A DNA stretch of 64,000 nucleotides from Trypanosoma brucei (Eukaryota): positions 64,001 to 128,000 of the forward strand of contig AL929603.2 of the NCBI GenBank assembly GCA_000002445.1. Reading direction: 5' to 3'. The notes under the pieces are model-generated. The model did not search any database and was not told the DNA's origin. It saw only the letters and a list, made by a program, of their open reading frames with translations. The translations under genes were made by a program, and so were the position numbers. This document shows, piece by piece, positions 1 through 64,000 of this stretch; within the stretch, counting starts at the first letter, position 1; the number at the start of each line of letters is the position of its first letter.

Positions 1-3000
1 ACATATGAGATTCCTCAATATCGTTCACAAAATAAAAATAATTTCATTTCCTTCTGCATTCAGTTTCTCGTGTAGCAGTGTGTACACTAATCATCCATAA
101 AGTTTTTAATTTGCCAAATACATCATTACGAAACTATTTTCCACAAATAAACAAACAAACATTCCATTGGGACAATATCTTTGAGGAATTTCCTTCACTA
201 TATTTGCAGTTCAGTAGTGATTAAAAGAAACTTTCTGTATAATTCAACACATGGTGGAATTGCACAGAAATGTGATGGTACTTATAATCAACAAGTTCCC
301 AATTTTCCTCACATGGTCTCCTTTTTATGCCTTTACATCCTTATATAATTCACAGAGAATTACTGCAATTTCTTTCATATGCTTTCAGGATTCCATATGT
401 CACAACACAAATAATATATACATTTACACATATATATAATTTGGACATAATATTGCTTAACATATAAATTATCACAAACCTATGACTTTACACTCCTCCT
501 AAGAATAATAGAATCAAATTATTTCTATTTTGCATCATTACATGAAGCTTTGGAAAAGGAAAAAAAAGAATAAAACAAAAGGTAATGTAAAGAAAATAGT
601 TTTTTAATACAGAATATAACTTGTTTGTGAGTTTCAGATGCAAACACGAAATGTTCAAACAGGGAAACAGTAAAGGACGTTACTGGTGATGTAAGCACAA
701 ATTAACCAAAAATAGAAACATAAATAAAATTTAAAACTTATAAAAACACAAATATATATGACACAAATATTTACCACATATTATAATTCGCCACCCTCAC
801 ACTTGAATTACAAAAAGTACATAACACACATATGTGCCATCTTCTTAACATAATCATTCCAATATTTACTCAGTATGTGTGTGTGTGTAGAAATGATGAA
901 ATGTAATTGTAACAAATCAGGCACAACACAAACAAAATATATGCATTATATTATTCTCTAAAAAGTAGAAGAATAAAAATCAAGAAATATTACGCAGCTT
1001 TTCTCACAAGTAATTTTGTTTCTGTATACATATAACACGACAGCTAACAACATTAAACTCTCAATTCCATAATATCTGACACCTGAAGTGATAATTAGCA
1101 GCGGATGCCTTTAACAAAAAACAACAGAAATAACAACATCAAAGCATGTTTTGAAAGCTTAAATAAACTTCCTCATGGATAAACCATTTGTACAAAGTTT
1201 GAGTGCCAAGTAGGAGGAACAAAGAAAAATAAAAAAAGAATTAAATGGTAAAAGAATTGCGTGTGATATAACTAAAGGATTTGTTAGGCACTACACTCAT
1301 TAAACTCCAGTTTCATAAAAATACTGTAAGGCATAATATTTACTGCTTTACCGGTTATGTGCCTCCAGCAAGCAATAATAAATACTTCGAGTATTATTCG
1401 ATTTCTGATGCTATGAAGTGTGTAATAAATTAGTCCATGAGTAAAATATTCAAATGTTGGTGTTCACTTCAGATTATAAACTCTGCACTATGAATGTCTC
1501 TCGATGTTTATAATTTGAGAGAGCAAAAGTGACGGCGCTACTATTTATTTCTTCCAGTTCATGAATATATAAATATATTTATACATATATAATCAGATGT
1601 GACATGCAAAAGCGTTTAAACATCAGGCATGAACATCTTTCCATCCATTTAAAGTAAGACGATACAATAAGGTAAGTTTAGGATGAAGTGAAGGTATCAT
1701 AATGTTAATATCTTCCTTCAAGCGGAGGATTCAATTTAAATAGGCGTACTTCACAAACAATAGTAAAATAACTGAGAAAACTTATATCACTTAATCGTTA
1801 TTTCCTTCAATTCTTATTTTGAATCGCTCTGTACCGTCACACCTTCAATAAAGTATATAGTGACGCATTTCATACATCCTCCCTAAGCCATATCTCATAG
1901 TCATAGCTCTCAACAGAAATAATAACAAATAATGAATAGTTTAGTTCTTACCTTCCCTTTTTTACTACCCACAAGAAAGATATACGAAACAATTATCATA
2001 CTGAATAAACAGTAAGGTTTCCTCATCATCCTACGCAAAATATGAATTGAAACGATAATTTACTAACGAAGCGAAAGTGTCTGAAAGCGTCTTTAACTCG
2101 TCTCCTGTGCGGGGCGAAGAGGGTTGTGTTGTGTGGGCTTTCTAAAAATTTCACTCTCTTGCAGACAGCTGTGTAAATAAACGGGGAGTACAGGTGTGTT
2201 TAGAGAAATGTAACCGTACAAAATAATACTCTGCACTCCTAAGTCCAAAGCCATTCATAATGCAGGCTTTCATTAAAAAAATAAGTAGCAGTAGTAGTAG
2301 TAAGGAGAAAGCTATTGTTTTTCCCTCACTCCTGCTGCCACGTACATCATGCATGATACAACAGTTTCCATTTATTTTATGGTAGTTTTTTTCACATAGC
2401 AAGGGATACTCGGAATTGTTGTATCACTTTCGTTGTCCCAGCCATACTGTCTGCTTTTCATGGTTAAACTAAAACTCCAATGAAATCACATTGTTGTGTC
2501 ATCTTTTGTGAGTCACCAATAATGGTTGTGCCCCACATTTCTTCATGCTGGTAACTATTTTGTTTCCACGACATTTAACCACGTCATGCGCCTCACACTG
2601 ATACATATGTTGCATATCCATGTTTGAGTCCTCAATATTTCAGGGTTCGCCTGCTCCAGCCTCACGACATCGGCGTCTTCTAAAAAGAGCTTTGTAATGG
2701 TGTGTGAAACTCCAGGATTCTCCTTTATTAACTGATGGGGAGTTGATTCAAATTCAATAGTTCCTCATTTTCGCTAACGTATCGGAACCCCAGCCGAATA
2801 TCTTCAGGCAACTTCACTTGAGAGAGAAATGACTTTAGATCAAACAATGCTGCAGACTCGCCATGGAGAGTATTTAAATACTGGGAAAAGTGACCCAATG
2901 GGAGATATGCCTCATAATCATCCCTGCTCTTTTTAGCCTTTGGTCATGCAATAAACCAACGCCTTCTTCCAATTCTGTTTTTCCTCCATCACAAATAATG

Positions 3001-5903
3001 GCACACAACCCATCCTGTCGTATGTCTCTTTGAAACTGGGCTAATGATACGCGGCTGCTTCATTATTTGGGCATACTTTTCTACAATGCGCAATTCTGAC
3101 TCCTTCTTTGATACTTTCTCTCTTTGTTTCTTTCTGCATCATCTGTGCTATTCTTAATGCTCCAACCCTCATCAAATCGCTTACTCGCTGCTTGCATCAT
3201 CCTCTGTCAAATCCACGGAAGGGAAATCATTCCCACATTCATTTCCTATTGGAGAGGTGAAGTCTTTTTTTTTCCTCATCCCGTGAGGTCACCTTTGTTT
3301 TCCCTTGTGAGTGTCAAGGAATGCTGTGCAATCGATAATTTGGGAAAGTTATTCACCGTTATAAGTCCCGGCTTCCCTCACACTGGGGCCGCACATTCCT
3401 TCCAATTGTATCTTACATCAAAAACACCCAAAGAATCGACTTGCTGACGGCAGTTGTCACACATCTGAGATACCACACTGTGCTTCGTGGGAGTTCCATT
3501 GTGTAGATGTGCTTTCCCAATTGTATTAATAATATGTTGTCAATGTCGTGCTTCCATTGCAACTACTGCCGCTCCGCGTGTCAGCAGTGCTCTTCTCTTT
3601 ATGGAATGTTCTATCATTACGTATGGTCTTTTCAGTATGGTGTCACATTTTCCCTTTGTGGTAATCGTTATGAACTTCTTCCCCTTTCCTCCAGAGGTTC
3701 CTCCCTATGACTTTTCTCACACTGGCAATGTCCTTTTCCCAGTTGATAATTACGCATCGTATGACTCTGTGGGTATCGCTTTTGAATTTCTTTGGAAGGT
3801 TCCCCCCAAAATCCACTATTGAGGCTTGCCTGCCGTGTGAGTGTGGTATAACATTTTTCTCTTTTTTTTCGGAGCTGTGTAATTTCTTTTTGCCATCGCA
3901 TGGCTGGGTGTAATTCAGGTCACTACTCATATTGCAACTGGATACCACTCTGGACGGAACTTCCTGCAAGATATTATCGAATCACCATTACAACATGTGT
4001 TGTGTTTGTTTGATGGGTTCACCTGTTACCGTATTGTAAAGACGGACCCCAAAAACAACATCCGCGTCGGTGTGTCCAATAGAAATGATGAAAGAGTTCT
4101 CCTGTACTGAAATGGCGTTGCTCTCTGAGAGTCGTAAACTTACAAAAACAAATAAAAGTGCAGTTGCATCCCATGCTGGCATGCGGTAATGATTTTCAGC
4201 CAATGCATAAAAACACCGCATGATGAATTCCCTGTTCCTCACATGTTTTAGTCCTCAGCCACATTCACTTTCCTATTCTATTGGCTCCTGAAACCATTGC
4301 CATGATGTACGGATGGCTTTGTGTGTGGGAACTGCAATAAAATAAAAATAATAATAATAACTCCTTTCACCAATGAGTTTACTATTGGTTGTAAAAGTGC
4401 TCTTGGTGCCACTCCATTATTCTTTTTGAGTCCCCAGCTTTTGAGGGGCTACTGTATTTTTTAAAAAGAGTGATGCACCGTTTTATTCTCCACCCCTTTC
4501 AGGTGAATTTCTCCTGCACAGTTTTTACTCTCCCATTGTAGAATGTTTCTCAAGGTGTTTCCTTTGTGAAGCTTTGGTTATGCTATAATTAAAGACCACT
4601 CAACTCCCTGCTTCAGGGACCTGCTGTTGCATTTATTCCCCTTTAGTTGCTGCAAATTTGTTCACTTGACAAGTTGTAGTGCAATACTTCACTTGACCAT
4701 ATGTGTAACATCGTGTCTCGTTGCTTTATAAAAATTCAAAAAAAAAACACATCAGGTGATATTCTTCTGTTCTTACTTCGTACATTCACATCTCTTCCCG
4801 TCAGTTCGGAAACTCCCACACAAACTCACCACTCCGTGAAGATTTGTAGTTTCCGTTAGTGATGGACGTACTGAAGTGGACATGTTTGGCACTTTAAAAC
4901 TAATTTTTTAAACTTACACCTTCCTTCTTTCATAGAGCTTCAGTGCGAGAGTAAAAGAATAGTTGAGTATCATGAGAAAACATAAGCCTAAAACATTCTC
5001 AACGCAAGCTTTCAATAAAAGCAAACGCATTAAGATGGTTTAGTGAACACATGCAGTATCGTCCATAGCAAAGGTATTATTTACACCCAATAAACAACTC
5101 AAACAAATAACACCAGCATACATATCGCAGACATATAAATTGCACCTACACAAACAAATAAAAACTGCTGTAACTCATCATGTGTAAAATATTATGAGCA
5201 CAAAAACATAAATGTCCTTGATCTTCCATGAATGTATAGCACAATATTATTTTGCATTATCATCGGAAAAAAAATGTATATTGATATATATATTCAGCCA
5301 AAAGTCAAGAGTGTGCTCTGGCCTTGTAGAACTGTAAATGCGTGCATGTTCTGTTATTATTGTTTCCCATTTTAAAATAAAGATACTTGCAGATGTGGAG
5401 AAACGTCTCCCTTAATGCTTATGATGCACCAAATAATTCTCTCGCAAAGAAAGGAGAGAACAAATGCTCAGTACACGCGTCCCTATTTGTATCTTTCAAT
5501 GAAGGTTCTCTTGAGTGGAGTAAAGAAAAAACAAATAAAAAGCAAGAAGTATATGATGTGAGTGATAATACATAATGAAATGACCCAACAAGAGGGAAAG
5601 GAAGTTACATGCCTTCACTACAGTCATACAAATAAAGCCAGACCCTTCACACTCGTTTTACAATGTTCTGTCGTATCGCTCTGCATAAACAAAAAATTAC
5701 TAATAGGAAATGGAAATGTAAGAATAGAGTAAAAAAGTATCAAGTAGCTTGAGGATTATCGACACTCAGCTACGTGGAATGATACGTATCGCAAATTTGT
5801 GTTTGAAATGCTCACCATCCTAATGAACTTACTCGTATGTTACTTAATCCTAGGAAATACTTCTCTGTGCGCTCAAGTTACCCGACAACTTTCCTTCCAC
5901 ACC
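1..5903. repeat. A-type segment, copy 1, truncated at the window edge: 5.9-kb 3' flank of type-1 RHS with no ORF above about 110 aa. Near-identical to 15931..21853.
   Basis: Direct comparison: 1..440 matches 15935..16400 and 37125..37560. The short ORFs at 3124..3447 recur at 19071..19394. RHS1a at 5904 has its counterpart at 21854. Confidence 0.85.
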
Positions 5904-8405
5904 CTATGCATTGTTACCACCTCTATTGTTAACTCCGTTGTTATTTTCACCTCTTGTTTTCAATTCAACGTATAGTGCAATAATGTGTTTATAAAGTGAG
6001 ACCGCGAACTGACGCACTTCCCTTTTCCAAAATCTTTCCTCAACCTCATTATTTTGCCCTTCATCTCTGTCAGTCCTTTCACAGCACTGCGGCTTCGTAA
6101 TTTTTTCGCTGTCAACCCTTTGGACATAAATTATTTCCCATACCATATCATTGGAAAAATTGTCCCAACCTTGGAAGTAACTTCGCAAATACCTCTTCAT
6201 CTTAAATAACCCACCGGTGCTGCAGGGATGTCTACCGGAAACTGTGTACTGCAGTCCCACAAAAGTCTTCGGGCTCTCAACGAAAAAGAACGCATCAACA
6301 ACTGGGAAACTCCTTGATTGCGGCTTGTACAATTTCATATATTGAATTTCAGCTCCAGCTACAATTGGAACATCCTCAGGAACCACAATCGAAGGACCAA
6401 TGAGTCTTGGTTCTTGCAGCACCTGCAGCACACTTTGTGGAATTTGATTCCTAGCAAATGAAAGGCCCTGTAACTCCCTTGCCAACTCAGTTAGTGTATT
6501 CTCATGCGACAATGCTTCAATGCCACTCTTCTCAAACATGTAGGCGGCGATAGCGCGGTTAGACAGCAGAGCAGACATTGCAGCATATTTATCCGTTAGC
6601 CAAGGTATCAGAAAGTCTAAAATAGCTTGTCCCGTGTAAGATGAAAGCGGTCTGCAGCGATACATTTCACACAGGAGCTTCTCCTCCTTCACTCGAACAA
6701 CCCCTACTAACTTGTGTGATACTTCATCTGTTTGCCACATAGCTGCGTTTTGGAAATATTTAGCGTAATCATTCATATCATCATCTTTCATTTTGCCAAT
6801 GGCTTCCTGAACCTTTCCCTCCTGCCTGTTATACGAACTAAGACGACCAATATGACGAAGCAGTGGACCAACGATACGAATGCGACCTTGAATTTCTTGC
6901 CATTCACTTTCAATTTTCTCCTTTGCAACTGGAGGACTCCACTTGTAAGCAGGAGCAATTTTCCCCCATCTCGATATGTGTATGGCTTCCAAATCCTTCA
7001 ATGTATCACAGTTCATGTAAATATCTGAGGCGGTGTTTTGCTTGGACCATTCATGGAATTGCTTGACGTTTGGAGAGCTCAAAGCAATACCGGCACAACC
7101 AGCAGGTGGTTTCGTCGGAGCAGGATGGTCCTTGTCCACATCGAATATAACGTATCCCTTGATATCCTCACCGCTACGTGATCCTCCGATTATTTGCTCA
7201 ACAACTGTAAATGCATTCCCATAATCATTGTAAAACGTAACATATCCTGCTCGACCACCTATGGGTTTGTGAAACACATACGCCTTACCCCTCACAACGT
7301 ATATGATAATCTGAAGCTGACTCGCTTCATAATGCAGTAGTTTGTATAACAGTAGGGATCCCACGGAAAACGATTTACCAATACCAGGTGTACCAATAAG
7401 AACATTAGACGCATCGTCAACAATCACTTCATCCATAAGCCACCGGTTAAGCACATTCTCCACCTTGTACCACACCCTCAGTGCTTCCCTGCGGATATAA
7501 ACATCACTTTTAAAAACATACTCCACTCCCTTCTCATGATTAATATCATAATCATTTGGGTTCTTTTCGAAAGACGTGTATGGCCAACCCATTTGAGATG
7601 TAAGCACAGCAATCTCCAAGTTACCGTGACGGGGAAGTGGTTCGTTCATAGTTTCCGGAGTGTGACTGACATCAACCTCCTCCTTCGTCCACATGTGTGG
7701 CGGTCTTCCATTGAACACTTTCATGCCAAGTGGCTCTTCATCATAACCCGACTCCACATAACCCCACGTCGCATTGTATATAGAATCATATACTCCTTTA
7801 AGTTCGCTACCATCAGCTGTTTGGGCAGCTCGCTTTTCCGCTCTCTTGGCGGCCGTCACCGCTCCATCCAACCTTCCCCTCGCCACGGGACCAACAAATT
7901 CTCTTATTTCCACTGTCCCCTTCTCCTCCCACTGACTGAGGTAGTAAATTTCTTTTTCGTCAAGGTAGTCTACCTTCTCAGACAGATCAATAGCTGTCTT
8001 CACTGTTTTAAACTCATTAGTGCCTTGTATATCCTCAAGAATCTCAGCATCAACAATATATTTTCTGGGATTCTTAACAAAAATGGGCATCCTAACATTT
8101 TCTGCCTCAGCCACCGCAAAAGTCCCGCCAACGAACTTCTGAATAAAGTCGTTCACTGTCATATCCCTCAAACCCGCATAATCATCCAGCAGCACATCCC
8201 TCACCTTACTATCCATTGTCCAGTTGGGCCCCCCTTCAGTTCTCTGCCGTATTTGTGGAGGCTGAGCAGCAGCAGCAGCAGCAGGAGGAGGAGGCGGCGG
8301 TACATTTTCATCCCGTGGCCTCCTCATGGGCCCTTCAAAATTATCTGCCACTTGTTGATTTTCATTATTTCCTTGTGGAGCTGCGGGACTATTTGCTCTT
8401 GACAT
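5904..8405 (-). CDS. RHS: Retrotransposon hot spot (RHS) protein, type-1 copy a, 833 aa, intact. N-terminal Pro/Ala tract and P-loop (GTPGIGKS).
   Basis: The 2502-nt ORF opens with ATG (cat on the plus strand at 8403..8405). Its N-terminus (MSRANSPAAPQGNNENQQVADNFEGPMRRP...) is shared by all RHS copies in the window. A Walker-A motif LIGTPGIGKS lies near 7365..7390. It is 99.8% identical to 21854..24355. Paralogs in the window are disrupted by ingi at the homologous position, which is characteristic of the T. brucei RHS family. Confidence 0.8.
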   Translation of the reverse strand: MSRANSPAAPQGNNENQQVADNFEGPMRRPRDENVPPPPPPAAAAAAQPPQIRQRTEGGPNWTMDSKVRDVLLDDYAGLRDMTVNDFIQKFVGGTFAVAEAENVRMPIFVKNPRKYIVDAEILEDIQGTNEFKTVKTAIDLSEKVDYLDEKEIYYLSQWEEKGTVEIREFVGPVARGRLDGAVTAAKRAEKRAAQTADGSELKGVYDSIYNATWGYVESGYDEEPLGMKVFNGRPPHMWTKEEVDVSHTPETMNEPLPRHGNLEIAVLTSQMGWPYTSFEKNPNDYDINHEKGVEYVFKSDVYIRREALRVWYKVENVLNRWLMDEVIVDDASNVLIGTPGIGKSFSVGSLLLYKLLHYEASQLQIIIYVVRGKAYVFHKPIGGRAGYVTFYNDYGNAFTVVEQIIGGSRSGEDIKGYVIFDVDKDHPAPTKPPAGCAGIALSSPNVKQFHEWSKQNTASDIYMNCDTLKDLEAIHISRWGKIAPAYKWSPPVAKEKIESEWQEIQGRIRIVGPLLRHIGRLSSYNRQEGKVQEAIGKMKDDDMNDYAKYFQNAAMWQTDEVSHKLVGVVRVKEEKLLCEMYRCRPLSSYTGQAILDFLIPWLTDKYAAMSALLSNRAIAAYMFEKSGIEALSHENTLTELARELQGLSFARNQIPQSVLQVLQEPRLIGPSIVVPEDVPIVAGAEIQYMKLYKPQSRSFPVVDAFFFVESPKTFVGLQYTVSGRHPCSTGGLFKMKRYLRSYFQGWDNFSNDMVWEIIYVQRVDSEKITKPQCCERTDRDEGQNNEVEERFWKREVRQFAVSLYKHIIALYVELKTRGENNNGVNNRGGNNA
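8264..8300. repeat. (CAG)6(GAG)3GGCGGCGG trinucleotide tract encoding the Pro/Ala run in the RHS N-terminus. Length varies between copies.
   Basis: gcagcagcagcagcagcaggaggaggaggcggcgg. The same tract recurs at about 13774..13810 and 24214..24250, and in shorter form at about 34944..34970. That copy encodes PPPPAAAAA where the others encode PPPPPPAAAAAAA. Confidence 0.8.
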
Positions 8406-10440
8406 AACTCTCTTAATATTATTAACTTAACTTCCTTTCCTTTTCTTTTTTCTCTGAAATTATAAATAACTGAAGTAAAATAATAGATAAGAAAACAATA
8501 GCGGGTGAACAGTGTAACATAATATCAAATGTAATAGAGCGCGTTAATGTTTATTCACTATAGTTTGCAGAATATGATATCATAATGTATTTGGTATTGA
8601 GAGGAACAATTTCAAAATATAGCAGCTGTAAATAAATATTTCCCTTGCTTCATTATCATGTGCTAAATATAATGAACTTCATACATCATTTCTTTAACTA
8701 TGAATAACATGCAGACAAAAAATATTACTGCCTCATATACCTGCATAAACACTTCGTATATATAATCAATATTTAAAGAGAGTCAAATTCTATTGATTAA
8801 AATCAAGTAAAACAATAAACAAAAAATTTATGGATATTAATGAAGCGAAGAAAAAGAGTATCGGCACAACACATAGATATACACACACATGAATACACAC
8901 CACACAACTACACAACTGTTCCACTGGAGTTTCCTCACTTCTGTCAATACGTAACATTCACTTGCATTGAATAAACTCATTGAAATATAAATCACTTATC
9001 CCCTCCCCCGTGTATTCACTTACTTCCAAAGGAGAATATTAAATAATGTCTGTAGGACAGGTAAAAAAAAACTGATAGTCTTTTTGCATCAGATAACCAG
9101 AGAGTATTTCTGTTTACTTTCATAATAAATAAAAACATTCTTTCACCTTCAGTTAAAATAAAATTTAATTACTTGCCTCCTCATTGTTCACAACTATCAA
9201 CAACTAATTCAGCGACACAAATTCATATGTATTTTATGTGCCATCGTTGTTTGATTCATTCACACACCTTTTATGATAGCGATAATACAACATATGGAAA
9301 ATAATTGGAATAAAATTAATACAATTAATTGAGGAAACCGTAAAAGATTATCATAACATATCTTTTATTTTCCCTCCTTTCATTTACACTGATTAATTAT
9401 GTAATGAGACAATTCCTTTTCAGTACGTGTCCACACTTATTGTATCATCATTGTAAGTTTCCTATTGCTCATATACACAAAGTTATTGGAATAACAAAAA
9501 AATAAAACAACACATCTAAATAACTTGAAAAAATATATAACAAATAAAGGTAATAAAGAAAATAAGCGTGAACAGACAGATAATAAAATGAAACACGTCT
9601 CGCACTTTCCTTCTAAATATTCAATAGTTGTATGTTACAAATAAAAACAATTACACATTATAGAAAAGAAGAGATATAATTACATTATACACCTGTATGT
9701 GGATATGTAACAGTGAGTCATAGTAGAAATAAATTGTCTAAACACAATAGTTATGGAAGATAAAATAATTCAAAATATCAATAATATTATTCTATCAACA
9801 TTCCCTTCCTTCTCCATTAAGTTTTCAAATGGTTTCAAATAATAATTCACATAATCTCATACATATGTTATGATGGGTTTTGCATGCAGTACAATTTAAA
9901 GGAAGTGTAGCTCATATAACATTTTCAAAAATAGGTATTGAATGACTGTTTGCTACCATCAATTACATTTCCAATGCCTGATTACACTTTTATATGCATG
10001 AAGGAAGTTACTGATGATAACTTTGACATGCTCGAGAATTCATAACACAAAGCGACTGCTGCATGCAATAAAAAATAAAAATAAAAATAACATCCGAATT
10101 CATTTACTGACAGATGAGTGCAATTCATTCACCCAAACTTCATAGCTGCAAATATAAACTCGCTGCTGCCAATAGGAAATAATCCCGCATAAATATTGAG
10201 TATCTGAAAATGATAGCAACGGGTTTCCATTTTTGAAATATATACATAAACTACATGAGGTATATGAAGCCATATTGGTAAAGTGTCACTACGCATGTTG
10301 CAATTTACTATCAGAAGTGTCTGCCTTATTTTATTTCTTGTGTTAATGTAACTCATGAGTATTATTCATTATTCTTTACAATACAACTGTAAGTCATTTT
10401 GCATTTTTACATATTTTCTTATTCCCTCATACTGGAAGTG
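8406..10440. repeat. B-type segment copy 1: approximately 2.0-kb conserved 5' flank of RHS genes (upstream in the sense of minus-strand transcription).
   Basis: Begins aactctcttaatattattaacttaacttcctttcc. The segment recurs at 13916, 24356 and 35082. Copies 1 and 3 are near-identical over 2 kb. Confidence 0.8.
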
Positions 10441-11423
10441 TTCCACATATAATATTCCTCAATATCGTTCACAAAATAAAAATAATTTTATTTACTTCTG
10501 CATTCAGTTTCTTGTGCAGCAGTGTGTACACTAATCATCCATAAAGTTTTTAATTTGCCAAATACATCATTACGAAACTATTTTCATACACAAACACAAA
10601 CACATACAAATAAACAACCAAACATTTTTAAATGTTGTTGTGAAACGGAAATTGAATCACGGAAAATTGTGGGGCGCACACGTAATGGGCACCATGAATG
10701 CCTCTTTGGATATTCCTCTATGGATTTTCACCAGCATCATCAACTTACTTTTTGTGTAAAAAAAAACAAAAAAGAAATAAAGGTACAAATGCATTAATAA
10801 ACCCAACTCCTCAGCAGGAAATCAAGAACAGGAAGCCACGAAAAGCGTATGGCACATATGATTTTCACCTCTCAGTTACTTGAGGTGGATCGCATGATTT
10901 ACCCACCTTCTAAGAGCACACCCTCCGAGAGGCCCGATTAAAAGAAAAAAAAACGCTATGACGGTTGAAAAGACGTTTTTCATAAACCTTCACTTTATAC
11001 GTGAGGATGCATGAATAAACAATGATAACGATGAGAATGCTAACGGAAACAATGACGAACCGTGAGGATCCTAGAAAAAAAAATAAAATAAAATCATCAC
11101 GTACCTTCGCAGTAGGGAAACTTAATAAATAACAAAATATAAATATTCCCTACACAGAGGTATAGGGAGTGTTCGTCAACTTCGTAATTCTAATCAAAAA
11201 GTCTTCAAATGTATCGATCATTCGTGTAGTCAATCAAATAAGAAGTAACATGTACTACACGCACAAAAGCACACTTACAAAGCCTACAAACCCACTTGCC
11301 CCCTTTTAGAGAATACCACTCTCTAGTCAGTGATAGGAGAGGTGATATTAAAAGCATTCCCTTTATAATTATTTCTGACTCCTCAATTCGTTGCAACATA
11401 ACATAACATGCAAAGATGTTGCA
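10441..11423. repeat. C-type segment copy 1: approximately 1-kb 3' flank specific to type-2 RHS. Begins with the roughly 160-bp junction motif shared with A segments.
   Basis: Matches 26391..27364, including aaatgttgttgtgaaacggaaattgaatcacggaaaattgtggggcgcacacgtaatgggcacc. Confidence 0.75.
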
Positions 11424-13915
11424 TCAGGCAGCGGGGCCACCAGCAATAGCGTTTGGTTCATCCTGGGTGATCTCCTTAACAATATTCCCTTCCATCTTCA
11501 CTTGAAACTGGTTGATTCTATTCCACAACTCTGTAGTATAATCGCCTCTGCCCCCAACTGGTTCGCACTTCTGCCTCTCCTCGATTGGCTTGCTGTCACT
11601 GTACTGTATGTAAATCAGCTCCCATTTCAAGTTTCTTGCGAGCTTATCCCATTCACCAAACAATTGTTTCATTGCCTTGATAAACTTATCTACCTTCTCT
11701 CGTGTCGTGTGATGCGTTGGTGCCACTGTCGGCTGGAGCAGAACAATTGTTCTTGTAATGATCGCTCTTCCTTCTCTATCAACAGCTGGCTCAGTTACAA
11801 AGAAAAAGGCGTCCACAACGGGGAAATTTCCCTGTACAGGTCGGTAAAGGCACCCAACCTCAATGTCTTGGCCTGTCGTTTCGGGTAAATATGACGAAGT
11901 GAAGTTGGAACACGTCCCACGGCATTACCACTTGCCAGAGCGGATACATTTGAATCCATTTCTTCTCCAACGCGAGGGAGATACCGCAGGTGCGTCACAA
12001 TCGTCTGCACAACATTTCCCATCGTGAAGGCATATATGCCCACATTTTCAAATTCATCAGCGGCCTGCTCTTTTTTCCCACGAAAAACCTTTCGAAGGTA
12101 ATTGTCTCGCATACATGCTGTGTCCGCCCACTCTCTCAATTTCTGCTCAATATCAATGGAAACAGCTCTGTTTCTGCATTCTTCTCCATTCTCAGTTACA
12201 ACCCGGACCAACTTAGCCAACCTGTATGTAGTCCCGTCCTCGCGCCATTCAACTCGACTATTCAGCACCTTCATGTAGTGTTCAGCATCGCCTCTACTGA
12301 TTTCTGCCAGTGCCTCATTTATTTCTCTAACATGGTCACAATAGGGTTTGTCACCTTCCAGTACGTGGCGGGGCAGTGGGCCCACCTTCTTAATCCATCC
12401 TTCTATTTTCTGCCATTCATTCTCAAGGTTTATGATGTGAGCTTCGGTGATTTTACTTTCGTCCAACTTCGACAGCCGCCTCCACGCAACCGCAGCCTTC
12501 AGTTCCACCTCTTCATAGCAATTGATGCAAAAGCGCTCGCAAGCCCGTGGCCGCTTCCAGCGTCTGTAGTTATTTGGATCTGGAGATGTCAACACAATTA
12601 CGGGCCACGTTTCCGGCAATTTTGTCGGTATGGGTTCATCTCTCTCTTTCGCAAAGTCGTATATAATGTAACCAAGACCTTCTTCATCAGCCAAGTCATT
12701 GACAGCATCCACTCCATCTTTTTCTTCTTCATAAAATACAACCTTTCTCGGATGATCATTTGTCGCCCTGAAGAAAATATATGCCCTACCCTTCACAAAA
12801 TAAGCGATAATCCGCAACAGCTCCGAATCGTAATGCAGCAACCTTTGGAGCAGAAACGAGCCAACACCAAATGATTTCCCAATACCTGGAGTGCCAACGA
12901 GGACGCAAGGTATCTTTTTTTTATTCACGCCTGGCCCTAACCACAAATCCAGCCTCTGCTTCACAAGATACCACACTCTCATTACCTCTCGACGAATGTA
13001 CACATCCCGGTCAAACACGTAGTCTCCTGGTTCCTCCGCACCCTCTTGAATTACACTTCGCGGAATGCGGAAACGGTTATACGGCCAACCCTTCTGCGAG
13101 GTGAGCACAGCAATCTCCAAATTACCGTGACGAGGCAGTGGGTCGCACAAGTCATAAGGCGTGTGACTGACATTCACCTCCTCTTCTGTCCACAACTCGG
13201 GCTCGCCGTCACAATTACCCACAACCTTCATGCCAAGAGGTAAATCATTGTGACCCGACTCCACATAACCCCACGTCGCATTGTATATGGATTCATATAC
13301 TCCTTTCAGTTCGACACCATCAGCTTTTTGGGCAGCTCTTTTCCTTGCTTCTTTGGCGGCCGCCAACGCTCCATCCAACCTTCCCCTCGCCATGGGACCA
13401 ACAAATTCTCTTATTTCCACTGTCCCCTTCTCCTCCCACTGACTGAGGTAGTAAATTTCTTTTTCGTCAAGGTACCTTGCTTTCCGCTTCATTTCAGAGA
13501 ATTGGTTATATAATTCTTTATATTCCTCAAACTCATCAAGCCGCCGTATCCTTCCTAGAATCCCGGCATCCAAAATATAATCCTCCGGGCTCTGGACAAA
13601 CACATCCATTGCCACATTCTCTGTGTCATACGTATTAGAGAATTTTTTCAGCAAAAAGTCATGCACTGTCATATCCCTCAAACCCGCATAATCATCCAGC
13701 AGCACATCCCTCACCTTACTATCCATTGTCCAGTTGGGCCCCCCTTCAGTTCTCTGCCGTATTTGTGGAGGCTGAGCAGCAGCAGCAGCAGCAGGAGGAG
13801 GAGGCGGCGGTACATTTTCATCCCGTGGCCTCCTCATGGGCCCTTCAAAATTATCTGCCACTTGTTGATTTTCATTATTTCCTTGTGGAGCTGCGGGACT
13901 ATTTGCTCTTGACAT
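11424..13915 (-). pseudogene. RHS: RHS type-2 copy a. Full length of 830 codons, but frameshifted by a 1-bp deletion in a G/C homopolymer (GGG at 11883..11885, where the paralog at 27824..27827 has GGGG).
   Basis: The 706-aa ORF (11795..13915) and the 130-aa ORF (11424..11816) together are collinear with the paralog 27365..28843 plus 34052..35081. The downstream ORF matches the paralog C-terminus (FFFVTEPAVDREGRAI...AIAGGPAA) in the -1 frame. Confidence 0.8.
12845..12856 (-). other. Unoccupied (empty) ingi hot-spot target TTCTGCTCCAAA (minus-strand sense) in RHS2a. It is identical to the TSD flanking ingi-1.
   Basis: Plus strand 12845..12856 reads tttggagcagaa, followed by acgagccaacacc. Exactly this 12-mer is duplicated at 28786..28797 and 34052..34063. 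Confidence 0.85.
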
Positions 13916-15930
13916 AACTCTCTTAATATTATTAACTTAACTTCCTTTCCTTTCCTTTTTTCTCTGAAATTATAAATAACTGAAGTAAAATAATATATAA
14001 GGAAACAATAGCGGGTGAACAGTGTAACATAATATCAAATGTGATAGAGCAATATAATGTTTACTCACTATAGTTTGTATAATATGATATCATAATGCAT
14101 TTGGTATTGAGGGGAACAATTTCAAAATATAGCAGCTGTAAATAAATATTTCCCTTGCTTCATTATCATGTGCTAAATATAATGAACTTCATACATCATT
14201 TCTTTTTAAACCATGAATAATATGGAAACAAAAAATATTACTGCCTCATATACCTGCATAAACACTTCGTATATATAATCAATATTTAAAGAGAGTCAAA
14301 TTCTATCAATTAAAATCAAGTTAAACAAAAAACAAAAAATTTATGGATACTAATGAAACGAAGAAAAAGAGTATCGGCACAACACATAGATATACACACA
14401 TGGATACGCACTACACAACTGTTCCACTGGAGTTTCCTCACTTCTGTCAATACGTAATATTCACTTGCATTGAATAAACTCATTGAAATATAAATCACTT
14501 ATCCCCTCCCCCGTGTATTCACTTACTTCCAAAGGAGAATATTAAATAATGTCTGTAGGACAGGTAAAAAAAACTGATAGTCTTTTTGCATCAGATAACC
14601 AGAGAGTATTTCTGTTTACTTTCATAATAAATAAAAACATTCTTTCACCTTCAGTTAAAATAAAATTTAATTACTTGCCTCCTCATTGTTCACAACTATC
14701 AACAACTAATTCAGCGACACAAATTCACATGTATTTTATGTGCCTTCGTTGTTTGATTCATTCACACATCTTTTATGATGGTGATTATACAACTTATTGT
14801 AAAAAATTGGAATAAAATTAATACAATTAATTGAGGAAACCGTAAAAGATTATCATAACATATCTTTTATTTTCCCTCCCTTCATTTACACAGATTAAAT
14901 ATGTAATGATAAAATTCCTTTTCAGTACGTGTCCACACTTATTGTATCATCATTGTAAGTTTCCTATTGCTCATATACACAAAGCTATTGGAATAACAAA
15001 AACATAAAACAACACATCTAAAGAACTTGAAAAAATATATAATAAATGTAAAAGAGGATGTATGAACTGACAGATAATAAAATGAAACACGTCTCGCATT
15101 TTCCTTCTAAATATTCAATAGTTGGCGGATTACAAAACAATTACACATTATAGAAAGGAAGGAATATAATTACATTATACATCTGCATGTGGATATGTAA
15201 CAGTGAGTCATAGTAGAGATGAATTGCCTAAACACGATAGTTATGGAAGATAACATAATTCAAAATATCAAAAATATTATTCTATCAAAATTCCCTTCCT
15301 TCTCCATTAAGTTTTCAAATGGTTTCAAATAATAATTCACATAATTCCATACATATGTTATGATGGGTATTGCATGCAGTACAATTTAAAGGAAGTGCAA
15401 CTCATATAACATTTTCAAAAAAAGGTATTGAATGGTTGTTTGCTACCATCAATTACATTTCCAATGCCTAATTACACTTTTATATGCATGAAGGAAGTTA
15501 CTGATCATAACTTTGACATGCTCGAGAATCCATAACACAAAGCGACTGCTGCATGCAATAAAAAATATAAATATAAATAACATCCGAATTCATTTACTGA
15601 CAGATGAGTGCAATTCATTCATCCAAACTTCATAGCTGCAGAAATAAACTCGTTGCTTCCAATAGGAAATGATCGCGCATAAATATTGAGTATCTGAAAA
15701 TGATAGCAACGGGTTTCCATTTTTGAAATATATACATAAACTACATGATGTATATGAAGCCATATTTGTAAAGTGTCACTACGCATGTTGCAATTTACTA
15801 TCAGAAGTGTCTGCCTTATTTTATTTCTTGTGTTAATGTAACTCATGAGTATTATTCATTATTCTTTACAATACAACTGTAAGTCATTTTGCATTTTTAC
15901 ATATTTCCTTATTCTCTCATACTGGAAGTA
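13916..15930. repeat. B-type segment copy 2 (5' flank of RHS2a).
   Basis: Same start sequence and body as 8406..10440, with a few indels and substitutions. Confidence 0.8.
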
Positions 15931-18900
15931 TTCCACATATAAGATTCCTCAATATCGTTCACAAAATAAAAATAATTTTATTTACTTCTGCATTCAGTTT
16001 CTCGTGTAGCAGTGTGCACTAATCATCCATAAAGTTTTTAATTTGCCAAATACATCATTACGAAACTATTTTCCACAAATAAACAAACAAACAAATCATT
16101 GGGACAATATCTTTGAGATATTTCCTTTACTACATTTGCAGTTCAGTAGTAATTAAAATACACTTTTTGTATAATTCAACACATGGTGGAATTGCAAAGA
16201 AATGTGATGGTACTTATAATCAACAAGTTCCCAATTTTCCTCATACGGTCTCCTTTCATGCCTTTACATCCATATATAATTCACAGAGAATTACTGCAAT
16301 TTCTTTCATATGCTTTCAGGATTCCATATGTCACAATACAAATAATATATATATATATATCCTCCTACATAATTTGGACAGAATATTGCTTAACATATAA
16401 ATTATCACAAACCTACGATATTACACTCTTCCTAAGAATAATAGAATCAAATTATTTCTATTTTGCATCATTACATGAAGCTTTGGAAAATGAAAAAAAA
16501 GAATCAAACAAAAGGTAATGTAAACAACACAGTTTTTTAATACAGAATATAACTTGTTTGTGAATTTCAGATGCAAACACAAAATGTTCAAACAGGGAAA
16601 CAGTAAAGGACGGTACTGGTGATGTAAGCACAAATTAATCAAAAATAGAAACATAAATAAATTTGAAACTTATAAAAACACAAATATATATGATACAAAT
16701 ATTTACCACATATTATAATTCGCCACCCTCACACTTGAATTACAAAAAGTACATAACACACATATGTGCCATCTTCTTAACATAATCATTCCAATATTTA
16801 CTCAGTATGTGTGTGTGTGTAGAAATGATGAAATGTAATTGTAACAAATCAGGCACAACACAAACAAAATATATGCATTATATTATTCTCTAAAAAGTAG
16901 AAGAATAAAAATCAAGAAATATTACGCAGCTTTCCTCACAAGTAATTTTGTTTCTGTGCATATATATATACATAACACGACAGCTGACAACATTAAACTC
17001 TCAATTCCATAATATCTGACGCCTGAAGTGATAATTAGCCGCGGATGCCTCTATCAAAAAACAACAGAAATAACAACATCAAAGCATGTTTTGAAAGCTT
17101 AAATAAACTTCCTCATGGATAAACCATTTGTACAAAGTTTGAGTGACAAGTAGGAGGAACAAAGAAAAAATAAAAAAAGAAGAATTAAATGGTAAAAGAA
17201 TTGCGTGTGATATAACTAAAGGATTTGTTAGGCACTACACTCATTAAACTCCAGTTTCATAAAAATACTGCAAGGCATAATATTTACTGCTTTACCGGTT
17301 ATGTGCCTCCAGCAAGCAATAATAAATACTTCGAGTATTATTCGATTTCTGATGCTATGAAGTGTGTAATAAATTAGTGCATGAGTAAAATATTCAAATG
17401 TTGGTGTTCACTTCAGATTATAAACTCTGCACTATGAATGTCTAGCGATGTTTATAATTTGAGAGAGCAAAAGTGACGGCGCTACTATTTATTTCTTCCG
17501 GTTCATGAATATATATAAATATATTTATACATATATAATCAGATGTGACATGCAAAAGCGTTTAAACATCAGGCATGAACATCTTTCCATCCATTTAAAG
17601 TAAGACGATACAATAAGGTAAGTTTAGGATGAAGTGAAGGTATCATAATGTTAATATCTTCCTTCAAGCGGAGGATTCAATTCAAATAGGCGTACTTCAC
17701 AAACAATAGTAAAATAACTGAGAAAACTTATATCACTTAATCGTTATTTCCTTCAATTCTTATTTTGAATCGCTCTGTACCGTCACACCTTCAATAAAGT
17801 ATATAGTGACGCATTTCACACATCTTCCCTAAGCCATCTCTCATAGTCATAGTTCTCAACAGCAATAATAACAAATAATGAATGGTTTAGTTCTTACCTT
17901 CCCTTTTTTACTACCCACAAGAAAGATATACGAAATAATTATCATGCTGAATAAACAGTAAGGTTTCCTCATCATCCTACGCAAAATATGAATTGAAACG
18001 ATAATTTACTAACGAAGCGGAAGTGTCTGAAAGCGTCTTTAACTCATCTCCTGTGCGGGGCGAAGAGGGTTGTGTTGTGTGGGCTTTCTAAAAATTTCAC
18101 TCTCTTGCAGACAGCTGTGTAAATAAACGGGGAGTACAGGTGTGTTTAGAGAAATATAACCGTACAAAATAATACTCTGCACTCCTAAGTCCAAAACAAC
18201 CATTCATAATGCAGGCTTTCATTAAAAAAATAAGTAGCAGTAGTAGTAGTAAGGAGAAAGCTATTGTTTTTTCTCACTCCTGCTGCCACGTACATCATGC
18301 ATGATACAACAGTTTCCATTTATTCTATAGTAGATTTTTTCACATAGCAAGGGATACTCGGAATTGTTGTGTCACTTTCGTTGTCCCAGCCATACTGTCT
18401 GCTTTTCATGGTTAAACTAAAACTCCAATGAAATCACATTGTTGTGTCATCTTTTGCAAATCACCAATGATAGTATGCCCTACATTCCTCCATGCTCGTA
18501 ACTATTTTGTTTCCACGACATTTAACCACGTCATGTGCCTCACACTAATAAATATGTTGCATATCCATGTTTGAGTCCTCAATATTTCAGGGGTCGCCTG
18601 CTGCAGCCTCACGAGAAGTGCATGTCCTGAAAAGACCCTTGTGATGGTGTGTAAAACTCCAGGGTTCTCTTTATTAACTGATGGGGAGTCGATTCGAATT
18701 CAATAGTTCCTCATTTTAGTTAAGGCATCGGAACTCCAGCCGAACATCCTCAGGCAACTTCACTTTGGAGAGGAATGACTTTAGATCAAACAATGCTACA
18801 GACTGGTCATGGAGAGTATTTAAATACTGGGAAAAGTGACCCAATGGGAGATATGCCTCATAATCATCCCTGCTCTTTTTAGCCTTTGGTCATGCAATAA

Positions 18901-21853
18901 ATCAACGCCTTCTTCCAAATCTGTGTTTCCCCCAATCACAAAGAATAGCACATAACTCATCCTGTCATATGTCTCTCTGAAACTGTGCCAATGATACGCG
19001 GCTGCTTCATTATTTGGGCATACTTTTCTACAATGCGCAATTCTGACTCCTTCTTTGATACTTTCTCTCTTTGTTTCTTTCTGCATCATCTGTGCTATTC
19101 TTAATGCTCCAACCCTCATCAAATCGCTTACTCGCTGCTTGCATCATCCTCTGTCAAATCCACGGAAGGGAAATCATTCCCACATTCATTTCCTATTGGA
19201 GAGGTGAAGTCTTTTTTTTTCCTCATCCCGTGAGGTCACCTTTGTTTTCCCTTGTGAGTGTCAAGGAATGCTGTGCAATCGATAATTTGGGAAAGTTATT
19301 CACCGTTATAAGTCCCGGCTTCCCTCACACTGGGGCCGCACATTCCTTCCAATTGTATCTTACATCAAAAACATTAAAAGAATCGACTTGCTGACGGCAG
19401 CTGTCACATATCTGAGATACCGCACTGTGCTTCGTTGGAGTTCCATTGTGTAGATGTGCTTTCCCATTTGTATTAATAATATGTTGTCAATGTCGTGCTC
19501 CATTGCAACTACTGCCGCTGCGCGTGTCAGCAGTGCTCTTCTCTTTATGGGATGTTCTATCATTACGTATGGTCTTTTCAGTATGGTATCACATTTTTCC
19601 TTTTGTGGTAATGGCTATGATTTTTCCTCTTTCCTCCAGAGGTTCCTCCCTATGACTTTTCTCACACTGGCAATATCCTTTTCCCAGTTGATATTTACGC
19701 ATCGTGTGACTCTGTGGGTATCGCTTTTGAATTTCTTTGGAAGGTTCCCCCCAAAATCCACTATTGAGGCTTGCCTGCCGTGTGAGTGTGGTATAACATT
19801 TTTCTCTTTTTTTTCGGAGCTGTGTAATTTCTTTTTGCCATCGCATGGCTGGGTGTAATTCAGGTCACTACTCATATTGCAACTGGATACCACTCTGGAC
19901 GGAACTTCCTGCAAGATATTATCGAATCACCATTACAACATGTGTTGTGTTTGTTTGATGGGTTCACCTGTTACCGTATTGTAAAGACGGACCCCAAAAA
20001 CAACATCCGCGTCGGTGTGTCCAATAGAGATGATGGAAGAGTTCTCCTGTACTGAAATGGCGTTGCTCTCTGAGAGTCGTAAACTTACAACAACAAATAG
20101 AAGTGCAGTTACATCCTATGCTGGAATGCGGTAATGATTTTCCGCCAATGCATAAAAACACCGCATGATGAATTCCCTGTTCCTCACATGTTTTAGTCCT
20201 CAGCCACATTCACTTTCCTATTCTATTGGCTCCTGAAACCATTGCCATGATGTACGGATGGCTTTGTGTGTGGGAACTGCAATAAAAATAATAATTATTA
20301 TTATAACTCCTTTCACCAATGAGTTTACTATTGGTTGTAAAAGTGCTCTTGGTGCCACTCCATTATTCTTTTTGAGTCCCCAGCTTTTGAGGGGCTACTG
20401 TATTTTTTAAAAAGAGTGATGCACCGTTTTATTCTCCACCCCTTTCAGGTGACTTCCTCCTGCATCGTTTTTACTTTCCCATTGTAGAATGTTTCTCAAG
20501 GTGTTTCCTTTGTGAAGCTTTGGTTATGCTATAAGTAAAGACCACTCAACTCCATGCTTCCGGGACCTGTTGTTGCATTTATTCCCCTTTAGTTGCTGCA
20601 AATTTGTTTATTTGACAAGTTGTAGTGCAATACTTCACTTGACCATATGTGTAACATCGTGTCTCGTTGCTTTATAAAAATTCAAAAAGAACACATCAGG
20701 TGATATTCTTCCGTTTTTACTTCGTACATTCACATCTCTTCCCGTCAGTTCGGAAACTCCCACACAAACTCACCACTCTGTGAAGATTTGTAGTTTCCGT
20801 TAGTGATGGGTGTACTGAAGTGGACATGTTTGGCACTTCAAAACTAAGTTTTTTTAAACTTACACCTTCCTTCTTGCATAGAGCTTCAGTGCGAGAGTAA
20901 AAGAATAGTTGAGTGTTATGAGAAAACATAAGCCCAAATATTCTCGATGCAAGTTTTCAATAAAAGCAAACACATTAAGATGGTTCAGTGAACACATGCA
21001 GTATCGTCCATAGCAAAGGTATTATTTACACCCAATAAACAACTCAAACAAATAACACCAGCATACATATCGCAAACATATAAATTGCACCTGCACAAAC
21101 AAATAAAAACTGCTGTGACTCATCATGTGTAAAATATTATGAGCACAAAAACATAAATGTCCTTGACCTTCCATAAATGTATAACACAATATTATTTTGC
21201 ATTATCATCGGGAAAATATTTATATATATATATATATGTATATTCAGCCAAAAGTCAAGAGTGTGCTCTGGCCTTGTAGAACTGTAAATGCGTGAATGTT
21301 CTGTTATTATTGTTTCCCATTGTAAAATGAAGATACCTGCAGATGTGGAGAAACGTCTCCTTTAATGCTTATGATGCATCAAATAATTCTCTCGTAAAGA
21401 AAGGAGCGAGCAAATGCTCAGTACACGTGTCCCTATTTGTATCTTTCAATGAAGGTTCTCTTGAGTGGAGTAAAGAAAAAACAAATAAAAAGCAAGAAGT
21501 ATATGATGTGAGTGATAATACATAATGAAATGACCCAACAAGAGGGAAAGGAAGTTACATGCCTTCACTACAGTCATACAAATAAAGCCAGATCCTTTAC
21601 ACTCGTTTCACAATGTTCTGTCGTATCGCTCTGCATAAAAAAAAAAATACTAATAGGAAATGGAAATGTAAGAAGAAAGTAAAAAAGTATCAAATAGCTC
21701 GAGGGTTATCGACACTCAGCTACGTGGAATGATACGTATCGCAAATTTGTCTTTGAAATGATCACCATCCTAATGAACTTACTCGTATGTTACTTAATCC
21801 TAGGAAATACTTCTCTGTGCGCTCAAGTTACCCGACAACTTTCCTTCCACACC
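15931..21853. repeat. A-type segment copy 2, complete (5.9 kb).
   Basis: Collinear with 1..5903, including the (GT)n at about 16806 versus 865 and the TAG/TAA trinucleotide run at about 18236 versus 2286. Confidence 0.85.
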
Positions 21854-24355
21854 CTATGCATTGTTACCACCTCTATTGTTAACTCCGTTGTTATTTTCAC
21901 CTCTTGTTTTCAATTCAACGTATAGTGCAATAATGTGTTTATAAAGTGAGACCGCGAACTGACGCACTTCCCTTTTCCAAAATCTTTCCTCAACCTCATT
22001 ATTTTGCCCTTCATCTCTGTCAGTCCTTTCACAGCACTGCGGCTTCGTAATTTTTTCGCTGTCAACCCTTTGGACATAAATTATTTCCCATACCATATCA
22101 TTGGAAAAATTGTCCCAACCTTGGAAGTAACTTCGCAAATACCTCTTCATCTTAAATAACCCACCGGTGCTGCAGGGATGTCTACCGGAAACTGTGTACT
22201 GCAGTCCCACAAAAGTCTTCGGGCTCTCAACGAAAAAGAACGCATCAACAACTGGGAAACTCCTTGATTGCGGCTTGTACAATTTCATATATTGAATTTC
22301 AGCTCCAGCTACAATTGGAACATCCTCGGGAACCACAATCGAAGGACCAATGAGTCTTGGTTCTTGCAGCACCTGCAGCACACTTTGTGGAATTTGATTC
22401 CTAGCAAATGAAAGGCCCTGTAACTCCCTTGCCAACTCAGTTAGTGTATTCTCATGCGACAATGCTTCAATGCCACTCTTCTCAAACATGTAGGCGGCGA
22501 TAGCGCGGTTAGACAGCAGAGCAGACATTGCAGCATATTTATCCGTTAGCCAAGGTATCAGAAAGTCTAAAATAGCTTGTCCCGTGTAAGATGAAAGCGG
22601 TCTGCAGCGATACATTTCACACAGGAGCTTCTCCTCCTTCACTCGAACAACCCCTACTAACTTGTGTGATACTTCATCTGTTTGCCACATAGCTGCGTTT
22701 TGGAAATATTTAGCGTAATCATTCATATCATCATCTTTCATTTTGCCAATGGCTTCCTGAACCTTTCCCTCCTGCCTATTATACGAACTAAGACGACCAA
22801 TATGACGAAGCAGTGGACCAACGATACGAATGCGAGCTTGAATTTCTTGCCATTCACTTTCAATTTTCTCCTTTGCAACTGGAGGACTCCACTTGTAAGC
22901 AGGAGCAATTTTCCCCCATCTCGATATGTGTATGGCTTCCAAATCCTTCAATGTATCACAGTTCATGTAAATATCTGAGGCGGTGTTTTGCTTGGACCAT
23001 TCATGGAATTGCTTGACGTTTGGAGAGCTCAAAGCAATACCGGCACAACCAGCAGGTGGTTTCGTCGGAGCAGGATGGTCCTTGTCCACATCGAATATAA
23101 CGTATCCCTTGATATCCTCACCGCTACGTGATCCTCCGATTATTTGCTCAACAACTGTAAATGCATTCCCATAATCATTGTAAAACGTAACATATCCTGC
23201 TCGACCACCTATGGGTTTGTGAAACACATACGCCTTACCCCTCACAACGTATATGATAATCTGAAGCTGACTCGCTTCATAATGCAGTAGTTTGTATAAC
23301 AGTAGGGATCCCACGGAAAACGATTTACCAATACCAGGTGTACCAATAAGAACATTAGACGCATCGTCAACAATCACTTCATCCATAAGCCACCGGTTAA
23401 GCACATTCTCCACCTTGTACCACACCCTCAGTGCTTCCCTGCGGATATAAACATCACTTTTAAAAACATACTCCACTCCCTTCTCATGATTAATATCATA
23501 ATCATTTGGGTTCTTTTCGAAAGACGTGTATGGCCAACCCATTTGAGATGTAAGCACAGCAATCTCCAAGTTACCGTGACGGGGAAGTGGTTCGTTCATA
23601 GTTTCCGGAGTGTGACTGACATCAACCTCCTCCTTCGTCCACATGTGTGGCGGTCTTCCATTGAACACTTTCATGCCAAGTGGCTCTTCATCATAACCCG
23701 ACTCCACATAACCCCACGTCGCATTGTATATAGAATCATATACTCCTTTAAGTTCGCTACCATCAGCTGTTTGGTGAGCTCGCTTTTCCGCTCTCTTGGC
23801 GGCCGTCACCGCTCCATCCAACCTTCCCCTCGCCACGGGACCAACAAATTCTCTTATTTCCACTGTCCCCTTCTCCTCCCACTGACTGAGGTAGTAAATT
23901 TCTTTTTCGTCAAGGTAGTCTACCTTCTCAGACAGATCAATAGCTGTCTTCACTGTTTTAAACTCATTAGTGCCTTGTATATCCTCAAGAATCTCAGCAT
24001 CAACAATATATTTTCTGGGATTCTTAACAAAAATGGGCATCCTAACATTTTCTGCCTCAGCCACCGCAAAAGTCCCGCCAACGAACTTCTGAATAAAGTC
24101 GTTCACTGTCATATCCCTCAAACCCGCATAATCATCCAGCAGCACATCCCTCACCTTACTATCCATTGTCCAGTTGGGCCCCCCTTCAGTTCTCTGCCGT
24201 ATTTGTGGAGGCTGAGCAGCAGCAGCAGCAGCAGGAGGAGGAGGCGGCGGTACATTTTCATCCCGTGGCCTCCTCATGGGCCCTTCAAAATTATCTGCCA
24301 CTTGTTGATTTTCATTATTTCCTTGTGGAGCTGCGGGACTATTTGCTCTTGACAT
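21854..24355 (-). CDS. RHS: RHS protein, type-1 copy b, 833 aa, intact.
   Basis: ATG-initiated 2502-nt ORF. It differs from 5904..8405 at two codons (A to H in RAAQTADG and G to A in EIQGRIRIV) plus a few silent changes. Confidence 0.8.
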   Translation of the reverse strand: MSRANSPAAPQGNNENQQVADNFEGPMRRPRDENVPPPPPPAAAAAAQPPQIRQRTEGGPNWTMDSKVRDVLLDDYAGLRDMTVNDFIQKFVGGTFAVAEAENVRMPIFVKNPRKYIVDAEILEDIQGTNEFKTVKTAIDLSEKVDYLDEKEIYYLSQWEEKGTVEIREFVGPVARGRLDGAVTAAKRAEKRAHQTADGSELKGVYDSIYNATWGYVESGYDEEPLGMKVFNGRPPHMWTKEEVDVSHTPETMNEPLPRHGNLEIAVLTSQMGWPYTSFEKNPNDYDINHEKGVEYVFKSDVYIRREALRVWYKVENVLNRWLMDEVIVDDASNVLIGTPGIGKSFSVGSLLLYKLLHYEASQLQIIIYVVRGKAYVFHKPIGGRAGYVTFYNDYGNAFTVVEQIIGGSRSGEDIKGYVIFDVDKDHPAPTKPPAGCAGIALSSPNVKQFHEWSKQNTASDIYMNCDTLKDLEAIHISRWGKIAPAYKWSPPVAKEKIESEWQEIQARIRIVGPLLRHIGRLSSYNRQEGKVQEAIGKMKDDDMNDYAKYFQNAAMWQTDEVSHKLVGVVRVKEEKLLCEMYRCRPLSSYTGQAILDFLIPWLTDKYAAMSALLSNRAIAAYMFEKSGIEALSHENTLTELARELQGLSFARNQIPQSVLQVLQEPRLIGPSIVVPEDVPIVAGAEIQYMKLYKPQSRSFPVVDAFFFVESPKTFVGLQYTVSGRHPCSTGGLFKMKRYLRSYFQGWDNFSNDMVWEIIYVQRVDSEKITKPQCCERTDRDEGQNNEVEERFWKREVRQFAVSLYKHIIALYVELKTRGENNNGVNNRGGNNA

Positions 24356-26390
24356 AACTCTCTTAATATTATTAACTTAACTTCCTTTCCTTTTCTTTTT
24401 TCTCTGAAATTATAAATAACTGAAGTAAAATAATAGATAAGAAAACAATAGCGGGTGAACAGTGTAACATAATATCAAATGTAATAGAGCGCGTTAATGT
24501 TTATTCACTATAGTTTGCAGAATATGATATCATAATGTATTTGGTATTGAGAGGAACAATTTCAAAATATAGCAGCTGTAAATAAATATTTCCCTTGCTT
24601 CATTATCATGTGCTAAATATAATGAACTTCATACATCATTTCTTTAACTATGAATAACATGCAGACAAAAAATATTACTGCCTCATATACCTGCATAAAC
24701 ACTTCGTATATATAATCAATATTTAAAGAGAGTCAAATTCTATTGATTAAAATCAAGTAAAACAATAAACAAAAAATTTATGGATATTAATGAAGCGAAG
24801 AAAAAGAGTATCGGCACAACACATAGATATACACACACATGAATACACACCACACAACTACACAACTGTTCCACTGGAGTTTCCTCACTTCTGTCAATAC
24901 GTAACATTCACTTGCATTGAATAAACTCATTGAAATATAAATCACTTATCCCCTCCCCCGTGTATTCACTTACTTCCAAAGGAGAATATTAAATAATGTC
25001 TGTAGGACAGGTAAAAAAAAACTGATAGTCTTTTTGCATCAGATAACCAGAGAGTATTTCTGTTTACTTTCATAATAAATAAAAACATTCTTTCACCTTC
25101 AGTTAAAATAAAATTTAATTACTTGCCTCCTCATTGTTCACAACTATCAACAACTAATTCAGCGACACAAATTCATATGTATTTTATGTGCCATCGTTGT
25201 TTGATTCATTCACACACCTTTTATGATAGCGATAATACAACATATGGAAAATAATTGGAATAAAATTAATACAATTAATTGAGGAAACCGTAAAAGATTA
25301 TCATAACATATCTTTTATTTTCCCTCCTTTCATTTACACTGATTAATTATGTAATGAGACAATTCCTTTTCAGTACGTGTCCACACTTATTGTATCATCA
25401 TTGTAAGTTTCCTATTGCTCACATACATAAAGTTATTGGAATAACAAAAAAATAAAACAACACATCTAAATAACTTGAAAAAATATATAACAAATAAAGG
25501 TAATAAAGAAAATAAGCGTGAACAGACAGATAATAAAATGAAACACGTCTCGCACTTTCCTTCTAAATATTCAATAGTTGTATGTTACAAATAAAAACAA
25601 TTACACATTATAGAAAAGAAGAGATATAATTACATTATACACCTGTATGTGGATATGTAACAGTGAGTCATAGTAGAAATAAATTGTCTAAACACAATAG
25701 TTATGGAAGATAACATAATTCAAAATATTAAAAATATTATTCTATCAACATTCCCTTCCTTCTCCATTAAGTTTTCAAATGGTTTCAAATAATAATTCAC
25801 ATAATCTCATACATATGTTATGATGGGTTTTGCATGCAGTACAATTTAAAGGAAGTGTAGCTCATATAACATTTTCAAAAATAGGTATTGAATGACTGTT
25901 TGCTACCATCAATTACATTTCCAATGCCTGATTACACTTTTATATGCATGAAGGAAGTTACTGATGATAACTTTGACATGCTCGAGAATTCATAACACAA
26001 AGCGACTGCTGCATGCAATAAAAAATAAAAATAAAAATAACATCCGAATTCATTTACTGACAGATGAGTGCAATTCATTCACCCAAACTTCATAGCTGCA
26101 AATATAAACTCGCTGCTGCCAATAGGAAATAATCCCGCATAAATATTGAGTATCTGAAAATGATAGCAACGGGTTTCCATTATTTAAATATATGCATAAA
26201 CTACATGAGGTATATGAAGCCATATTGGTAAAGTGTCACTACGCATGTTGCAATTTACTATCAGAAGTGTCTGCCTTATTTTATTTCTTGTGTTAATGTA
26301 ACTCATGAGTATTATTCATTATTCTTTACAATACAACTGTAAGTCATTTTGCATTTTTACATATTTTCTTATTCCCTCATACTGGAAGTG
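24356..26390. repeat. B-type segment copy 3.
   Basis: Near-identical to 8406..10440. Confidence 0.8.
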
Positions 26391-27364
26391 TTCCACATAT
26401 AATATTCCTCAATATCGTTCACAAAATAAAAATAATTTCATTTCCTTCTGTATTCAGTTTCTTGTGCAGCAGTGTGTACTAATCATCCATAAAGTTTTTA
26501 ATTTGCCAAATACATCATTACGAAACTATTTTCCACAAATAAACAAACAAATAAACAACCAAACATTTTTAAATGTTGTTGTGAAACGGAAATTGAATCA
26601 CGGAAAATTGTGGGGCGCACACGTAATGGGCACCATGAATGCCTCTTTGGATATTCCTCTATGGATTTTCACCAGCATCATCAACTTACTTTTTGTGTAA
26701 AAAAAAACAAAAAAGAAATAAAGGTACAAATGCATTAATAAACCCAACTCCTCAGCAGGAAATCAAGAACAGGAAGCCACGAAAAGCGTATGGCATATAT
26801 GATTTTCACCTCTCAGTTACTTGAGGTGGATCGCATGATTTACCCACCTTCTAAGAACACACCCTCCGAGAGGCCCGATTAAAAGAAAAAAAAACGCTAT
26901 GACGGTTGAAAAGACGTTTTTCATAAACCTTCACTTTATACGTGAGGATGCATGAATAAACAATGATAACGATGAGAATGCTAACGGAAACAATGACGAA
27001 CCGTGAGGATCCTAGAAAAAAAAATAAAATAAAATCATCACGTACCTTCACAGTAGGGAAACTTAATAAATAACAAAATATAAATATTCCCTACACAGAG
27101 GTATAGGGAGTGTTCGTCAACTTCGTAATGCTAATCAAAAAGTCTTCAAATGTATCGATCATTCGTGTAGTCAATCAAATAAGAAGTAACATGTACTACA
27201 CGCACAAAAGCACACTTACAAAGCCTACAAACCCACTTGCCCCCTTTTAGAGAATACCACTCTCTAGTCAGTGATAGGAGAGGTGATATTAAAAGTATTC
27301 CCTTTATAATTATTTCTGACTCCTCAATTCGTTGCAACATAACATAACATGCAAAGATGTTGCA
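26391..27364. repeat. C-type segment copy 2.
   Basis: Matches 10441..11423. Confidence 0.75.
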
Positions 27365-28785
27365 TCAGGCAGCGGGGCCACCAGCAATAGCGTTTGGTTC
27401 ATCCTGGGTGATCTCCTTAACAATATTCCCTTCCATCTTCACTTGAAACTGGTTGATTCTATTCCACAACTCTGTAGTATAATCGCCTCTGCCCCCAACT
27501 GGTTCGCACTTCTGCCTCTCCTCGATTGGCTTGCTGTCACTGTACTGTATGTAAATCAGCTCCCATTTCAAGTTTCTTGCGAGCTTATCCCATTCACCAA
27601 ACAATTGTTTCATTGCCTTGATAAACTTATCTACCTTCTCTCGTGTCGTGTGATGCGTTGGTGCCACTGTCGCCTGGAGCAGAACAATTGTTGTTGTAAT
27701 GATCGCTCTTCCTTCTCTATCAACAGCTGGCTCAGTTACAAAGAAAAAGGCGTCCACAACGGGGAAATTTCCCTGTACAGGTCGGTAAAGGCACCCAACC
27801 TTGATGTCTTGGCCTGTCGTTTCGGGGTAAATATGACGAAGTGAAGTTGGAACACGTCCCACGGCATTACCACTTGCCAGAGCGGATACATTTGAATCCA
27901 TTTCTTCTCCAACGCGAGGGAGATACCGCAGGTGCGTCACAATCGTCTGCACAACATTTCTCATCGTGAAGGCAAATATGCCCACATTTTCAAATTCATC
28001 AGCGGCCCGCTCTTCTTTCCCACGAAAAACCTTTCGAAGGTAATTGTCTCGCATACATGCTGTGTTCGCCCACACTCTCAATTTCTGCTCAATATCAATG
28101 GAAACAGCTCTGTTTCTGCATTCTTCTCCATTCTCAGTTACAACCCGGACCAACTTAGCTAACATGTAAGTAGTCCCGTCCTGGCGCCATTGAACTCGAC
28201 TATTCAGCACCTTCATGTAGTGACTATCATCGCCTCTACTGATTTCTGCCAGTGCCTCATTTATTTCTCTAACGCGGCCCTTGTAGCGTTTTTCACCTTC
28301 CAGTACTTGGCGGGCCAGTGGGCCCACCTTCTTAATCCATCCTTCTATTTTCTGCCATTCATTCTCAAGGTTTATGATGTGAGCTTCGGTGATTTTACTT
28401 TCGTCCAACTTCGACAGCCGCCTCCACGCAACCGCAGCCTTCAGTTCCACCTCTTCATAGCAATTGATGCAAAAGCGCTCGCAAGCCCGTGGCCGCTTCC
28501 AGCGTCTGTAGTTATTTGGATCTGGAGATGTCAACACAATTACGGGCCACGTTTCCGGCAATTTTGTCGGTATGGGTTCATCTCTCTCTTTCGCAAAGTC
28601 GTATATAATGTAACCAAGACCTTCTTCATCAGCCAAGTCATTGACAGCATCCACTCCATCTTTTTCTTCTTCATAAAATACAACCTTTCTCGGATGAACA
28701 TTTGTCGCCCTGAAGAAAATATATGCCCTACCCTTCACAAAATAAGCGATAATCCGCAACAGCTCCGAATCGTAATGCAGCAACC

Positions 28786-28797
28786 TTTGGAGCAGAA
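28786..28797. repeat. Target-site duplication, 3' copy, of ingi-1 (plus strand tttggagcagaa; element sense TTCTGCTCCAAA).
   Basis: Immediately follows the element poly(A), which is a plus-strand T10 at 28798..28807. It is a 12/12 match to 34052..34063. Confidence 0.85.
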
Positions 28798-29069
28798 TTT
28801 TTTTTTTGAATTTTCTTCGTGCCTTCGTGAGAGTTTCTCCCAACTGGCGCGGCCATCAGCCATCACCGTAGAGCCCTGAGATGCTATCGGTCTGGCGACT
28901 GTGGCAGAGTCTCCCTTTTTTATTCATCCTAACACACCCTCTATAATTTTTGTTGTAGCTCCGCATATGAACGGAATACAGTAGATGGGGCGAGAAGCCC
29001 CCCTCACCCCGGACTCTCCCAAAGATGTCAATTAGCAATCCTTTTGTTTTGATTTTTGTTATTCGTTTA

Positions 29070-32000
29070 TTATTCTCTCCCCCTCTTTCTGTTTCTGTTG
29101 CTTGTTGACTGCATACCTCCTCTGTCTCTGAGGGTGTCTGGACTATTCCTGCGTCCGGTGCTTTTCCTGCTAGCTCCACATTCGGCAATAAGGGGGGAAG
29201 TTGCAGAAGGGAGAGTGGGTTGTATGACTGTTACCTTAGGTGAGGACTTCACCTGCGGCCGGCTCCGTTCAACCGCAATGAGAAACTGCGCCAGCCTTTT
29301 GGAGAAACATACATCCTGCACACACTCACCTTCTACCGCAAATCTGACACGTAACTCCTTCAAACCGGGACAGCTCATCAAGTGCAGCGACGTTTCTTCG
29401 CAGTCGCCGCGTTGGCTGGTAACAGCGCGCTCTACCTTCATACCGTGCATCTTCTTTTGATGTAGGGTGAGGCCAGTTTTGCTAGCACACTGCCTTCCGC
29501 ATGTCGGGCACACCAACATGGATGTGTTTGTATGCGGGGAATCAGTGGCACACAATTTTGTGCTTTTGCTGCATTTAAGCTCGACTCCCTCACCTTTGTG
29601 GAAAGCCTTACAGTGTCGGATGAGGGAGTCCCTGCAACTGAGCACTTTTTGGCACACACCACACTGCACCTCGCCCTTCCCCGGGACGTCAACGTTTCCC
29701 TCACGGGCACGCTTACGAGGGAATTGCACCAACACCACGGTACCGTCCTCCGTCACTATGCTTTTATGTTTGAATTTCTTGTGTAGTGTCAGGGAAGAAC
29801 GTGTACCGAAGCTCGCCTCGCACAGGTCACATTGAAACGGCAGCTTCCGTGTATCCTGAGAGGCTGGCGCTGCTGGGGCTTTACCATCTCCTTGCACTGA
29901 GTCCTCGTTCTCTCGCCCCCTTTTCACGCGGCAACTGCCGCTGCCTATGCCATGTATTGTTCTAAGGTGGTGTAGTAGTCTGCCTGGCACTGCGAATTTG
30001 GAGGCACAGATGGTACAATGAAGCACCTGCGGTCTCATCGGGACTCGTGTGCTCGATGGTAGGGGAACGATCGCCACCACTGGAGGGGGCTCCGGGGGGA
30101 TATCCACTGCAGGTGTTGCATCGCCGTATTTGATCCTCCGGAGGGCATCAGCTCGCACAAAGCCATGTTTGTTTACCATATGCGTTACAGCACTCGAGCG
30201 GCATTGGTATGTGGCATCACATTCCGTACATTTGGTCGGTTCGGAGGTTCTTTGAAGAGTGCGTGTCGCAACAGTTGGGGCTGTTTGTATTGTTGGCCCT
30301 ATCTCTGCATGTTGCGGGTTGCACCATCGGCACTGTGGAGGCACACTCGGGTTAATCTTTCGCAACATCCATCCATAGTGTCTTGAAGACCCAACCCGAA
30401 AGCGTGCCAGTGCCGTTTCTTCTTCCCTCGTCAGTTCTTCCTTATGTTTTGTTGGAAAGTGGTTGCCCGTGATACCAAACCTATGAGTGTTCTCATGGAC
30501 TTCTTCCGACCTAAGCACTCGCTTCGCATAAGCAATGATGTCGGGGATCCATGTGTCTCGCAACTGTGGTAAATCTGCGGCCTTTTTGGCCATGTCATCG
30601 CAAACCTCATTCCGTTTCACGCCACAATGGCCAAACACAAATTGCAGTCGGATACGTATCTTCCTTCTCTGAACTTGAAGCAGAAGCCTCCATAGTCGTC
30701 TTAGAATTGGGTCCGTTACGGCTAGGGGGCCTGTCTGCAGTGCTGTTAACATTGACAGCGAGTCAGAGAAGATGGACAACCTGCTCGGTGTGGTTCTGTA
30801 TGCCGGAAGCCATTTCAGCAGCCGTTGCAGTCCTATCTCTAATGCTACGCATTCCGCTCTGTAACTGCATGAAAGTTCCCCTGCTCCTGTCTTAGGTGCA
30901 CAAATCAGCGTGTTGTTTCTATAGAGCAGGGCAGCTGCTCCGGACTTCTCACCGAGGGACACGGATCCATCAGTCCACAATTCGTAGTGCTCTCGCCGCG
31001 GTGGCTCCTTCCCCCTCCGTGCAAAATGTCGTTCAATCCACTTTTCGGAAGCCTCCCTTTTGACATCGTCAGGGTCATCAGCGCACACAGGCTTTATCTG
31101 CGTGTGAAATATCGGTCGGCAGCTGTGGCGGAGCGTCGATGTCTCTAGTGGGTGCTCGCGTGGCTCAATGCGGAGGTGGGGGTAGGACCGCATGATACGG
31201 GAATGTAGGGCTCTGACTGGGTGTTTGCTGTGGTATACTTCTTCAGCACTGCGCCGCAAACATCCGCCTCGTGACTCACACATCAGCATGAATTTCATGC
31301 TGCGCACAAGAGTGGCCGTCTTGAGTGGCAGGAGGTTTGCTTCCAGCAGAGAGTCCTCTTTGCGCGTCCCATGCGGTATGCCGGCTATGATGCGACTGGC
31401 TTTGTGTTGTGCTGATGCAAGGAGGTCGCGACTTCGTTCCGAAGCGTCCCAGTACCATACCTCAATGCCATACATGGTGTGTGCCTGTACGAGTGCTAGA
31501 TAAAAAGTTCTCAGTACTTGTCGTCTTGGCCCCCATGTAGAAGCTGAGATGGCTGCTATCTGCAGTAGTCGGAAGTCCATCTTGCGTCTCGTTTCGGCCG
31601 CATGTGTTGCCATCCCCTGCAGACACTGGAATGTTACTCCTAGAAGCTTCGGTGTCCTGTCAGCTCCTATTCTTTCACCGTCCAGTTGTAATGTAAGGGG
31701 GTGGCGCTCTATACACCCGAAGAGTGTGCACTTTGTTTTCGCTACGTTGACAGACATGAAGTACTCTTTTGACCACTGTAACACCACGTTTAGACCGCAT
31801 TGTAGTGTGTGGTTGATGACATCCCTCTCTGTGTGCCTCGCAAGTAGCGTTAGGTCGTCTGCAAAGAATCCGTGCTGCAGTAACGGCACCTCTGCAAGGC
31901 GTTGGCTCAACGAGTTCATGACAATAATGAACATGATTGGGCCAAGGACAGTTCCTTGTGGCACTCCTCGCTCAAATGTTCTGCTTCTGGAAAGCTTCTC

Positions 32001-34051
32001 CTTGAATCTCACTCTGCCAGTTCGGTTACTCAGAAATGATACGCACCACTTCACAATGTGGGGTGATACCTTCATTCTGTGCATTTCCCTCGCAATTTTG
32101 TCGTGGTCTACTGTATCAAATGCCTTCTCGTAGTCAACGAATACAGCACCCGTACGATATTGGTGCGTGGGACGGCAGAGGGCAGCGCGGACGTGCAGGA
32201 GTTGTTCGAGCGTTGAGCATCCGGGGCGAAAGCCTGATTGCTGCGGCGTCAGCTGGGACTCAACAGTGTCTCTAAGTCTCGCGGCAATTATGCGCTCCAT
32301 GACTTTGCAGAGACAGCTCGTGAGCGTCACAGGCCTGTAAGAATCGAGGTCCTCCGCCTTTTTTCCGGCCTTCAGGATGGGGATGATAACACCAGTCTTC
32401 CATGCAGGCGGCACGACTCCCGTTCGTAGGCTCTCATTGAATAGCCTCAGAACAACATTCAGCGCTGTTCTGCCGAGATGTTGCAGTGCCTCGTTGTATA
32501 AGCAATCAGGTCCGGCTGCGGATCCACTCGGTAGCAGTTTGATCGATCTCCGTAGTTCAGCCATCGTGATGGGACTGAACTCACTCGCTATCGTCTTTAT
32601 TGGTGCCGGTGGGTGTGAGTCGGGGTGCCTTCTTGCGCGGGACGAGTACAGTTTACTGAACCTCTCAGCTTGACGGTAGTCCGTGATGGCCGCGTTATCT
32701 ACAAGTACAGCCGGTGTGGTTAGTGGTCGTGGCGCATATACCTTCTTGACAATGTGCCAACTGCAGCGGTCTGACACCGCAAGTCTGGAGCATAGCGTGC
32801 TCCATCTCTTCTTTGTGGTACGGTCCAGGATCTGCTTACGCGTGGCTACCAACTTTTCCCTTCGGTGGGAGGGTCCGCATCCAGCGATCTCTTCATCGAG
32901 TTTCGCGAGCTCAGGTGTCCAATGTGGTGGCGTTGCTCTGCAGCCACGGGGGACGGAGACCTTCGTCGCAATGCGGATGGCGGAGCTCAATTTCTGTTCC
33001 AGGGTGTTGACGTTCTTCTCTCTACCAATTTTCCTGCAGAGCTCGTCAACCTTGAGACGGAAATTCCTCCAGTTAGCTTTTAGCCATGCGTACATGGGCT
33101 TTTGAAGCCGCGGGCAACTCAGTGCATCTGTGTCGTCTCCAACGATAACGTCGAAAAATATGTGATGGTGATCGCTATCGGGAGAATACAGCGATGTCCA
33201 CGTGTACACTGTGCAATTCCTTGACAGTGTCACATCAGGGGTGGACTCCCCGTGGTGGCGCGCGTACCTGGTGCACTCACCAGTGTTGCAGACCAGAAAC
33301 TGGTTGTCAATGCACCACTGTGTGAGGGTTTCACCCTTGGTATTTGGTGGGCTCGCGCGATCCCATGCCAACGCGTGTGCGTTAGCGTCTGCACCGATGA
33401 GCTGGGCACCGTCAGTCGTCAGAAGCGTATCTAGGTCAGTTGCCGTGAAGGTGTGTTTTGGTGGGATGTATGCCGACGTGACAGTCAGCGCCGTTCCACG
33501 TGCAAGGTGAATTGTTGCATGCACTTGTTCAATGCGACCAATAACGGCCATACCGGTCTCGACTGGTAGGTCCTCCCTCACTAGTATTGATACACCACCT
33601 CCTTTGCAGTTACGAGCTATTCCGTGATGTTGGTAGCCAGCAACGCTAAAGCAAGCCGCCTCTCCAGGCGTCATCCTTGTCTCGCTCAACAGACAAAAGG
33701 CGATCCGCTCATCAACAAGGGTTTTGTGGAGTGCTAATCTCTTTCCTTGAGATAGCCCGGCGCAGTTCCACTGCATCCCGCGCAACGACGGGCCGGGATT
33801 CTCTTCCACATCACCGGACAGCAGCATCTTAGTGCGGATGATACTGCTGATGGCACGCTGGCACGTGCCCAGGGACCGACAAATGAAAGACGGTGTCCCA
33901 GCAAGACGCTGCTGATCCCTGTGCTGTATGATGCCGTAGCCGGAGCACAGCAGTGTTCCCCATGAAAGGAACGCTGCTGGCTCTTGGCTTCCCCCGATGA
34001 TACGGGGTACTGGACCCTGGCACCACGTTGAGGTGGCCGGCATCGCCAGGG
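29070..34051 (-). CDS. ingi polyprotein ORF of about 1660 codons with no stop or frameshift. Domains in protein order: leader with 2A-like motif; APE-type endonuclease (about 33132..33776); reverse transcriptase (about 31752..32534, FADD motif); RNase H (about 30582..30989, HYELWTDGS...); five C2H2 zinc fingers (about 29442..30227). The stop codon is at 29070..29072.
   Basis: This is the ingi-derived portion of the 2003-aa ORF 29070..35081. Domain motifs were read from the translation: MQWNCAGLSQ...FFDVIVGDD for the endonuclease; PQGTVLGPIMF...GFFADDLTLL for the RT; CTECDATYQCRSSAVTHMVNKHG and CPTCGRQCASKTGLTLHQKKMHG for the fingers. It is in frame with the upstream RHS codons. The element's own first ATG is at nt 9..11. 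Confidence 0.8.
33789..33812 (-). other. 2A-like co-translational 'self-cleaving' motif DVEENPGP, in the context IIRTKMLLSGDVEENPGP|SLRGMQWNCAG. It lies about 80 codons into ingi-1, upstream of the endonuclease domain.
   Basis: Codons 424 to 431 of the 2003-aa ORF; plus strand cgggccgggattctcttccacatc. It matches the D(V/I)ExNPG|P consensus of viral 2A and of 2A-like sequences reported in trypanosomatid L1Tc/ingi elements. Confidence 0.85.
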
Positions 34052-34063
34052 TTTGGAGCAGAA
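34052..34063. repeat. Target-site duplication, 5' copy, of ingi-1 (tttggagcagaa).
   Basis: These are the last 12 nt of the RHS 5' part (codons F-L-L-Q plus A) abutting the ingi 5' end at 34051. Confidence 0.85.
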
Positions 34064-35081
34064 ACGAGCCAACACCAAATGATTTCCCAATACCTGGAGT
34101 GCCAACGAGGACGCAAGGTATCTTTTTTTTATTCACGCCTGGCCCTAACCACAAATCCAGCCTCTGCTTCACAAGATACCACACTCTCATTACCTCTCGA
34201 CGAATGTACACATCCCGGTCAAACACGTAGTCTCCTGGTTCCTCCGCACCCTCTTGAATTACACTTCGCGGAATACGGAAACGGTTAAACGGCCAACCCT
34301 TCTGCGAGGTGAGCACAGCAATCTCTAAATTACCGTGACGAGGCAGTGGGTCGCACAAGTCATAAGGCGTGTGACTGACATTCACCTCCTCTTCTGTCCA
34401 CAACTCGGGCTCGCCGTCACTATTACCCACAACCTTCATGCCAAGAGGTAAATCATTGTGGCCCGATTCCACATAACCCCACGTCGCATTGTATACGGAT
34501 TCATATACTCCTTTCAGTTCGACACCATCAGCTGTTTGGTGAGCTCGTTTCCTTGCTTCTTTGGCGGCCGCCAACGCTCCATCCAACATTCCCCTCGCCA
34601 CGGGACCAACAAATTCCCTTATTTCCCCTCTTCCCTTCTCCTCCCACTGCCGGAGGTAGTAAATTTCCTTCTCAGACAGATAAATAGCTGCCCTCACTGT
34701 TTTAAATTCATCAAGCCGCCGTATCCTTCCTAGAATCCCGGCATCCAAAATATAATACTCCGGGCTCTGAACAAACACATCCATTGCCACATTCTCTGTG
34801 TCATACGTATTAGAGAATTTTTTCAGCAGAAAGTCATGCAACTTCATATCCCTCAAACCCTCACAGCGTTGCAGCAATACATCTTCAATAGAACTATTCA
34901 TCGTCCAGTTGGGCCCCTCTTCAGTTCTCTGCCGTATTTGTGGAGGCTGAGCAGCAGCAGCAGCAGGAGGTGGCGGTACATTTTCATCCCGTGGCCTCCT
35001 CATGGGCCCTTCAATATTACCTGCCACTTGTTGGTTTTCATTATTTCCTTGTGGAGCTGCGGGACTATTTGCTCTTGACAT

Positions 35082-37119
35082 AACTCTCCTAATATTATTA
35101 ACTTAACTTCCTTTCCTTTTCTTTTTTCTCTGAAATTATAAATAACTGAAGTAAAGTAACATATGAGGAAAATAATAGCGGGTGAACAGTGTAACATAAT
35201 ATCAAAAGTGATCAAGCATGCTAATGTTTATTCACTATCATTTGTATAATATGATATCAAAATGTATTTGGTATTGAGAAGAGCAATTTCAAAATATAGC
35301 AGCTGTAAATAAATATTTCCCTTGCTTCATTATCATGTGCTAAATATAATGAACTTCATACACCATTTCTTTTTTAAACCATATATAATATGGAAACGAA
35401 AAATATTACTGCCTCATACACCTGCATCAACACTTCGTATATATAATCAACATTTACAAAAAGTCAAATTCTATTGATTAAAATCAAGTAAAACAATAAA
35501 CAATAAAAATATATGGATATTAATGAAACGAAGAAAAAGATTATCGGAACAACACATAGATACATACACACATGAATACGCACTACACAATTGCTTCTTT
35601 GTATATCCTCCCCATTTTTACAATTCATAATATTCACTTGCATTGAATAAACTCATTGAAAATATAAATCACCTATCCCCTCCCCCGTGTATTCACTTAC
35701 TTCCAAAGGAGAATATTAAATAATGTCTGTAGGACAGGTAAAAAAAAACTGATAGTCTTTTTGCATCAGATAACCAGTGAGTATTTCTGTTTACTTTCAT
35801 AATAAATAAAAACATCATTTTGCCTTCAGTTAAAATAAAATTTAATTACTTGCCTCCTCACTGTTCACAACTGTCAACAACTAATTCAGCCCCACACATT
35901 CATATGAATCTGATGTGCCATCATTGTTTGATGAATTCACACACCTTTTATGATAGCGATGATACAACACATTGTAAAAAATTGGAATAAAATTAATACA
36001 ATTAATTGAGGAACCCATGAAAGACTATCATAACATTTTTAAAATTTACCTCCTTTCATTTACACAAATTAAATATGTAATGAGACAATTCCCTTTCAGT
36101 ACCTGTCCACACTTATTGTATCATCATTGTAAGTTTCCTATTGCTCACATACACGAAGCTATTGGAGTAACAAAAAATAAAACAACACATCTAAACAACT
36201 TGAAACTATATATAATAAATAAATAAAGGTAATAGAGAGAATGAGCGTGAACTGACAGATAATAAAATGAAACACGTCTCGCACTTTCCTTATAAATATT
36301 CAATAGTTGGTATGTTACAAATAAAAACAATTACACATTATAGAAAGGAAGGGATATAATTACATTATACACCTGTATGTGGATATGTAACAGTGAGTCA
36401 TAGTAGAAATAAATTGCCTAAACACAATAGTTATGGAAGATAAAATAATTCAAAATATCAATAATATTATTCTATCAACATTCCCTTCCTTCTCCATTAA
36501 GTTTTCAATGGTTTCAAATAATAATTCACATAATCCCATACATGTGTTACGATGGGTATTGCATGCAGTACCATCTAAAGGAAGTGCAACTCATATAACA
36601 TTTTCAAAAAAAGGTATTGAATGGTTGTTTGCTACCATCAATTACATTTCCAATGCCTAATTACACTTTTATATGCATGAAGGAAGTTACTGATGATAAC
36701 TTTGACATGCTCGAGAATTCATAACACAAAGCAGCAGCTGCATGCAATAAAAAATAAAAATATAAATAACATCCGAATTCATTTACCGACAGATGAGTGC
36801 AATTCATTCACCCAAACTTCATAGCTGTAAACATAAACTCGCTGCTTCCAATAGGAAATAATCCCGCATAAATATTGAGTATCTGAAAATGATAGCAACG
36901 GGTTTCCATTTTTGAAATATATGCATAAAATACATGAGGTATATGAAGCCATATTGGTAAAGTGTCACTACGCATGTTGCAATTTACTATCAGAAGTGTC
37001 TGCCTTATTTTATTTCTTGTGTTACTGTAACTCATGAGTATCATTCATTATTCTTTACAATACAACTGTAAGTCATTTTGCATTTTTACATATTTTCTTA
37101 TTCTCTCATACTGGAAGTA
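35082..37119. repeat. B-type segment copy 4 (5' flank of RHS2b).
   Basis: Same start sequence and body as the other B copies. It is the most diverged of the four. Confidence 0.75.
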
Positions 37120-38078
37120 TTCCACATATAAGATTCCTCAATATCGTTCACAAAATAAAAATAATTTCATTTCCTTCTGCATTCAGTTTCTCGTGTAGCA
37201 GTGTGTACTAATCATCCATAAAGTCTTTAATTTGCCAAATACATCATTACGAAACTATTTTCCACAAACAAATAAACAAACAAATCATTGGGACAATATC
37301 TTTGAGGAATTTCCTTCACTATATTTGCAGTTCAGTAGTAATTAAAATACACTTTTCTGTATAATTCAACACATGGTGGAATTGCAAAGAAATGTGATGG
37401 TACTTATAATCAATAAGTTCCCAATTTTCCTCATACGGTCTCTTTTCATGCCTTTACATCCTTATATAATTCACAGAGAATTACTGCAATTTCTTTCATA
37501 TGCTTTCAGGATTCCATAAGTCACAATACAAATAATATATATATATATTTGCTTCTACATAATTTGGACATAATATTGCTTAACATATAAATTATCACAA
37601 ACCTATGATATTACACTCCTCCTAAGAATAATAGAATCAAATTATTTCTATTTTGCATCATTACATGAAGCTTTGGAAAAGGAAAAAAAAGAATCAAACA
37701 AAAGGTAATGTAAAGAACACAGTTTTTTAATACAGATTATAACTTGTTTGTGAATTTCAGATGCAAACACAATATGTTCAAACAGGGAAACAGTAAAGGA
37801 TGTTACTGGTGATGTAAGCACAAATTAACCAAAAATAGAAACATAAATAAAATTGAAACTTATAAAAACACAAATATATATGATACAAATATTTACCATA
37901 TATTATAATTCGCCACCCTCACACTTGAATTACAAAGAGTGCATAACACGCATATGTGGTAAAGCTAATACAACTCGAATATACGTATGCGCCATCTCCT
38001 TAACATAATCATTCTAATATTTAGTATGTATGTCTGTGTGTGTGTAGAAATGATGAAATGTAATCGACAGTCCCTTGA
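37120..38078. repeat. A-type segment copy 3, partial: first approximately 0.95 kb only. Homology ends after gaaatgatgaaatgtaat.
   Basis: Collinear with 1..900 and 15931..16850, then diverges into unique sequence at about 38079. Confidence 0.7.
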
Positions 38079-41000
38079 CTCGGAATGCGGTATTAACGTG
38101 TCTCAGATTTTAAGCATTCTTGTTCTACAAGGGAAGTCATTCGCCTTTTTTTTCCTTTTTGCGCAAACAAAAAATAAAAAGAAGAATACAGGGGTTGTAG
38201 CGGATAACTAGCTTTTTGAATCGTAGGAATATATTATGAAGCATCTACTAAGGCACAATCGTCGTTATTTCACTTTCAACACTTCTTCTGACTCTATCTA
38301 CTTTTATCCATGTTTATAAATGATACTTTTTTTTGTGAAAGTTATAACAAGAAACTAACTCGTATTTTTACTCACCGTCTTCCTTATTTCTATATTTCGC
38401 AATTGTACCATGGCAAAATATCATTCTTGTTTCCTATTTCATTGAGCAGTTATGCTTGCAGAAGAAAACAGGATGAAAATAATCAAGACCTCACCAACAG
38501 GGTCCAGACATCCTTCAAAAAAGAACGAACAAAGAAGTTAACAACGCAACCCTTCCCACAAATGAGCGTCTGTCACTGTGCAAGAAAAAACAATGGCTCT
38601 TCAACTGCACACAACACGAGAAACGATATCAGCGGCTTCAATCCCACAGTTAAAGTCACTTGACGAAACACTCCGCATATGAGACCTTTGCAAAGCAATG
38701 TATTTGCTATTAAAAAAGAAAACGCATTCCTTCACGTGCCGTTTCAACAAACTGCTAGCCAAGAACTAAGAGTATCAACACACACAGGTGATATCTACGC
38801 GTCGAATATTTGCTGCCCAGCTGACTCCAAACTCACAAAGAGGAAACAACACGTAACCACTTACAGCCCAGCTGCTAGTGTCCTTTAAGTACATACAAAT
38901 ACACAACAGCAATCATTGTCACACCACTAACTTTAGGTATCATTTAATGCGTATTTAACAAACATGATGCCCGACTCCAAATGTGAAAGGCACTTGTCAC
39001 GCACCCGCCCCGCCCCCCTCCCCACCAATTCCACAGAATGGTGGAAACAGAGCGGCAAAGGAGGAGCGGCGCGGCACTGTTAAAATAGAGCAGCTGCGCA
39101 TCAGTTGCATTGATTTTGTGGAATGCAGAGAAACCACCAGTTGAGTTTAGAGTAAAGGATGCCTCCCATAGAGCCGTGACGGCAGAATATGATGTAGACG
39201 TCGCGATTCTTTTTTTTTGTTTTGCTGCAACCTCCCGAAATGCGTTGAAACGCCAAGCGCTACCGTCACCCCCAGAGCAAAAACGTTGGGGAGAAAAAGC
39301 GGAACAATGCGTGGGTTGTGGCGCTGAAACCACAATTACCAACTGGCAAGGTGGATGGACCGCGACAGGTGAGCGGGCAAGGGGAGGTATCGCGATATGT
39401 TTGTGAAATGTGGGGAAATGTAAGAAAAGAGACCACTAAATATGATAACGATGTCAGAGCAACGAATATGAATGGCGTACAATTCCGTTCAGAAACACTG
39501 TCTGGAAACTCTGTCCGTAAAACAACAACCGGCAGCACCGACGAATTCGTAACAGAAGGTTGCGGGATGCCAGCCAAAAAAAAAACCATCAATAGGCCAC
39601 AACCACACCGAATCAGAAAGTCCATGTAAAAGTAACCAAATACACGCAGCTCAAACGCTCGAATGTTGGATACGCGGCAGGTGACACGACGGAAGGAATA
39701 TTATCCGGCGCTTGGAAGCATGTCACCACCGCAACGAATCCTCAGAAACTGGACAACTTCAAGTGTGGAGTGGCGGCTTGCATATGAACGCAGTTAATGT
39801 CAGAAAAGGGGTGAAAGGCACAGCGGGAGGAATGGCGGAGTAAAAAAGGCAGGGAGGCGGTGCCAAGACTCCCGAGCAGCCATCCGCTAAAACCTACGGC
39901 ATATGACATGTGTGTTATGGCCATCGCAGCGCAGGAGGAACTGTTGCAACAGATCAGACATGACTGTTATGGGCCCGTCACTGCCTTCAGAGGCTTTTCC
40001 AAACGAAAGGAAAGAGCGCAATGAAACAGAGTGATGCTGACGTGTGCAGAAGTCTGAAGGCATTATATCAGCGAGGTCTGTGGTGACTAAAAGCCTGAGT
40101 TGGATGCATGGTTGGAAGGGTGGTGGATCCTGCGAATAGTTGAAAGTAGGGTGCCTGTACTTTATTTCTCATATACTCGCGTGCTCCGTATACAAAATAT
40201 AAATGCGAAATGGAGCTAACAAACGCGCCAGCAAAGTGACTCTGTTCCTTTACAATGTCCAGACAATTCTTACTAAGACTCTTAAAGCTACTGGACCGAA
40301 GGAACCTCACGACCATGTGCAGCCGGCAAACGTACGAAAATGAGGAGCTGGCCGGCATCCCACCCTCTACTTGATAGCTGCTCTCAACTGGAATATCGGG
40401 GATTATGGATGGTGCAGAAAGCTCACCATTTCGTAGATTCTCCTGAATAGCAATGGAGTCTGAAGGTTAACCCAAAGAATTAAACTGTTGAACAGACCTG
40501 GTGACCCACATAGTCTTTTTTTGTGTGAAGAGTGTCGGACTGCCTTACTGCATCCCTTCGCGTGCATGCAAACTGAGCACAACGCAATGTCTCCTTTATT
40601 ATTTGAAGCATGAAAGCTCATGGATCATAGCCATGTGACAGAACGCCTTGATTACGTTAGACTGATAGGACCGCTGTGTATTTTTATCGTTTATGTTGGG
40701 ATGTGCATTTGATAGTAGCATCTGTTAATGTACAATTATTTTGATGGATTTGGCACATTACAGTGATTTCTTTTGAGAGTTTCTCTTCCCCCTCACTCTG
40801 AGTAGATGTGGGGTAACTGGTTACCTTTCTGACGTTAACATGGTTTGCCAGCTCTGTTTGGAAATGTTACGGTTTCCTCATAGACAGTTTCGAAAATTGT
40901 CCGTAAAGCTGTTTTGAATCCATGTTGCGGTTGTCACGAATCAGAAAAATTATAACGAAGACGGGTCTGCAACAAGTGATTGTGAGTAAGCGGCAATACT

Positions 41001-43974
41001 GCGTATCAAGTAATGTCACATCATGATGATTACAGTGCTGCTTCACAACTTCAGCATAGGGGAATGGCGGAATCGTTTCAAATGCGGAACAAATAATGAG
41101 AGTTCAATTCTTCCTTATTAAATTCCCGTGGCCGCATAAACTGTATGCAGGTGAAACATTTATCAAGGAAACTGTATTTACGAGACTTAATTCAAGGAGA
41201 GATTAGGAATGCAGATACTTCATGCTTTCACTGAACAGCCGTACATCAGACCTGTCAACTCCATTAAGTGACTGAGGAGTTAACCCATTGTAAGGTGTAT
41301 GAACATGGAGACATGGTTTGAGCAACCAACAACCAGTATTCAGTATAGTTGGCTTATGTGAAACCAAAACATCTGCATTCGTGTATGTTCAACCTGACAG
41401 CTTCGCTTACCCTTTTGTTAAGCTATAAGACACTCTTCCAGGTGTATGCAACAAAATACAGTTATGCGCGTGATCTTGCGAGTGAGGATGATAGTCTACA
41501 GGAAACATGCGAAACAGGAAAAATATATATTGAGCTGATCTGAATCCATTTGATGCAGAATGTAAGAGCACAACCCAGCTGATATTTTCGTATTAACCAA
41601 CACACTAAAGAATGATTTAAGAAGCAGGAAAAAGTTGATCCAAACAGCACTTAGCCTGGAGTTGTTTCCAATGCTCCTAGATAATAATGTGTATGATGCG
41701 TATGGGGGTTCATTACTTTTTGAGGGAGTATGAAAAAACGATGATGGGCAGAAACTGTTCGGAAGATGACAATCTTTACCATTCTTATTATTAGGTTGAC
41801 ATCCATTTTGTGATGGTTTAATGGTTTAGTATGTATGAGTGCTTTATGCTCGCTTTATTTGAACACAAACTCATGCATGCGCGAAAATTGTGAAGCTGCA
41901 TACCCACAGATATCAATTAAGGGCATCAAACTTTTGGTGTAAAGCAGTCATTTTCATATGAAGTTAGCATTCCGAAACAGTTACTTGGGAAAGGAAATTG
42001 AAGGTCCACCACCCTTACCAACATGCATTTTATCTGTATTTGTTGTCAAAACGGAGGTCACATATAGTCGCTGCGTAATATATTCCCTTACTTATACTCA
42101 TTAATATCCACTGACGCCTCTCTTTTCTCTCTTCGTGTGCGGGAGGCACTGCCGTCATACAGAGAGAATCGCAACATTGGATAAGAGAATGGATCTCGAG
42201 TGTGTTAGAAGGCAGTCAGAGACGATAGCAGTTGTGACGGTTGTGGTGTTCCGGGTGAATTTGGATTTGATTAATGATGAACCGCTTCGTGTAGCGGTAA
42301 GAGACCCTGATGAAACTGCATGTAAAGAAACTGGAGGAAGGGTTCACAATGGTCATAAACACGTCTTATGGATGTGATAATGTATGAAGTGAAAGTGTGG
42401 AAACAAGGTTGAGAGAAATCATGTGTGAGACTGTATTGGCCAATTTTTACAAAATGGGGATGAATTCTCTCCGTGTATGAATGCTGCGTTGGAGAGTGCA
42501 AATGATGCGTTACATGTACAAGCTGGAGAGGATGGCGACTGACGTCTGAAATTGGAATGGATGTAAAAGGCATAAAGCATTGTACCGATGCGAAAGCAAA
42601 GGGCGCATGCATGTCAACGATAGGAAACTAGTTTAGACTCTTTTTGTTCGGATATGCTTTGGCGGAAACAGTGTGCATGCAGGACCCCCGAGCATCCGAC
42701 AAAGGGATATAGAAGCGTTAACGATAGTCTCCAACTCATGGAAATCCGGCGGACATCAACTCCTCTCAATTATAAGTTACTTCGAGCTTATCAATTTCTT
42801 CCTTATGAGGTCCCATTTCCTCCACACACTTTTGCATCACAACAATGGAGAGAAGGAGAAAATGTTGAAGCGCATTATGCACTGTATCAAACTTGTTTGT
42901 GTATGTATTTGGTCTCTTCTGATATGAGTCTAACCGTTACCAACATGTTACCGGCTCTAGGAATCCATGAGCATGATGTACATAAAGTATCACGAACTTT
43001 GTGCGCGGCCCGATGTTCCACTTAGTGAGCGTCATCAAACTCAATGAGCAGAACCACATGAAAGGAGGAAATTGTGTATTTGTATGCATACATGTGTGTC
43101 AATATGTTGGTTTGTAACACTGTGGTGAGAGTAAATGGAAGTATCTTTTAATATGGAGAACACCACACATAAACACACCTCAGTGTATCGCCAAGAAATA
43201 ATGGCGGAAACGGGTCAGACAATGTTGCAAAGATATCAGTCTCAAATATATACATATGACAGTAGCCATTCTCTGGTCACACAACAAGGAAGAGCAAGGT
43301 GTAGCGTTGATTGGATGTAACGGCAGGATGAATCATTTCCTTTAGAGGACAAATGAGCAGATGCGCGTGTGCAGTCCGAACCGGCTAACTGTGAATTGCA
43401 TTTCATTGAGAAATATTTTGTTAATTCAGCAGGAAGAACGCCTTCTTTTTTCACTCTCATTTTACGCAGACATGACGGTCGATAGAGGTTTGTACCAGCT
43501 GATGCATTTACAACCGTGCACAGTGATAAATGTTAACTGATTATTCCTGTCATGTGACTCTCGAGACGTTACCAGGTGACCATGGAATTATCTTAAAGAT
43601 GTTTGGATAGAAGGGCGTCTGATAGGTGCCGGTCTTCTAATACGGCGAAAAGCTTGTAATGCATGCGTATGTTTGGTAAGATGCGAGGAAGCCATTGATT
43701 GTACTGTTGTAGTTAGCTGTTGCGCGCCGGATTGACTGGGTGTGGTTGTAGCACATCTCAGTAATGAAGTGCAGAAACCTCTCATCCATCGCAGTGATCG
43801 GCAAATATGTCTTAATTAAGTTGAATGGCAGGTGGTGTCTATGCATATGCTGGGTTGCTCGACTGCCAGAAACATGGATTAAAGCAGCAAAAGGTGTTGT
43901 CGTTTGTTTTTATCCATGCATTTGTTCAAACTATCTGTGCATCAATGAGAACTATCATTGTCTTTCAGTACAAC

Positions 43975-44027
43975 CAACCTTTCTATACCATCACTAACAA
44001 CTCTCCTCTTCCATCCATCATTGCTAG
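43975..44027 (+). promoter_or_regulatory. Polypyrimidine tract plus AG upstream of the adenylate cyclase ATG; a putative trans-splice acceptor.
   Basis: ctttctataccatcactaacaactctcctcttccatccatcattgctag lies 45 to 95 nt upstream of the ATG at 44072. Kinetoplastid mRNAs are trans-spliced downstream of poly-Y tracts. This is inference only. Confidence 0.3.
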
Positions 44028-44071
44028 ACAAGATAACTTTCTCGATTAATTTCATTCATGATCGCACGCGT

Positions 44072-46958
44072 ATGCCGGCTGACGAAGCACAGCAAGCTCC
44101 ACCACCTCTCCCAATTACCTTTACGACACCAACACTTTTCCTGTTGCTGTTAGTGTTACTTCAACTTTATCAAATATGTGTTCTTGTTAACGCAGATGAC
44201 AGTAGGAAAGTTACGGTGAAGGCAATATCTCTGTTATACAGTCGAAAATGGGACCTACAAGTTATCAATGCCGTGAATGCCGGTTTCAATGCCTCCCTGG
44301 TTGCTCGGAACTGGACGGTGGCACCCGGGGTGAATGTTGAAGTTGCCCGCTCCCCCTCATACGGCATCGATTCGGTCCAGTTTCTGAATGATTACTTGAA
44401 GCCACTAAATGGCGATGACGCGAACAAGCTGTGCAATACATTAGAAGGGAACCAACTTGTTGGATTCGGTCCCATAACTGAGTGTCGATGGGGCATGAGG
44501 GATGTCTGCCGCATTTTTACTTCCTGCTCCTTGAGGCCACTGGCGAACTTATTACCCCAGTACGTTATGCAGTGAGTCACTTACATGTGCTAAAGCAGGG
44601 TTTCATGTATCTTGATGGGCTCCCGGGAGGTAGTGAGGCATATAATCAGGCAGTGGATTTCATATAGCGCATGGGGTACAGTTTCTGTTGTGTTTTCACG
44701 GGGGAAGACAAAGCGGGTGGCCAAGGTGGATCACCTGAGGAATTCGACGCCGTATGGGATGAGTTTGCTGGGGGAAATCCACAGGCTGTGATTATGTTTG
44801 CCGCCATGAAGCCTGATGCCAAAAAAATATCTCGTGAGGTTGGTGTCTGATCCGCGTACGGAAGATACGTTCGTGCTAACTCCGATCTTCTTGCAGAAAT
44901 CAATTGTGAGCATCTGGAAGGAGACATTGGAGGAAGCGAATGTTCCGTTTGTTCCCCATCGTGTGATTCAGACGGGGTCAAATCCTCTCACTAAGGAAGA
45001 TTATATCGACGCGGTAAAACGCTTTCAGACTGAAATGAGGAACTACTTGACTGAATACAAGGAGTGGAGTGGCTTCAATGATGCAGATCACTTTCTAAAG
45101 AGTGACGCGCACGGGGAGCTGACGATTAATGGCTGGATTACTGGAGAGGTGTTGGCGCGGGCACTGCGTAGCCATGGCTGGATGAAAAATCGCACAGCCT
45201 TCATTGAGTCGCCGTTACGTGGTTGATGGCATAGTGATCGGTGATTTTGGAGGTGAGTGCGATAGCTTTACCACTGCAAATGATGCCACTTGCCGCTGCA
45301 ACCGTGGCAGGAAGGACGTCTACATGAGGGAGATTGCTGAGAATTACCGCCTGCAGCCGCTTGTTGGCAGGCATATTATGACAACTTCCCTACAGTGTTA
45401 TATCGATCCCTCATTCCTATAGATACCACTCACCGGCCTCACCGTTGATATGGAAGATCACGAGGAGCTTCTGAGATGTTCCACACAGTTTGAAACTGGT
45501 GTGTCCACCACGACCTCATCTGGGAAAGCTGGCGAGATGAACAGTTTCTTCCTTCAGAAGGTTGTTACGGATATGCAGAAGGTTTCCGACGAGCTCAACA
45601 CATTACGACGGGAAAGGATAGTCGCTGCTGTGTTCGGCATCGTGACAAAAGCGGTGCTCGGTCTGACATTCATTGACCCTATGACACCAATCCCCCATCT
45701 GAACAGTTTCAGCAGGAATGTGATCCACTTGTCCCCAACAATGGAGCAGCAGCTATGCATGTTAGCGAGCTCCCTCTCCAGCATTCGTGCTGACTTCCAC
45801 CAATCGCGTTGTAAGGGGCGGTGAGGCGTCCGCTTTCATTGATGTGCTAAGAAAGACACTGCTCACATTTGGCTTGAACCTCAGCTCTACCGTTGTGTTG
45901 ACTGCAGGGGACTCTGTTGGAGAGTATCTTTCGAAAAGTGGTAGCACTTTTATCATTGGACTTGCTGTTGATGGCATTGTGGTAACTGAAGAGCATCTAC
46001 GTACTCGCAACAAGGTGCGCGTATTTGTCCAGTTCTCTGGCATTGCGCTGCTGTAAAATGAGTTTGTGCAAGCCTTCAACAGTAGCGACGGCGCCAAGCA
46101 CCTTTTGTTCGCAACAAGTTTGCTTTGCTAGCCAGACATCAACACGACATCGTAGACTGTGCAACGGTTCCACGAGGCGGTACGTGAGGTGGAAAAGTGG
46201 ACGCCGCTGTCGGTGCTGGGTTTCGCCACGGGTAGACTAATACAAGAGAATCTGCAAAACATGGAAAGGGTAACGTCCGGCCTGCTGCTCGATTTTTTCT
46301 TCAACCAAACAGTAATCACCATTGATGACATGCATTATATGGGCCGTACAAACATTATGATTGCATAATCAACGTTGTTGTTGCCGCTGATGACTGCGTG
46401 ACAAACTTCGGTGCTACGGATATAAGTCTGTGTGTGTGTGTGTGATCAATGGCACGTGCGCTACGGTCAGATGCACCAACACTACAGAATGCGATGTCGC
46501 CGTCGTTGATGTGCGCTGTCCCCAACGGTAATGCCCTCAACCCCTCACAACTTGCTGGTGTGGTTGATGACTCTTTATTCGTTGTGGCTCTCGCAATATG
46601 TCTAAGCTTACTTGCGTCATTCCCTCTCCGTGGCACCCGTGATAACGACAGCGCGCCGAAGGAGCCAACGGACCCTGTGACACTAATATTTACTGACATT
46701 GAGAGCAGGACTGTGTTGTGGGCTGCACACCCTGACCTGACGCCTGATGCCGTTGCAACACATCACCGTCTGATTCGTTCACTGATTGGGAGGTATGACT
46801 GCTACGAGGTGAAAACTGTTGGTGATTTGTTCACAATAGCGAGCAAGAGTCCCTTCGCTGCCGTCCACCTCGCACAGGAACTACAGCTGTGTTTCTTGCA
46901 TCATTCCTTCCGAAGGGGCTGCACAATTTCTGACAGCGCCGAATGGACAAATGCATAA
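44072..46958 (+). pseudogene. GRESAG4: Receptor-type adenylate cyclase (GRESAG4/ESAG4-like) pseudogene. Retains the signal peptide, the extracellular domain (with at least 4 frameshifts), the transmembrane helix and the first approximately 100 aa of the cyclase catalytic domain. Truncated after ...LQLCFLHH.
   Basis: The N-terminus MPADEAQQAPPPLPITFTTPTLFLLLLVLLQLYQICVLVNA is a signal peptide. Later pieces are read in shifting frames across ORFs 43958..44575, 44816..45226, 45450..45824, 45787..46056 and 46159..46368. ORF 46449..46958 carries a hydrophobic helix (LFVVALAICLSLLASFPL) followed by VTLIFTDIESRTVLWAAHPDLTPDAVATHHRLIRSLIGRYDCYEVKTVGDLFTIASKSPFAAVHLAQELQLCFLHH. This is the characteristic N-terminal half of the trypanosome class-III cyclase domain. 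It then diverges (SFRRGCTISDSAEWTNA*) and stops. Confidence 0.75.
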
Positions 46959-49022
46959 TATTACTGAGCGCTGCTTACGCACGCAGCTTATATAATGTCA
47001 CATGCGTTGTGATTTGTAGAGGGGAGTGGGCCACCAGAAATTAGGTCATTTTAATGTCAATAAGTTTTTACCGCTTGTTGGAGCCGTCATTCCCCGCACT
47101 TAACCTTTTCGAACCGAGGAGTTGGTAAAAGACGGCCAATCAACGGTATCGTCGACACCATGGCCATCAGTACGGGATTTTACATACGGTAACGAAGCGT
47201 GGGCATATGTTTTTCTTTAAACGTCATTTTTATTTTATTTTTCTGTACATTGTTGCTGTCACTTCTATGAAGTATAGCCAGAATGTCAGAGTAGTGCATT
47301 TGTGTGCAAAACAAAGAAAATAATACTCCCTTTGTTTTTCTCTCCCTCTTGGGTTGTATGAAAAGAGGGGGCTCCTGTTTGTAGGATGACAAGAGCTGTT
47401 TTGTTTCTTTCCTCAAAAAAAATTACATGCTCCATAGTTGCTCCAATATTCCCATCCCTTCATTGGAAAATGACCCGACGGCTCCGTCCATGTGAGTGAA
47501 GCGGTGTCCCTGATATTTGCCCTGATGCTTTTTCTTTTTTCCACCGTGGAACCTGCACTGCACTGCACTTGCGTTCCCTCATCCCCTCTTACAGTTATCC
47601 GTTTCACTTCCCCTGTTGAGGAATGCGTATTTCCAACCGTGCGAGATATCAAACAGTAAATCTGTCGGACAAACAAAAGGCTGAGAAATTCTTCACATAA
47701 ACTTATGAGCTTCCACCACTGAGGCACGCACGCTCACCAACACCAACAAAGTCAAGCAAAAGTCGCTGCATATTAATACTCAATGGCGCCATAATGTTCC
47801 CTTTTCCTTTTTCCTTCCGTTGGGGTTACACAACACTTGTGGGAACCCGCTTCACTTCGTCCTTTTCCAATTATGAAGGTAACTGTGTTTTGTTTGCCAC
47901 ACTTCCGCTTGTTATTTCTCCAACTGGTTTCACTTTCAGAAGTCGCGTGTACACCACTTGTGGAGGAAATATTACATTAAGCAAAACCAACAACGAAAAA
48001 AATGGCAATACATTCTAAAACATTCCCTCAACATTGCAGAACTCATGAAAGGAACCATGGTTACTGCCACCAGGCTAAGCAAAGACCAAAAGGCTTTTGA
48101 AATGTGTTTTCGAATCGAATGTACCACTGGTATTTCTTTAACATGCAAACACAACACAAATCACTGCATACACAAACACGAGTGCCAAGCTTCTTATAGA
48201 GATATTTCAATACCTGAAAAAGGGACCGGGACGCAAAGTTTGGGAATGGAATTTCCCCACCCGTAACGGTGATTATCTAAGACGCTCAATCAACACATTT
48301 CCGCCTGTCCACAGTTAATCGGAAACCGTAGTGCCCATATGTCTCCCTAATTACTGTTGTCCCTTCAGTTTTCACAGTAGATGTTTCAATTGGTTTCTGC
48401 GGCCGAGGTAAATAAAGCTTATGTGTCATATCCGGGAGGTGTTTCCATGTGTCTTCGCTTTCCGTTTTGTCACTGCGTTTGGGCTCACGCAATGACATTA
48501 ATTGAAATTTCAGGCCACTACCATATATGGGTGGCTCGTGGAGAGAGTGAGGATTGGGATTATTCTAACAGCTTTGTGGTTGTGTGTGTCGTGCTTTTGG
48601 AAAATATTGCAACCAATGAAAGGGAAGGCAAGTGTCACCTTACTTTCCATGCTGCGACATCAATGCATAAGAATTATATGCTAGTTGCTCTGCGAGGGAA
48701 GGCCGTGAAGGCGAAGGTTAGCTTCCGGTTTAAGGAAGTGTAGAGACTTCCTGATACTACTGTCAGAAACTACTGTTGCTGCGTGCTTCAGGCACTGGGT
48801 CAGTAATTCATAAATACAACAACGAGAATAAAATTAATCCCTTGTGGCTGCTAAGCGTGTAAGCAACTGAGAATAATAAACAGTATATTTTTGCCACACT
48901 TTATTGATTTCTTTATATATACAAAAAACCTCATTACATTTATCATTTCTTTTGTGCCCAAAGACTGCTGAATGAAGGTTAGGATTACTGACCATAACAC
49001 ATTTTGGCATGCACCTCAATTA

Positions 49023-49055
49023 CTTCCTTATAACACTTCCCCCCCTCGTTTGATT
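49023..49055 (+). promoter_or_regulatory. Polypyrimidine tract upstream of the LRR gene ATG; a putative trans-splice signal.
   Basis: cttccttataacacttccccccctcgtttgattc followed by AG dinucleotides at 49062 to 49090. The ATG is at 49137. This is inference only. Confidence 0.3.
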
Positions 49056-49136
49056 CATCGCTTAGCTCTATTATTAAAAAAGAAAAAGCATTTCCTCAAC
49101 ACTCAGCACCTCAAGGAATCGGAAACGGGAACTACA

Positions 49137-52100
49137 ATGTCAGGAAACCAAGGAAGAAAGCGACAGCGCAGCTCATCACCTGAGCAGTCAGAAGCTTTAA
49201 AGGAACCATCAACTACTGAACAAAATAAACTCACCACCGTTACAATCACCGAAGAGACGCGTGACGCCGGTAATGATGAAACTGTGATATCATTACTGAA
49301 TGAGCATGAGAAATTGATTAAACAAACGACACGGCTGGAAAGCAGTGTGAAGGCACTTAAATGTTTCATGAGTAATCTCACAGCTATGAGTGGCGAAAGG
49401 CAAGGTGGTGTGTGTGATGACACCGAATGCATACATAGAGTAACATTATATAATGCTGCTGATAATGCCTTCAGTGACGAAGGACTATATGAAGGTGCTC
49501 TTTCCTCACTCTGTGGCCGTATTCAAGCTAAGAAATTAACCATCACGTTATCAAAGGGTTGGAAATTTAACTCACGACAAGTCAGTAAGCTAAAGCAGTT
49601 AGAAGAGTTACGCATTGAATATCCGCGTGGAAAACTTGTGAATATGATATCTTTGAAGAGACTGCAAATGTTGAAAAGGCTTTGTCTCAGGAGCAACAAT
49701 ATTGACAACAATGACGGTCGTCACTTATTCAATATTGGAACATTGGAGGAGTTGGCTATTACTGATACCATGCAACTGACAAATATCAGAGGAATCTCTC
49801 GCTTGACTAACCTGAAGTGTCTTGAGTTAAATTCCACAAATATTGACGACAGCTGTGTGGAGGAAATAAGTGCATGTGCTAAACTGTCCAAACTGTGTAT
49901 ATCTAAATGCAACAATATCACAGACGCGACACCAATTTCACAACTTGCAGCGCTGGAAGAGTTGAATCTAAGCAATTGCCACATAACGAAGGGAATAGGA
50001 ACACTTGGCATGTTGTTGCGACTGCGTATGCTTGACTTGAGTGGTGTTCCTGTGGAAGATAATTGTCTGAAGGATTTGTGTGACTGTGGGTCTCTTGAAA
50101 GGCTGAACATTTCTTATCGTATTCAGCTGACAGATATCAATCCACTCTCCAATGCCACTGCTATTGAGGAATTGAACCTTAACGGTTGTCGCCGAATAAC
50201 ACGGGGGATAGGCGTTGTGTGGGCATTACCAAAGCTCCGTGTATTGCACATGAAGGATGTGCACCTGAGCGAGCCATCTCTCGATTCAGTTGGGACTGGT
50301 GGACCACTTGTAAAGGTCAGTCTTGATAACTGCGCAGGCTTTGGTGATATGACACTCTTATCCAGCATTGTTACACTCGAGGAGCTGAATATTCAAAAAT
50401 GTGCTGACATCATTAGTGGTGTGGGTTGCCTTGGTACACTGCCATACCTGCGTGTGCTTAACATAAAGGAGGCACACATCTCGTCCCTTGACTTTACTGG
50501 TATTGGTGCCTCAAAATCCCTTTTACAGCTCAATATGGAGAGTATCACGGGACTGAGTAATGTGGAAGCACTCGCCAACATTTTGACTCTGGAAAAACTA
50601 AGCCTTCACGGCTGCACGGGTATTGACGCAGGAATTGGATGTCTTGGAAACCTGCCACAGCTTAAAATGTTGGACCTGTCTGGCACAAATACCGACAATG
50701 AGTCTCTCAGAAGTTTATGCCTATCGCAGACAGTGGTGTCCCTCAACCTTTCCCATTGTTGGAAAATGACAAATGTGTCCCATATTTCAAGCCTCGAAGC
50801 ATTGAATGAACTGAATCTGAGCAACTGTTTTGGAATAAATGCAGGATGGGAAGCACTTGAAAAACTTCAGCAGCTACATGTGGCAATCCTCTCGAATACA
50901 CATATTACTGATAGAGACATATCCCATTTCAGCAACTGCAAAAACCTTATTACGCTTGATCTTTCTTTCTGCAATAAGTTACTTGATGTTACAGCTCTCT
51001 CTAACATCACTACGCTTGAGGAGTTGAATCTTGATAGTTGTTCAAACATCAGAAAAGGGCTGAGCGTTCTTGGAGAGTTGCCACGGCTTTGTGTGTTGAA
51101 CATAAAGGGTGTACAGTTGGAAGACTCAGTTATTGTTTCACTAGGGAATGGTAACTCATTTGTAAGGCTCAGTCTTGAGAACTGCAAAGGGTTTGGTGAT
51201 GTCGCGCCCCTCTCGAACCTTGTTACACTTGAGGAACTGAATCTCCACTACTGTGACAAAGTAACCTCTGGAATGGGAACACTGGGCAGGCTACCGCAGC
51301 TTCGTGTACTGGATTTGGGACGGACACAAGTTGATGATAATTCCCTTGAGAATATCTGCACATGCTCAAGCCCACTTGTATCATTAAATCTTTCGAATTG
51401 CAAGAAAATAACATCTATTTCTGCAATAGCTTCCCTTACAGCATTGGAGGAACTCAACATTGACAACTGCTGTAATGTAACATCCGGCTGGAATGTATTT
51501 GGTACACTTCACCAACTGCGTGTAGCCACACTGTCGAATACACGCACTAATGATGAAAACGTACGGCACGTTAGCGAGTGCAAGTCTTTGAATACACTCA
51601 ACCTTGCGTTTTGCAAAGATATAACAGACGTCACAGCACTTTCTAAAATTACCATGCTTGAGGAGTTGAACCTTGATTGTTGCCATAACATCAGAAAAGG
51701 TATTGAAACTCTTGGAACGCTTCCCAAGGCACGTATCCTAAGCATGAAGGAATGTTACATGGGAGACGGATATGCGCAACAATGTTCCATCCTTGGGAAT
51801 AGTAAGTCACTTGTGAAACTGAATCTTGAGAGGTCAAGAGGGCGCATATCTGTGAAAGCTCTGTCTAACGTTGCGACGTTGGAGGAATTGGTACTCGATC
51901 ATGCACGGAAAGTATGTTGTATACCGTCATTTTCCTGTCTACCGCGCCTTCGAGTACTGAATCTGAAATATACGGATATCAATGGTGATGTAACTAAAAA
52001 TATTTCCGAATCAAAATCGCTGCGATCACTCAACTTATCACATTGCAAATGGGTAACTGATATATCAGTATTATCTTCCTTATTGACACTGGAGGAGCTG

Positions 52101-53318
52101 AATGTTAACTGCTGCAATGGAATACGAAAAGGCTGGGAGTCGCTCGGAAAGCTGCCTCTACTACGTGTGGCAATTCTATCTGATACTAAAATCACCGCTA
52201 AAGATATAGCTTGCCTCAGCAGTTGCAAAAAGCTGGTGAAACTAAAGTTCTTCCAGTGTGAGAAGTTGTCAGATGTTACGGTGGTGTATAAAATTCAATC
52301 ACTGGAGGAGCTGATAGTTACGAGCTGTTCAGACGGCCTCAAGGGACTGAATGCCCTTGGTACACTCCCACGGTTGCGTTTTCACCATCTGCGAAATGTG
52401 AGAGGTAGTGATATATCTGTTGAATCTATTGGGACGAGCAAATCTCTCGTGAGGCTTCATATTGAAGTGGGCGAGGAGTTGACAGATATAACACCCCTCT
52501 CCAACATCACGTCCCTTGAGGAATTGTCATTGCGGGATTACCGTAAACCCCCGGAAGGAGTCGGGACACTTGGGAAACTGCCACGGCTTAAATCGCTGGA
52601 TCTCGGTTTATCTCGCATTAGCGATAGCACACTTTATTGTATTTGTCTGTCTCGATCAATTACGTCACTTAACCTAGACTCCAGTTGGAAACTAACAGAC
52701 ATATCTCATATATCAAATCTTACGGCACTGGAGGAATTGAATCTGGGAGGATGTTACTACATAACTTCAGGCTGGGAAGCACTAAGCGAATTACCACGAC
52801 TTCGTGTGCTCAACTTGGAATTCACCAGAGCTACGACGCGTGACGGTGGATACTATATCAGCAGATGCAAATACCTCGTCACACTCAACCTTGAATTGTG
52901 TGATATGACCGATGCTTCATGTCTTGCTAATATCAAGACACTGGAGGAGTTGCATATAGGAGGATGCGACGAGCTAACGCAGGGGTTTAGTGCACTTTTC
53001 ACTCTTCCACAGTTGCGCATTCTTAACTTGATTTGTTCTCTTATTACAGATGAAGATCTCAGGGAAATTCAACCACCCCATACCATTGAGGAGCTCAATC
53101 TTTCTTATTGTGTGGAGCTTAATGATATTACACCACTTGGGAGGATAAAATCAATTAAAAAATTGCATCTCCGTCAGAGACATGATGTCAGAAGGCCTAC
53201 AGAAGGATTCAGGAGTCTTTTGGAATTGCCATGTCTTTCTTGGGTTGACCTAGACAACGTGTATGGCTGGTCTGATGTTTCTTGTGAACTGAGAAAAAGG
53301 AGAGTACATATCCGTTAA
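49137..53318 (+). CDS. LRRP: Leucine-rich repeat protein (LRRP-like), 1393 aa from the ATG at 49137. The ORF-track start at 48972 gives 1448 aa. A basic N-terminal region (GNQGRKRQRSSSPE, NLS-like) is followed by about 50 LRRs arranged in super-repeats of about 70 aa. There is no RING finger.
   Basis: A continuous 4.3-kb ORF. The L..L.L..C..ITD...LS.L..LEELNL periodicity runs from about 49614 to the C-terminus. The higher-order unit (LEELNL.NC..I..G...LG.LP.LRVL.L..T.I.D..L..I...KSL..L.L..C..ITD...LS...T) recurs about 17 times. The first in-frame ATG after the poly-Y tract is 49137. Confidence 0.8.
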   Translation: MSGNQGRKRQRSSSPEQSEALKEPSTTEQNKLTTVTITEETRDAGNDETVISLLNEHEKLIKQTTRLESSVKALKCFMSNLTAMSGERQGGVCDDTECIHRVTLYNAADNAFSDEGLYEGALSSLCGRIQAKKLTITLSKGWKFNSRQVSKLKQLEELRIEYPRGKLVNMISLKRLQMLKRLCLRSNNIDNNDGRHLFNIGTLEELAITDTMQLTNIRGISRLTNLKCLELNSTNIDDSCVEEISACAKLSKLCISKCNNITDATPISQLAALEELNLSNCHITKGIGTLGMLLRLRMLDLSGVPVEDNCLKDLCDCGSLERLNISYRIQLTDINPLSNATAIEELNLNGCRRITRGIGVVWALPKLRVLHMKDVHLSEPSLDSVGTGGPLVKVSLDNCAGFGDMTLLSSIVTLEELNIQKCADIISGVGCLGTLPYLRVLNIKEAHISSLDFTGIGASKSLLQLNMESITGLSNVEALANILTLEKLSLHGCTGIDAGIGCLGNLPQLKMLDLSGTNTDNESLRSLCLSQTVVSLNLSHCWKMTNVSHISSLEALNELNLSNCFGINAGWEALEKLQQLHVAILSNTHITDRDISHFSNCKNLITLDLSFCNKLLDVTALSNITTLEELNLDSCSNIRKGLSVLGELPRLCVLNIKGVQLEDSVIVSLGNGNSFVRLSLENCKGFGDVAPLSNLVTLEELNLHYCDKVTSGMGTLGRLPQLRVLDLGRTQVDDNSLENICTCSSPLVSLNLSNCKKITSISAIASLTALEELNIDNCCNVTSGWNVFGTLHQLRVATLSNTRTNDENVRHVSECKSLNTLNLAFCKDITDVTALSKITMLEELNLDCCHNIRKGIETLGTLPKARILSMKECYMGDGYAQQCSILGNSKSLVKLNLERSRGRISVKALSNVATLEELVLDHARKVCCIPSFSCLPRLRVLNLKYTDINGDVTKNISESKSLRSLNLSHCKWVTDISVLSSLLTLEELNVNCCNGIRKGWESLGKLPLLRVAILSDTKITAKDIACLSSCKKLVKLKFFQCEKLSDVTVVYKIQSLEELIVTSCSDGLKGLNALGTLPRLRFHHLRNVRGSDISVESIGTSKSLVRLHIEVGEELTDITPLSNITSLEELSLRDYRKPPEGVGTLGKLPRLKSLDLGLSRISDSTLYCICLSRSITSLNLDSSWKLTDISHISNLTALEELNLGGCYYITSGWEALSELPRLRVLNLEFTRATTRDGGYYISRCKYLVTLNLELCDMTDASCLANIKTLEELHIGGCDELTQGFSALFTLPQLRILNLICSLITDEDLREIQPPHTIEELNLSYCVELNDITPLGRIKSIKKLHLRQRHDVRRPTEGFRSLLELPCLSWVDLDNVYGWSDVSCELRKRRVHIR

Positions 53319-56300
53319 TATTTGATCCATTGCTTCACTTTGTATAATTTAGCAACTTATTGCTGAGAATACGTTATTAAATTTAACAGCCAGTTTGAGT
53401 GGTTCGCTCACTGTAGGCACTATTACTCAAACAGATACCAGTAACAATTCATACGGATGATATTGTATGTTACACTATCTTAAATACGAGAAATACGAAG
53501 ATCTCATTACAGTCATGTAAGCGTTTAACAAATTAGTAAGTCATACCAATCATATATTGTGAAGAATAAAGAACAGTTAGGAAGGTGCGTGTGCGTGTAT
53601 GTGACAAGCTTTTTTCTCAATGGAAATTTTGATTTTAGTTGTAAGCGTAGTAATTATTGTATTATTCTCGTTCATATTACAACTATACCAAATGAACATA
53701 TCATTATATTGTATGCCATTCTAACTTTATGACTACACATCCACACACATATATATTGAATTATTATTACTATTTCTATCGTTCTTATTGTTATTACATG
53801 AAACACAACATTCACATTTAATTTTTACTCATAGCCACACCTGAAAAGTAAAAGCACTCAACATTCTGCAGTACTGTATACCTTTCAATGATATGAGGAG
53901 GTGAAGTTTATATACCATTAAAGTATAGTGAATATATTTCATTATTCTTATTATTATTTGCTTTACTGAAAGAAATGACAGAGTGACTTTACAATAAATT
54001 ATATCAGAGCAGCATCTTAACCACCAATTTGCTACACAGGAAGAGGATAATACAACACATCACGTGTCTCGTGATTCTTTTTTACACTTGCCACTGGTAT
54101 ATCTACATTCTCAAACAGTGCGATTGAATATTCTCGTTTCATTAAAATATTATATTATAACTTGTTGTATTTGTTTGGTTTTTTAATAACATAATTTATT
54201 TTATTACATTTCCTTTCAGAATTATTTGGGCCAAACTTTTGTGAAGATGTCATACAATCTGAATTCCCTTGCGCAGCAAAGGGTTGTGTACCGCCTTAAC
54301 CCATTAACATTTGTGCTACATGTGCATGGGAAAGTGTATTAAACATTTCACTGGTTTTGGGAAATATTATTTTCTTTCTTACAACATGATGCCTCAGAAG
54401 AACTGAAGGCGAGAGCAGATCCTTTCATTCATTTTATTTTCCTTTTCTCACCGTATCCGTATATGTTTATGACTTTCCAGAAAACACTGCTGGGGTAAAT
54501 TATGTATTTCTTCATATTTACTTTTTATTTGACAACAACAAGAAAGGGATTTCCTCCTCACACACTTAAATTAATTAGACACTGCTGTTAACTGATAAGT
54601 TACAGACAGCCGCACATTTAAGTTACACAAATCCACACCGATTCGAAATAGTAAAATATCAAATATTATGTATTTATTTGAGAAAAAAAAGAGACGAAAA
54701 GAAGCGCTGCATCTGAAGCAAGATGCATGTGAGTTCGAAGAACAACTGTCATTTGAATATCATATCCCCAAATTGTTTTGATTACATTATTAGCAGTAAA
54801 TGCTTACGGAACTTGGGAAGTGAATGACTACTGAAATTAGAAGCATGAGGACGCACCGCGATGGCACATGAAAGTAACATTGGTGGGATTTTTATATATT
54901 GGAAAGTGGAGTGGCTTTAAGGTGTTTTACATGATGTTTAGTTGGAGATTGAAATAATTCAAAAAGCAGTGAAAGACTGTTATGATACAGGAATCTTTTC
55001 GTTTACTAATTTCAAGCTCACTCCCGCGACGCACTATTTTCGGTTTGCATTGCAGGAGGTGGTATGATATATGCAACCGCTTATTTCTTATTTATTTATT
55101 TTTGCGAGTTTATATAAGTGTGGTTTGGTGGCGTGGAAAATTTTAGCATGTGGTTAATGTCTTTATGACAAGAAACTGCTCTGCTCGAGCGATGGTATTG
55201 GAAGGTTAAATATAAATTATATGTTTTATGAGTTAATCAAATGCTGAATGCTTCAACTGACTCACTCTTCAAACCAAAACACTTTCTCAGCTTTTCCACT
55301 CTCAGCTAAAAATGTAGTTCAGTTTCCAAACAGCACACCACATCTCATTCACCATCGGGTAAAGAGATATTTGTATGGGCAACACGAAAGTGGAGAAGTG
55401 CAGAAAGTAGAAATAAAGAATATATATATATATATCGAATTATGTTGGAACTGCAGGTATCATTCAACCTAAGAGTAAAAACACCCTTCCTTCTGTTGTG
55501 AGCCGCAACCATGCCGTGATGAAGTTACAAGTGGAAGGAGTTGACTCAAATCATTCATCACCTAATCTCTGTAATGTGAATATGTTTGTTGAGAGATATT
55601 CGTATGTTAATGAGAGACCATTATGCAGAGGGAAGAACAGCCGACGACTGCAACCTAAAACCCGTAATTTGCGGACTGTGATAAACTTTAATAGTTTCAT
55701 TTTATTATGTAAAGATGGCATCAGCAGATTATACTTGTAAGCTGTTTGAAGTCAAAACAACGATACACGGAAGGGAATGTACAAGTGGTGATTTAAATCG
55801 TATGTTTATGAGAAATTTGTAGTGTGAATCAACTGTTGAAATATGTTGTGCGACATTAACACCAGATTTTTTTTTTTCATATTATTCTTCTTTTCTTTTT
55901 TTTTTTGCTTGTCTGTCGAACAATCTGAGGTTTAGTTGATATATTCCTGAGTTTCATCACATGTGTTGCTGTTTATATAATACTAATCGTTACAAACTAA
56001 ATATCTGCAGTAAGTATATTAAAAGCATACGATTTGTCACCACCTCTTGTTTAATTTCTCTTTATTCAAACGGCACTTTCTTTTAATCTTGTAAATAATT
56101 TTTTTATCGTTGTTTCATTTGTTTGTACCCTTCATCCTCTGCGCACAGTGTTGTATTTATTTGCTTCTACACGCTCGCAAAAAAAAAAATATATATATAT
56201 ATATATCATTTTTAAACAAATCGCTTTTGTGACTGATGTTTGTTCGGTTTGCATCGTATTATAAGTGGAATGTAAGATTCGTTGATTAAACATTTCATGG

Positions 56301-57989
56301 CGCATCATTACCAATTTGTTTGCTATGAACTCACAATTAACCATGAGAAAGGTTTTTACGACTCATACTCCCTGCATAAGTGCAATGCACTGAAGGAATG
56401 TAATTTAATTAATTAATCTATTTATTTTTTATTACTATCATTTTTATTACCATTATTATTGTCAGTATTAATATTCAGGTTTTCATCCATCACTATTTTA
56501 TTATTTATATTTTCTTTCCAACATCTGTTTCAAGAAACATGGTCGATTGGAAATAATGTAAACATCAATGGTTAGAGAAACTTTGATTTGCCTTGAGCGT
56601 GCAGATGCGCACAGTTCAAAAGGTTTCAGAAAGGTGATGGGGAACTTTAACCATATTTTTTATTACTGAATTCTTTCTCTCAAATGTTTTTGTTCTTTTG
56701 TATTGCACTTACATTCAAAACCAATTGGGCAGCGCTTCGAAGACAGTCAAGTGGCGTATGGAAATATTTGCGTATTGGTGGTTCTTTAAATTGTGATGAT
56801 TACGTTCCTAACGGTGATGGAAAAAAATTAACATATGAATGTGTGTTCAATAATAATAATTATTATTAAATGCCAAGTTCCCTTACATTTTGTATCAAAT
56901 AGTGAGTCTTTTTTTTAATCTCATTTTTTTAAAATGCGTATCGAGGTTTAGGAGGCACAATGTTGCTTAAAACTCAACTCTCACGAAAATGACACAAATT
57001 AAGGGAAGCTTCTATCGCAGCCACCATTTCCATGTGTGCAACAGTAATCGAGTCATTGTAACAATATATTTTTTGCGCGTGTGAAGTGTGAAATCCTCAT
57101 GAGAACTCAAAATTTACTACAATAATACTCATTATGCAAGGTGCTTTGAGTGGGTAAGGCGGCGCAGACTCAAATATCCAAAACAATTTATTTTCCCATA
57201 TGGCGGAACGAACGGAAACTGTAGTGAAACACACACTGCAAAGCGAGAAAAGTATATCTCCTGGTGCCGACACTCTCCAACGATGTGAACACAAACTCTT
57301 CATTTACGAACAGGAGGCTTCAGTTTGTTTATTTGTTTGTTTGTTTTTGAATCCATTCCTCACACCAGCGTCCAACATTAAATACAGGGAATTCAGAAAC
57401 TTTATCATGACCATTATTGTTGTGTCTTGTAAGATGATGCATATTTTATGATAGGAACTTACTGGGCACCAGCAGCCAACAAAGAAATACGAAAGAATAC
57501 AACAGTGATAAACATATATTACCTTGAAGTTACATGTGTACATTTGCGCGGAATTAGCTCAGTGGTGTTTGCGAACTCAGAGAATGAGGAAAACCAACAG
57601 TCAGATGAAATGAATAAAATACCAAATGTCGTGCATTCCTTGGAGGCATGAAAATAGATTCAATAACGCTAAGGTGTGACAGCAATGAGGCATGCCTCTG
57701 CTTGTAAACATGCGTTAAAAAGAGGGGAAATGTCAGTGAATACCTGAGGCAGCGCCAAAACTATTTTTTTTAATGGCCACCATGCTGCAGTAGAGCACTG
57801 TGGAAATATTTTCATTGGATAGAAAAATGTGTGTGGAAAGCTTATTAAAATTATTTGAAATTTATAACTGTTCTATCTGAGTAACCATGTGCGTCCTTTA
57901 GTATAGGAATCCCTTTGCGATAAAGCTTTTGTATCCTTTAAAAGGAAACACTAAGAAGCCGAATTAGTTAGAAAAGTAAAGCAAATATT

Positions 57990-58517
57990 TTAATCAAGAA
58001 CAATACTCAACATTTTGCTTCAGGACACCAGACACTTATTCTGGGAGAAAAGCGTCTGAGGGAACGTGAAGCAAGAGGTGATAATGTTTTCAGTTTATAT
58101 GGCTCCGTATGCAATTCAAAGTGGAGTGACATTATAATGGACAATGGAACTCAAATGCTGGGCATGAAGTTTGTTGATGGAACGCGTGCTGATGATATAA
58201 TGTGGAAAGATGAAGAAGTTAATGTCGTCCCCAAAATTGAGGAAACTTTTGAACATAAGCCGGAACGCACGGGAAGGAGGTGAAGCAACGGTTCCAACAT
58301 CTTAAATGGAGTGGTCGTACTCACAGTTTAATATTTAAATTCACAATGACATTCTCATTCAGAGAAAGGACTGGAGACTGAAATGTTGTGGAAAGAAAGC
58401 TCTGCGCTTGGCCAGCTGAGGAAACTCGAATACTAAGACACGCACCAAATCCTTACATTGTGATTGGAAACTCCAGAATCAGTAAGTCACTGGCCATCGG
58501 CTCACTTCTCCTTCACA
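57990..58517 (+). pseudogene. RHS: Highly degenerate RHS pseudogene, 5' fragment up to the hot spot (…YIVIGNSRISKSLAIGSLLLH).
   Basis: Weak but collinear similarity to the RHS region ...LKGVYDSIYNATWGYVESG...LGMKVFNG...WTKEEVDVSHTP...LIGTPGIGKSFSVGSLLLY. The window has YGSVCNSKWSDIIMDNGTQMLGMKFVDG...MWKDEEVNVVPKIEE...IVIGNSRISKSLAIGSLLLH. The reading frame is broken by stops. Confidence 0.55.
58506..58517. repeat. Target-site duplication, 5' copy, of ingi-2 (ttctccttcaca).
   Basis: These 12 nt precede the ingi 5' end (ccctggcgatgcc at 58518). They are a 12/12 match to 63724..63735. Confidence 0.85.
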
Positions 58518-61500
58518 CCCTGGCGATGCCGGCCACCTCAACGTGGTGCCAGGGTCCAGTACCCCGTATCATCGGGGGAAGCCAAGAGCCAGCAGAGTTC
58601 CTTTCATGGGGAACACTGCTGTGCTCCGGCTACGGCATCATACAGCACAGGGATCAGCAGCGTCTTGCTGGGACACCGTTTTTCATTTGTCGGTCCCTGG
58701 GCACGTGCCAGCGTGCCATCAGCAGTATCATCCGCACTAAGATGCTGCTGTCCGGTGATGTGGAAGAGAATCCCGGCCCGTCGTTGCGCGGGATGCAGTG
58801 GAACTGCGCCGGGCTATCTCAAGGAAAGAGATTAGCACTCCACAAAACCCTTGTTGATGAGCGGATCGCCTTTTGTCTGTTGAGCGAGACAAGGATGACG
58901 CCTGGAGAGGCGGCTTGCTTTAGCGTTGCTGGCTACCAACATCACGGAATAGCTCGTAACTGCAAAGGAGGTGGTGTATCAATACTAGTGAGGGAGGACC
59001 TACCAGTCGAGACCGGTATGGCCGTTGTTGGTCGCATTGAAAAAGTGCATGCAACAATTCACCTTGCACGTGGAACGGCGCTGACTGTCACGTCGGCATA
59101 CATCCCACCAGAACACACCTTCACGGCAACTGACCTAGATACGCTTCTGACGACTGACGGTGCCCAGCTCATCGGTGCAGACGCTAACGCACACGCGTTG
59201 GCATGGGATCGCGCGAGCCCGCCAAATACCAAGGGTGAAACCCTCACACAGTGGTGCATTGACAACCAGTTTCTGGTATGCAACACTGGTGAGTGCACCA
59301 GGTACGCGCGCCACTACGGGGAGTCCACCCCTGATGTGACACTGTCAAGGAATTGCACAGTGTACACGTGGACATCGCTGTATTCTCCCGATAGCGATCA
59401 CCATCACATATTTTTCGACGTTATCGTTGGAGACGACACAGGTGCACTGAGTTGCCCGCGGCTTCAAAAGCCCATGTACGCATGGCTAAAAGCTAACTGG
59501 AGGAATTTCCGTCTCAAGGTTGACGAGCTCTGCAGGAAAATTGGTAGAGAGAAGAATGTCAACACCCTGGAACAGAAATTGAGCTCCGCCATCCGCATTG
59601 GACACCTGAGCTCGCGAAACTCGATGAAGAGAGCGCTGGATGCGGACCCTCCCACCGAAGGGAAAAGTTGGTAGCCACGCGTAAGCAGATCCTGGACCGT
59701 ACCCCAAAGAAGAGATGGAGCACGCTATGCTCCAGACTTGCGGTGTCAGACCGCTGCAGTTGGCACATTGTCAAGAAGGTATATGCGCCACGACCACTAA
59801 CCACACCGGCTGTACTTGTTGATAACGCGGCCATCACGGACTACTGTCAAGCTGAGAGGTTCAGTAAACTGTACTCGTCCCGCGCAAGAAGGCACCCCGA
59901 CTCACACCCACCGGCACCAATAAAGACGATAGCGAGTGAGTTCAGTCCCATCACGATGGCTGAACTACGGAGATCGATCAAACTGCTACCGAGTGGATCC
60001 GCAGCCGGACCTGATTGCTTATACAACGAGGCACTGCAACATCTCGGTAGAACAGCGCTGAATGTTGTTCTGAGGCTATTCAATGAGAGCCTACGAACGG
60101 GAGTCGTGCCGCCTGCATGGAAGACTGGTGTTATCATCCCCATCCTGAAGGCCGGAAAAAAGGCGGAGGACCTCGATTCTTACAGGCCTGTGACGCTCAC
60201 GAGCTGTCTCTGCAAAGTCATGGAGCGCATAATTGCCGCGAGACTTAGAGACACTGTTGAGTCCCAGCTGACGCCGCAGCAATCAGGCTTTCGCCCCGGA
60301 TGCTCAACGCTCGAACAACTCCTGCACGTCCGCGCTGCCCTCTGCCGTCCCACGCACCAATCTCGTACGGGTGCTGTATTCGTTGACTACGAGAAGGCAT
60401 TTGATACAGTAGACCACGACAAAATTGCGAGGGAAATGCACAGAATGAAGGTATCATCCCACATTGTGAAGTGGTGCGTATCATTTCTGAGTAACCGAAC
60501 TGGCAGAGTGAGATTCAAGGAGAAACTCTCCAGAAGCAGAACATTTGAGCGAGGAGTGCCACAAGGAACTGTCCTTGGCCCAATCATGTTCATTATTGTC
60601 ATGAACTCGTTGAGCCAACGCCTTGCAGAGGTGCCGTTACTGCAGCACGGATTCTTTGCAGACGACCTAACGCTACTTGCGAGGCACACAGAGAGGGATG
60701 CCATCAACCACACACTACAGTGCGGTCTAAACGTGGTGTTACAGTGGTCAAAAGAGTACTTCATGTCTGTCAACGTAGCGAAAACAAAGTGCACACTCTT
60801 CGGGTGTATAGAGCGCCACCCCCTTACGTTGCAACTGGACGGCGAAAGAATAGGAGCTGACAGGACACCGAAGCTTCTAGGAGTAACATTCCAGTGTCTG
60901 CAAGGGATGGCAACACATGCGGCCGAAACGAGACGCAAGATGGACTTCCGACTACTGCAGATAGCAGCCATCTCAGCTTCTACATGGGGGCCAAGACGAC
61001 AAGTACTGAGAACTTTTTATCTAGCACTCGTACAGGCACACACCATGTATGGCATTGAGGTATGGTACTGGGACGCTTCGGAACGAAGTCGCGACCTCCT
61101 TGCATCAGCACAACACAAAGCCAGTCGCATCATAGCCGGCATACCGCATGGGACGCGCAAAGAGGACTCTCTGCTGGAAGCAAACCTCCTGCCACTCAAG
61201 ACGGCCACTCTTGTGCGCAGCATGAAATTCATGCTGATGTGTGAGTCACGAGGCGGATGTTTGCGGCGCAGTGCTGAAGAAGTATACCACAGCAAACACC
61301 CAGTCAGAGTCTTACATTCCCGCATCATGCGGTCCTACCCCCACCTCCGCATTGAGCCACGCGAGCACCCACTAGAGACATCGACGCTCCGCCACAGCTG
61401 CCGACCGATATTTCACACGCAGATAAAGCCTGTGTGCGCTGATGACCCTGACGATGTCAAAAGGGAGGCTTCCGAAAAGTGGATTGAACGACATTTTGCA

Positions 61501-63723
61501 CGGAGGGGGAAGGAGCCACCGCGGCGAGAGCACTACGAATTGTGGACTGATGGATCCGTGTCCCTCGGTGAGAAGACCGGGGCAGCTGCCCTGCTCTATA
61601 GAAACAACACGCTGATTTGTGCACCAAAGACCGGAGCAGGGGAACTCTCATGCAGTTACAGAGCGGAATGCGTAGCATTAGAGATAGGACTGTAACGGCT
61701 GCTGAAATGGCTTCCGGCTTACAGAAGCACACCGAGCAGGTTGTCCATCTTCTCTGACTCGCTGTCAATGTTAACAGCACTGCAGGCAGGTCCACTAGCC
61801 GTAACGGACCCAATTCTGAGACGACTATGGAGGCTTCTGCTTCAAGTTCAGAGAAGGAAGGTGCGTATCCTAATTCAATTTATGTTCGGTCATTGTGATA
61901 TGAAACGGAATGAGGTTTGTGATGAAATGGCTAAAAAGGCCGCAGATTTACCACAGTTGCGAGACACATGGATCCCCGACATCATTGCTTATGCGAAGCG
62001 AGTGCTTAGGTCGGAAGAAGTCCATGAGAACACTCATAGGTTTGGTATCACTGGCAACCACTTTTCAACAAAATATAAAGAAGAACTGACGAGGGAAGAA
62101 GAAACGGCACTGGCACGCTTTCGGGTTGGGTCTTCAAGACACTATGGATGGATGTTGCGAAAGATCAACCCGAGTGTGCCTCCACAGTGCCGATGGTGCA
62201 ACCCGCAACATGCAGCGATAGGGCCAACAATACAAAAGGCCCCAACTGTTGCGACACGCACTCTTCAGAGAACCTCCGAACCGACCAAATGTACGGAATG
62301 TGATGCCACATACCAATGCCGCTCGAGTGCTGTAACGCATATGGTAAACAAACATGGCTTTGTGCGAGCTGATGCCCTCCGGAGGATCAAATACGGCGAT
62401 GCAACACCCGCAGTGGATATCCCCCCGGAGCCCCCTCCAGTGGTGGCGATCGTTCCCCTACCATCGAGCACACGAGTCCCGATGAGACCGCAGGTGCTTC
62501 ATTGTACCATCTGTGCCTCCAAATTCGCAGTGCCAGGCCGACTATTACACCACCTTAGAACAATACATGGCATAGGCAGCGGTAGTTTCCGCGTGAAAAG
62601 GGGGCGAGAGAACGAAGACTCATTGCAAGGAGATGGTAGCGCTCCAGCAGCGCCAGCCTCTCAGGATACACGGAAGCTGCCGTTTCAATGTGACCTGTGC
62701 GAGGCGAGCTTCGGTACACGTTCTTCCCTGACACTACACAAAAAATTCAAACATAAAAGCATAGTGACGGAGGACGGTACCGTGGTGTTAGTGCAATTCC
62801 CTCGTAAGCGTGCCCGTGAGGGAAACGTTGACGTCCCGGGGAAGGGCGAGGTGCAGTGTGGTGTGTGTGCCAAAAAGTGCTCAGTTGCAGGGACTCCCTC
62901 ATCCGACACTGTAAGGCTTTCCACAAAGGTGAGGAAGTCGAGCTTAAATGCAGCAAAAGCACAAAATTGTGTGCCACTGATTCCCCCCGTACAAACACAT
63001 CCATGTTGGTGTGCCCGACATGCGGAAGGCAGTGTGCTAGCAAAACTGGCCTCACCCTACATCAAAAGAAGATGCACGGTATGAAGGTAGAGCGCGCTGT
63101 AACCAGCCAACGCGGCGACTGCGAAGAAACGTCGCTGCACTTGATGAGCTGTCCCGGTTTGAAGAAGTTACGTGTCAGGTTTGCGGTAGAAGGTGAGTGT
63201 GTGCGGGATGTATGCTTCTCCAAAAGGCTGGCGCAATTTCTCATTGCGGTTGAACGGAGCCGGCCGCAGGTGAAGTCCTCACCTAAGGTAACAGTCATAC
63301 AACCCACTCTTCCTTCTGCAACTTCCCCCCTTATTGCCGAGTGTGGAGCTAGCAGGAAAAGCACCGGACGCAGGAATAGTCCAGACACCCTCAGAGACAG
63401 AGGAGGTATGCAGTCAACAAGCAACAGAAACAGAAAGAGGGGGAGAGAATAATAAACGAATAACAAAAATCAAAACAAAAGGATTGCCAATTGACATCTT
63501 TTGGAGAGTCCAGGGTGGGAGGCTTCTCGCCCCATCTGCTGTATTCCGTTCATATGCGGAAATACAACAAAAATTATAGAGAGTGTGTTAGGATGAATGA
63601 AAAAGGGAGACTCTGCCACAGTCGCCAGACCGATAGCATTTCAGGGCTCTACGGTGATGGCTGATGGCCGCGCCAGTGGGGGGAAACTCCCACGAAGGCA
63701 CGAAGAAAATTCAAAAAAAAAAA
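58518..63723 (+). mobile_element. ingi: ingi non-LTR retrotransposon copy 2, full length at 5206 bp but degenerate. The ORF is split into 58518..59674, 59668..61695, 61741..63084 and 62856..63452. Poly(A) at 63713..63723.
   Basis: Same 5' terminus and domain order as ingi-1 (about 98% aa identity where alignable). Lesions relative to copy 1: (i) an internal deletion of about 50 bp near 59600, causing a frameshift; (ii) a CAA to TAA nonsense codon at 61693..61695 (LEIGL* where copy 1 has LEIGLQ); (iii) a +2 (GT) expansion at about 62861..62869, causing a frameshift. Confidence 0.9.
58757..58780 (+). other. 2A-like motif DVEENPGP in ingi-2, identical to the one in ingi-1.
   Basis: gatgtggaagagaatcccggcccg; codons 124 to 131 of ORF 58388..59674. 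Confidence 0.85.
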
Positions 63724-63735
63724 TTCTCCTTCACA
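63724..63735. repeat. Target-site duplication, 3' copy, of ingi-2 (ttctccttcaca).
   Basis: Immediately follows the A11 run at 63713..63723. Confidence 0.85.
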
Positions 63736-63890
63736 AACTAAAGCATGATGCCAGAGTATTGCCTGTTACCGCATATTTTATAGGAGGTCATGCATGCATA
63801 TATATATGTATATGTATATATGTCTGTGTTGTATCTTGGAACGTTGCGCCCATATGGCAAATGGATTGGAAGACTGCTGCTGCATAAATT
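63724..63890 (+). pseudogene. RHS: Degenerate RHS pseudogene, 3' fragment resuming after the hot spot (KLKHDARVLPVTAYFIGGHACIY...).
   Basis: Collinear with RHS KLLHYEASQLQIIIYVVRGKAYVF. It then decays into a TA/TG-rich microsatellite and stop codons. Confidence 0.5.
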
Positions 63891-64000
63891 CATCAACCTT
63901 GGTCGCATCTATCGTACAGGAGATTCCGAAACGTATGTGTGCACGCTGCACTTTGAATCCGCATTGAGGGTGGTAACTTTCCAGTCGCGCAGAGACGTTG

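What the first reader, a model, noticed from the sequence alone, without database searches (positions are those of the whole stretch)
1..37119. A tandemly duplicated 15.9-kb dimer unit (RHS1 plus RHS2 with A, B and C flanks) at 99.8% identity between units. Either a very recent segmental duplication or active gene conversion.
What the sequence shows:
- Unit 1 spans about 1..15930.
- Unit 2 spans 15931..37119. Subtracting the 5266 bp of ingi plus TSD gives 15.92 kb.
- A third unit begins at 37120 and breaks off at 38078.
- RHS1a and RHS1b differ at 2 of 833 codons. B1 and B3 are near-identical over 2 kb.
- The RHS2 copies and the B2 and B4 flanks are more diverged. They differ by indels in the Pro/Ala tract and by a 12-aa deletion.

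Identity is uneven across the unit. This suggests patchy gene conversion rather than a single duplication event.
Basis: seen in the sequence. Interest (0 to 1): 0.5.

Follow-up and report, generated by a model that had tools for sequence, protein, structure and literature searches.

The report
Mosaic RHS1–RHS2 tandem repeat, T. brucei
This is the known cluster of retrotransposon-hot-spot (RHS) genes on Trypanosoma brucei chromosome 1: a real 15.9-kb head-to-tail repeat whose two copies are 96.8% alike overall, not 99.8%, in a patchwork that fits the recombination already described for this gene family.

Summary
The tandem repeat is real. Its period is 15,934 bp: unit 1 is 1-15934, unit 2 is 15935-37123 and carries a 5,254-bp ingi plus a 12-bp target-site duplication, and a partial unit 3 is 37124-38064.

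The headline figure of 99.8% is wrong for the whole unit. Global identity is 96.8% (503 mismatches, 37 indel events). Identity runs from 89.5% to 100% across 11 segments. Only about 5.85-13.25 kb is near-identical (99-99.9%). This stretch holds RHS1, its 5' flank, the spacer and the 3' two-thirds of RHS2, and a 200-bp patch at 90% interrupts it. The remainder (RHS2 5' end, B2/B4, A flank) is 90-96% identical. That makes the two units as far from each other there as from a copy on T. equiperdum chromosome 2.

Uniform divergence is rejected: the longest identical run is 1,646 bp, against a maximum of 501 bp in 20,000 simulations. A single recent whole-unit duplication is not supported. Partial homogenisation by gene conversion or unequal exchange is.

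The window is T. brucei TREU927 chromosome 1. RHS genes, the ingi hot spot and mosaic tandem arrays are all published. Verdict: ordinary and already known.

The parts
1..15934 (.). Repeat unit 1. Its phase is set by the window edge. Bases 1-159 are the end of a B-type flank, so the array probably continues to the left.
   Evidence: Self-alignment; global alignment.
15935..37123 (.). Repeat unit 2. It is 15,923 bp once the ingi and one TSD copy are removed.
37124..38064 (.). Partial third unit, comprising the end of a B-type flank plus about 750 bp of the A flank. It is 94.8% identical to unit 1 and 95.9% to unit 2. Homology ends 24 bp after a (TG)n run.
5904..8405 (-). RHS1a, intact, 833 aa. 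Identical to XP_846389/CAD53024. Contains DUF7578, RHS_N and RHSP domains.
21854..24355 (-). RHS1b, intact, 833 aa. Identical to XP_846392/CAD53027. It differs from RHS1a by 5 nt and 2 aa.
11423..13915 (-). RHS2a. The ORF is cut to 706 aa by a 1-bp deletion in a G run near 11882, so this is a probable pseudogene. Its 5' 290 bp (13664-13953) is identical to the RHS1 copies.
   Evidence: No such protein is in the collection.
27365..28797 (-). RHS2b 3' part, downstream of the ingi insertion.
34064..35081 (-). RHS2b 5' part. It is in frame with the ingi ORF, giving a 2,003-aa ORF at 29070-35081. The first 345 residues are RHS2b, followed by 1 junction codon (Ala).
28798..34051 (-). ingi copy 1, 5,254 bp. 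It has an intact canonical ORF (34043-29073; 4,971 nt; 1,657 aa), a short poly(A), and perfect 12-bp TSDs at 28786-28797 and 34052-34063. It is inserted 5 codons after the RHS P-loop GTPGIGKS.
   Evidence: PMC3447711; PMC7563717.
8406..10611 (-). B1, the 5' flank of RHS1a. It belongs to the shared 3-kb module of 5' flank plus N-terminal coding region.
13916..16096 (-). B2, the 5' flank of RHS2a.
24356..26555 (-). B3, the 5' flank of RHS1b. It is 99.5% identical to B1.
35082..37285 (-). B4, the 5' flank of RHS2b. It is about 90-92% identical to B2, and no closer to the T. equiperdum copy at the collinear position.
5851..13250 (.). Recently homogenised tract, in unit 1 coordinates (unit 2: about 21801-28797 plus 34064-34458). 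Identity is 98.8-99.9%, apart from the patch at 12201-12400.
   Evidence: Segmentation.
12201..12400 (.). Divergent patch inside the RHS2a CDS. All 20 differences are private to unit 1. Unit 2 is identical here to the T. equiperdum chromosome 2 copy and matches the chromosome 2 RHS2 proteins.

Best explanation
The window is the RHS cluster near the left end of T. brucei TREU927 chromosome 1.

**The module.** The repeat is built from an RHS1-RHS2 module. Each gene is preceded by the same roughly 3-kb segment, made of a 2.2-kb AT-rich 5' flank plus the conserved N-terminal coding region. The module is older than this array, because a collinear copy sits on T. equiperdum chromosome 2 at about 91% identity.

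**Recent homogenisation.** Within the array, a tract of about 7.4 kb was recently made nearly identical between the two units. It covers RHS1, its 5' flank, the spacer and the 3' two-thirds of RHS2. The likely cause is non-reciprocal homologous recombination, either a long gene-conversion tract or an unequal sister-chromatid exchange.

**The rest of the unit.** The RHS2 5' end, its 5' flank and the 5.7-kb A flank keep family-level divergence of 4-10%.

**Smaller exchanges on top of this:**
- a 200-bp tract copied into RHS2a from an unidentified divergent donor;
- a 290-bp stretch shared between RHS2a and the RHS1 copies;
- patches in the A flank.

**The ingi insertion.** Afterwards an ingi retrotransposed into the canonical RHS hot spot of RHS2b by target-primed reverse transcription. 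It made a 12-bp duplication and an in-frame RHS2-ingi ORF.

**Shown:** the repeat, the mosaic, the discordant segment histories, the insertion anatomy, and the identities of the genes.

**Inferred:** the recombination mechanism, the direction and order of events, and that the ingi came last.
For: **Source and gene identity.** Exact matches to TREU927 chromosome 1 proteins XP_846389, XP_846392, XP_846398 and XP_846396 (Tb927.1.270) fix the source. Pfam finds RHSP, RHS_N and DUF7578. The RHS2 label comes from the cluster member AAL14353, named 'RHS2a'.

**Repeat.**

**Mosaic.** Eleven segments range from 89.5% to 100% identity. The longest identical run is 1,646 bp, against a null mean of 200 bp and a maximum of 501 bp in 20,000 simulations.

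**Selection does not explain the identical block.** The block includes about 3.4 kb of non-coding DNA. Only 2 codons of RHS1 differ synonymously, although the neighbouring flank differs at about 4%.

**Discordant ages.** The RHS1a/RHS1b 5' segments are 99.5% identical, while the RHS2a/RHS2b segments are 92.8%.

**Exchange between the RHS1 and RHS2 halves of a unit.** Positions 13664-13953 are 100% identical to 8154-8443 and 24104-24393. RHS2b is about 85% identical there.

**External reference.** T. equiperdum chromosome 2 (L004) is collinear with 7671-18221 at 90.9%.
- In the near-identical tract, both units are equally far from it (90.8-95.8%).
- In 13200-16900, it sides with unit 1 and unit 2 about equally often.
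- In 12200-12399, all 20 differences are private to unit 1.

**ingi.** It has perfect TSDs and an empty site in unit 1, and an intact 1,657-aa ORF. That is the length given for potentially functional copies (PMC3447711).

**Insertion site.** The site lies five codons after the P-loop, which matches the position quoted in PMC7563717.

**Published precedent.** Jackson 2007 (PMC1855330) reports partial gene conversion in 21 of 47 T. brucei tandem arrays. That study also finds CDS and UTR histories discordant in an RHS array.
Against: - No donor was identified for the divergent patches, because no T. brucei genome can be searched with these tools.
- Conversion cannot be told from unequal crossing-over using two units.
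- The left end of the array lies outside the window.
- T. equiperdum chromosome 1 is collinear only from 34432 rightwards. It carries an RHS3-like pseudogene where TREU927 has RHS2::ingi. So the array could not be confirmed in an independent assembly.
- Near-identity of the 3.6-kb block could in principle be inflated by consensus merging during assembly.
- The reverse scenario fits the two-unit data about equally well. In it, the whole unit duplicated recently and ectopic copying then overwrote half of one unit.
Confidence: 0.6

Rival explanations
1. A recent duplication of the whole 15.9-kb unit was followed by ectopic gene conversion. Other RHS loci (about 3 kb of 5' module is shared by all RHS subfamilies) overwrote roughly half of one unit: the RHS2 5' end, B2 or B4, and the A flank.
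For: - The most diverged part (13.25-15.15 kb, about 90%) is exactly the 5' module shared by RHS genes genome-wide, which has the most potential donors.
- The T. equiperdum comparison shows this module recombining with another subfamily, RHS3-like, at about 34432.
- Another copy of A-flank sequence exists elsewhere on chromosome 1: XP_846407 is at least 90% identical to the ORF at 16183-16518.
Against: - The A flank (5.7 kb, 95.8%, itself mosaic) is not part of the shared RHS 5' module, yet it is also diverged.
- In 13200-16900 the outside copy sides equally with either unit. So neither unit looks 'original'.
- Several separate long ectopic events would be needed.
Confidence: 0.2
2. A single recent segmental duplication was followed by ordinary mutation. 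The uneven identity would then come from purifying selection on coding sequence.
For: The most identical block begins about 50-90 bp beyond the RHS1 stop codon and covers the only intact gene.
Against: - The block extends through more than 3 kb of non-coding DNA.
- Only 2 codons of RHS1 differ synonymously, in 2.5 kb of coding sequence.
- The RHS2 CDS contains both 99.5% and 90% stretches.
- The longest identical run is far beyond the uniform null.
- Homologous segments differ 14-fold in divergence.
Confidence: 0.03
3. The array is an assembly artefact. It could be a false tandem join of haplotypes or clones, or a collapsed or expanded copy number.
For: - No read or clone data are available here.
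- An independent long-read assembly of a related strain (T. equiperdum OVI) does not show RHS2::ingi at the collinear position.
- The array runs off the window.
Against: - The two units differ at 540 events and by a unit-specific ingi with perfect TSDs against an empty site.
- The B-to-A unit junction recurs three times with sequence differences, at about 159/160, 16096/16097 and 37285/37286.
- Both RHS1 copies are separately annotated in the finished clone-based chromosome.
- The same module order occurs on T. equiperdum chromosome 2.
Confidence: 0.05

Closest known systems
RHS (retrotransposon hot spot) multigene family of T. brucei, subfamilies RHS1 and RHS2 (Bringaud et al. 2002, as summarised in PMC7563717), and the chromosome I RHS/LRRP region (Hall et al. 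2003, from my own knowledge; the paper was not readable here)
   Same: - Exact protein matches to annotated RHS1 genes of TREU927 chromosome 1.
- The same domain set.
- A conserved N-terminal region with subfamily-specific C-terminal regions.
- A P-loop followed five codons later by the ingi/RIME hot spot.
- Pseudogenes made by in-frame retroelement insertion.
- Neighbours that are LRRP, DUF1181 and adenylate-cyclase pseudogenes.
   Different: Nothing essential. The fine-scale identity map of this particular pair of units may not have been published in this form.
Concerted evolution of tandem gene arrays in T. brucei by partial gene conversion or unequal crossing-over (Jackson 2007, PMC1855330). 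The same processes have been proposed for T. cruzi RHS (PMC7563717).
   Same: - Head-to-tail units.
- Chimaeric copies.
- Coding and flanking parts with different histories.
- Stretches of 99-100% identity next to diverged stretches.
   Different: - The repeat unit here is a two-gene module of 15.9 kb rather than a single gene.
- Only about half of the unit is homogenised.
- One of the two gene types, RHS2, is a pseudogene in both units.
ingi non-LTR retrotransposon (LINE) of T. brucei
   Same: - 5.25 kb long.
- A single 4,971-nt ORF of 1,657 aa with endonuclease, reverse transcriptase, RNase H and zinc-finger matches.
- An A-rich tail.
- A 12-bp target-site duplication.
- The RHS hot-spot target.
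   Different: None found. Copy 1 is intact. Copy 2 (58518-63723) is frameshifted.

Membership tests
RHS protein family (RHS1 / RHS2) | RHS_N (PF20445) and RHSP P-loop (PF07999) domains | tested here: met
   RHSP E = 1e-120 to 1e-140 and RHS_N E = 1e-57 to 1e-60 in all copies. DUF7578 is also present.
RHS protein family (RHS1 / RHS2) | Subfamily assignment by the C-terminal region | tested here: met
   RHS1a and RHS1b are identical to proteins named 'retrotransposon hot spot protein 1 (RHS1)'. Reconstructed RHS2b is 87% identical to the cluster that holds 'RHS2a' AAL14353.
RHS protein family (RHS1 / RHS2) | Retroelement hot spot five codons downstream of the ATP/GTP-binding motif | tested here: met
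   The junction reads GTPGIGKS-FGVGS, then the TSD, then the ingi. The position agrees with the statement in PMC7563717. ingi copy 2 sits at the same relative site of a degenerate RHS.
ingi retrotransposon | About 5.25 kb, with a single ORF of 1,657 aa carrying endonuclease and reverse transcriptase | tested here: met
   The element is 5,254 bp. The ORF at 34043-29073 is 4,971 nt. Pfam finds Exo_endo_phos, RVT_1, RNase_H and zf-C2H2. Reference values are from PMC3447711.
ingi retrotransposon | A-rich 3' tail and a target-site duplication, with an empty site in a paralogue | tested here: met
   The tail is A10. The 12-bp TSD is perfect. A single copy of the target lies at 12844-12855 in unit 1. 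That 12 bp is typical for ingi is from my own knowledge.
Tandem array under concerted evolution (gene conversion / unequal exchange) | Head-to-tail repeat units | tested here: met
Tandem array under concerted evolution (gene conversion / unequal exchange) | Array copies are more alike than either is to copies at other loci or in other strains | tested here: inconclusive
   This holds in 7671-13199: units 99-99.9% alike, against 91-96% to T. equiperdum chromosome 2. It does not hold in 13200-16900, where all three are about equidistant.
Tandem array under concerted evolution (gene conversion / unequal exchange) | Mosaic identity and discordant segment histories beyond chance | tested here: met
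Tandem array under concerted evolution (gene conversion / unequal exchange) | Identified donor and recipient for each tract, and evidence that the process is ongoing | not testable with these tools
   This needs the whole TREU927 genome and other strains. TREU927 contigs are not in the gene-position index.
Simple recent segmental duplication | Roughly uniform, low divergence along the whole duplicated segment | tested here: not met
   Identity is 96.8% overall. Segments range from 89.5% to 100%, with a dispersion index of 5.8.

The most novel reading that the evidence does not exclude
Homogenisation may not be random. It may be maintained preferentially over the only intact gene of the module (RHS1 and its 5' flank), while the RHS2 copies decay as retroelement landing pads. 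There may also be a preferred recombination breakpoint in the conserved RHS_N motif region (ELKGVY..YNATWGYVESG, about 34275-34470). The unit 1/unit 2 identity switch and the TREU927/T. equiperdum homology break fall within about 200 bp of each other there. If so, this site would be a defined crossover hot spot that shuffles RHS 5' modules onto different C-terminal subfamilies.
Probability: 0.15. Interest if true: 0.35.

Novelty: already known. Interest (0 to 1): 0.15.

Why it matters
This has little importance beyond bookkeeping. It corrects the identity figure from 99.8% to 96.8%. It also shows that the two units are a mosaic rather than a fresh duplicate.

RHS clusters are known recombination-prone, retroelement-rich regions next to trypanosome subtelomeres. 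This locus is a clean worked example: partial homogenisation, exchange between subfamily 5' modules, and a young, intact, in-frame ingi insertion. It could serve as a test locus if long-read data from several strains were compared.

Tried and rejected
- **Fetching the source chromosome.** Exact-protein look-ups for RHS1a, RHS1b, P0001, LRRP and P0031 all returned nothing. TREU927 DNA outside the window was therefore unavailable.
- **Third homology search.** A search with the RHS N-terminal region, meant to find T. equiperdum chromosome 1 array genes, gave none.
- **T. equiperdum chromosome 1.** It could only be reached from the right (L002, L003). It stops being collinear at window 34432, so the array itself could not be compared.
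- **T. equiperdum L001.** It carries an ingi plus an RHS2 3' half, but with a different 5' flank and no matching TSD. It is not an orthologue.
- **Primary papers.** Bringaud 2002 (PMC118050) and the chromosome I and II papers were not held.
- **A flank (160-5900).** No Pfam match for any ORF. tblastn found no RHS, ingi or LRRP remnant. Its nature remains unknown.
- **Other scans.** Tandem Repeats Finder and Rfam found nothing in the window.
- **Purifying selection** as the cause of the identical block was considered and rejected, because the block includes non-coding DNA and RHS1 shows almost no synonymous differences.
Full report
**Source.** The 833-aa ORFs at 5904-8405 and 21854-24355 (minus strand) are identical to XP_846389/CAD53024 and XP_846392/CAD53027. 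Both are named 'retrotransposon hot spot protein 1 (RHS1), putative' and lie on a 1,064,672-bp record of Trypanosoma brucei brucei TREU927. The 1,448-aa ORF at 48972-53318 is the LRRP XP_846398, and the ORF at 42654-43025 is Tb927.1.270. The window is therefore the RHS/LRRP region of chromosome 1, in chromosome orientation.

**The repeat is real.**
- Self-alignment gives 1-12855 = 15935-28797 (97.5%) and 12844-16839 = 34052-38064 (91.3%).
- The 12-bp overlap between these two alignments is the target-site duplication of an ingi. TTTGGAGCAGAA occurs once in unit 1 (12844-12855) and on both sides of the element in unit 2 (28786-28797 and 34052-34063).
- After removing it, the units are 15,934 and 15,923 bp long.
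- A partial third unit runs from 37124 to 38064, and homology ends 24 bp after a (TG)n run.
- Bases 1-159 of the window already match the distal end of the B-type flank. The array therefore most likely continues to the left, and the unit phase is an artefact of the window edge.

**The identity figure is wrong for the whole unit.** A global alignment of the two units has 15,364 matches, 503 mismatches and 123 gap columns. That is 96.8% identity, or 96.1% counting gaps. Segmentation of the 540 difference events gives the mosaic below.

| Segment (unit 1 coordinates) | Identity |
|---|---|
| 1-600 | 93.3% |
| 601-2500 | 97.6% |
| 2501-3050 | 89.5% |
| 3051-3400 | 100% |
| 3401-5850 | 95.9% |
| 5851-9450 | 99.9% (5 differences) |
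| 9451-12200 | 98.8% |
| 12201-12400 | 90.0% |
| 12401-13250 | 99.4% |
| 13251-15150 | 89.7% |
| 15151-15934 | 95.4% |

The longest run without a difference is 1,646 bp (7827-9471). When 540 events are placed uniformly, the mean maximum run is 200 bp, and the largest seen in 20,000 simulations is 501 bp. The variance/mean ratio in 100-bp bins is 5.8.

**Anatomy of a unit.** All genes are on the minus strand.
- *Shared 5' module.* Each gene is preceded by the same module of about 3 kb: a 2.2-kb AT-rich 5' flank (B1 8406-10611, B2 13916-16096, B3 24356-26555, B4 35082-37285) plus the conserved N-terminal coding region.
- *RHS1a and RHS1b.* Both are intact. They differ by 5 nt, in two non-synonymous and two synonymous codons.
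- *RHS2a.* It has a 1-bp deletion in a G run near 11882 that truncates it to 706 aa. No such protein is on record.
- *RHS2b.* It is split by the ingi.
- *RHS2 assignment.* It rests on 87% identity to a cluster that contains 'RHS2a' AAL14353.
- *Indels between the RHS2 copies.* A 9-nt Pro/Ala-tract indel and a 33-nt (11-aa) indel.
- *A flank.* No recognisable gene was found in the 5.7-kb A flank.

**The ingi.** The ingi ORF at 34043-29073 is 4,971 nt, or 1,657 aa. This is the length quoted for potentially functional copies (PMC3447711). It has endonuclease, reverse-transcriptase, RNase H and zinc-finger matches. It sits five codons after the P-loop GTPGIGKS, at the published hot-spot position (PMC7563717). 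It is in frame with the 345 N-terminal codons of RHS2b, which gives a 2,003-aa ORF. The 850 bp around the insertion site are 99.4% identical between the units. I therefore infer that the insertion came after the homogenisation of this tract.

**Evidence for exchange rather than simple duplication.**
1. *Homologous segments give discordant ages.* The RHS1a and RHS1b 5' modules are 99.5% identical, while the RHS2a and RHS2b modules are 92.8%.
2. *RHS2a shares a stretch with RHS1.* Positions 13664-13953 of RHS2a are 100% identical over 290 bp to both RHS1 copies, whereas RHS2b is about 85% identical there. Further along, RHS2b is the copy closer to RHS1.
3. *Selection does not explain the near-identical block.* It includes more than 3 kb of non-coding DNA, and RHS1 shows almost no synonymous differences.
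4. *An outside reference is informative.* A locus on T. equiperdum chromosome 2 (L004) is collinear with 7671-18221 at 90.9%, which shows that the RHS1-RHS2 module predates this array.
   - Over 7671-13199 the two units are 99-99.9% alike, and both are 91-96% identical to that copy.
   - Over 13200-16900 the three sequences are about equidistant, and the outside copy sides with unit 1 and unit 2 equally often.
   - In the patch at 12200-12399 all 20 differences are private to unit 1, and unit 2 is 100% identical to the outside copy. The chromosome 2 RHS2 proteins also carry the unit 2 version. This patch looks like a short tract copied into RHS2a from an unidentified divergent donor.

**Interpretation.** The best reading has four parts:
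- an RHS1-RHS2 module array of some age;
- about 7.4 kb (5.85-13.25 kb) recently homogenised by a long conversion tract or an unequal sister-chromatid exchange;
- several short exchanges on top of this;
- a young ingi insertion last.

The reverse history is a recent whole-unit duplication followed by ectopic overwriting of half of one unit. It cannot be excluded without the rest of the genome. An assembly artefact is unlikely for three reasons: the 540 differences between units, the unit-specific ingi set against an empty site, and the three diverged copies of the unit junction. It cannot be tested here without reads.

**Other strains.** T. equiperdum OVI chromosome 1 is collinear with the window from 34432 to at least 59603, at 94.6-96.7% identity. 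To the left of 34432 it carries an RHS3-like pseudogene without an ingi. The RHS 5' module is thus joined to a different subfamily. [quoted passage not shown] The break lies within about 200 bp of the point where unit 1/unit 2 identity switches. This is suggestive only.

**Known context.** The following are already published:
- the RHS family, its six subfamilies, and the hot spot with the pseudogenes it creates (Bringaud et al. 2002, via PMC7563717);
- partial gene conversion with discordant CDS and UTR histories in T. brucei tandem arrays, including an RHS array (PMC1855330).

From my own knowledge, the chromosome I paper (Hall et al. 2003) already noted an RHS/LRRP-rich region of about 160 kb, and tandem genes of 99-100% identity attributed to amplification and gene conversion. 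I could not read that paper here.

**Verdict.** The preferred interpretation, patchy exchange, is supported. The finding is ordinary and already known.

Noticed in passing
window 58518-63723 (+), TSD TTCTCCTTCACA at 58506-58517 and 63724-63735; flank 58026-58522: A second ingi, 97% identical to the first and in the opposite orientation. Its ORF is broken into three pieces. It sits in a highly degenerate RHS pseudogene at the same relative hot-spot position: the upstream flank ACTCCAG...GGCTCAC resembles the P-loop region, and tblastn to RHS3/4-type proteins gives E = 1e-5 to 1e-6.
   Followed up: partly
window 29070-35081 (-): A 2,003-aa open reading frame fuses the first 345 residues of RHS2b, in frame, to a fully intact 1,657-aa ingi ORF. 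This copy could be translated as an RHS-ingi fusion and might be retrotransposition-competent.
   Followed up: partly
window about 11882 (-): RHS2a has a 1-bp deletion in a G/C homopolymer (GGG against GGGG in RHS2b). This shifts the frame and truncates the protein to 706 aa. It is either a real pseudogene mutation or a homopolymer sequencing error.
   Followed up: no
window 38064-42650: This looks like a divergent strand-switch region. RHS genes to the left are on the minus strand, and everything to the right (cyclase pseudogene, DUF1181, LRRP, ingi copy 2) is on the plus strand. Cumulative GC skew reaches its minimum here.
   Followed up: no
window 43958-46958 (+): A fragmented receptor-type adenylate cyclase (GRESAG4-like) pseudogene. 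Separate ORFs match the two periplasmic-binding-like domains and the cyclase catalytic domain.
   Followed up: no
window 48381-48743 (+) and 48972-53318 (+): A 120-aa DUF1181 ORF (E = 2e-82) lies directly upstream of the 1,448-aa leucine-rich repeat protein. The same pair is conserved in T. equiperdum. The LRRP has an internal diverged repeat (50798-51058 against 51440-51700).
   Followed up: no
L003 1-2475 (T. equiperdum CM010672.1 59063-61537), collinear with window about 34432-35081: At the collinear position T. equiperdum has a chimaeric RHS pseudogene. It has a common N-terminus of about 211 aa, then frameshifts, then RHS3-like sequence, with no ingi. The homology break lies in the conserved ELKGVY...YNA motif region.
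   Followed up: partly
L001 4118-9374 (T. equiperdum CM010672.1, about 922-927 kb): An ingi is joined at its 3' end to an RHS2 3' half, as in the window (TSD-like TTCAGCTCCAAA). Its 5' flank is unrelated and has no matching duplication. This suggests a rearrangement through recombination between ingi copies.
   Followed up: no
window 160-5900 and 16097-21850: The 5.7-kb A flank downstream of RHS1 has no ORF of 200 aa or more. It also has no Pfam, RHS, ingi or LRRP similarity. It is unusually long for a trypanosome intergenic region and is itself mosaic (89.5-100% between units).
   Followed up: partly
window 16183-16518 (+): This ORF is annotated 'hypothetical protein, unlikely' (XP_846390). 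It has a paralogue at least 90% identical further along chromosome 1 (XP_846407). A/B-flank sequence therefore recurs outside the window.
   Followed up: no

What the first reader, a model, noticed from the sequence alone, without database searches (positions are those of the whole stretch)
12845..12856. Empty and filled alleles of the RHS insertion hot spot are both present in this window. The target 12-mer is intact in RHS2a and duplicated around ingi-1 in RHS2b.
What the sequence shows directly:
- RHS2a reads ...gcaacctttggagcagaaacgagcc... (12841..12866).
- RHS2b reads ...gcaacctttggagcagaa|T10... at 28781..28807, and ...ccaggg|tttggagcagaaacgagcc at 34046..34070.

This is a textbook pre- and post-integration pair. 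It fixes the first-strand nick precisely at AAA^GG, just 3' of the Walker-A codons.
Basis: seen in the sequence. Interest (0 to 1): 0.5.

Follow-up and report, generated by a model that had tools for sequence, protein, structure and literature searches.

The report
ingi insertion at known RHS hot spot
Two neighbouring copies of a Trypanosoma brucei RHS2 gene show the before and after states of an ingi retrotransposon insertion at the family's long-known hot spot; this is a clean textbook example, not a new phenomenon.

Summary
The 12-mer TTTGGAGCAGAA occurs exactly three times in the window. It occurs once in RHS2a (12844-12855, one base left of the stated coordinates) and once on each side of a 5,254-bp ingi element (28798-34051, minus-strand sense) in RHS2b. 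The left flank aligns up to 12855 and the right flank from 12844, so the two overlap by exactly the 12-mer. There is no junction deletion and no filler. The reconstructed pre-integration sequence differs from RHS2a at 1 of 412 bases.

Three points need correcting.
- The two copies are tandem paralogues 15.9 kb apart on one molecule, not alleles.
- AAA^GG is the second-strand nick. Under target-primed reverse transcription, the first-strand nick is on the window plus strand at GAA^ACG (12855|12856). The published Tbingi target signature agrees: its only two exact matches in the window are at this site.
- The "empty" RHS2a is itself frameshifted about 1 kb downstream. RHS2b would be an intact 816-codon gene if the element were excised.

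The RHS hot spot, the 12-bp duplication and the target signature were all described in 2002-2004. Points worth noting: ingi-1 has an intact 1,657-codon ORF, in frame with RHS2b. A second ingi sits in the same codon register of another RHS pseudogene.

The parts
12844..12855 (-). Unoccupied target 12-mer in RHS2a (sense TTCTGCTCCAAA, codons F-L-L-Q). The inferred first-strand nick is on the plus strand between 12855 and 12856. The inferred second-strand nick is on the minus strand between 12844 and 12843.
   Evidence: Nick polarity is inferred from the junctions plus PMC3820030.
12849..12877 (-). Exact match (10/10 specified positions) to the published Tbingi (ingi4) target signature AxxxxxxxTxxxGTxGGxTxxx^xTxTxxT.
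   Evidence: only 2 exact matches in 64 kb (0.20 expected). The other is 34057-34085(-).
12872..12895 (-). Walker-A (P-loop) codons GTPGIGKS of RHS2a, ending 16 nt upstream of the 12-mer.
   Evidence: Pfam RHSP P-loop domain.
11795..13915 (-). RHS2a ORF, 706 codons, empty at the hot spot. A 1-nt deletion in a C-run (11883-11885) truncates it, and RHS2 homology continues in another frame to 11427.
28786..28797 (-). Duplication copy at the 3' (poly(A)) end of ingi-1, continuous with the RHS2b 3' half.
28798..34051 (-). ingi-1, 5,254 bp. Its 5' end is CCCTGGCGATGCC at 34051 and its A10 tail is at 28807-28798. An intact 1,657-codon ORF runs from 34043 to 29070 and encodes APE endonuclease, RT, RNase H and a C2H2 finger. 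The 2A-like DVEENPGP motif is at 33789-33812.
34052..34063 (-). Duplication copy at the 5' end of ingi-1, continuous with the RHS2b 5' half.
27365..28797 (-). RHS2b 3' half (P-loop domain remainder plus the RHS2-specific C-terminus ...EITQDEPNAIAGGPAA).
34064..35081 (-). RHS2b 5' half (DUF7578, RHS_N, start of RHSP including Walker A at 34080-34103). With ingi-1 it forms a 2,003-codon in-frame fusion ORF, 29070-35081.
1..37123 (.). Two tandem units of a segmental duplication with a period of about 15,934 bp (1-15934, and 15935-37123 including ingi-1). Each unit carries one 833-codon RHS of another subfamily and one RHS2. A third unit begins at 37124 and homology ends at 37958.
7343..7354 (-). 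Homologous, unoccupied hot-spot 12-mer (TACTGTTATACA) in the other RHS paralogue. Its twin is at 23293-23304. It fits the signature at 9/10 positions.
58506..63735 (+). ingi-2 (58518-63723, degenerate ORF) flanked by a perfect 12-bp duplication TTCTCCTTCACA (58506-58517 and 63724-63735). It lies in a decayed RHS pseudogene (P-loop GNSRISKS) in the same codon register as ingi-1.

Best explanation
The window is Trypanosoma brucei-group DNA carrying a tandemly duplicated RHS gene cluster. After the 15.9-kb unit duplicated, a full-length ingi (Tbingi) non-LTR retrotransposon integrated into the RHS2 copy of the second unit (RHS2b). It did so by target-primed reverse transcription at the RHS family's known insertion hot spot.

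Proposed steps, all inferred:
1. The ingi APE-type endonuclease recognised the motif A-x7-T-x3-GT-x-GG-x-T-x3 that the RHS coding sequence provides just after its P-loop codons.
2. It nicked the antisense (window plus) strand at GAA^ACG, corresponding to 12855|12856 in the empty copy.
3. That 3'-OH primed cDNA synthesis on the poly(A) tail.
4. The sense strand was nicked 12 nt downstream at AAA^GG.
5. Fill-in of the 12-nt stagger produced the duplication.

Shown directly: the junction structure, the exact 12-bp duplication, the absence of any deletion or filler, the match to the target motif, and the identities of the element and the gene.

RHS2a preserves the unoccupied state of the site.
For: Junctions:
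- The 12-mer is present exactly three times, at the expected places.
- The flank alignments abut and overlap by exactly 12 nt.
- There is 1 mismatch in 412 nt after in-silico excision.
- The excised RHS2b reads as an intact 816-codon RHS.

Synteny:
- Both flanks are colinear with unit A, for 12.9 kb on the left and 3.9 kb on the right.

Element:
- It is 5,254 bp with an A10 tail and carries Exo_endo_phos, RVT_1, RNase_H and zf-C2H2 domains.
- It has an intact 1,657-codon ORF and a 2A-like motif.
- Its size matches the published 5.25 kb (PMC2323293).

Gene:
- Pfam finds RHSP, RHS_N and DUF7578.
- The C-terminal domain is 91-92% identical to the cluster containing AAL14353.1 'RHS2a [Trypanosoma brucei]' and three TREU927 chromosome 2 proteins. 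PMC6393297 lists RHS2 as Tb927.2.280/380/400.

Target:
- The published ingi4 signature, with its first-strand arrow, matches exactly and only at this site (text, 2 hits against 0.20 expected).

Hot-spot behaviour:
- ingi-2, a T. equiperdum RIME, and two T. equiperdum ingi 3' junctions all sit in the same register.
- The literature gives a fixed 12-bp duplication for Tbingi/TbRIME and a hot spot five codons after the ATP/GTP motif (PMC3820030, PMC7563717).
Against: - Nothing in the sequence contradicts this explanation.
- The order of events (duplication first, insertion second) is the parsimonious reading but is not proven.
- Divergence is uneven. It is 1/412 around the site, 98.5% on the left flank, and 92.6-96.9% on the right flank. 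This shows that gene conversion or recombination has acted on the units.
- The primer end ...GCAGAA-3' cannot base-pair with poly(A). Priming without annealing is therefore assumed, not shown.
- Endonuclease specificity for the motif is a published inference from insertion-site statistics. To my knowledge it has not been shown biochemically for Tbingi.
Confidence: 0.86

Rival explanations
1. The insertion predates the tandem duplication. RHS2a later lost its ingi, either by recombination between the two 12-bp duplication copies or by gene conversion from an unoccupied RHS2 paralogue. On this reading the 'empty' site is a restored state, not the ancestral one.
For: RHS copies clearly exchange sequence. 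Identity is near-perfect (1/412) around the site but lower further out. Empty RHS2 donors exist elsewhere: the TREU927 and T. equiperdum proteins read ...GSFLLQRLL... uninterrupted.
Against: Precise deletion between 12-bp repeats 5.25 kb apart is expected to be rare. ingi-1 still has a perfect duplication, an intact 1,657-codon ORF and an A10 tail, and RHS2b has no disabling mutation. These features argue for a young insertion. The units, by contrast, differ by 1.5-7%.
Confidence: 0.06
2. RHS2b is a chimeric pseudogene. Its two halves come from different RHS2 loci and were brought together by ectopic recombination between two ingi copies, each inserted at the hot spot. The matching 12-mers would then reflect a shared target sequence and not a single integration event.
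For: The hot-spot 12-mer is shared among RHS2 copies, so identical flanking 12-mers are not proof of one event. The flanks show unequal divergence from unit A (98.5% against 96.9/92.6%). Recombinant ingi copies with an RHS2 3' half but a non-RHS 5' flank do exist in T. equiperdum.
Against: Both flanks keep the order and spacing of the tandem unit. The third unit starts where expected if exactly one ingi plus 12 bp was added (15935+15934+5266 is about 37124). The excised gene is an intact 816-codon ORF.
Confidence: 0.05
3. Assembly artefact. Two haplotypes of one heterozygous locus, one with ingi and one without, were laid end to end. The pair would then be true alleles and the tandem duplication would not exist.
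For: RHS regions are repetitive, subtelomeric and notoriously hard to assemble. The window's source is unknown, and none of its proteins is on record exactly.
Against: The units differ by 2.5% with 33 gaps over 12.9 kb, and the right flank falls to 92.6%. A third partial unit follows at 94.4%. This graded divergence is typical of a real tandem array. Each unit itself contains two diverged RHS genes that share a 2.4-kb upstream block.
Confidence: 0.03

Closest known systems
RHS (retrotransposon hot spot) multigene family of Trypanosoma brucei, RIME/ingi insertion hot spot (Bringaud et al. 2002, Eukaryot Cell 1:137; cited in PMC7563717 and PMC6393297)
   Same: P-loop NTPase-like gene with RHS_N and RHSP domains. 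The retroelement is inserted a few codons after the ATP/GTP-binding motif, always at the same relative position and in the gene's orientation. Intact and interrupted copies sit side by side in clusters. The subfamily is defined by the C-terminus, here RHS2.
   Different: Nothing essential. This is one particular copy pair. Its specific features are that the interrupted copy would be intact if the element were excised, while the uninterrupted neighbour carries a frameshift.
Tbingi/TbRIME (ingi4 subclade) relative site specificity (Bringaud et al. 2004, Mol Biol Evol 21:520; signature quoted in PMC3820030)
   Same: Fixed 12-bp target-site duplication. The upstream motif AxxxxxxxTxxxGTxGGxTxxx^xTxTxxTxxxxx is matched at 10/10 positions. 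The first-strand cleavage lies at the 5' edge of the duplicated block.
   Different: None found. ingi-2's site fits only 8/10 positions.
L1Tc of Trypanosoma cruzi (same clade; APE endonuclease, Pr77 promoter/HDV-like ribozyme, 2A peptide; PMC5814959)
   Same: Single ORF with APE, RT, RNase H and a C-terminal zinc finger. A 2A-like DxExNPGP motif lies near the N-terminus. The 5' end is conserved, the duplication is 12 bp, and a conserved motif lies upstream of the first-strand nick.
   Different: The target motif differs (GAxxAxGaxxxxxtxTATG^A...). Ribozyme and promoter activity of the ingi 5' end were not tested here, and Rfam has no matching family.
Site-specific non-LTR elements such as R2 (28S rDNA) and SLACS/CZAR/CRE (spliced-leader genes)
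   Same: Repeated use of one position in a multicopy host gene, with priming that needs no poly(A)/T-rich annealing.
   Different: Those elements use a restriction-like endonuclease and are strictly site-specific. ingi uses an APE endonuclease and is only relatively site-specific: it also inserts outside RHS wherever the motif occurs.

Membership tests
Tbingi (ingi4 subclade) non-LTR retrotransposon | Length about 5.25 kb with a 3' poly(A) tail | tested here: met
   5,254 bp including A10. The published size of 5.25 kb is in PMC2323293.
Tbingi (ingi4 subclade) non-LTR retrotransposon | Single long ORF encoding APE endonuclease, reverse transcriptase, RNase H and a zinc finger | tested here: met
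   Pfam finds Exo_endo_phos(_2), RVT_1, RNase_H and zf-C2H2_4. The ORF is uninterrupted at 1,657 codons.
Tbingi (ingi4 subclade) non-LTR retrotransposon | Conserved 77-79-nt 5' signature shared with RIME | tested here: met
   The first 78 nt are identical in ingi-1 and ingi-2. The T. equiperdum RIME equals ingi-1 nt 1-247 joined to nt 5007-5251. That this sequence is the published signature rests on my own knowledge. Ribozyme and promoter activity were not tested.
Tbingi (ingi4 subclade) non-LTR retrotransposon | 12-bp target-site duplication | tested here: met
   12/12 identical, with unambiguous boundaries on both sides. The 12-bp rule is in PMC3820030.
Tbingi (ingi4 subclade) non-LTR retrotransposon | Upstream target signature AxxxxxxxTxxxGTxGGxTxxx^xTxTxxT | tested here: met
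   10/10 positions. These are the only exact matches in the window (signature text).
Tbingi (ingi4 subclade) non-LTR retrotransposon | Integration by target-primed reverse transcription, with the first nick on the antisense strand | not testable with these tools
   Inferred from the junction: poly(T) is joined to plus-strand A28797. Confirmation needs an in vitro nicking or TPRT assay.
RHS family, subfamily RHS2 | RHS_N and RHSP (P-loop) domains with an ATP/GTP-binding motif just upstream of the insertion site | tested here: met
   Pfam E-values are 1e-140 and 1e-60. GTPGIGKS ends 16 nt before the 12-mer. Described in PMC7563717.
RHS family, subfamily RHS2 | Subfamily-specific C-terminal domain | tested here: met
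   The RHS2b C-terminal 476 aa are 91-92% identical to the cluster holding AAL14353.1 'RHS2a' and three TREU927 chromosome 2 proteins. They are only 25% identical to another subfamily, P0004.
Allelic presence/absence polymorphism | Empty and filled states occupy the same locus on homologous chromosomes or in different individuals | tested here: not met
   The two sites lie 15.9 kb apart on the same molecule, in successive units of a tandem duplication. They are paralogues. Whether the RHS2b insertion is itself polymorphic in populations could not be tested.

The most novel reading that the evidence does not exclude
ingi-1 may be a very recent, still retrotransposition-competent master copy. 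It has a perfect duplication, an A10 tail and an intact 1,657-codon ORF, and its host gene is otherwise undamaged. Its expression might exploit the hot spot: the fixed codon register puts the ingi ORF in frame with the RHS2 start codon. A trans-spliced RHS2::ingi mRNA could then be translated from the RHS ATG, with the ingi polyprotein released at the 2A-like DVEENPGP motif. On this reading the RHS hot spot would serve as an expression dock for the element, not just a tolerated landing site. The insertion would also be polymorphic among strains.
Probability: 0.15. Interest if true: 0.45.

Novelty: already known. Interest (0 to 1): 0.15.

Why it matters
This is a well-resolved instance of a phenomenon that gave the RHS gene family its name. 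It adds no new principle.

Its practical value is modest:
- It gives an internally controlled empty/filled pair that fixes both nick positions for one ingi event to the nucleotide.
- It flags an apparently intact ingi copy, the only intact one of the four full-length copies examined here. That copy could serve as a candidate active element for retrotransposition assays or as a presence/absence marker between strains.
- It shows that hot-spot occupancy alone does not tell which RHS copy is functional. The unoccupied RHS2a is frameshifted.

Tried and rejected
- Exact-sequence look-ups of four window proteins (RHS2a, the 833-aa RHS, the LRR protein and the RHS::ingi fusion) found nothing. P0001 was also not on record. 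The window's strain and chromosome therefore could not be placed, and no orthologous locus from another strain could be compared. The window is not TREU927 chromosome 2: those RHS2 proteins are only about 91% identical to RHS2b.
- Rfam at gathering thresholds found no family anywhere in the window.
- An MFE fold of the ingi 5' 79 nt was no better than shuffles (z = -0.6). This is uninformative, because HDV-like ribozymes are pseudoknotted. I make no claim about ribozyme activity.
- Tandem Repeats Finder found nothing.
- Bringaud 2002 (PMC118050) and Bringaud 2009 (PMC2756862) are not held. The hot-spot description and the signature are cited second-hand from PMC7563717 and PMC3820030.
That failure is what exposed the 1-nt shift.
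- The T. equiperdum ingi copies next to RHS2 3' halves (L001, L003) are not orthologous filled alleles. Their 5' flanks are non-RHS and lack the 12-mer.
Full report
**1. The observation**

An exact search shows that TTTGGAGCAGAA occurs three times in the 64-kb window and never on the opposite strand: at 12844-12855, 28786-28797 and 34052-34063. The stated 12845-12856 is therefore one base too far right. The RHS2b coordinates are correct.

BLASTN of the region against the window gave two alignments:
- 4844-12855 matches 20788-28797 at 98.5% over 8 kb, and stops exactly at the last base of the 12-mer.
- 12844-13459 matches 34052-34667 at 96.9% without gaps, and starts exactly at its first base.

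The two alignments overlap in the unoccupied copy by exactly the 12 nt. Nothing is deleted and nothing is added at either junction.

I removed 28798-34063 in silico and compared +-200 nt with RHS2a. This gave 1 mismatch in 412 positions, ungapped. Across the whole window, only two exact 12-mer pairs are spaced 5.2-5.3 kb apart. They are the pairs that flank the two ingi copies.

**2. What the parts are**

Host genes:
- The ORF 11795-13915(-) and the split ORF around the insertion carry Pfam DUF7578, RHS_N and the RHSP P-loop domain, with E-values down to 1e-140.
- The C-terminal 476 residues of RHS2b are 91-92% identical to a 90% cluster. That cluster contains AAL14353.1, named 'RHS2a [Trypanosoma brucei]' by its depositors, and three T. 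b. brucei TREU927 chromosome 2 proteins.
- PMC6393297 lists RHS2 as Tb927.2.280/380/400. The RHS2 label and the T. brucei-group origin hold.

Inserted element (28798-34051, sense on the minus strand):
- It is 5,254 bp, begins CCCTGGCGATGCC and ends in A10.
- It encodes APE-type endonuclease, reverse transcriptase, RNase H and a C2H2 finger.
- Its size matches the published 5.25 kb for ingi (PMC2323293).

**3. Paralogues, not alleles**

A self-comparison shows that 1-12855 matches 15935-28797 (97.5%, 12.9 kb) and 12844-16768 matches 34052-37958. A third unit starts at 37124.

The window therefore holds a tandem segmental duplication with a period of about 15.9 kb. Each unit has one 833-codon RHS of another subfamily and one RHS2. 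The empty and filled sites lie on the same molecule in successive units. They are paralogous sites. Whether the RHS2b insertion is polymorphic between individuals is untested.

**4. Nick polarity**

On the window plus strand the filled site reads ...GCAGAA(28797)-T10-(antisense ingi). The antisense strand of the element is the first cDNA strand. In target-primed reverse transcription it is covalently extended from the nicked target. The primer was therefore the plus-strand 3'-OH that corresponds to A12855.

- The first-strand nick is GAA^ACG on the plus strand, between 12855 and 12856. In sense-strand notation this is CGT^TTC.
- The sense strand reads ...CTCCAAA(34052)-CCCTGG..., so AAA^GG is where the 5' end of the element was joined. 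That is the second-strand nick, 12 nt downstream.

The literature agrees:
- PMC3820030 writes the ingi-clade signatures with the first-strand arrow at the 5' edge of the 12-nt duplicated block. For Tbingi (ingi4) it gives 5'-AxxxxxxxTxxxGTxGGxTxxx^xTxTxxTxxxxx-3'.
- PMC5814959 writes the L1Tc motif the same way.

A search for the specified part of the ingi4 signature finds exactly two hits in 64 kb, against 0.20 expected: 12849-12877(-) and 34057-34085(-). Both are at the RHS2 hot spot, and the arrow falls at 12856|12855.

The statement that the site is just 3' of the Walker-A codons is right. GTPGIGKS (12872-12895) ends 16 nt before the 12-mer. This matches the 'five codons' of PMC7563717.

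**5. Hot-spot behaviour seen directly**

I scored ten RHS P-loop sites in the window and in three T. equiperdum loci. Five are filled, counting 3' junctions, and all five are in the same codon register:
- ingi-1.
- ingi-2 (58518-63723, plus strand). It has a perfect duplication TTCTCCTTCACA and lies in a decayed RHS pseudogene.
- A T. equiperdum RIME with duplication TTTTGCTTCATT. It equals ingi-1 nt 1-247 joined to nt 5007-5251.
- Two T. equiperdum ingi copies that abut RHS2 3' halves, with 12-mers TTCTGCTCCAAg and TTCaGCTCCAAA.

Those last two have non-RHS 5' flanks without the 12-mer. They are recombinant copies. This is a useful contrast with the clean pair in the window.

**6. State of the genes**

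- With ingi-1 and one 12-mer removed, RHS2b is an uninterrupted 816-codon ORF ending in the RHS2 C-terminus.
- The unoccupied RHS2a has lost one C from a C-run (11883-11885). It shifts frame after about codon 678, and homology continues out of frame to 11427.
- ingi-1 has an intact 1,657-codon ORF from its own ATG at element nt 9. ingi-2 and both T. equiperdum ingi copies are broken.
- Because of the fixed register, the ingi frame is also open to the RHS2b ATG. This gives a 2,003-codon fusion ORF, 29070-35081.
- A 2A-like DVEENPGP motif (33789-33812) lies about 80 codons into ingi. It corresponds to the functional 2A of L1Tc (PMC5814959).

**7. Mechanism and rivals**

The best explanation (confidence 0.86) is a single ingi integration into RHS2b, by target-primed reverse transcription at the RHS hot spot, after the unit duplicated.

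The junction anatomy, the motif match and the identities are shown directly. The enzymatic steps and the order of events are inferred.

Three rivals remain:
- Secondary, precise loss of the element from RHS2a (0.06).
- A chimera formed by ingi-ingi recombination (0.05).
- Haplotypes mis-assembled in tandem (0.03).

None is excluded outright. All three are disfavoured by the colinearity of both flanks with unit A, the arithmetic position of the third unit, the graded divergence between units, and the youth indicators of ingi-1.

**8. Comparison with what is known, and verdict**

The following are established in the literature I could read:
- The RHS hot spot, its position after the ATP/GTP motif, and the coexistence of intact and interrupted copies (Bringaud et al. 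2002, as cited in PMC7563717 and PMC6393297). PMC6393297 counts 78 of 118 TREU927 RHS genes as pseudogenes.
- The fixed 12-bp duplication and the Tbingi target signature (Bringaud et al. 2004, as cited in PMC3820030).

The finding is a correct and tidy instance of a known phenomenon. It needs three corrections: a one-base coordinate shift, paralogues instead of alleles, and the nick polarity. Novelty is 'already known', and interest is low at 0.15.

The most novel reading still open is that ingi-1 is a recent, active copy expressed through the in-frame RHS2 fusion and 2A release. I give it a probability of about 0.15, with moderate interest if true.

Noticed in passing
window 11883-11885 (minus strand C-run) within RHS2a 11427-13915: The hot-spot-empty RHS2a carries a 1-nt deletion (CCCC to CCC relative to RHS2b). 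It shifts frame after about codon 678, giving 706 codons instead of 816. The interrupted RHS2b would be intact if ingi-1 were removed. This could be a real pseudogene or a homopolymer sequencing error.
   Followed up: yes
window 29070-35081 (minus): ingi-1 has an uninterrupted 1,657-codon ORF (34043-29070) that is also in frame with the RHS2b start codon, giving a 2,003-codon fusion ORF. A 2A-like DVEENPGP motif sits at 33789-33812. The three other full-length ingi copies examined are all disrupted.
   Followed up: partly
window 58506-63735 (plus): A second ingi (58518-63723, degenerate, 97.6% identical to ingi-1) has a perfect 12-bp duplication TTCTCCTTCACA. It lies inside a decayed RHS pseudogene (P-loop GNSRISKS) in the same codon register as ingi-1. 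Its site fits the Tbingi signature at only 8/10 positions.
   Followed up: yes
window 12644-13055 versus 28586-28797 plus 34064-34263: Identity between RHS2a and RHS2b is almost perfect around the hot spot (1 mismatch in 412 nt). It falls to about 97% by 600 nt and to 92.6% beyond 13529/34704, with an 11-codon indel in the N-terminal region. This suggests local homogenisation (gene conversion) or strong constraint on the P-loop region.
   Followed up: no
window 7343-7354 and 23293-23304 (minus): The two copies of the 833-codon RHS of another subfamily (78% identical to TREU927 XP_951473) have unoccupied hot-spot sites (TACTGTTATACA). These fit the Tbingi signature at 9/10 positions, so they are potential targets still empty.
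   Followed up: partly
L001 4167-9431 and L003 4119-9383 (T. equiperdum CM010673.1 and CM010672.1): Full-length ingi copies are joined at their 3' ends to RHS2 3' halves at the hot-spot 12-mer (one mismatch each). Their 5' flanks are non-RHS, lack the 12-mer and lie next to VSG genes, so they are probably products of ingi-ingi recombination. In L001 the poly(A) and the preceding TC are missing (gaaaat|TTCTGC).
   Followed up: partly
L001 14009-14530: A RIME of about 0.5 kb (ingi-1 nt 1-247 joined to nt 5007-5251) sits in another RHS at the same register, with a perfect duplication TTTTGCTTCATT. A similar RHS with the site empty (TTTTACTTCATT) is at L002 15843-15854.
   Followed up: yes
window 48972-53318 (plus): A 1,448-codon ORF made almost entirely of leucine-rich repeats (Pfam LRR_4, LRR_14 and others) lies between the RHS array and the ingi-2 pseudogene. 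The region 38-48.9 kb has no ORF of 250 codons or more.
   Followed up: no

What the first reader, a model, noticed from the sequence alone, without database searches (positions are those of the whole stretch)
28798..34051. An apparently intact, full-length ingi retrotransposon with one uninterrupted ORF of about 1660 codons and a pristine 12-bp TSD. Candidate autonomous, recently active element.
What the sequence shows:
- The element is 5254 bp. It has the canonical 5' end CCCTGGCGATGCC..., a 10-nt poly(A), and a perfect 12/12 TSD (TTCTGCTCCAAA).
- One stop-free frame runs through the 2A, endonuclease, RT (FADD), RNase H and five C2H2 fingers.
- The second copy in the same window (58518..63723) carries a deletion, a nonsense codon and a microsatellite frameshift.

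Established knowledge: ingi/L1Tc-type elements encode a single polyprotein with this domain order. Genomic ingi copies in T. brucei are generally reported as carrying frameshifts or stops.

Inference: this copy inserted recently and could be a source element. It could also be trans-complementing RIME or degenerate copies.
Basis: partly seen in the sequence, partly recalled or inferred. Interest (0 to 1): 0.75.

Follow-up and report, generated by a model that had tools for sequence, protein, structure and literature searches.

The report
Intact ingi retrotransposon in RHS gene
This is a complete, coding-competent copy of the well-known Trypanosoma brucei "ingi" jumping gene, sitting at the classic insertion hot spot of an RHS gene; it is a clean textbook example, not a new kind of element.

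Summary
Window 28798..34051 (minus strand) is a 5254-bp ingi element. It has the canonical 5' end, an A10 tail and a perfect 12-bp target-site duplication. Its single ORF has 1657 codons, and every catalytic motif I checked is intact: 2A, APE, RT, RNase H and five C2H2 fingers.

- The element lies at the published hot spot of an RHS gene, five codons after the P-loop.
- It is in frame with RHS, so the stop-free frame is really 2003 codons (35081..29070).
- The window holds its own empty site. A ~16-kb tandem duplicate, 97.5% identical, carries the target 12-mer once at 12844..12855. The insertion therefore postdates that duplication and is probably much younger.

The interpretation "young, potentially autonomous copy" is supported. 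Actual activity is untested.

The finding is not novel. Published work already describes potentially functional ingi with a 4971-bp, 1657-aa ORF. It also reports several such copies per T. brucei genome, the 12-bp duplication, the active 2A, the 5' promoter/ribozyme signature and the RHS hot spot. Interest is low. One modestly interesting idea remains: the in-frame RHS fusion plus 2A may let the element borrow RHS translation signals.

The parts
28798..34051 (-). Full-length ingi (Tbingi) non-LTR retrotransposon, 5254 bp, 53% G+C in a 41% G+C window
34052..34063 (-). 5' copy of the 12-bp target-site duplication TTCTGCTCCAAA (part of the RHS coding sequence)
28786..28797 (-). 3' copy of the 12-bp target-site duplication
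33975..34051 (-). 5' 77-nt signature (Pr77 promoter / HDV-like ribozyme region). Its first 110 nt fold into three stem-loops.
   Evidence: Fold z = -4.4. The signature is 92% and 84% conserved in the T. congolense and T. vivax elements, and its helices are kept. Function is taken from PMC3185411, PMC3383444 and PMC4035085.
29070..34043 (-). ingi ORF, 1657 codons plus TAA
33789..33812 (-). 2A-like ribosome-skipping motif DVEENPGP (ingi aa 78-85)
   Evidence: Activity of the ingi 2A is reported in PMC3708506.
33168..33776 (-). APE-type endonuclease domain (ingi aa 90-292)
   Evidence: Pfam Exo_endo_phos and Exo_endo_phos_2. The N, E, Y, D, N, D and SDH residues are invariant with human L1 EN and six homologs.
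31629..32357 (-). Reverse transcriptase domain (ingi aa 563-805) with FVDYEKAFD and FADD
   Evidence: Pfam RVT_1 at 5e-45. Matches to solved R2 and LINE-1 ORF2p structures. Motifs located.
30576..30989 (-). RNase H domain (ingi aa 1019-1156) with D1025, E1064, D1094, H1139, N1145, D1149
29445..30230 (-). Five C2H2 zinc fingers (ingi aa 1272-1533)
28798..29069 (-). 3' UTR (272 nt) ending in A10 (28798..28807)
34052..35081 (-). 5' half of the interrupted RHS gene: 343 codons from the ATG at 35081, containing DUF7578, RHS_N and the GTPGIGKS P-loop. It is in frame with the ingi ORF; with the element's first 8 nt, 346 codons precede the ingi ATG.
27365..28797 (-). 3' half of the interrupted RHS gene (rest of the RHSP P-loop domain plus the C-terminal domain). 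Removing the element and one TSD copy restores an 816-codon ORF.
12844..12855 (-). Empty site: a single copy of the target 12-mer in the paralogous RHS gene (11795..13915) of the upstream 16-kb duplicate
58518..63723 (+). Second, defective ingi copy, with its own 12-bp TSD TTCTCCTTCACA (58506..58517 and 63724..63735). It sits at the equivalent position of a degenerate RHS-like remnant.

Best explanation
The feature is a structurally intact, coding-competent Tbingi. Tbingi is the autonomous non-LTR (LINE-like) retrotransposon of the Trypanosoma brucei group.

Shown:
- It inserted by target-primed reverse transcription into the canonical hot spot of an RHS gene.
- The staggered cuts were 12 bp apart, five codons downstream of the P-loop.
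- It lies in the sense orientation and in frame with RHS.
- The insertion happened after a local ~16-kb tandem duplication of a two-gene RHS unit. The sister unit keeps the empty site.
- It is probably much younger than that duplication.

Inferred mechanism:
- The element is co-transcribed with the minus-strand RHS polycistron and/or from its own Pr77 internal promoter.
- The 5' 77-nt HDV-like ribozyme can trim the co-transcript to the exact element 5' end.
- The single polyprotein is translated either from the element's own AUG or as an RHS(1-343)::ingi fusion from a trans-spliced RHS mRNA.
- The 2A motif at aa 78-85 causes ribosome skipping. This frees the APE-RT-RNase H-zinc-finger protein from whatever lies upstream.
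- That protein could then mobilise this element and non-autonomous RIMEs.

It is thus one of the handful of potentially autonomous ingi copies already known to exist per genome. Whether it actually transposes is not shown.
For: Anatomy: 5254 bp, canonical 5' end, A10 tail, perfect 12-bp TSD, and a 1657-codon ORF.

Domains and catalytic residues are intact.

No private lesions in copy 1:
- At 93 columns invariant in six homologs, copy 1 has no private change.
- Where the two copies differ, outgroup residues agree with copy 1 in 31 comparisons and with copy 2 in 13.

dN/dS between the two copies is 0.24 (p = 2e-10). Most of their divergence therefore arose under selection for coding capacity, as expected for descendants of active source lineages.

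Host context:
- Pfam finds RHS_N, DUF7578 and RHSP on both sides of the element. The reconstructed empty gene is an open 816-codon RHS.
- The RHS half is 92% identical to a T. b. brucei TREU927 RHS protein.

Empty/filled pair:
- Window 1-12855 matches 15935-28797 at 97.5% identity.
- The match resumes at 12844 = 34052, with a 12-bp overlap that is the TSD.

Age: neutral decay since the duplication would leave the ORF intact with probability of about 0.003.

The 5' signature and its helices are conserved in Tcoingi and Tvingi, and the 5' end forms a three-stem-loop fold.

Literature:
- A functional ingi has a 4971-bp, 1657-aa ORF (PMC3447711).
- Several potentially active copies exist, with 12-bp TSDs, 52% G+C in ingi and 41% in the genome (PMC2323293).
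- The hot spot lies five codons after the ATP/GTP motif (PMC7563717).
- 78 of 118 RHS genes are pseudogenes, partly through retrotransposon insertion (PMC6393297).
- The ingi 2A is active (PMC3708506).
- Pr77 acts as a promoter and ribozyme that releases co-transcripts (PMC3383444, PMC3185411, PMC4035085).
Against: - No expression, translation or mobility data could be examined.
- No other T. brucei ingi copies or other strains could be fetched. The protein database holds no T. brucei ingi, and exact-protein look-ups found nothing. Closeness to a family consensus, uniqueness of the copy and presence/absence polymorphism are therefore untested.
- ingi/RHS sequences account for about 52% of siRNAs in T. 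brucei (PMC3447711), so an intact copy may be silenced.
- Ribozyme cleavage at +1 would sever an RHS::ingi fusion mRNA. The fusion-translation route and the ribozyme route therefore compete.
- Missense changes that inactivate the protein without touching known motifs cannot be excluded.
Confidence: 0.85

Rival explanations
1. The element is intact only because it is young. It is a silenced, dead-end daughter copy, not a source element. It sits in an RNAi-targeted RHS array and contributes siRNA precursors, not new insertions.
For: ingi/RHS is the largest siRNA class in T. brucei (PMC3447711). The window holds a second ingi in inverted orientation 24.5 kb away, a layout that favours dsRNA. Most LINE daughter copies in any genome never become masters (general knowledge).
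Against: Nothing in the sequence disables it. It is sense-oriented inside a polycistron, and its ORF is fused in frame to an expressed gene family, which is a favourable expression context.
Confidence: 0.4
2. The ingi reached this RHS gene by homologous recombination or gene conversion from another RHS::ingi pseudogene, or the whole filled locus was copied. It would then not be a de novo TPRT event at this site, and the perfect TSD would say nothing about when retrotransposition occurred.
For: RHS genes form large, recombining arrays. Recombination upstream of the retroelement has been proposed as a source of RHS pseudogenes (PMC7563717). Identity between the two 16-kb units drops from 97% to 92.6% further upstream of the insertion, which could mark a conversion boundary.
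Against: Both flanks are collinear with the sister unit right up to the junction. The TSD is exactly the sister unit's own 12-mer. There is no chimeric RHS structure around the element. Copy 2 has a different TSD that matches its own diverged flank, which shows independent insertions at the hot spot.
Confidence: 0.12
3. The uninterrupted ORF is an assembly or polishing artefact. Reads from many ingi copies were collapsed or used to polish this copy, erasing its real lesions.
For: ingi is a repeat with hundreds of copies (about 470 target sites in the 427 assembly, PMC12975129), and it sits in a tandemly duplicated array. Both make the region hard to assemble.
Against: The same assembly keeps private lesions in copy 2: a 49-bp deletion, a stop codon and a 2-bp insertion. 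It also keeps 2.5% divergence between the 16-kb duplicates, so repeats are resolved here. The ORF contains no homopolymer run of 7 or more that could hide an indel error. The window contains no N.
Confidence: 0.07

Closest known systems
Tbingi (ingi) autonomous non-LTR retrotransposon of Trypanosoma brucei, 'potentially functional' class
   Same: The length is 5.25 kb and the single ORF is 4971 bp, 1657 aa (PMC3447711). The protein has 2A, APE, RT, RNase H and zinc fingers. The element has the 77-79-nt 5' signature, a poly(A) tail, a 12-bp TSD and about 52-53% G+C (PMC2323293, PMC3820030, PMC12278014).
   Different: No difference was detected. I could not compare it base by base with a reference or consensus ingi, because none was retrievable.
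RHS (retrotransposon hot spot) pseudogenes carrying ingi or RIME
   Same: The insertion is five codons downstream of the P-loop, splitting the RHS gene into two halves (PMC7563717, PMC6393297). The orientation matches the gene. A second, independent insertion at the equivalent position is present in the window.
   Different: Here both RHS halves are still open: the gene reconstructs to an 816-codon ORF. A 97.5%-identical sister unit also shows the unoccupied site, so this is an unusually fresh and well-documented example.
L1Tc of Trypanosoma cruzi, with Tvingi and Tcoingi
   Same: They share the domain order, the N-terminal 2A and the Pr77 / HDV-like ribozyme signature. The signature is 84-92% identical over the first 45-50 nt in the T. 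vivax and T. congolense elements. Their TSDs are 11-12 bp.
   Different: Protein identity to Tvingi and Tcoingi is only 40-43%. L1Tc is about 4.9 kb. These are different subfamilies in different host species.
R2 elements (co-transcription with a host gene, released by a 5' HDV-like ribozyme)
   Same: Both show site-preferential insertion into a multicopy host gene, sense orientation, likely co-transcription, and 5' processing by an HDV-like ribozyme (PMC3383444).
   Different: R2 uses a restriction-like endonuclease, has strict 28S rDNA specificity and lacks a promoter. ingi uses an APE endonuclease, has only relative site preference, and carries an internal promoter and a 2A.

Membership tests
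Tbingi / ingi-clade autonomous non-LTR retrotransposon | Element length about 5.25 kb with a 3' poly(A) | tested here: met
   5254 bp, A10 tail
Tbingi / ingi-clade autonomous non-LTR retrotransposon | Conserved 77-79-nt 5' signature (Pr77) | tested here: met
   The first 45-50 nt are 92% (T. congolense L001) and 84% (T. vivax L002) identical although the proteins are only 40-43% identical. 95.6% of helix cells are paired, against 41-52% in slid controls.
Tbingi / ingi-clade autonomous non-LTR retrotransposon | Single long ORF of 1657 aa (4971 bp) | tested here: met
   ORF 34043..29070 has 1657 codons. This matches PMC3447711.
Tbingi / ingi-clade autonomous non-LTR retrotransposon | Domain order APE - RT - RNase H - C2H2 with catalytic residues | tested here: met
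   Pfam hits, PDB R2 and L1 ORF2p matches, RNase HI alignment, motifs, and invariant APE residues against human L1 EN
Tbingi / ingi-clade autonomous non-LTR retrotransposon | N-terminal 2A-like recoding motif -D(V/I)ExNPGP- | tested here: met
   DVEENPGP at aa 78-85. The motif is present, but recoding activity cannot be tested here. Activity is reported for ingi in PMC3708506.
Tbingi / ingi-clade autonomous non-LTR retrotransposon | 12-bp target-site duplication | tested here: met
   12/12 identical, with a single-copy empty site in the paralog. Copy 2 also has a 12-bp TSD.
Tbingi / ingi-clade autonomous non-LTR retrotransposon | The two ends correspond to the two halves of RIME | not testable with these tools
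   There is no RIME in the window, and no RIME reference sequence could be retrieved.
Tbingi / ingi-clade autonomous non-LTR retrotransposon | Conserved motif upstream of the 5' TSD (putative endonuclease recognition site) | not tested
The only two sites here are homologous RHS sequences, so their similarity is uninformative.
Tbingi / ingi-clade autonomous non-LTR retrotransposon | Closest relatives are ingi-clade elements of other trypanosomes | tested here: met
   The top hits are T. vivax and T. congolense RT proteins at E about 1e-290.
RHS hot-spot insertion (RHS pseudogene) | The host gene is an RHS family member | tested here: met
   DUF7578, RHS_N and RHSP on the 5' half and RHSP on the 3' half. 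92% identity to a TREU927 RHS.
RHS hot-spot insertion (RHS pseudogene) | Insertion a few codons downstream of the ATP/GTP-binding motif, same orientation as the gene | tested here: met
   GTPGIGKS-FGVGS-[TSD FLLQ]-ingi, as described in PMC7563717.
Retrotransposition-competent (active) element | Uninterrupted ORF with no lesion at conserved positions | tested here: met
Retrotransposition-competent (active) element | Evidence of transcription, translation or new insertions (insertional polymorphism, daughter copies) | not testable with these tools
   No T. brucei genomes, reads or other ingi copies are reachable.
HDV-like self-cleaving ribozyme (L1TcRz type) | Nested double pseudoknot with P1, P1.1, P2, P3, P4 and cleavage at +1 | tested here: inconclusive
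   The P1-like, internal and P4-like helices are present and conserved, with one compensatory pair. The pseudoknots were not evaluated. No Rfam family matches. Activity of the ingi sequence is only cited as unpublished in PMC3185411 and PMC4035085.

The most novel reading that the evidence does not exclude
The in-frame arrangement may be functional and not incidental. Insertion at the RHS hot spot places the ingi ORF in the RHS reading frame, behind an RHS trans-splice acceptor and AUG. The 2A peptide then sheds the RHS(1-343)+ingi(1-85) leader. RHS-embedded copies like this one would thus be the ones that are efficiently translated, since Pr77 transcripts are uncapped and poorly translated. 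They would then be the true source elements. The hot spot would be a translational hitch-hiking site and not merely an endonuclease preference. Both copies in the window are in frame with their upstream RHS sequence.
Probability: 0.25. Interest if true: 0.55.

Novelty: already known. Interest (0 to 1): 0.2.

Why it matters
Intact ingi copies are the presumed engines of ingi/RIME mobility, and of RHS and subtelomere plasticity, in African trypanosomes. This locus is a clean, internally controlled example, with the filled and empty sites in one window. It could serve as a reference active-candidate sequence for retrotransposition assays. It could also be used to test whether RHS::ingi fusion mRNAs are translated. 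It does not change current understanding. Elements of exactly this structure, their copy class, their hot spot and their 2A/Pr77 features are all published.

Tried and rejected
- Other T. brucei ingi proteins for a consensus: the 5.8-billion-protein database returned only T. vivax and T. congolense relatives and more distant ones.
- Exact-protein look-ups to locate this locus in other assemblies, as an in-silico filled-versus-empty test. I tried the 2003-aa fusion, the 1657-aa ORF, two neighbouring RHS proteins and the closest TREU927 RHS. None is on record.
- Rfam, whole window at gathering threshold and the 5' end at E up to 10: there was no HDV-like or other family hit, only chance-level matches. 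The trypanosomatid Pr77 ribozyme evidently has no Rfam model.
- PDB sequence search with the APE domain alone found nothing.
- Folding the isolated 77 nt gave no significant MFE (z = -0.75). Only the 110-nt fold is significant.
- The key primary papers could not be read: Bringaud 2002 (Eukaryot Cell), 2004 (MBE), 2009 (Eukaryot Cell) and Heras 2006. The figure of about 15 coding-competent ingi per haploid genome (7% of ingi) is therefore only my recollection of the 2004 abstract, not a checked citation.
- Rejected: the antisense ORFs of 100-230 aa inside the element as genes. They have no support and are expected in 53% G+C sequence.
- Rejected: tRNA genes or tandem repeats as insertion determinants, since the window contains none.

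Full report
**1. Observation**

The element lies on the minus strand. Read 5'->3' on that strand, it starts at 34051 with CCCTGGCGATGCCGGCC and ends at 28798 with A10, a total of 5254 bp.

It is flanked by TTCTGCTCCAAA at 34052..34063 and 28786..28797, matching 12/12. The first ATG is at element position 9 (window 34043). It opens a 1657-codon frame that ends with TAA at 29072..29070 and is followed by a 272-nt 3' UTR.

The element is 53.2% G+C and the window 41.2%. These match the published values for ingi (52.3%) and the T. brucei genome (41%) (PMC2323293).

Pfam finds Exo_endo_phos and Exo_endo_phos_2, RVT_1 (5e-45), RNase_H and a C2H2 finger. Solved R2 and human LINE-1 ORF2p structures match the RT region.

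Motif scanning gives the following:
- 2A: DVEENPGP at aa 78-85.
- APE: QWN, LLSET, GADAN, TPD, SDH.
- RT: FVDYEKAFD at 635 and FADD at 727.
- RNase H: TDGS, AECVAL, SDS, GHCGVKRNEVCD.
- Five C2H2 fingers.
- No homopolymer of 7 or more inside the ORF.

The endonuclease residues N, E, Y, D, N, D and S-D-H are invariant. E. coli RNase HI aligns with the H..N..D segment.

The second copy (58518..63723, plus strand) differs by 99 substitutions. It also has a 49-bp deletion, a Q1073* codon, a GT insertion and a 2-bp 3'-UTR deletion.

**2.

*The frame extends into RHS.* The stop-free frame does not start at the element. It runs on upstream to an ATG at 35081, giving a 2003-codon ORF.
- The extra 346 residues carry DUF7578, RHS_N and the first 22 residues of the RHSP P-loop domain.
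- The sequence downstream of the element carries the rest of RHSP.
- Deleting the element plus one TSD copy restores an uninterrupted 816-codon RHS gene.
- The C-terminal half of that gene is 92% identical to a T. b. brucei TREU927 RHS protein, 86% to T. brucei H25N7.01 and 95% to a T. b. equiperdum RHS.

So the window is an RHS array of a T. brucei-group genome.

*The insertion is at the published hot spot.* The junction reads GTPGIGKS-FGVGS-[FLLQ]-ingi. This is five codons after the ATP/GTP motif, exactly where the ingi/RIME hot spot is described (PMC7563717). In TREU927, 78 of 118 RHS genes are pseudogenes, partly for this reason (PMC6393297).

Copy 2 sits at the equivalent position of a degenerate RHS-like remnant (...GNSRISKSLAIGSLLLH|ingi). 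It has its own 12-bp TSD, TTCTCCTTCACA, and is also in frame. The window thus shows two independent hot-spot insertions.

**3. An internal empty site**

Self-comparison shows a tandem segmental duplication of about 16 kb.
- Window 1-12855 aligns with 15935-28797 at 97.5% identity.
- The alignment resumes at 12844-13459 = 34052-34667 (96.9%), then 13529-16768 = 34704-37958 (92.6%).
- The 12-bp overlap (12844..12855) is the target 12-mer. It is present once in the sister unit, inside RHS gene 11795..13915.
- The 12-mer occurs nowhere else in the window.

This is a filled/empty pair. It demonstrates a genuine TPRT-type insertion with a 12-bp stagger, and it dates the insertion to after the duplication.

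I took per-lineage substitution and indel rates from the duplicate pair, and the element's own probability that a substitution creates a stop (3.2%). An ingi as old as the duplication would then keep its ORF with probability of about 0.003. A 5% chance of intactness is reached at about half that age. This assumes neutral decay and no gene conversion.

**4. Quality of the coding sequence**

- Between the two copies dN/dS is 0.24 (48 synonymous and 37 non-synonymous changes; p = 2e-10 against neutrality). Most of their divergence therefore arose in lineages under selection for a working protein, which is the LINE 'master lineage' pattern.
- At sites where the copies differ, residues of the T. 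vivax, T. congolense and more distant homologs agree with copy 1 31 times and with copy 2 13 times.
- At 93 columns invariant in the six homologs, copy 1 has ten differences. All ten are shared with copy 2 (one falls within copy 2's 49-bp deletion and could not be scored), so they are lineage-specific. They are conservative and none is at a catalytic residue.

**5. The 5' end**

- The first 110 nt fold into three stem-loops (-56.2 kcal/mol, z = -4.4), as described for L1Tc (PMC3383444).
- The first 45-50 nt are 92% and 84% identical in the T. congolense and T. vivax elements that I fetched (L001, L002). This holds even though the proteins are only 40-43% identical.
- The three nested helices are 95.6% paired, against 41-52% in slid controls, with one compensatory C-G to U-A change. 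With four sequences this is only suggestive.
- Rfam has no matching family.
- The literature assigns this region two roles: an internal Pol II promoter (Pr77), and an HDV-like ribozyme that releases the element RNA from polycistronic co-transcripts (PMC3185411, PMC3383444, PMC4035085). Activity of the ingi version is cited there only as unpublished.

**6. Mechanism**

*Shown:* identity, intactness, TPRT insertion at the RHS hot spot, sense orientation, the in-frame fusion, and insertion after the duplication.

*Inferred:*
- Co-transcription with the minus-strand RHS array, and/or Pr77-driven transcription.
- Ribozyme trimming at +1.
- Translation from the element AUG, or as an RHS::ingi fusion from a trans-spliced RHS mRNA. 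A pyrimidine tract and an AG lie 65 nt upstream of the RHS ATG.
- 2A ribosome skipping, which frees the APE-RT-RNase H-zinc-finger protein. The ingi 2A is active in vitro (PMC3708506).
- Possible trans-mobilisation of RIME (PMC3820030).

*Counterweights:* ingi/RHS is the dominant siRNA source in T. brucei (PMC3447711). Ribozyme cleavage would also cut a fusion mRNA.

**7. Comparison with what is known, and novelty**

Every feature matches the published description of a 'potentially functional' Tbingi:
- 5.25 kb with a single 4971-bp ORF of 1657 aa (PMC3447711).
- 'Several potentially active ingi' per genome (PMC2323293).
- At least one putatively functional ingi-clade family in every trypanosome examined (PMC3916237).
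- A recent INGI activity peak in T. brucei (PMC12278014).

From memory only, Bringaud et al. 2004 estimated about 15 coding-competent ingi per haploid genome (about 7% of copies). I could not open that paper.

It does not make an intact copy surprising. I therefore rate the finding as already known.

The one idea not found in the papers I could read is that in-frame insertion at the RHS hot spot, together with 2A, is a translational hitch-hiking strategy. I give it a probability of about 0.25.

**8. Limits**

- No other T. brucei ingi copy, strain or read set was reachable.
- Distance to a consensus, uniqueness of this copy, insertional polymorphism and expression therefore remain untested.
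- An assembly artefact is unlikely. Copy 2 keeps its private lesions, the 16-kb duplicates keep 2.5% divergence, and there are no N or long homopolymers.

Noticed in passing
window 1-16768 versus 15935-37958 (and 1-836 versus 37124-37958): A tandem segmental duplication of about 16 kb contains two RHS genes per unit. Identity is 97.5% over 12.9 kb and falls to 92.6% beyond the ingi insertion point, and a third unit begins at about 37.1 kb. The drop in identity could mark a gene-conversion boundary.
   Followed up: partly
window 11795-13915 (-) versus reconstructed 27365-28785 + 34052-35081 (-): The uninterrupted 'empty-site' RHS paralog encodes only 706 aa. The ingi-interrupted gene reconstructs to 816 aa, like T. 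brucei H25N7.01 (818 aa). The two differ by a frameshift near the C-terminus, so the retrotransposon hit what looks like the full-length copy, and the spared paralog may itself be truncated.
   Followed up: partly
window 5904-8405 (-) and 21854-24355 (-): There are two 833-aa RHS genes, 99.8% identical at the protein level, of a different subfamily (about 50% identical to the other pair). Both have intact hot spots (GTPGIGKSFSVGSLLLYK).
   Followed up: no
window 48972-53318 (+): A 1448-aa leucine-rich-repeat protein ORF lies on the opposite strand to the RHS array. Genes left of about 38 kb are on the minus strand and genes right of about 44 kb are on the plus strand, which suggests a divergent strand-switch region in between. 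Its transcription start features were not examined.
   Followed up: no
window 28798-34051 (-) and 58518-63723 (+): The two ingi copies form a 5.2-kb inverted repeat, 98% identical and 24.5 kb apart. Each is sense to its own flanking genes. This is a possible substrate for inversion or for dsRNA if transcription reads through.
   Followed up: no
element nt 3001-3500 (window about 30551-31050), RNase H C-terminal part: Substitutions between the two ingi copies cluster here: 26 of 99 fall in 500 nt, including seven amino-acid changes at aa 1129-1150. Outgroups mostly agree with copy 1. This could be local decay of copy 2 or a mosaic of ingi subfamilies.
   Followed up: partly
window 58388-58517 (+): Only about 43 codons of recognisable RHS-like sequence precede copy 2 (...GNSRISKSLAIGSLLLH), and no RHS homology was detected further upstream by tblastn. 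This host 'gene' is a very degenerate or truncated RHS remnant that still kept the hot-spot target.
   Followed up: partly
L001:2867-2946 (T. congolense CAEQ01002527.1) and L002:210-289 (T. vivax CAEX01006295.1): In both outgroup elements the 5' signature is followed by about 60-75 nt before the annotated ATG. In Tbingi the ATG lies inside the signature, at nt 9. The Tbingi N-terminal 77 aa are therefore encoded by the promoter/ribozyme region itself.
   Followed up: no
databases: The 5.8-billion-protein collection contains T. brucei RHS proteins but no T. brucei ingi polyprotein. This is presumably because ingi copies are annotated as pseudogenes or repeats without translations. Rfam 15 has no model for the trypanosomatid Pr77/L1TcRz ribozyme.
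   Followed up: yes

What the first reader, a model, noticed from the sequence alone, without database searches (positions are those of the whole stretch)
33789..33812. 2A-like DVEENPGP motif at the start of the ingi polyprotein, in frame with 343 upstream host RHS codons. A built-in way to shed host-encoded N-terminal sequence.
What the sequence shows:
- LLSGDVEENPGP|S lies about 80 codons into both ingi copies.
- In copy 1 it is in frame with the RHS ATG at 35081, creating a 2003-codon chimeric ORF.

Established knowledge: D(V/I)ExNPG|P causes ribosomal skipping. Functional 2A-like sequences have been described at the N-terminus of trypanosomatid L1Tc/ingi elements.

Inference: kinetoplastids lack gene-specific Pol II promoters. 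An element that lands in frame inside a transcribed, translated host gene could use the 2A to release its polyprotein from the RHS-derived 423-aa N-terminal fragment. That fragment retains the P-loop. This would explain why in-frame, same-sense hot-spot insertions are tolerated or favoured.
Basis: partly seen in the sequence, partly recalled or inferred. Interest (0 to 1): 0.7.

Follow-up and report, generated by a model that had tools for sequence, protein, structure and literature searches.

The report
Known ingi 2A peptide beside RHS
The motif is real, but it is the already described ribosome-skipping "2A" peptide of the Trypanosoma brucei ingi retrotransposon, and its in-frame fusion to the host RHS gene is best explained by the element's site-specific insertion rather than by a newly found strategy.

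Summary
DVEENPGP lies at window 33812..33789 on the minus strand. It sits in a 2003-codon ORF that joins 343 RHS codons to a complete 1657-codon ingi ORF. The same motif is at 58757..58780 in a second, decayed ingi.

The motif is the published, assay-proven ingi/L1Tc 2A element, and the insertion site is the published RHS hot spot. Both are already known.

It is mechanically possible, but it is not the best explanation:
- Both copies have different 12-bp target-site duplications at the same RHS codon phase, so targeting fixes the frame.
- ingi has its own ATG at nt 9, conserved in four trypanosome species.
- ingi nt 1-77 are the Pr77 promoter and HDV-like ribozyme, which is reported to cut exactly at the RHS|ingi junction. 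Its fold shows compensatory changes here.
- RIME has the same 5' end and reading frame, but its 2A is cut off.

One new supporting point for an N-terminal insulator role: the leader before 2A evolves nearly neutrally, while 2A is under purifying selection.

Interest is low. The hitch-hiking hypothesis remains testable.

The parts
33789..33812 (-). 2A core motif DVEENPG|P. These are residues 424-431 of the chimeric ORF and codons 78-85 of the ingi ORF. The predicted skip lies between G430 and P431.
33789..33866 (-). Extended 2A region TCQRAISSIIRTKMLLSGDVEENPGP, about 25 aa, the length reported to carry skipping activity.
   Evidence: Translation. pN/pS is 0.22-0.44 between species, similar to the APE domain. 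The ~25-aa requirement is from PMC11512398.
33867..34043 (-). ingi leader, codons 1-59, starting at the element's own ATG (34043..34041). Codons 1-23 overlap Pr77. Codons 24-59 are a fast-evolving linker.
   Evidence: Linker pN/pS is 0.60-0.93. Pr77 codons have pS 0.11-0.29, against 0.76-0.81 in APE.
33975..34051 (-). ingi nt 1-77: the Pr77 hallmark (internal promoter) and HDV-like ribozyme. The predicted cleavage is immediately 5' of 34051, at the RHS|ingi junction.
   Evidence: P1 1-7:31-37, P2 10-15:72-77, P3 16-19:26-29, P4 45-49:56-60; 91.8% paired, with compensatory changes in P1 and P4. Published function is quoted. There is no Rfam match, and the MFE fold does not recover this structure.
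28798..34051 (-). Complete ingi copy 1, 5254 bp, ending in A10.
29070..34043 (-). Uninterrupted ingi ORF of 1657 codons plus stop, encoding APE, RT, RNase H and C2H2 zinc fingers.
   Evidence: The length equals the published 'potentially functional' ingi ORF (PMC3447711).
34052..35081 (-). 5' part of the interrupted RHS gene: 343 codons plus 1 nt, starting at the ATG at 35081. It contains DUF7578, RHS_N and the first 22 positions of RHSP.
34080..34103 (-). Walker A / P-loop GTPGIGKS, residues 327-334, retained upstream of the insertion.
34052..34063 (-). 5' copy of the 12-bp target-site duplication TTCTGCTCCAAA.
28786..28797 (-). 3' copy of the 12-bp target-site duplication TTCTGCTCCAAA.
27365..28785 (-). 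3' part of the interrupted RHS (RHSP profile positions 18-312 and the C-terminus). Joined to the 5' part it gives an uninterrupted 816-aa RHS ORF.
12844..12855 (-). Unoccupied hot-spot site in the paralogous intact RHS (11795..13915). It has a single TTCTGCTCCAAA with identical flanks.
58518..63723 (+). ingi copy 2, 5206 bp and decayed. Its ORF is split into 58388-59674, 59668-61695 and 61741-63084. It is 98-99% identical to copy 1.
58757..58780 (+). 2A motif DVEENPGP of copy 2, with nucleotides identical to copy 1.
58506..58517 (+). 5' TSD of copy 2, TTCTCCTTCACA, inside a 67-aa RHS-like relic (IGNSRISKSLAIGSLLLH). It is at the same relative position and codon phase as copy 1.
   Evidence: (blastx E = 9e-8 to RHS residues 315-378).
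63724..63735 (+). 3' TSD of copy 2, TTCTCCTTCACA, after A11.

Best explanation
The motif is the known 2A (StopGo, ribosome-skipping) peptide of the T. brucei ingi non-LTR retrotransposon.

Shown:
- Copy 1 is a complete 5254-bp ingi with an intact 1657-codon ORF.
- It integrated by target-primed reverse transcription at the canonical RHS hot spot, nine codons after the P-loop, and made a 12-bp duplication.
- ingi's frame is open from nt 1 and its own ATG is at nt 9. The target site always has the same codon phase. So every full-length insertion there is automatically in frame with RHS.

Inferred, from published assays of ingi/L1Tc 2A and of T2A in T. brucei: a ribosome translating the leader fails to form the G84-P85 bond. 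It releases the upstream peptide and continues with the Pro-APE-RT-RNaseH-ZnF protein.

The upstream peptide is normally the 84-aa leader. Its first third is dictated by the Pr77 promoter/ribozyme sequence, and its middle part evolves almost neutrally. 2A therefore acts as an N-terminal insulator and, as published, as an attenuator of downstream synthesis.

Separation from RHS is expected mainly at the RNA level, either by Pr77-driven initiation at nt +1 or by HDV-like ribozyme cleavage at nt +1. Removal of a 430-aa RHS-leader fragment by 2A would be a side effect on transcripts that escape cleavage. It is not the reason the motif or the in-frame arrangement exists.
For: - Motif, frame and domains.
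- Complete element with poly(A) and 12-bp TSD, with the empty site present in a paralog.
- Independent second insertion at the same RHS position and phase, with a different TSD.
- Own ATG at nt 9 and leader-2A layout conserved in four species.
- DVEENPGP between T. brucei and T. theileri shows 4 synonymous and 0 non-synonymous changes.
- Segment pN/pS: 2A 0.22-0.44 and APE 0.31-0.37, against linker 0.60-0.93. Pr77 codons have suppressed synonymous change.
- HDV-like fold is 91.8% paired with compensatory CG<->UA changes in P1 and P4. No shuffle of 500 reaches its covariation score.
- Literature: 2A activity of ingi/L1Tc (PMC3708506; PMC5814959). T2A, with the same DVEENPGP, works efficiently in T. 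brucei (PMC11858757). Pr77 promoter (PMC1874656). Ribozyme cleavage at +1, with ingi/RIME reported active (PMC3185411; PMC4035085).
- RIME lacks NPGP but has the same 5' end and reading frame.
Against: - No expression data are available here.
- Ribozyme activity of ingi itself is quoted in the papers only as 'manuscript in preparation'.
- In L1Tc, sequence downstream and upstream of the ribozyme attenuates cleavage, so uncleaved RHS-ingi mRNA may be common.
- The pseudogene keeps RHS-like 5' processing signals, 93% identical over 300 nt. On such an mRNA, scanning ribosomes would start at the RHS AUG.
- In-frame, same-sense insertions into long host ORFs also occur in GP63 of T. theileri and T. 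grayi.
- The covariation test rests on 10 related sequences. An alternative non-pseudoknotted fold is equally well paired.
Confidence: 0.75

Rival explanations
1. ingi lands in frame in a transcribed, trans-spliced host gene. It uses the host cap and AUG for translation, and 2A releases its polyprotein from the 430-aa RHS-leader fragment. In-frame, same-sense hot-spot insertions are favoured for that reason.
For: - The 2003-codon ORF is uninterrupted from the RHS ATG.
- The RHS 5' flank retains the polypyrimidine/AG region of intact RHS genes.
- The only intact ingi in the window sits in an intact RHS with an AUG. The decayed copy sits in a relic without one.
- The leader upstream of 2A has no conserved protein function, so 2A behaves as a general N-terminal insulator.
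- GP63::ingi-like in-frame fusions exist in two other species.
- Pr77 transcripts are unspliced, and the L1Tc authors describe them as poorly translatable (abstract of PMC3383444; discussion of PMC1874656).
Against: - The frame is fixed by site-specific targeting, so RHS junctions are not independent trials.
- The element has a conserved ATG of its own at nt 9.
- A promoter and a ribozyme lie exactly at the junction.
- RIME has the same 5' end and reading frame without a usable 2A.
- 0 of 4 junctions sampled without frame bias are in frame with a long ORF.
- ingi/RHS are the main siRNA source, 52% of small RNAs. TbAGO1 is cited as controlling RHS-pseudogene transcripts.
- The RHS literature treats the insertions as disruptive.
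Confidence: 0.15
2. 2A works mainly as a translational attenuator. A fraction of ribosomes terminate at the skip and do not resume. This keeps APE/RT protein levels low relative to mRNA, as a form of self-restraint by the element.
For: This was published for L1Tc: a strong imbalance of products with less downstream NL1Tc, attributed to translation (PMC5814959; PMC3708506 section 14). It is compatible with conservation of 2A but not of the leader.
Against: Sequence cannot test it. It is not exclusive of the insulator role. It says nothing about the RHS fusion.
Confidence: 0.35
3. 2A releases a functional N-terminal protein that substitutes for the missing ORF1 (the proposal of Odon et al. 2013).
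For: All ingi-clade elements lack ORF1 and carry 2A at the same place. The leader length, 77 aa before the motif, is conserved in T. brucei, T. grayi and T. theileri.
Against: - Linker codons 24-59 have pN/pS 0.60-0.93.
- Codons 1-23 are conserved at synonymous sites too, which points to nucleotide-level rather than protein-level constraint.
- The T. conorhini leader is largely unalignable in the middle.
- There is no Pfam domain in the leader.
Confidence: 0.08
4. The motif in this copy is an inert relic or a chance match.
For: Copy 2 is a dead element that still carries the identical motif, so presence alone does not prove function.
Against: - Zero matches are expected by chance.
- Copy 1 has a fully intact 1657-codon ORF.
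- The peptide is under purifying selection across species.
- Where elements decay, the motif decays too (L002: GNIEEICGP).
Confidence: 0.03

Closest known systems
ingi / L1Tc 2A-like sequence (Donnelly et al. 2001; Heras et al. 2006; Odon et al. 2013, PMC3708506)
   Same: [quoted passage not shown] It has the same GDVEENPGP core. It is the same object as the one described.
   Different: Nothing structural differs. I recall from memory only, unverified because Donnelly 2001 and Heras 2006 are not held in the paper library, that the assayed T. brucei peptide differs from this copy by one upstream residue. The published functions are attenuation and separate products, not host-sequence shedding.
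Viral 2A peptides (Thosea asigna T2A, FMDV F2A, picornavirus 2A-NPGP)
   Same: The C-terminal eight residues DVEENPGP are identical to T2A. LLSGDVE(E/Q)NPGP also occurs in limnipivirus 2As. It is a co-translational skip at G|P. T2A is efficient in T. brucei.
   Different: It lies at the extreme N-terminus behind a short, non-conserved leader, not between functional polyprotein domains. It is cellular and retroelement-borne.
HDV-like ribozyme release of retrotransposon RNA from host co-transcripts (R2Rz; L1TcRz, PMC3185411, PMC4035085)
   Different: It acts on RNA, not protein. Activity of the ingi version is only cited as unpublished. The fold is supported here only by limited covariation.
RHS retrotransposon hot spot (Bringaud et al. 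2002, as cited in PMC7563717 and PMC6393297)
   Same: The insertion is at the conserved site just after the ATP/GTP-binding motif, in the same sense as RHS. It splits the gene into two halves.
   Different: Here both RHS halves are still intact and the ingi ORF is intact, so the event is recent.

Membership tests
2A / StopGo (NPGP) recoding peptide | C-terminal motif D(V/I)ExNPG|P | tested here: met
   DVEENPGP is at 33812..33789 (-) and 58757..58780 (+).
2A / StopGo (NPGP) recoding peptide | A suitable ~20-25 aa upstream tract, since the motif alone is insufficient | tested here: inconclusive
   The tract CQRAISSIIRTKMLLSG is conserved across four species, with pN/pS 0.22-0.44. It resembles active viral 2As. 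Suitability can only be shown by assay.
2A / StopGo (NPGP) recoding peptide | In frame with, and followed without a stop by, a downstream protein | tested here: met
   1573 codons follow in frame in copy 1.
2A / StopGo (NPGP) recoding peptide | Actual ribosome skipping, giving two products from one ORF | not testable with these tools
   Published for ingi/L1Tc peptides in vitro and in vivo, but not for this exact copy.
ingi (ingi/L1Tc clade non-LTR retrotransposon) | A ~5.25-kb element with the Pr77 hallmark at nt 1-77, a single long ORF (APE, RT, RNase H, zinc fingers), a poly(A) tail and a 12-bp TSD | tested here: met
   5254 bp, a 1657-codon ORF, A10, and TSD TTCTGCTCCAAA. The published ORF length of 1657 aa is quoted.
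RHS gene interrupted at the hot spot | RHS_N and RHSP domains, with the element inserted just downstream of the P-loop, in the same sense, and the two halves rejoining into one ORF | tested here: met
   Pfam domains, the reconstructed 816-aa ORF and the empty paralogous site.
HDV-like self-cleaving ribozyme (L1TcRz type) | A nested double-pseudoknot with P1, P2, P3 and P4, with the cleavage site at the 5' end of P1 | tested here: inconclusive
   A hand-drawn fold is 91.8% paired over 10 sequences, with compensatory changes in P1 and P4. However, there is no Rfam hit, the MFE fold differs with z = -0.61, and an alternative fold is equally well paired.
HDV-like self-cleaving ribozyme (L1TcRz type) | Self-cleavage activity | not testable with these tools
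   Activity for ingi/RIME is stated only as unpublished data in PMC3185411 and PMC4035085.

The most novel reading that the evidence does not exclude
ingi-clade elements use a two-layer insulation system, a ribozyme at the RNA level and 2A at the protein level. This lets copies that land in frame in expressed multigene families (RHS in T. brucei, GP63 in T. theileri and T. grayi) borrow the host's spliced-leader cap and AUG for translation. Such in-frame copies would be the main source of retrotransposition-competent protein. The hot-spot frame would then be a selected property, and the NPG-terminated, P-loop-bearing RHS fragment a regular by-product.
Probability: 0.12. Interest if true: 0.6.

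Novelty: already known. Interest (0 to 1): 0.22.

Why it matters
If the hitch-hiking idea were true, it would explain how a retrotransposon gets translated in an organism where all mRNAs need a trans-spliced cap. It would also explain why 2A sits at the N-terminus of single-ORF non-LTR elements in many phyla.

As it stands, the locus is a clean textbook example of known features. It has a recent, intact ingi at the RHS hot spot with its 2A, its Pr77/ribozyme region and an empty-site paralog. That makes it a convenient substrate for the experiment, but not a discovery.

Tried and rejected
- Rfam scan of the ingi 5' end at a permissive E-value: no HDV-like family, only chance-level hits.
- MFE folding of nt 1-79: it does not recover the HDV-like fold and is not more stable than shuffles. 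The alternative MFE fold is equally well paired across species but shows no covariation excess.
- Genome-wide junction survey through the protein database:
  - The leader query gave only 38 mostly fragmentary proteins.
  - A junction-spanning query gave only 2.
  - RHS::ingi chimeras are essentially unannotated, so no frame or orientation statistics could be made.
  - The collections that can be scanned for DNA patterns are described as viral, metagenomic or bacterial/archaeal, so I did not scan them for trypanosome junctions.
- The rough count of 8 of 21 annotated N-termini with an in-frame upstream extension is close to the ~25-33% expected without bias (my own estimate from codon frequencies, not a tool result). 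It is dominated by annotation artefacts, so I do not use it as evidence.
- Bringaud 2002, Bringaud 2009 and Heras 2006 are not held in the paper library. What they say is taken from papers that cite them.
- L002 (T. b. gambiense) looked like an orthologue of the copy-2 locus but is only paralogous.
Full report
**Observation.** The minus strand at 33812..33789 reads GAT GTG GAA GAG AAT CCC GGC CCG, which is DVEENPGP. It lies in ORF 29070..35081 (-), 2003 codons from an ATG. A degenerate pattern for the motif hits only this site and 58757..58779 (+). Shuffles of the window give 0.00 expected hits. Pfam assigns residues 76-345 to RHS (DUF7578, RHS_N and only positions 1-22 of the 312-position RHSP P-loop domain). 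The rest is assigned to a non-LTR element with Exo_endo_phos, RVT_1, RNase_H and zf-C2H2. RHS contributes 343 complete codons plus one base. Codon 344 is the junction codon A|CC. ingi's own ATG is residue 347, and the skip site is G430|P431.

**Anatomy of copy 1.**
- The element starts with CCCTGGCGATGCC... at 34051 and ends with A10 at 28798, a length of 5254 bp.
- It is flanked by a perfect 12-bp duplication, TTCTGCTCCAAA, at 34063..34052 and 28797..28786.
- Removing the element and one duplication copy restores an uninterrupted 816-aa RHS ORF.
- The paralogous intact RHS at 11795..13915 carries the unoccupied site, with one TTCTGCTCCAAA and identical flanks.
- The ingi ORF from its own ATG is 1657 codons without interruption. 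This is the length published for a potentially functional ingi (PMC3447711).
- This is therefore a recent insertion of an apparently competent ingi into a previously intact RHS gene.

**Anatomy of copy 2.** The second element (58518..63723, +) is 98-99% identical to copy 1 but broken into three ORFs. Its duplication is TTCTCCTTCACA, so it was an independent event. The reconstructed empty site is a 67-aa RHS relic that aligns to RHS residues 315-378 across the P-loop (blastx E = 9e-8). The insertion point and codon phase are the same as in copy 1 (...GSLLLH|TLAMPATS against ...GSFLLQ|TLAMPATS). There is no in-frame ATG upstream, and a stop lies 46 codons upstream.

**What is already known.**
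- Functional 2A sequences at the N-terminus of the single ORF of ingi and L1Tc have been published and assayed. The proposed roles are down-regulation of the downstream product and production of a separate N-terminal product (PMC3708506; PMC5814959).
- T2A ends in the same DVEENPGP and works efficiently in T. brucei (PMC11858757).
- The RHS family is named for this insertion site just after the ATP/GTP-binding motif (PMC7563717; PMC6393297).
- The first 77 nt of L1Tc, ingi and RIME are an internal Pol II promoter (PMC1874656).
- As RNA, the same 77 nt form an HDV-like ribozyme that cuts at nt +1 to free the element RNA from host co-transcripts. ingi/RIME activity is reported as unpublished data (PMC3185411; PMC4035085).
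- In the passages I read, I found no published statement that 2A serves to shed host-encoded sequence.

**Testing the interpretation.**
1. Frame. Two independent events hit the same nucleotide position of RHS. The ingi frame is open from nt 1, with the ATG at nt 9. Every full-length hot-spot insertion is therefore in frame by construction, and RHS junctions are one trial, not many.
2. Own start codon. MPATS... at nt 9 is conserved in ingi-like elements of T. brucei, T. grayi, T. theileri and T. conorhini.
3. RNA-level separation. On an alignment of ten 5' ends from four species, a hand-drawn HDV-like fold is 91.8% paired, against 32-53% for slid controls. It has compensatory CG<->UA changes in two P1 pairs and two P4 pairs, and no shuffle of 500 reaches its covariation score. 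The J4/2 stretch GGAAGC.AAG is invariant apart from one position. Caveats:
   - I derived the fold from the T. brucei sequence.
   - Rfam has no matching family.
   - MFE folding gives another structure with z = -0.61.
   - That other structure is also 93% paired, though without covariation excess.
4. RIME. RIME-encoded products end ...LLSGDVE|LQKKK, so the RIME deletion breakpoint lies inside the motif (P0016, P0017). RIME has the same 5' end and reading frame as ingi but has no NPGP.
5. Other junctions. Four junctions were retrieved through proteins that begin at the element's own ATG, so they were not selected for frame (L001, L005, L006, L007). None of them is in frame with a long upstream ORF.
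   - The 300 nt upstream of the pseudogene's ATG are 93% identical to those of intact RHS genes, including the polypyrimidine/AG region.
   - Real in-frame, same-sense insertions into a long host ORF exist elsewhere. One is an ingi-like element in a GP63 gene of T. theileri, with TSD ACAAGGCA[C/A]ACT and 312 open codons upstream. T. grayi has one at the same Peptidase_M8 profile position, 328.
   - These were found through in-frame annotation, so they say nothing about bias.

**Selection pattern (new here).** I compared T. brucei with T. theileri and T. grayi copies.

| Segment | Result |
|---|---|
| Codons 1-23 (Pr77) | pS 0.11-0.29, so synonymous change is suppressed |
| Codons 24-59 (linker) | pN/pS 0.60-0.93, near neutral |
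| Codons 60-85 (2A) | pN/pS 0.22-0.44 |
| APE domain | pS 0.76-0.81; pN/pS 0.31-0.37 |

The suppressed synonymous change in codons 1-23 points to constraint at the nucleotide level. Within DVEENPGP there are four synonymous and no non-synonymous differences between T. brucei and T. theileri. The counts are small and some copies are dead, but the contrast between segments is consistent. The leader is therefore not a conserved protein. This argues against an ORF1-like product. It fits 2A as a device that detaches whatever is translated upstream of APE, which is normally the peptide forced on the element by its 5'-terminal promoter/ribozyme.

**Mechanism.**
- Shown: the sequence, the frame, the element structure, the independent targeting and the conservation.
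- Inferred from published assays: ribosomes skip at G84|P85 of the ingi ORF, release the leader and continue with the Pro-APE-RT-RNaseH-ZnF protein.
- Inferred: separation from RHS occurs chiefly through Pr77 initiation or ribozyme cleavage at the junction. On any uncleaved, trans-spliced RHS-ingi mRNA, scanning ribosomes would start at the RHS AUG, and 2A would then release a 430-aa RHS-leader fragment. That fragment would contain the Walker A motif but only 22 of the 312 NTPase-domain positions.

**Verdict.** The feature is already known. Interest is 0.22. The most novel reading not excluded is translational hitch-hiking on host genes with two-layer insulation (probability about 0.12, interest 0.6 if true). 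The needed tests are a junction census by independent TSDs, long-read and SL RNA-seq across 34052|34051, ribosome profiling, and targeted mass spectrometry for the junction and NPG-terminal peptides.

Noticed in passing
L003:10206-15517 (T. theileri NBCO01000013.1) and L008:1831 (T. grayi JMRU01001791.1): ingi-like elements are inserted in GP63 (Peptidase_M8) genes, in the same sense and in frame. Both sit at the same profile position, 328 of 529, in the two species. The T. theileri copy has a 12-bp TSD, ACAAGGCA[C/A]ACT, and the GP63 remainder follows at 15625. This may be a second hot-spot gene family or one ancient insertion.
   Followed up: partly
P0016 and P0017 (T. b. gambiense RIME-encoded ORFs); the equivalent of window 33801-33812: The RIME internal deletion breakpoint falls inside the 2A motif (...LLSGDVE|LQKKK). 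RIME keeps the leader and the frame but has no NPGP.
   Followed up: partly
window 28798-34051 (-): Copy 1 is one of the rare ingi copies with a fully intact 1657-codon ORF. Both halves of its host RHS are also still open, so it looks like a recent, possibly retrotransposition-competent element.
   Followed up: yes
window ~1-16000 versus ~16000-37800: There is a segmental tandem duplication of about 16 kb carrying two RHS genes per unit. RHS 5904-8405 and RHS 21854-24355 are 99.8% identical. RHS 11795-13915 is the uninterrupted counterpart of the ingi-bearing pseudogene.
   Followed up: partly
P0006, P0009, P0010, P0015, P0018, P0020, P0025, P0028, P0033; L004, L007, L008 (T. grayi): All T. 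grayi copies carry Asn instead of the canonical Asp at the first motif position (GNVEENPGP). This is a lineage-wide variant, and whether it still skips is unknown.
   Followed up: no
window 33973-34051 (-) and alignment A2: The Pr77 region supports two mutually exclusive folds, the HDV-like pseudoknot and a long three-helix hairpin. Both are about 92-93% base-paired across four species. This recalls the conformational switch proposed for L1TcRz.
   Followed up: partly
window 48972-53318 (+); L002:1-3554: A 1448-aa leucine-rich-repeat protein gene lies 5 kb upstream of ingi copy 2. A T. b. gambiense locus has a 90%-identical LRR gene followed by an RHS relic with a decayed element 5' end. That locus is paralogous, not orthologous.
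   Followed up: partly
window 34052 and 58517 (nt -1 of both junctions): Both T. brucei junctions have A at -1. It could pair with U38 and extend ribozyme helix P1 by one pair. In L1Tc, P1 extension by the -1 base was reported to lower cleavage. This was not evaluated further.
   Followed up: no

What the first reader, a model, noticed from the sequence alone, without database searches (positions are those of the whole stretch)
38079..44071. A 6-kb unique, GC-richer, ORF-poor interval where coding polarity flips from minus (RHS array) to plus (cyclase, LRRP). A candidate divergent strand-switch or transcription-start region, or a graveyard of decayed genes.
What the sequence shows:
- There is no repeat homology to the A, B or C segments.
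- No ORF exceeds about 130 aa on either strand.
- There are G/C-rich patches, for example cacccgccccgcccccctccccacc at about 39004.
- All confidently called genes to the left are on the minus strand, and all to the right are on the plus strand.

Established knowledge: in trypanosomes, divergent strand-switch regions host Pol II initiation and carry specialised chromatin.

Inference: this interval may be a transcription start region for both flanking arrays. Alternatively it may contain unrecognised pseudogene debris, since I could not match its ORFs to any family.
Basis: inference. Interest (0 to 1): 0.5.

Follow-up and report, generated by a model that had tools for sequence, protein, structure and literature searches.

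The report
Divergent strand-switch spacer, T. brucei chromosome 1
This stretch is the already annotated gap on Trypanosoma brucei chromosome 1 where two gene arrays point away from each other; published RNA mapping narrows the turning point to about 2.5 kb, and the rest is ordinary transcribed spacer and duplicated DNA.

Summary
The window is T. brucei TREU927 chromosome 1, positions 64001-128000. The LRRP is 100% identical to XP_846398.1, and published splice sites fall on AG dinucleotides at a fixed offset of 64000.

- No similarity to the rest of the window.
- No Pfam domain in any of the six frames.
- ORF lengths close to chance.
- One non-random C-run at 38996-39034.
- Minus-strand genes on the left and plus-strand genes on the right.

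Published spliced-leader mapping (Kolev 2010) places minus-strand acceptor sites at 38154, 39259 and 39342. Plus-strand sites lie at 41896, 41910, 42147, 42181 and 44028. The switch therefore lies in a 2.55-kb core without processing sites, 39343-41895. The window-wide cumulative GC-skew minimum (39034) and keto-skew minimum (40510) agree with this.

The interval is not one uniform promoter:
- Its left fifth is the 5' end of a minus-strand transcript with no supported ORF, Tb1.NT.7.
- Its right third is the small mRNA Tb927.1.270, which opens a multi-copy cassette of a 123-aa ORF followed by an ESAG4 pseudogene.
- Its left two-thirds recur about 92% identical (90.5% over the longer 34462-41877 match) at a second RHS/LRRP junction in T. 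equiperdum.

Pol II initiation in the core is inferred, not shown, and Kolev's list of Pol II units omits this region. The finding is ordinary and already annotated.

The parts
35082..38064 (-). AT-rich RHS-upstream spacer, repeated in the other RHS array units. It lies just left of the finding and forms the body of transcript Tb1.NT.7.
   Evidence: It is 91-92% identical to 13916-16839, 8406-10611 and 24356-26555. GC is 0.293.
35233..39342 (-). Tb1.NT.7, a trans-spliced and polyadenylated minus-strand transcript with no supported ORF. It is the first processed RNA of the leftward unit.
   Evidence: Kolev 2010 Table S7 gives chr1 103342->99233, 4109 nt, 0.67 RNAs per cell. Acceptor sites lie at 102154 (11 reads), 103259 (6) and 103342 (2), which are window 38154, 39259 and 39342. 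CT on the plus strand at 39343-39344 (AG on the minus strand) and purine-rich plus-strand tracts upstream were read in the sequence. The transcript is absent from that paper's lists of novel transcripts with homologues or peptides.
38996..39034 (-). C-run on the plus strand, equivalent to a G-run on the minus strand. The minus strand carries a tight G-quadruplex-type motif, GGGGAGGGGGGCGGGGCGGG, at 39004-39023.
   Evidence: It is the only such patch in the window, with 6.5e-5 expected by chance. It is the only tight-loop G4 motif in 64 kb. The window's cumulative GC-skew minimum falls at 39034. The patch is intact in paralogue L003 but has a 12-nt deletion in orthologue L004.
39266..39589 (-). 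Tb927.1.250, annotated 'hypothetical protein, unlikely'.
   Evidence: Kolev Table S2 lists chr1 103589..103266 among ORFs with no detectable transcript. It has no Pfam hit.
39343..41895 (.). Core of 2.55 kb with no mapped splice-acceptor site on either strand. It is the strand-switch proper and the inferred zone of bidirectional Pol II initiation.
   Evidence: It is bounded by the outermost minus-strand acceptor (39342) and the outermost plus-strand acceptor (41896). The cumulative keto-skew minimum is at 40510. It has no tRNA, no Rfam family, no Pfam domain and no notable repeats. Initiation itself is inferred.
41862..41877 (+). Left copy of an imperfect direct repeat, AACACAAACTCATGCA, at the edge of the cassette.
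   Evidence: The homology of paralogue L003 jumps from window 41877 to 48153. The two ends share this short repeat.
41878..48152 (+). Cassette of about 6.3 kb: Tb927.1.270 followed by the ESAG4/adenylate-cyclase pseudogene Tb927.1.275. It is present here and absent from the second RHS/LRRP junction in T. equiperdum.
   Evidence: The indel relative to L003 is shown. The 123-aa ORF has six relatives in its 90%-identity cluster: Tb927.2.650.900.1250, Tb927.4.120, N19B2.025 and T. equiperdum. Their gene numbers sit next to the ESAG4/GRESAG4 pseudogenes Tb927.2.660.910.1260 and Tb927.4.130, which Kolev Table S6 lists together with Tb927.1.275.
41896..43927 (+). Tb927.1.270 mRNA, the first processed RNA of the rightward unit. 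Its ORF is 42654-43025 (123 aa).
   Evidence: Acceptor sites lie at chr1 105896 (13 reads), 105910 (2), 106147 (87) and 106181 (1). The main poly(A) site is 107927 (34 reads). AG at 41894-41895 and a polypyrimidine tract at 42117-42135 were read. The ORF matches P0013, named TB927.1.270. pN/pS against T. equiperdum is 0.94. It has no Pfam hit.
42271..42573 (-). Tb927.1.260, annotated 'hypothetical protein, unlikely'. It is antisense to the Tb927.1.270 5' UTR.
   Evidence: Kolev Table S2 lists chr1 106573..106271 with no detectable transcript.
44028..46958 (+). Tb927.1.275, a frameshifted ESAG4-like receptor adenylate-cyclase pseudogene. It begins at the right edge of the finding, with its splice acceptor at 44028 and its ATG at 44072.
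   Evidence: The acceptor is chr1 108028, 19 reads. ORF fragments in several frames hit Peripla_BP_A-cyclase_1, Peripla_BP_A-cyclase and Guanylate_cyc. Kolev Table S6 annotates it as an ESAG4 pseudogene.
48152..48171 (+). Right copy of the imperfect direct repeat, AACACAAATCACTGCATACA, at the cassette edge.

Best explanation
The interval is the divergent strand-switch region between the leftward RHS array and the rightward unit (Tb927.1.270, ESAG4 pseudogene, DUF1181, LRRP). It lies in the RHS/LRRP-rich left arm of T. brucei TREU927 chromosome 1, at positions 102079-108071.

Shown: processed, spliced-leader-bearing RNA runs leftward from 39342 and rightward from 41896. Base composition changes polarity between 39.0 and 40.5 kb. 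No known protein or RNA family is encoded in the interval.

Inferred: RNA polymerase II starts in both directions within or at the edges of the 2.55-kb core, 39343-41895. This would follow the dispersed, motif-poor way described for trypanosome transcription start regions. The first downstream polypyrimidine/AG signals then produce Tb1.NT.7 on one side and Tb927.1.270 on the other.

The DNA itself is a mosaic of duplicated spacer. The left part is shared with another RHS/LRRP junction. The right part is the 5' end of a multi-copy cassette carrying an ESAG4 pseudogene.
For: Identity and coordinates:
- The LRRP is 100% identical over 1448 aa to XP_846398.1 of TREU927 chromosome 1.
- Tb927.1.280 at chr1 112381..112743 equals the DUF1181 ORF at window 48381..48743.
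- With an offset of 64000, published acceptor sites land just after AG dinucleotides at 41894-41895 (plus strand) and 39343-39344 (minus strand).

Polarity from experiment (Kolev 2010, PMC2936537):
- Minus-strand acceptors are at 35129 and 35145 (RHS) and at 38154, 39259 and 39342 (Tb1.NT.7).
- Plus-strand acceptors are at 41896, 41910, 42147, 42181, 44028 and 49083.

Polarity from sequence:
- GC skew is -0.15 over 35082-39342 and +0.10 over 39343-41895.
- The window-wide cumulative GC-skew minimum is at 39034 and the keto-skew minimum at 40510.
- Ten-mers reported as enriched on the coding strand of start regions (Wedel 2017, Dataset EV1) are minus-biased left of about 39.6 kb and plus-biased right of about 46 kb.
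- The minus strand is 62.6% G+T over 38501-39000.

Non-coding nature:
- No Pfam hit in six frames, no Rfam family and no tRNA.
- ORF lengths are near chance.
- The two annotated minus-strand ORFs are labelled 'unlikely' and have no transcript.

Established knowledge: transcription in T. brucei starts bidirectionally between divergent gene clusters, over broad GT-rich regions without defined motifs (Wedel 2017; Kolev 2010).
Against: - No direct evidence of initiation at this locus was available.
- Kolev's Table S14 of putative Pol II units, built from 5'-triphosphate RNA and histone marks, lists nothing left of Tb927.1.530 on chromosome 1. The omission may reflect poor read mapping in repeats, or a real absence of the marks.
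- The plus strand between 40 and 46 kb carries almost none of the start-region 10-mers and has only weak G+T excess.
- There is no long G-run of the kind that dominates the published list.
- The C/G patch is not conserved in the T. equiperdum orthologue.
- The whole 35-47 kb stretch is 2-23% diverged between strains per 250-bp window, so no element stands out as constrained.
- Read counts at the outermost minus-strand acceptors are low (2 and 6 reads).
Confidence: 0.72

Rival explanations
1. The strand switch is real, but there is no dedicated start region. The RHS/LRRP block would be a poorly transcribed, subtelomere-like island. The few spliced RNAs would then come from spurious low-level initiation, or from read-through and antisense transcription entering from neighbouring units.
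For: The locus is missing from the published list of Pol II units. Abundance is low: Tb1.NT.7 is at 0.67 RNAs per cell, with 2-11 reads at its acceptor sites. The start-region sequence signature on the plus strand is weak. RHS regions are classed as 'subtelomere-related' and are poorly covered by probes and reads.
Against: The flanking genes are well expressed in the same data set. Tb927.1.240 has 299 and 176 reads at its two main acceptors and is listed at 9.8 RNAs per cell. Tb927.1.270 has 87 reads and the LRRP 122 reads. Read-through would require antisense transcription across a whole array on either side. The compositional polarity flips exactly here.
Confidence: 0.18
2. The interval is mainly a graveyard of decayed genes. 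Its ORF fragments would be remnants of ESAG, VSG, RHS or retroelement genes, now too degraded to recognise.
For: There is a mild excess of stop-free stretches of at least 100 codons, 9 against 4.5 (P=0.02). The right third belongs to a duplicated cassette whose main gene is an ESAG4 pseudogene. The 123-aa ORF evolves neutrally, pN/pS 0.94. GC is 0.49 over 38.9-40.4 kb, close to the 0.43-0.50 of neighbouring genes.
Against: Pfam holds the RHS, adenylate-cyclase, LRR and reverse-transcriptase models that hit the flanks, yet no family matches in six frames at E<=1. tblastn found no similarity to the RHS, ingi, cyclase or LRRP sequences of the window. The longest ORF is within chance. This reading also does not exclude the strand-switch function.
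Confidence: 0.08
3. The right-hand unit is a relic of a VSG expression site: an ESAG4-like pseudogene followed by an ESAG8-like LRRP, the same order as in bloodstream expression sites (my own recollection). The interval would then hold a degenerate Pol I promoter or ESAG5-side spacer.
For: The gene order is ESAG4 pseudogene followed by LRRP. The source annotation reads 'ESAG4 pseudogene'.
Against: No ESAG5, ESAG6 or ESAG7 remnant appears in six-frame Pfam scans. The cassette is an insertion relative to the other RHS/LRRP junction, so the ESAG4-LRRP adjacency is secondary. Promoter sequences were not tested.
Confidence: 0.02

Closest known systems
Divergent strand-switch regions / Pol II transcription start regions of Trypanosoma brucei (Siegel 2009; Kolev 2010; Wedel 2017)
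   Same: Two gene arrays point away from each other. The core of a few kb has no known protein or RNA family and only one discounted ORF. The first trans-splice acceptors sit on opposite strands on either side. G-over-C skew follows the sense strand on each side, with a G-run and a GT-rich stretch on the sense strand of the leftward unit.
   Different: It sits in the repeat-rich RHS/LRRP block rather than in the housekeeping core. It is not in the published list of Pol II units. There is no run of ten or more G, and the GT signature on the rightward side is weak. Chromatin marks could not be checked.
Non-coding or small-ORF 'novel transcripts' found at the starts of polycistronic units (Kolev 2010)
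   Same: Tb1.NT.7 and Tb927.1.270 are low-abundance, polyadenylated RNAs lying first in their units and without a convincing protein product.
   Different: Both carry spliced-leader acceptor sites. The start-site transcripts stressed by Kolev were under-represented in spliced-leader libraries.
RHS/ingi/ESAG-pseudogene islands of T. brucei chromosomes (subtelomere-like repeat blocks)
   Same: It shows mosaic segmental duplications, pseudogenes, retroelement insertions and high divergence between strains.
   Different: The interval itself carries no retroelement or RHS sequence.

Membership tests
T. brucei divergent strand-switch region | Annotated or confidently called genes diverge: minus strand on the left, plus strand on the right. 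| tested here: met
   Pfam on flanking ORFs. Strand column of the published gene, splice-site and poly(A) tables.
T. brucei divergent strand-switch region | Processed (trans-spliced) RNAs on opposite strands on either side, with none crossing the centre. | tested here: met
   Published acceptor sites are on the minus strand up to 39342 and on the plus strand from 41896. None is listed in 39343-41895. The data come from one procyclic data set only.
T. brucei divergent strand-switch region | Strand compositional asymmetry (G>C, and GT-rich on the sense strand) changes sign at the switch. | tested here: met
   Cumulative GC-skew minimum at 39034 and keto-skew minimum at 40510 for the whole 64-kb window.
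Pol II transcription start region (TSR) | Enrichment of H2A.Z/H2B.V, H4K10ac, H3K4me3 and Pol II over several kb on each side. | not testable with these tools
   No ChIP-seq tracks are available here. The locus is absent from Kolev Table S14, which drew on such marks.
Pol II transcription start region (TSR) | 5'-triphosphate (primary) transcripts, sense-biased, arising in the region. | not testable with these tools
   Only the summary table was readable, and it does not list the locus.
Pol II transcription start region (TSR) | GT-rich 10-mers or long G-runs enriched on the coding strand at the 5' end of the region. | tested here: inconclusive
   Leftward side: 9 listed 10-mers on the minus strand in 38-40 kb, a G-rich patch, and 62.6% G+T over 38501-39000. 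Rightward side: almost no listed 10-mers in 40-46 kb. No run of ten G.
Decayed member of a known T. brucei gene family (VSG, ESAG, RHS, ingi/DIRE, adenylate cyclase, LRRP) | Translated similarity to the family in at least one frame. | tested here: not met
   Six-frame Pfam scan at E<=1 gave no family. tblastn with the window's own RHS, ingi, cyclase and LRRP peptides gave noise only. The cyclase pseudogene starts only at 44072, the right edge.

The most novel reading that the evidence does not exclude
The RHS/LRRP junction may be a portable, duplicated bidirectional start module: the RHS-upstream spacer plus about 3.8 kb (38079-41877). It was copied together with its flanking genes, and three copies about 8-10% diverged from one another are at hand (TREU927, and T. 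equiperdum L004 and L003). If all copies fire, they form a natural mutagenesis series for asking which sequences a trypanosome Pol II start region needs. The G-quadruplex-type patch is present in two copies and truncated in one. The locus would also be a start region missing from the standard lists because of repeat masking.
Probability: 0.25. Interest if true: 0.4.

Novelty: already known. Interest (0 to 1): 0.15.

Why it matters
It matters little beyond correct annotation. The strand switch is visible in the public TREU927 annotation, and the flanking transcripts were mapped in 2010.

There are two modest points of value:
- The switch can be narrowed from 6 kb to 2.55 kb, and the interval resolved into a transcript with no supported ORF, a core and a cassette.
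- This divergent junction in a repeat block is absent from a widely used list of Pol II units. Start-region catalogues may therefore under-count such sites in RHS-rich DNA.

Tried and rejected
- **Concatenated ORF search.** I joined 41 stop-free peptides from the interval into one query for the 5.8-billion-protein search and got no hit. This was a false negative. A later search with the 123-aa ORF alone found its family at E=8e-69. One search is discarded as evidence.
- **Exact-protein look-ups.** Look-ups of the window's LRRP, the 123-aa ORF, the RHS::ingi ORF and two TREU927 LRRPs found nothing, because TREU927 gene positions are not in that index.
- **T. b. gambiense LRRP locus L001.** It is a paralogue whose homology starts only 500 bp upstream of the LRRP, so it says nothing about the interval.
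- **RNA and repeat scans.** The Rfam scan gave only a sub-threshold bacterial sRNA match, E=0.55. The tRNA scan found none. Repeat and tandem-repeat scans of the interval found only short chance-level matches.
- **Papers not held.** Three identifiers recalled from memory, meant for Hall 2003 (chromosome I sequence) and Siegel 2009 (histone marks), matched no held paper.
- **Gene-identifier search.** No paper text mentions Tb927.1.250 to Tb927.1.290.
- **Inversion between ingi copies.** I considered that the switch arose by inversion between the two inverted ingi copies. I rejected it because Pfam shows an RHS N-terminal part on one side of the left ingi, and a minus-strand ORF on the other side lies in the stretch 97% identical to the preceding RHS unit. 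That is what a simple insertion into an RHS gene would give.

Full report
**Where the window comes from.** The flanking ORFs are trypanosome-specific.
- RHS proteins (RHSP, RHS_N) lie on the minus strand, one of them fused in frame to an ingi retroelement.
- On the plus strand lie fragments of a receptor adenylate cyclase in several frames, a DUF1181 ORF, a 1448-aa leucine-rich repeat protein (LRRP) and a second ingi.
- The LRRP is 100% identical over its whole length to XP_846398.1 of T. brucei brucei TREU927 chromosome 1.
- Supplementary tables of Kolev et al. 2010 (PMC2936537) give Tb927.1.280 at chr1 112381..112743. That is the DUF1181 ORF at window 48381..48743, so window position x equals chromosome 1 (v4) position x + 64000.
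- Two checks hold to the base. The plus-strand acceptor 105896 falls right after the AG at window 41894-41895. The minus-strand acceptor 103342 falls right after a minus-strand AG (plus-strand CT at 39343-39344).

**Checking the observation.**
- The interval has no nucleotide or translated similarity to the rest of the window.
- The repeat shared with the other RHS units ends at 38064. I read the cyclase pseudogene's start codon at 44072.
- The longest start-to-stop ORF is 132 aa. The longest stop-free stretch, 163 codons, is within chance for dinucleotide-preserving shuffles (P=0.27). The number of stretches of at least 100 codons is mildly raised, 9 against 4.5 (P=0.02).
- The C-run at 38996-39034 is the only such patch in 64 kb and is far from random.
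- GC is 0.427, against 0.293 for the spacer on its left and 0.43-0.50 for neighbouring genes.

**What is encoded.** No known protein or RNA family was found.
- Six-frame translations of 38001-44100 hit no Pfam family at E<=1. The same library readily recognises the flanking genes.
- There is no tRNA, no Rfam family and no internal repeat of note.
- One search must be discounted. A concatenated-ORF query to the large protein database returned nothing, but the 123-aa ORF alone later found its family. One search was a false negative of the word index.

**What published transcript maps show.** All figures below are from Kolev et al. 2010.

Minus strand:
- The RHS pseudogene Tb927.1.240 is spliced at window 35129 and 35145.
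- The 'novel transcript' Tb1.NT.7 runs from 39342 to 35233, with acceptors at 38154 (11 reads), 39259 (6) and 39342 (2).

Plus strand:
- Tb927.1.270 is spliced at 41896 (13), 41910 (2), 42147 (87) and 42181 (1), and polyadenylated at 43927 (34).
- The ESAG4 pseudogene Tb927.1.275 is spliced at 44028 (19).
- The LRRP is spliced at 49083 (122).

The two minus-strand ORFs annotated inside the interval, Tb927.1.250 and Tb927.1.260, are labelled 'hypothetical, unlikely' and gave no transcript. Processed RNA therefore diverges from a 2.55-kb core, 39343-41895, that has no processing site on either strand.

**What the sequence adds.**
- The cumulative GC skew of the whole window reaches its minimum at 39034, the end of the C-run. 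The cumulative keto skew reaches its minimum at 40510, in the middle of the core.
- Ten-mers that Wedel et al. 2017 found enriched on the coding strand of start regions are minus-biased left of about 39.6 kb and plus-biased right of about 46 kb. They are nearly absent from 40-46 kb.
- The minus strand is 62.6% G+T over 38501-39000. It carries the only tight G-quadruplex-type motif of the window, at 39004-39023.
- These features fit the published description of broad, motif-poor, GT-rich start regions. They fit better on the leftward side than on the rightward side.

**The interval is a mosaic of duplicated DNA.** I fetched three T. equiperdum chromosome 1 loci.
- L004 and L002 are the orthologous stretch, covering window 34432-53001 and 40049-63289.
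- L003, about 35 kb to the left on the same contig, is a second RHS/LRRP junction. It matches window 34462-41877 at 90.5%, then jumps straight to 48153-58308.
- The 6.3 kb missing there (41878-48152) is bounded by an imperfect short direct repeat.
- That segment holds Tb927.1.270 and the ESAG4 pseudogene. The 123-aa ORF has six relatives in its cluster: Tb927.2.650.900.1250, Tb927.4.120, N19B2.025 and T. equiperdum.
- Their gene numbers sit next to the ESAG4/GRESAG4 pseudogenes Tb927.2.660.910.1260 and Tb927.4.130, which Kolev's Table S6 lists together with Tb927.1.275. The right third of the interval is therefore the 5' end of a multi-copy cassette.
- The ORF shows no purifying selection, pN/pS 0.94 against T. 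equiperdum.

**Conservation.**
- TREU927 and T. equiperdum are only 77-98% identical per 250 bp over 35-47 kb, but 99-100% identical from 47 kb on.
- The three copies of the left part are about equally far from one another.
- The C-run is intact in L003 but has lost 12 nt in the orthologue L004. Nothing in the core stands out as constrained.

**Interpretation.** The strand switch is real, already visible in the public annotation, and can be narrowed to 39343-41895. Bidirectional Pol II initiation there is the simplest reading. Otherwise each side would need antisense transcription across the opposite array. It remains an inference:
- No chromatin or primary-transcript data could be read for this locus.
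- Kolev's table of Pol II units begins on chromosome 1 at Tb927.1.890 -> Tb927.1.530 and omits the whole RHS/LRRP block.
- RHS-type regions are known to be poorly covered in such maps, so the omission is ambiguous.

The 'graveyard' alternative has no positive support inside 38.1-41.9 kb. The right third does belong to a pseudogene-bearing duplicated unit.

**Verdict.** This is an ordinary, already annotated feature.

Noticed in passing
window 28794-34070 (minus) and 58451-63727 (plus): Two ingi retroelement copies lie in inverted orientation. They are 97.6% identical over at least 4.1 kb, and the segment of about 24 kb between them contains the whole divergent junction. Such a pair could support inversion or double-stranded RNA formation.
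   Followed up: partly
window 1-12855 versus 15935-28797: A tandem duplication of about 16 kb of the RHS array unit, 97.5% identical. T. equiperdum seems to carry only one unit here, judged from the spacing of L003 and L002.
   Followed up: partly
window 35001-47000 versus 47001-48750 (L004): TREU927 and T. equiperdum differ by 2-23% per 250 bp across the switch region and the cyclase pseudogene. They become 99-100% identical from about 47.0 kb on. The sharp boundary suggests gene conversion among paralogous copies, or old haplotypes, rather than ordinary strain divergence.
   Followed up: partly
window 48972-49137: The LRRP ORF starts at 48972, but the main splice acceptor (122 reads) is at 49083, inside that ORF. 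The real start is probably the Met at residue 56 (49137). This matches the 1393-aa LRRP1 entry CAD21866.1.
   Followed up: partly
(method): A long query of concatenated ORFs separated by X runs returned no hit in the word-indexed protein search, even though one of its segments has an 86-100% identical family in the database. Negative results from such concatenated queries should not be trusted.
   Followed up: yes
window 41862-41877 and 48152-48171: The 6.3-kb cassette of Tb927.1.270 plus the ESAG4 pseudogene is flanked by an imperfect direct repeat of 16-20 nt, and only one copy is present at the empty site in L003. This fits either deletion or insertion through short homology.
   Followed up: partly
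window 34616-34645, minus strand: This is the only other G-quadruplex-type motif in the window. It has longer loops and lies inside the RHS N-terminal coding region.
   Followed up: no
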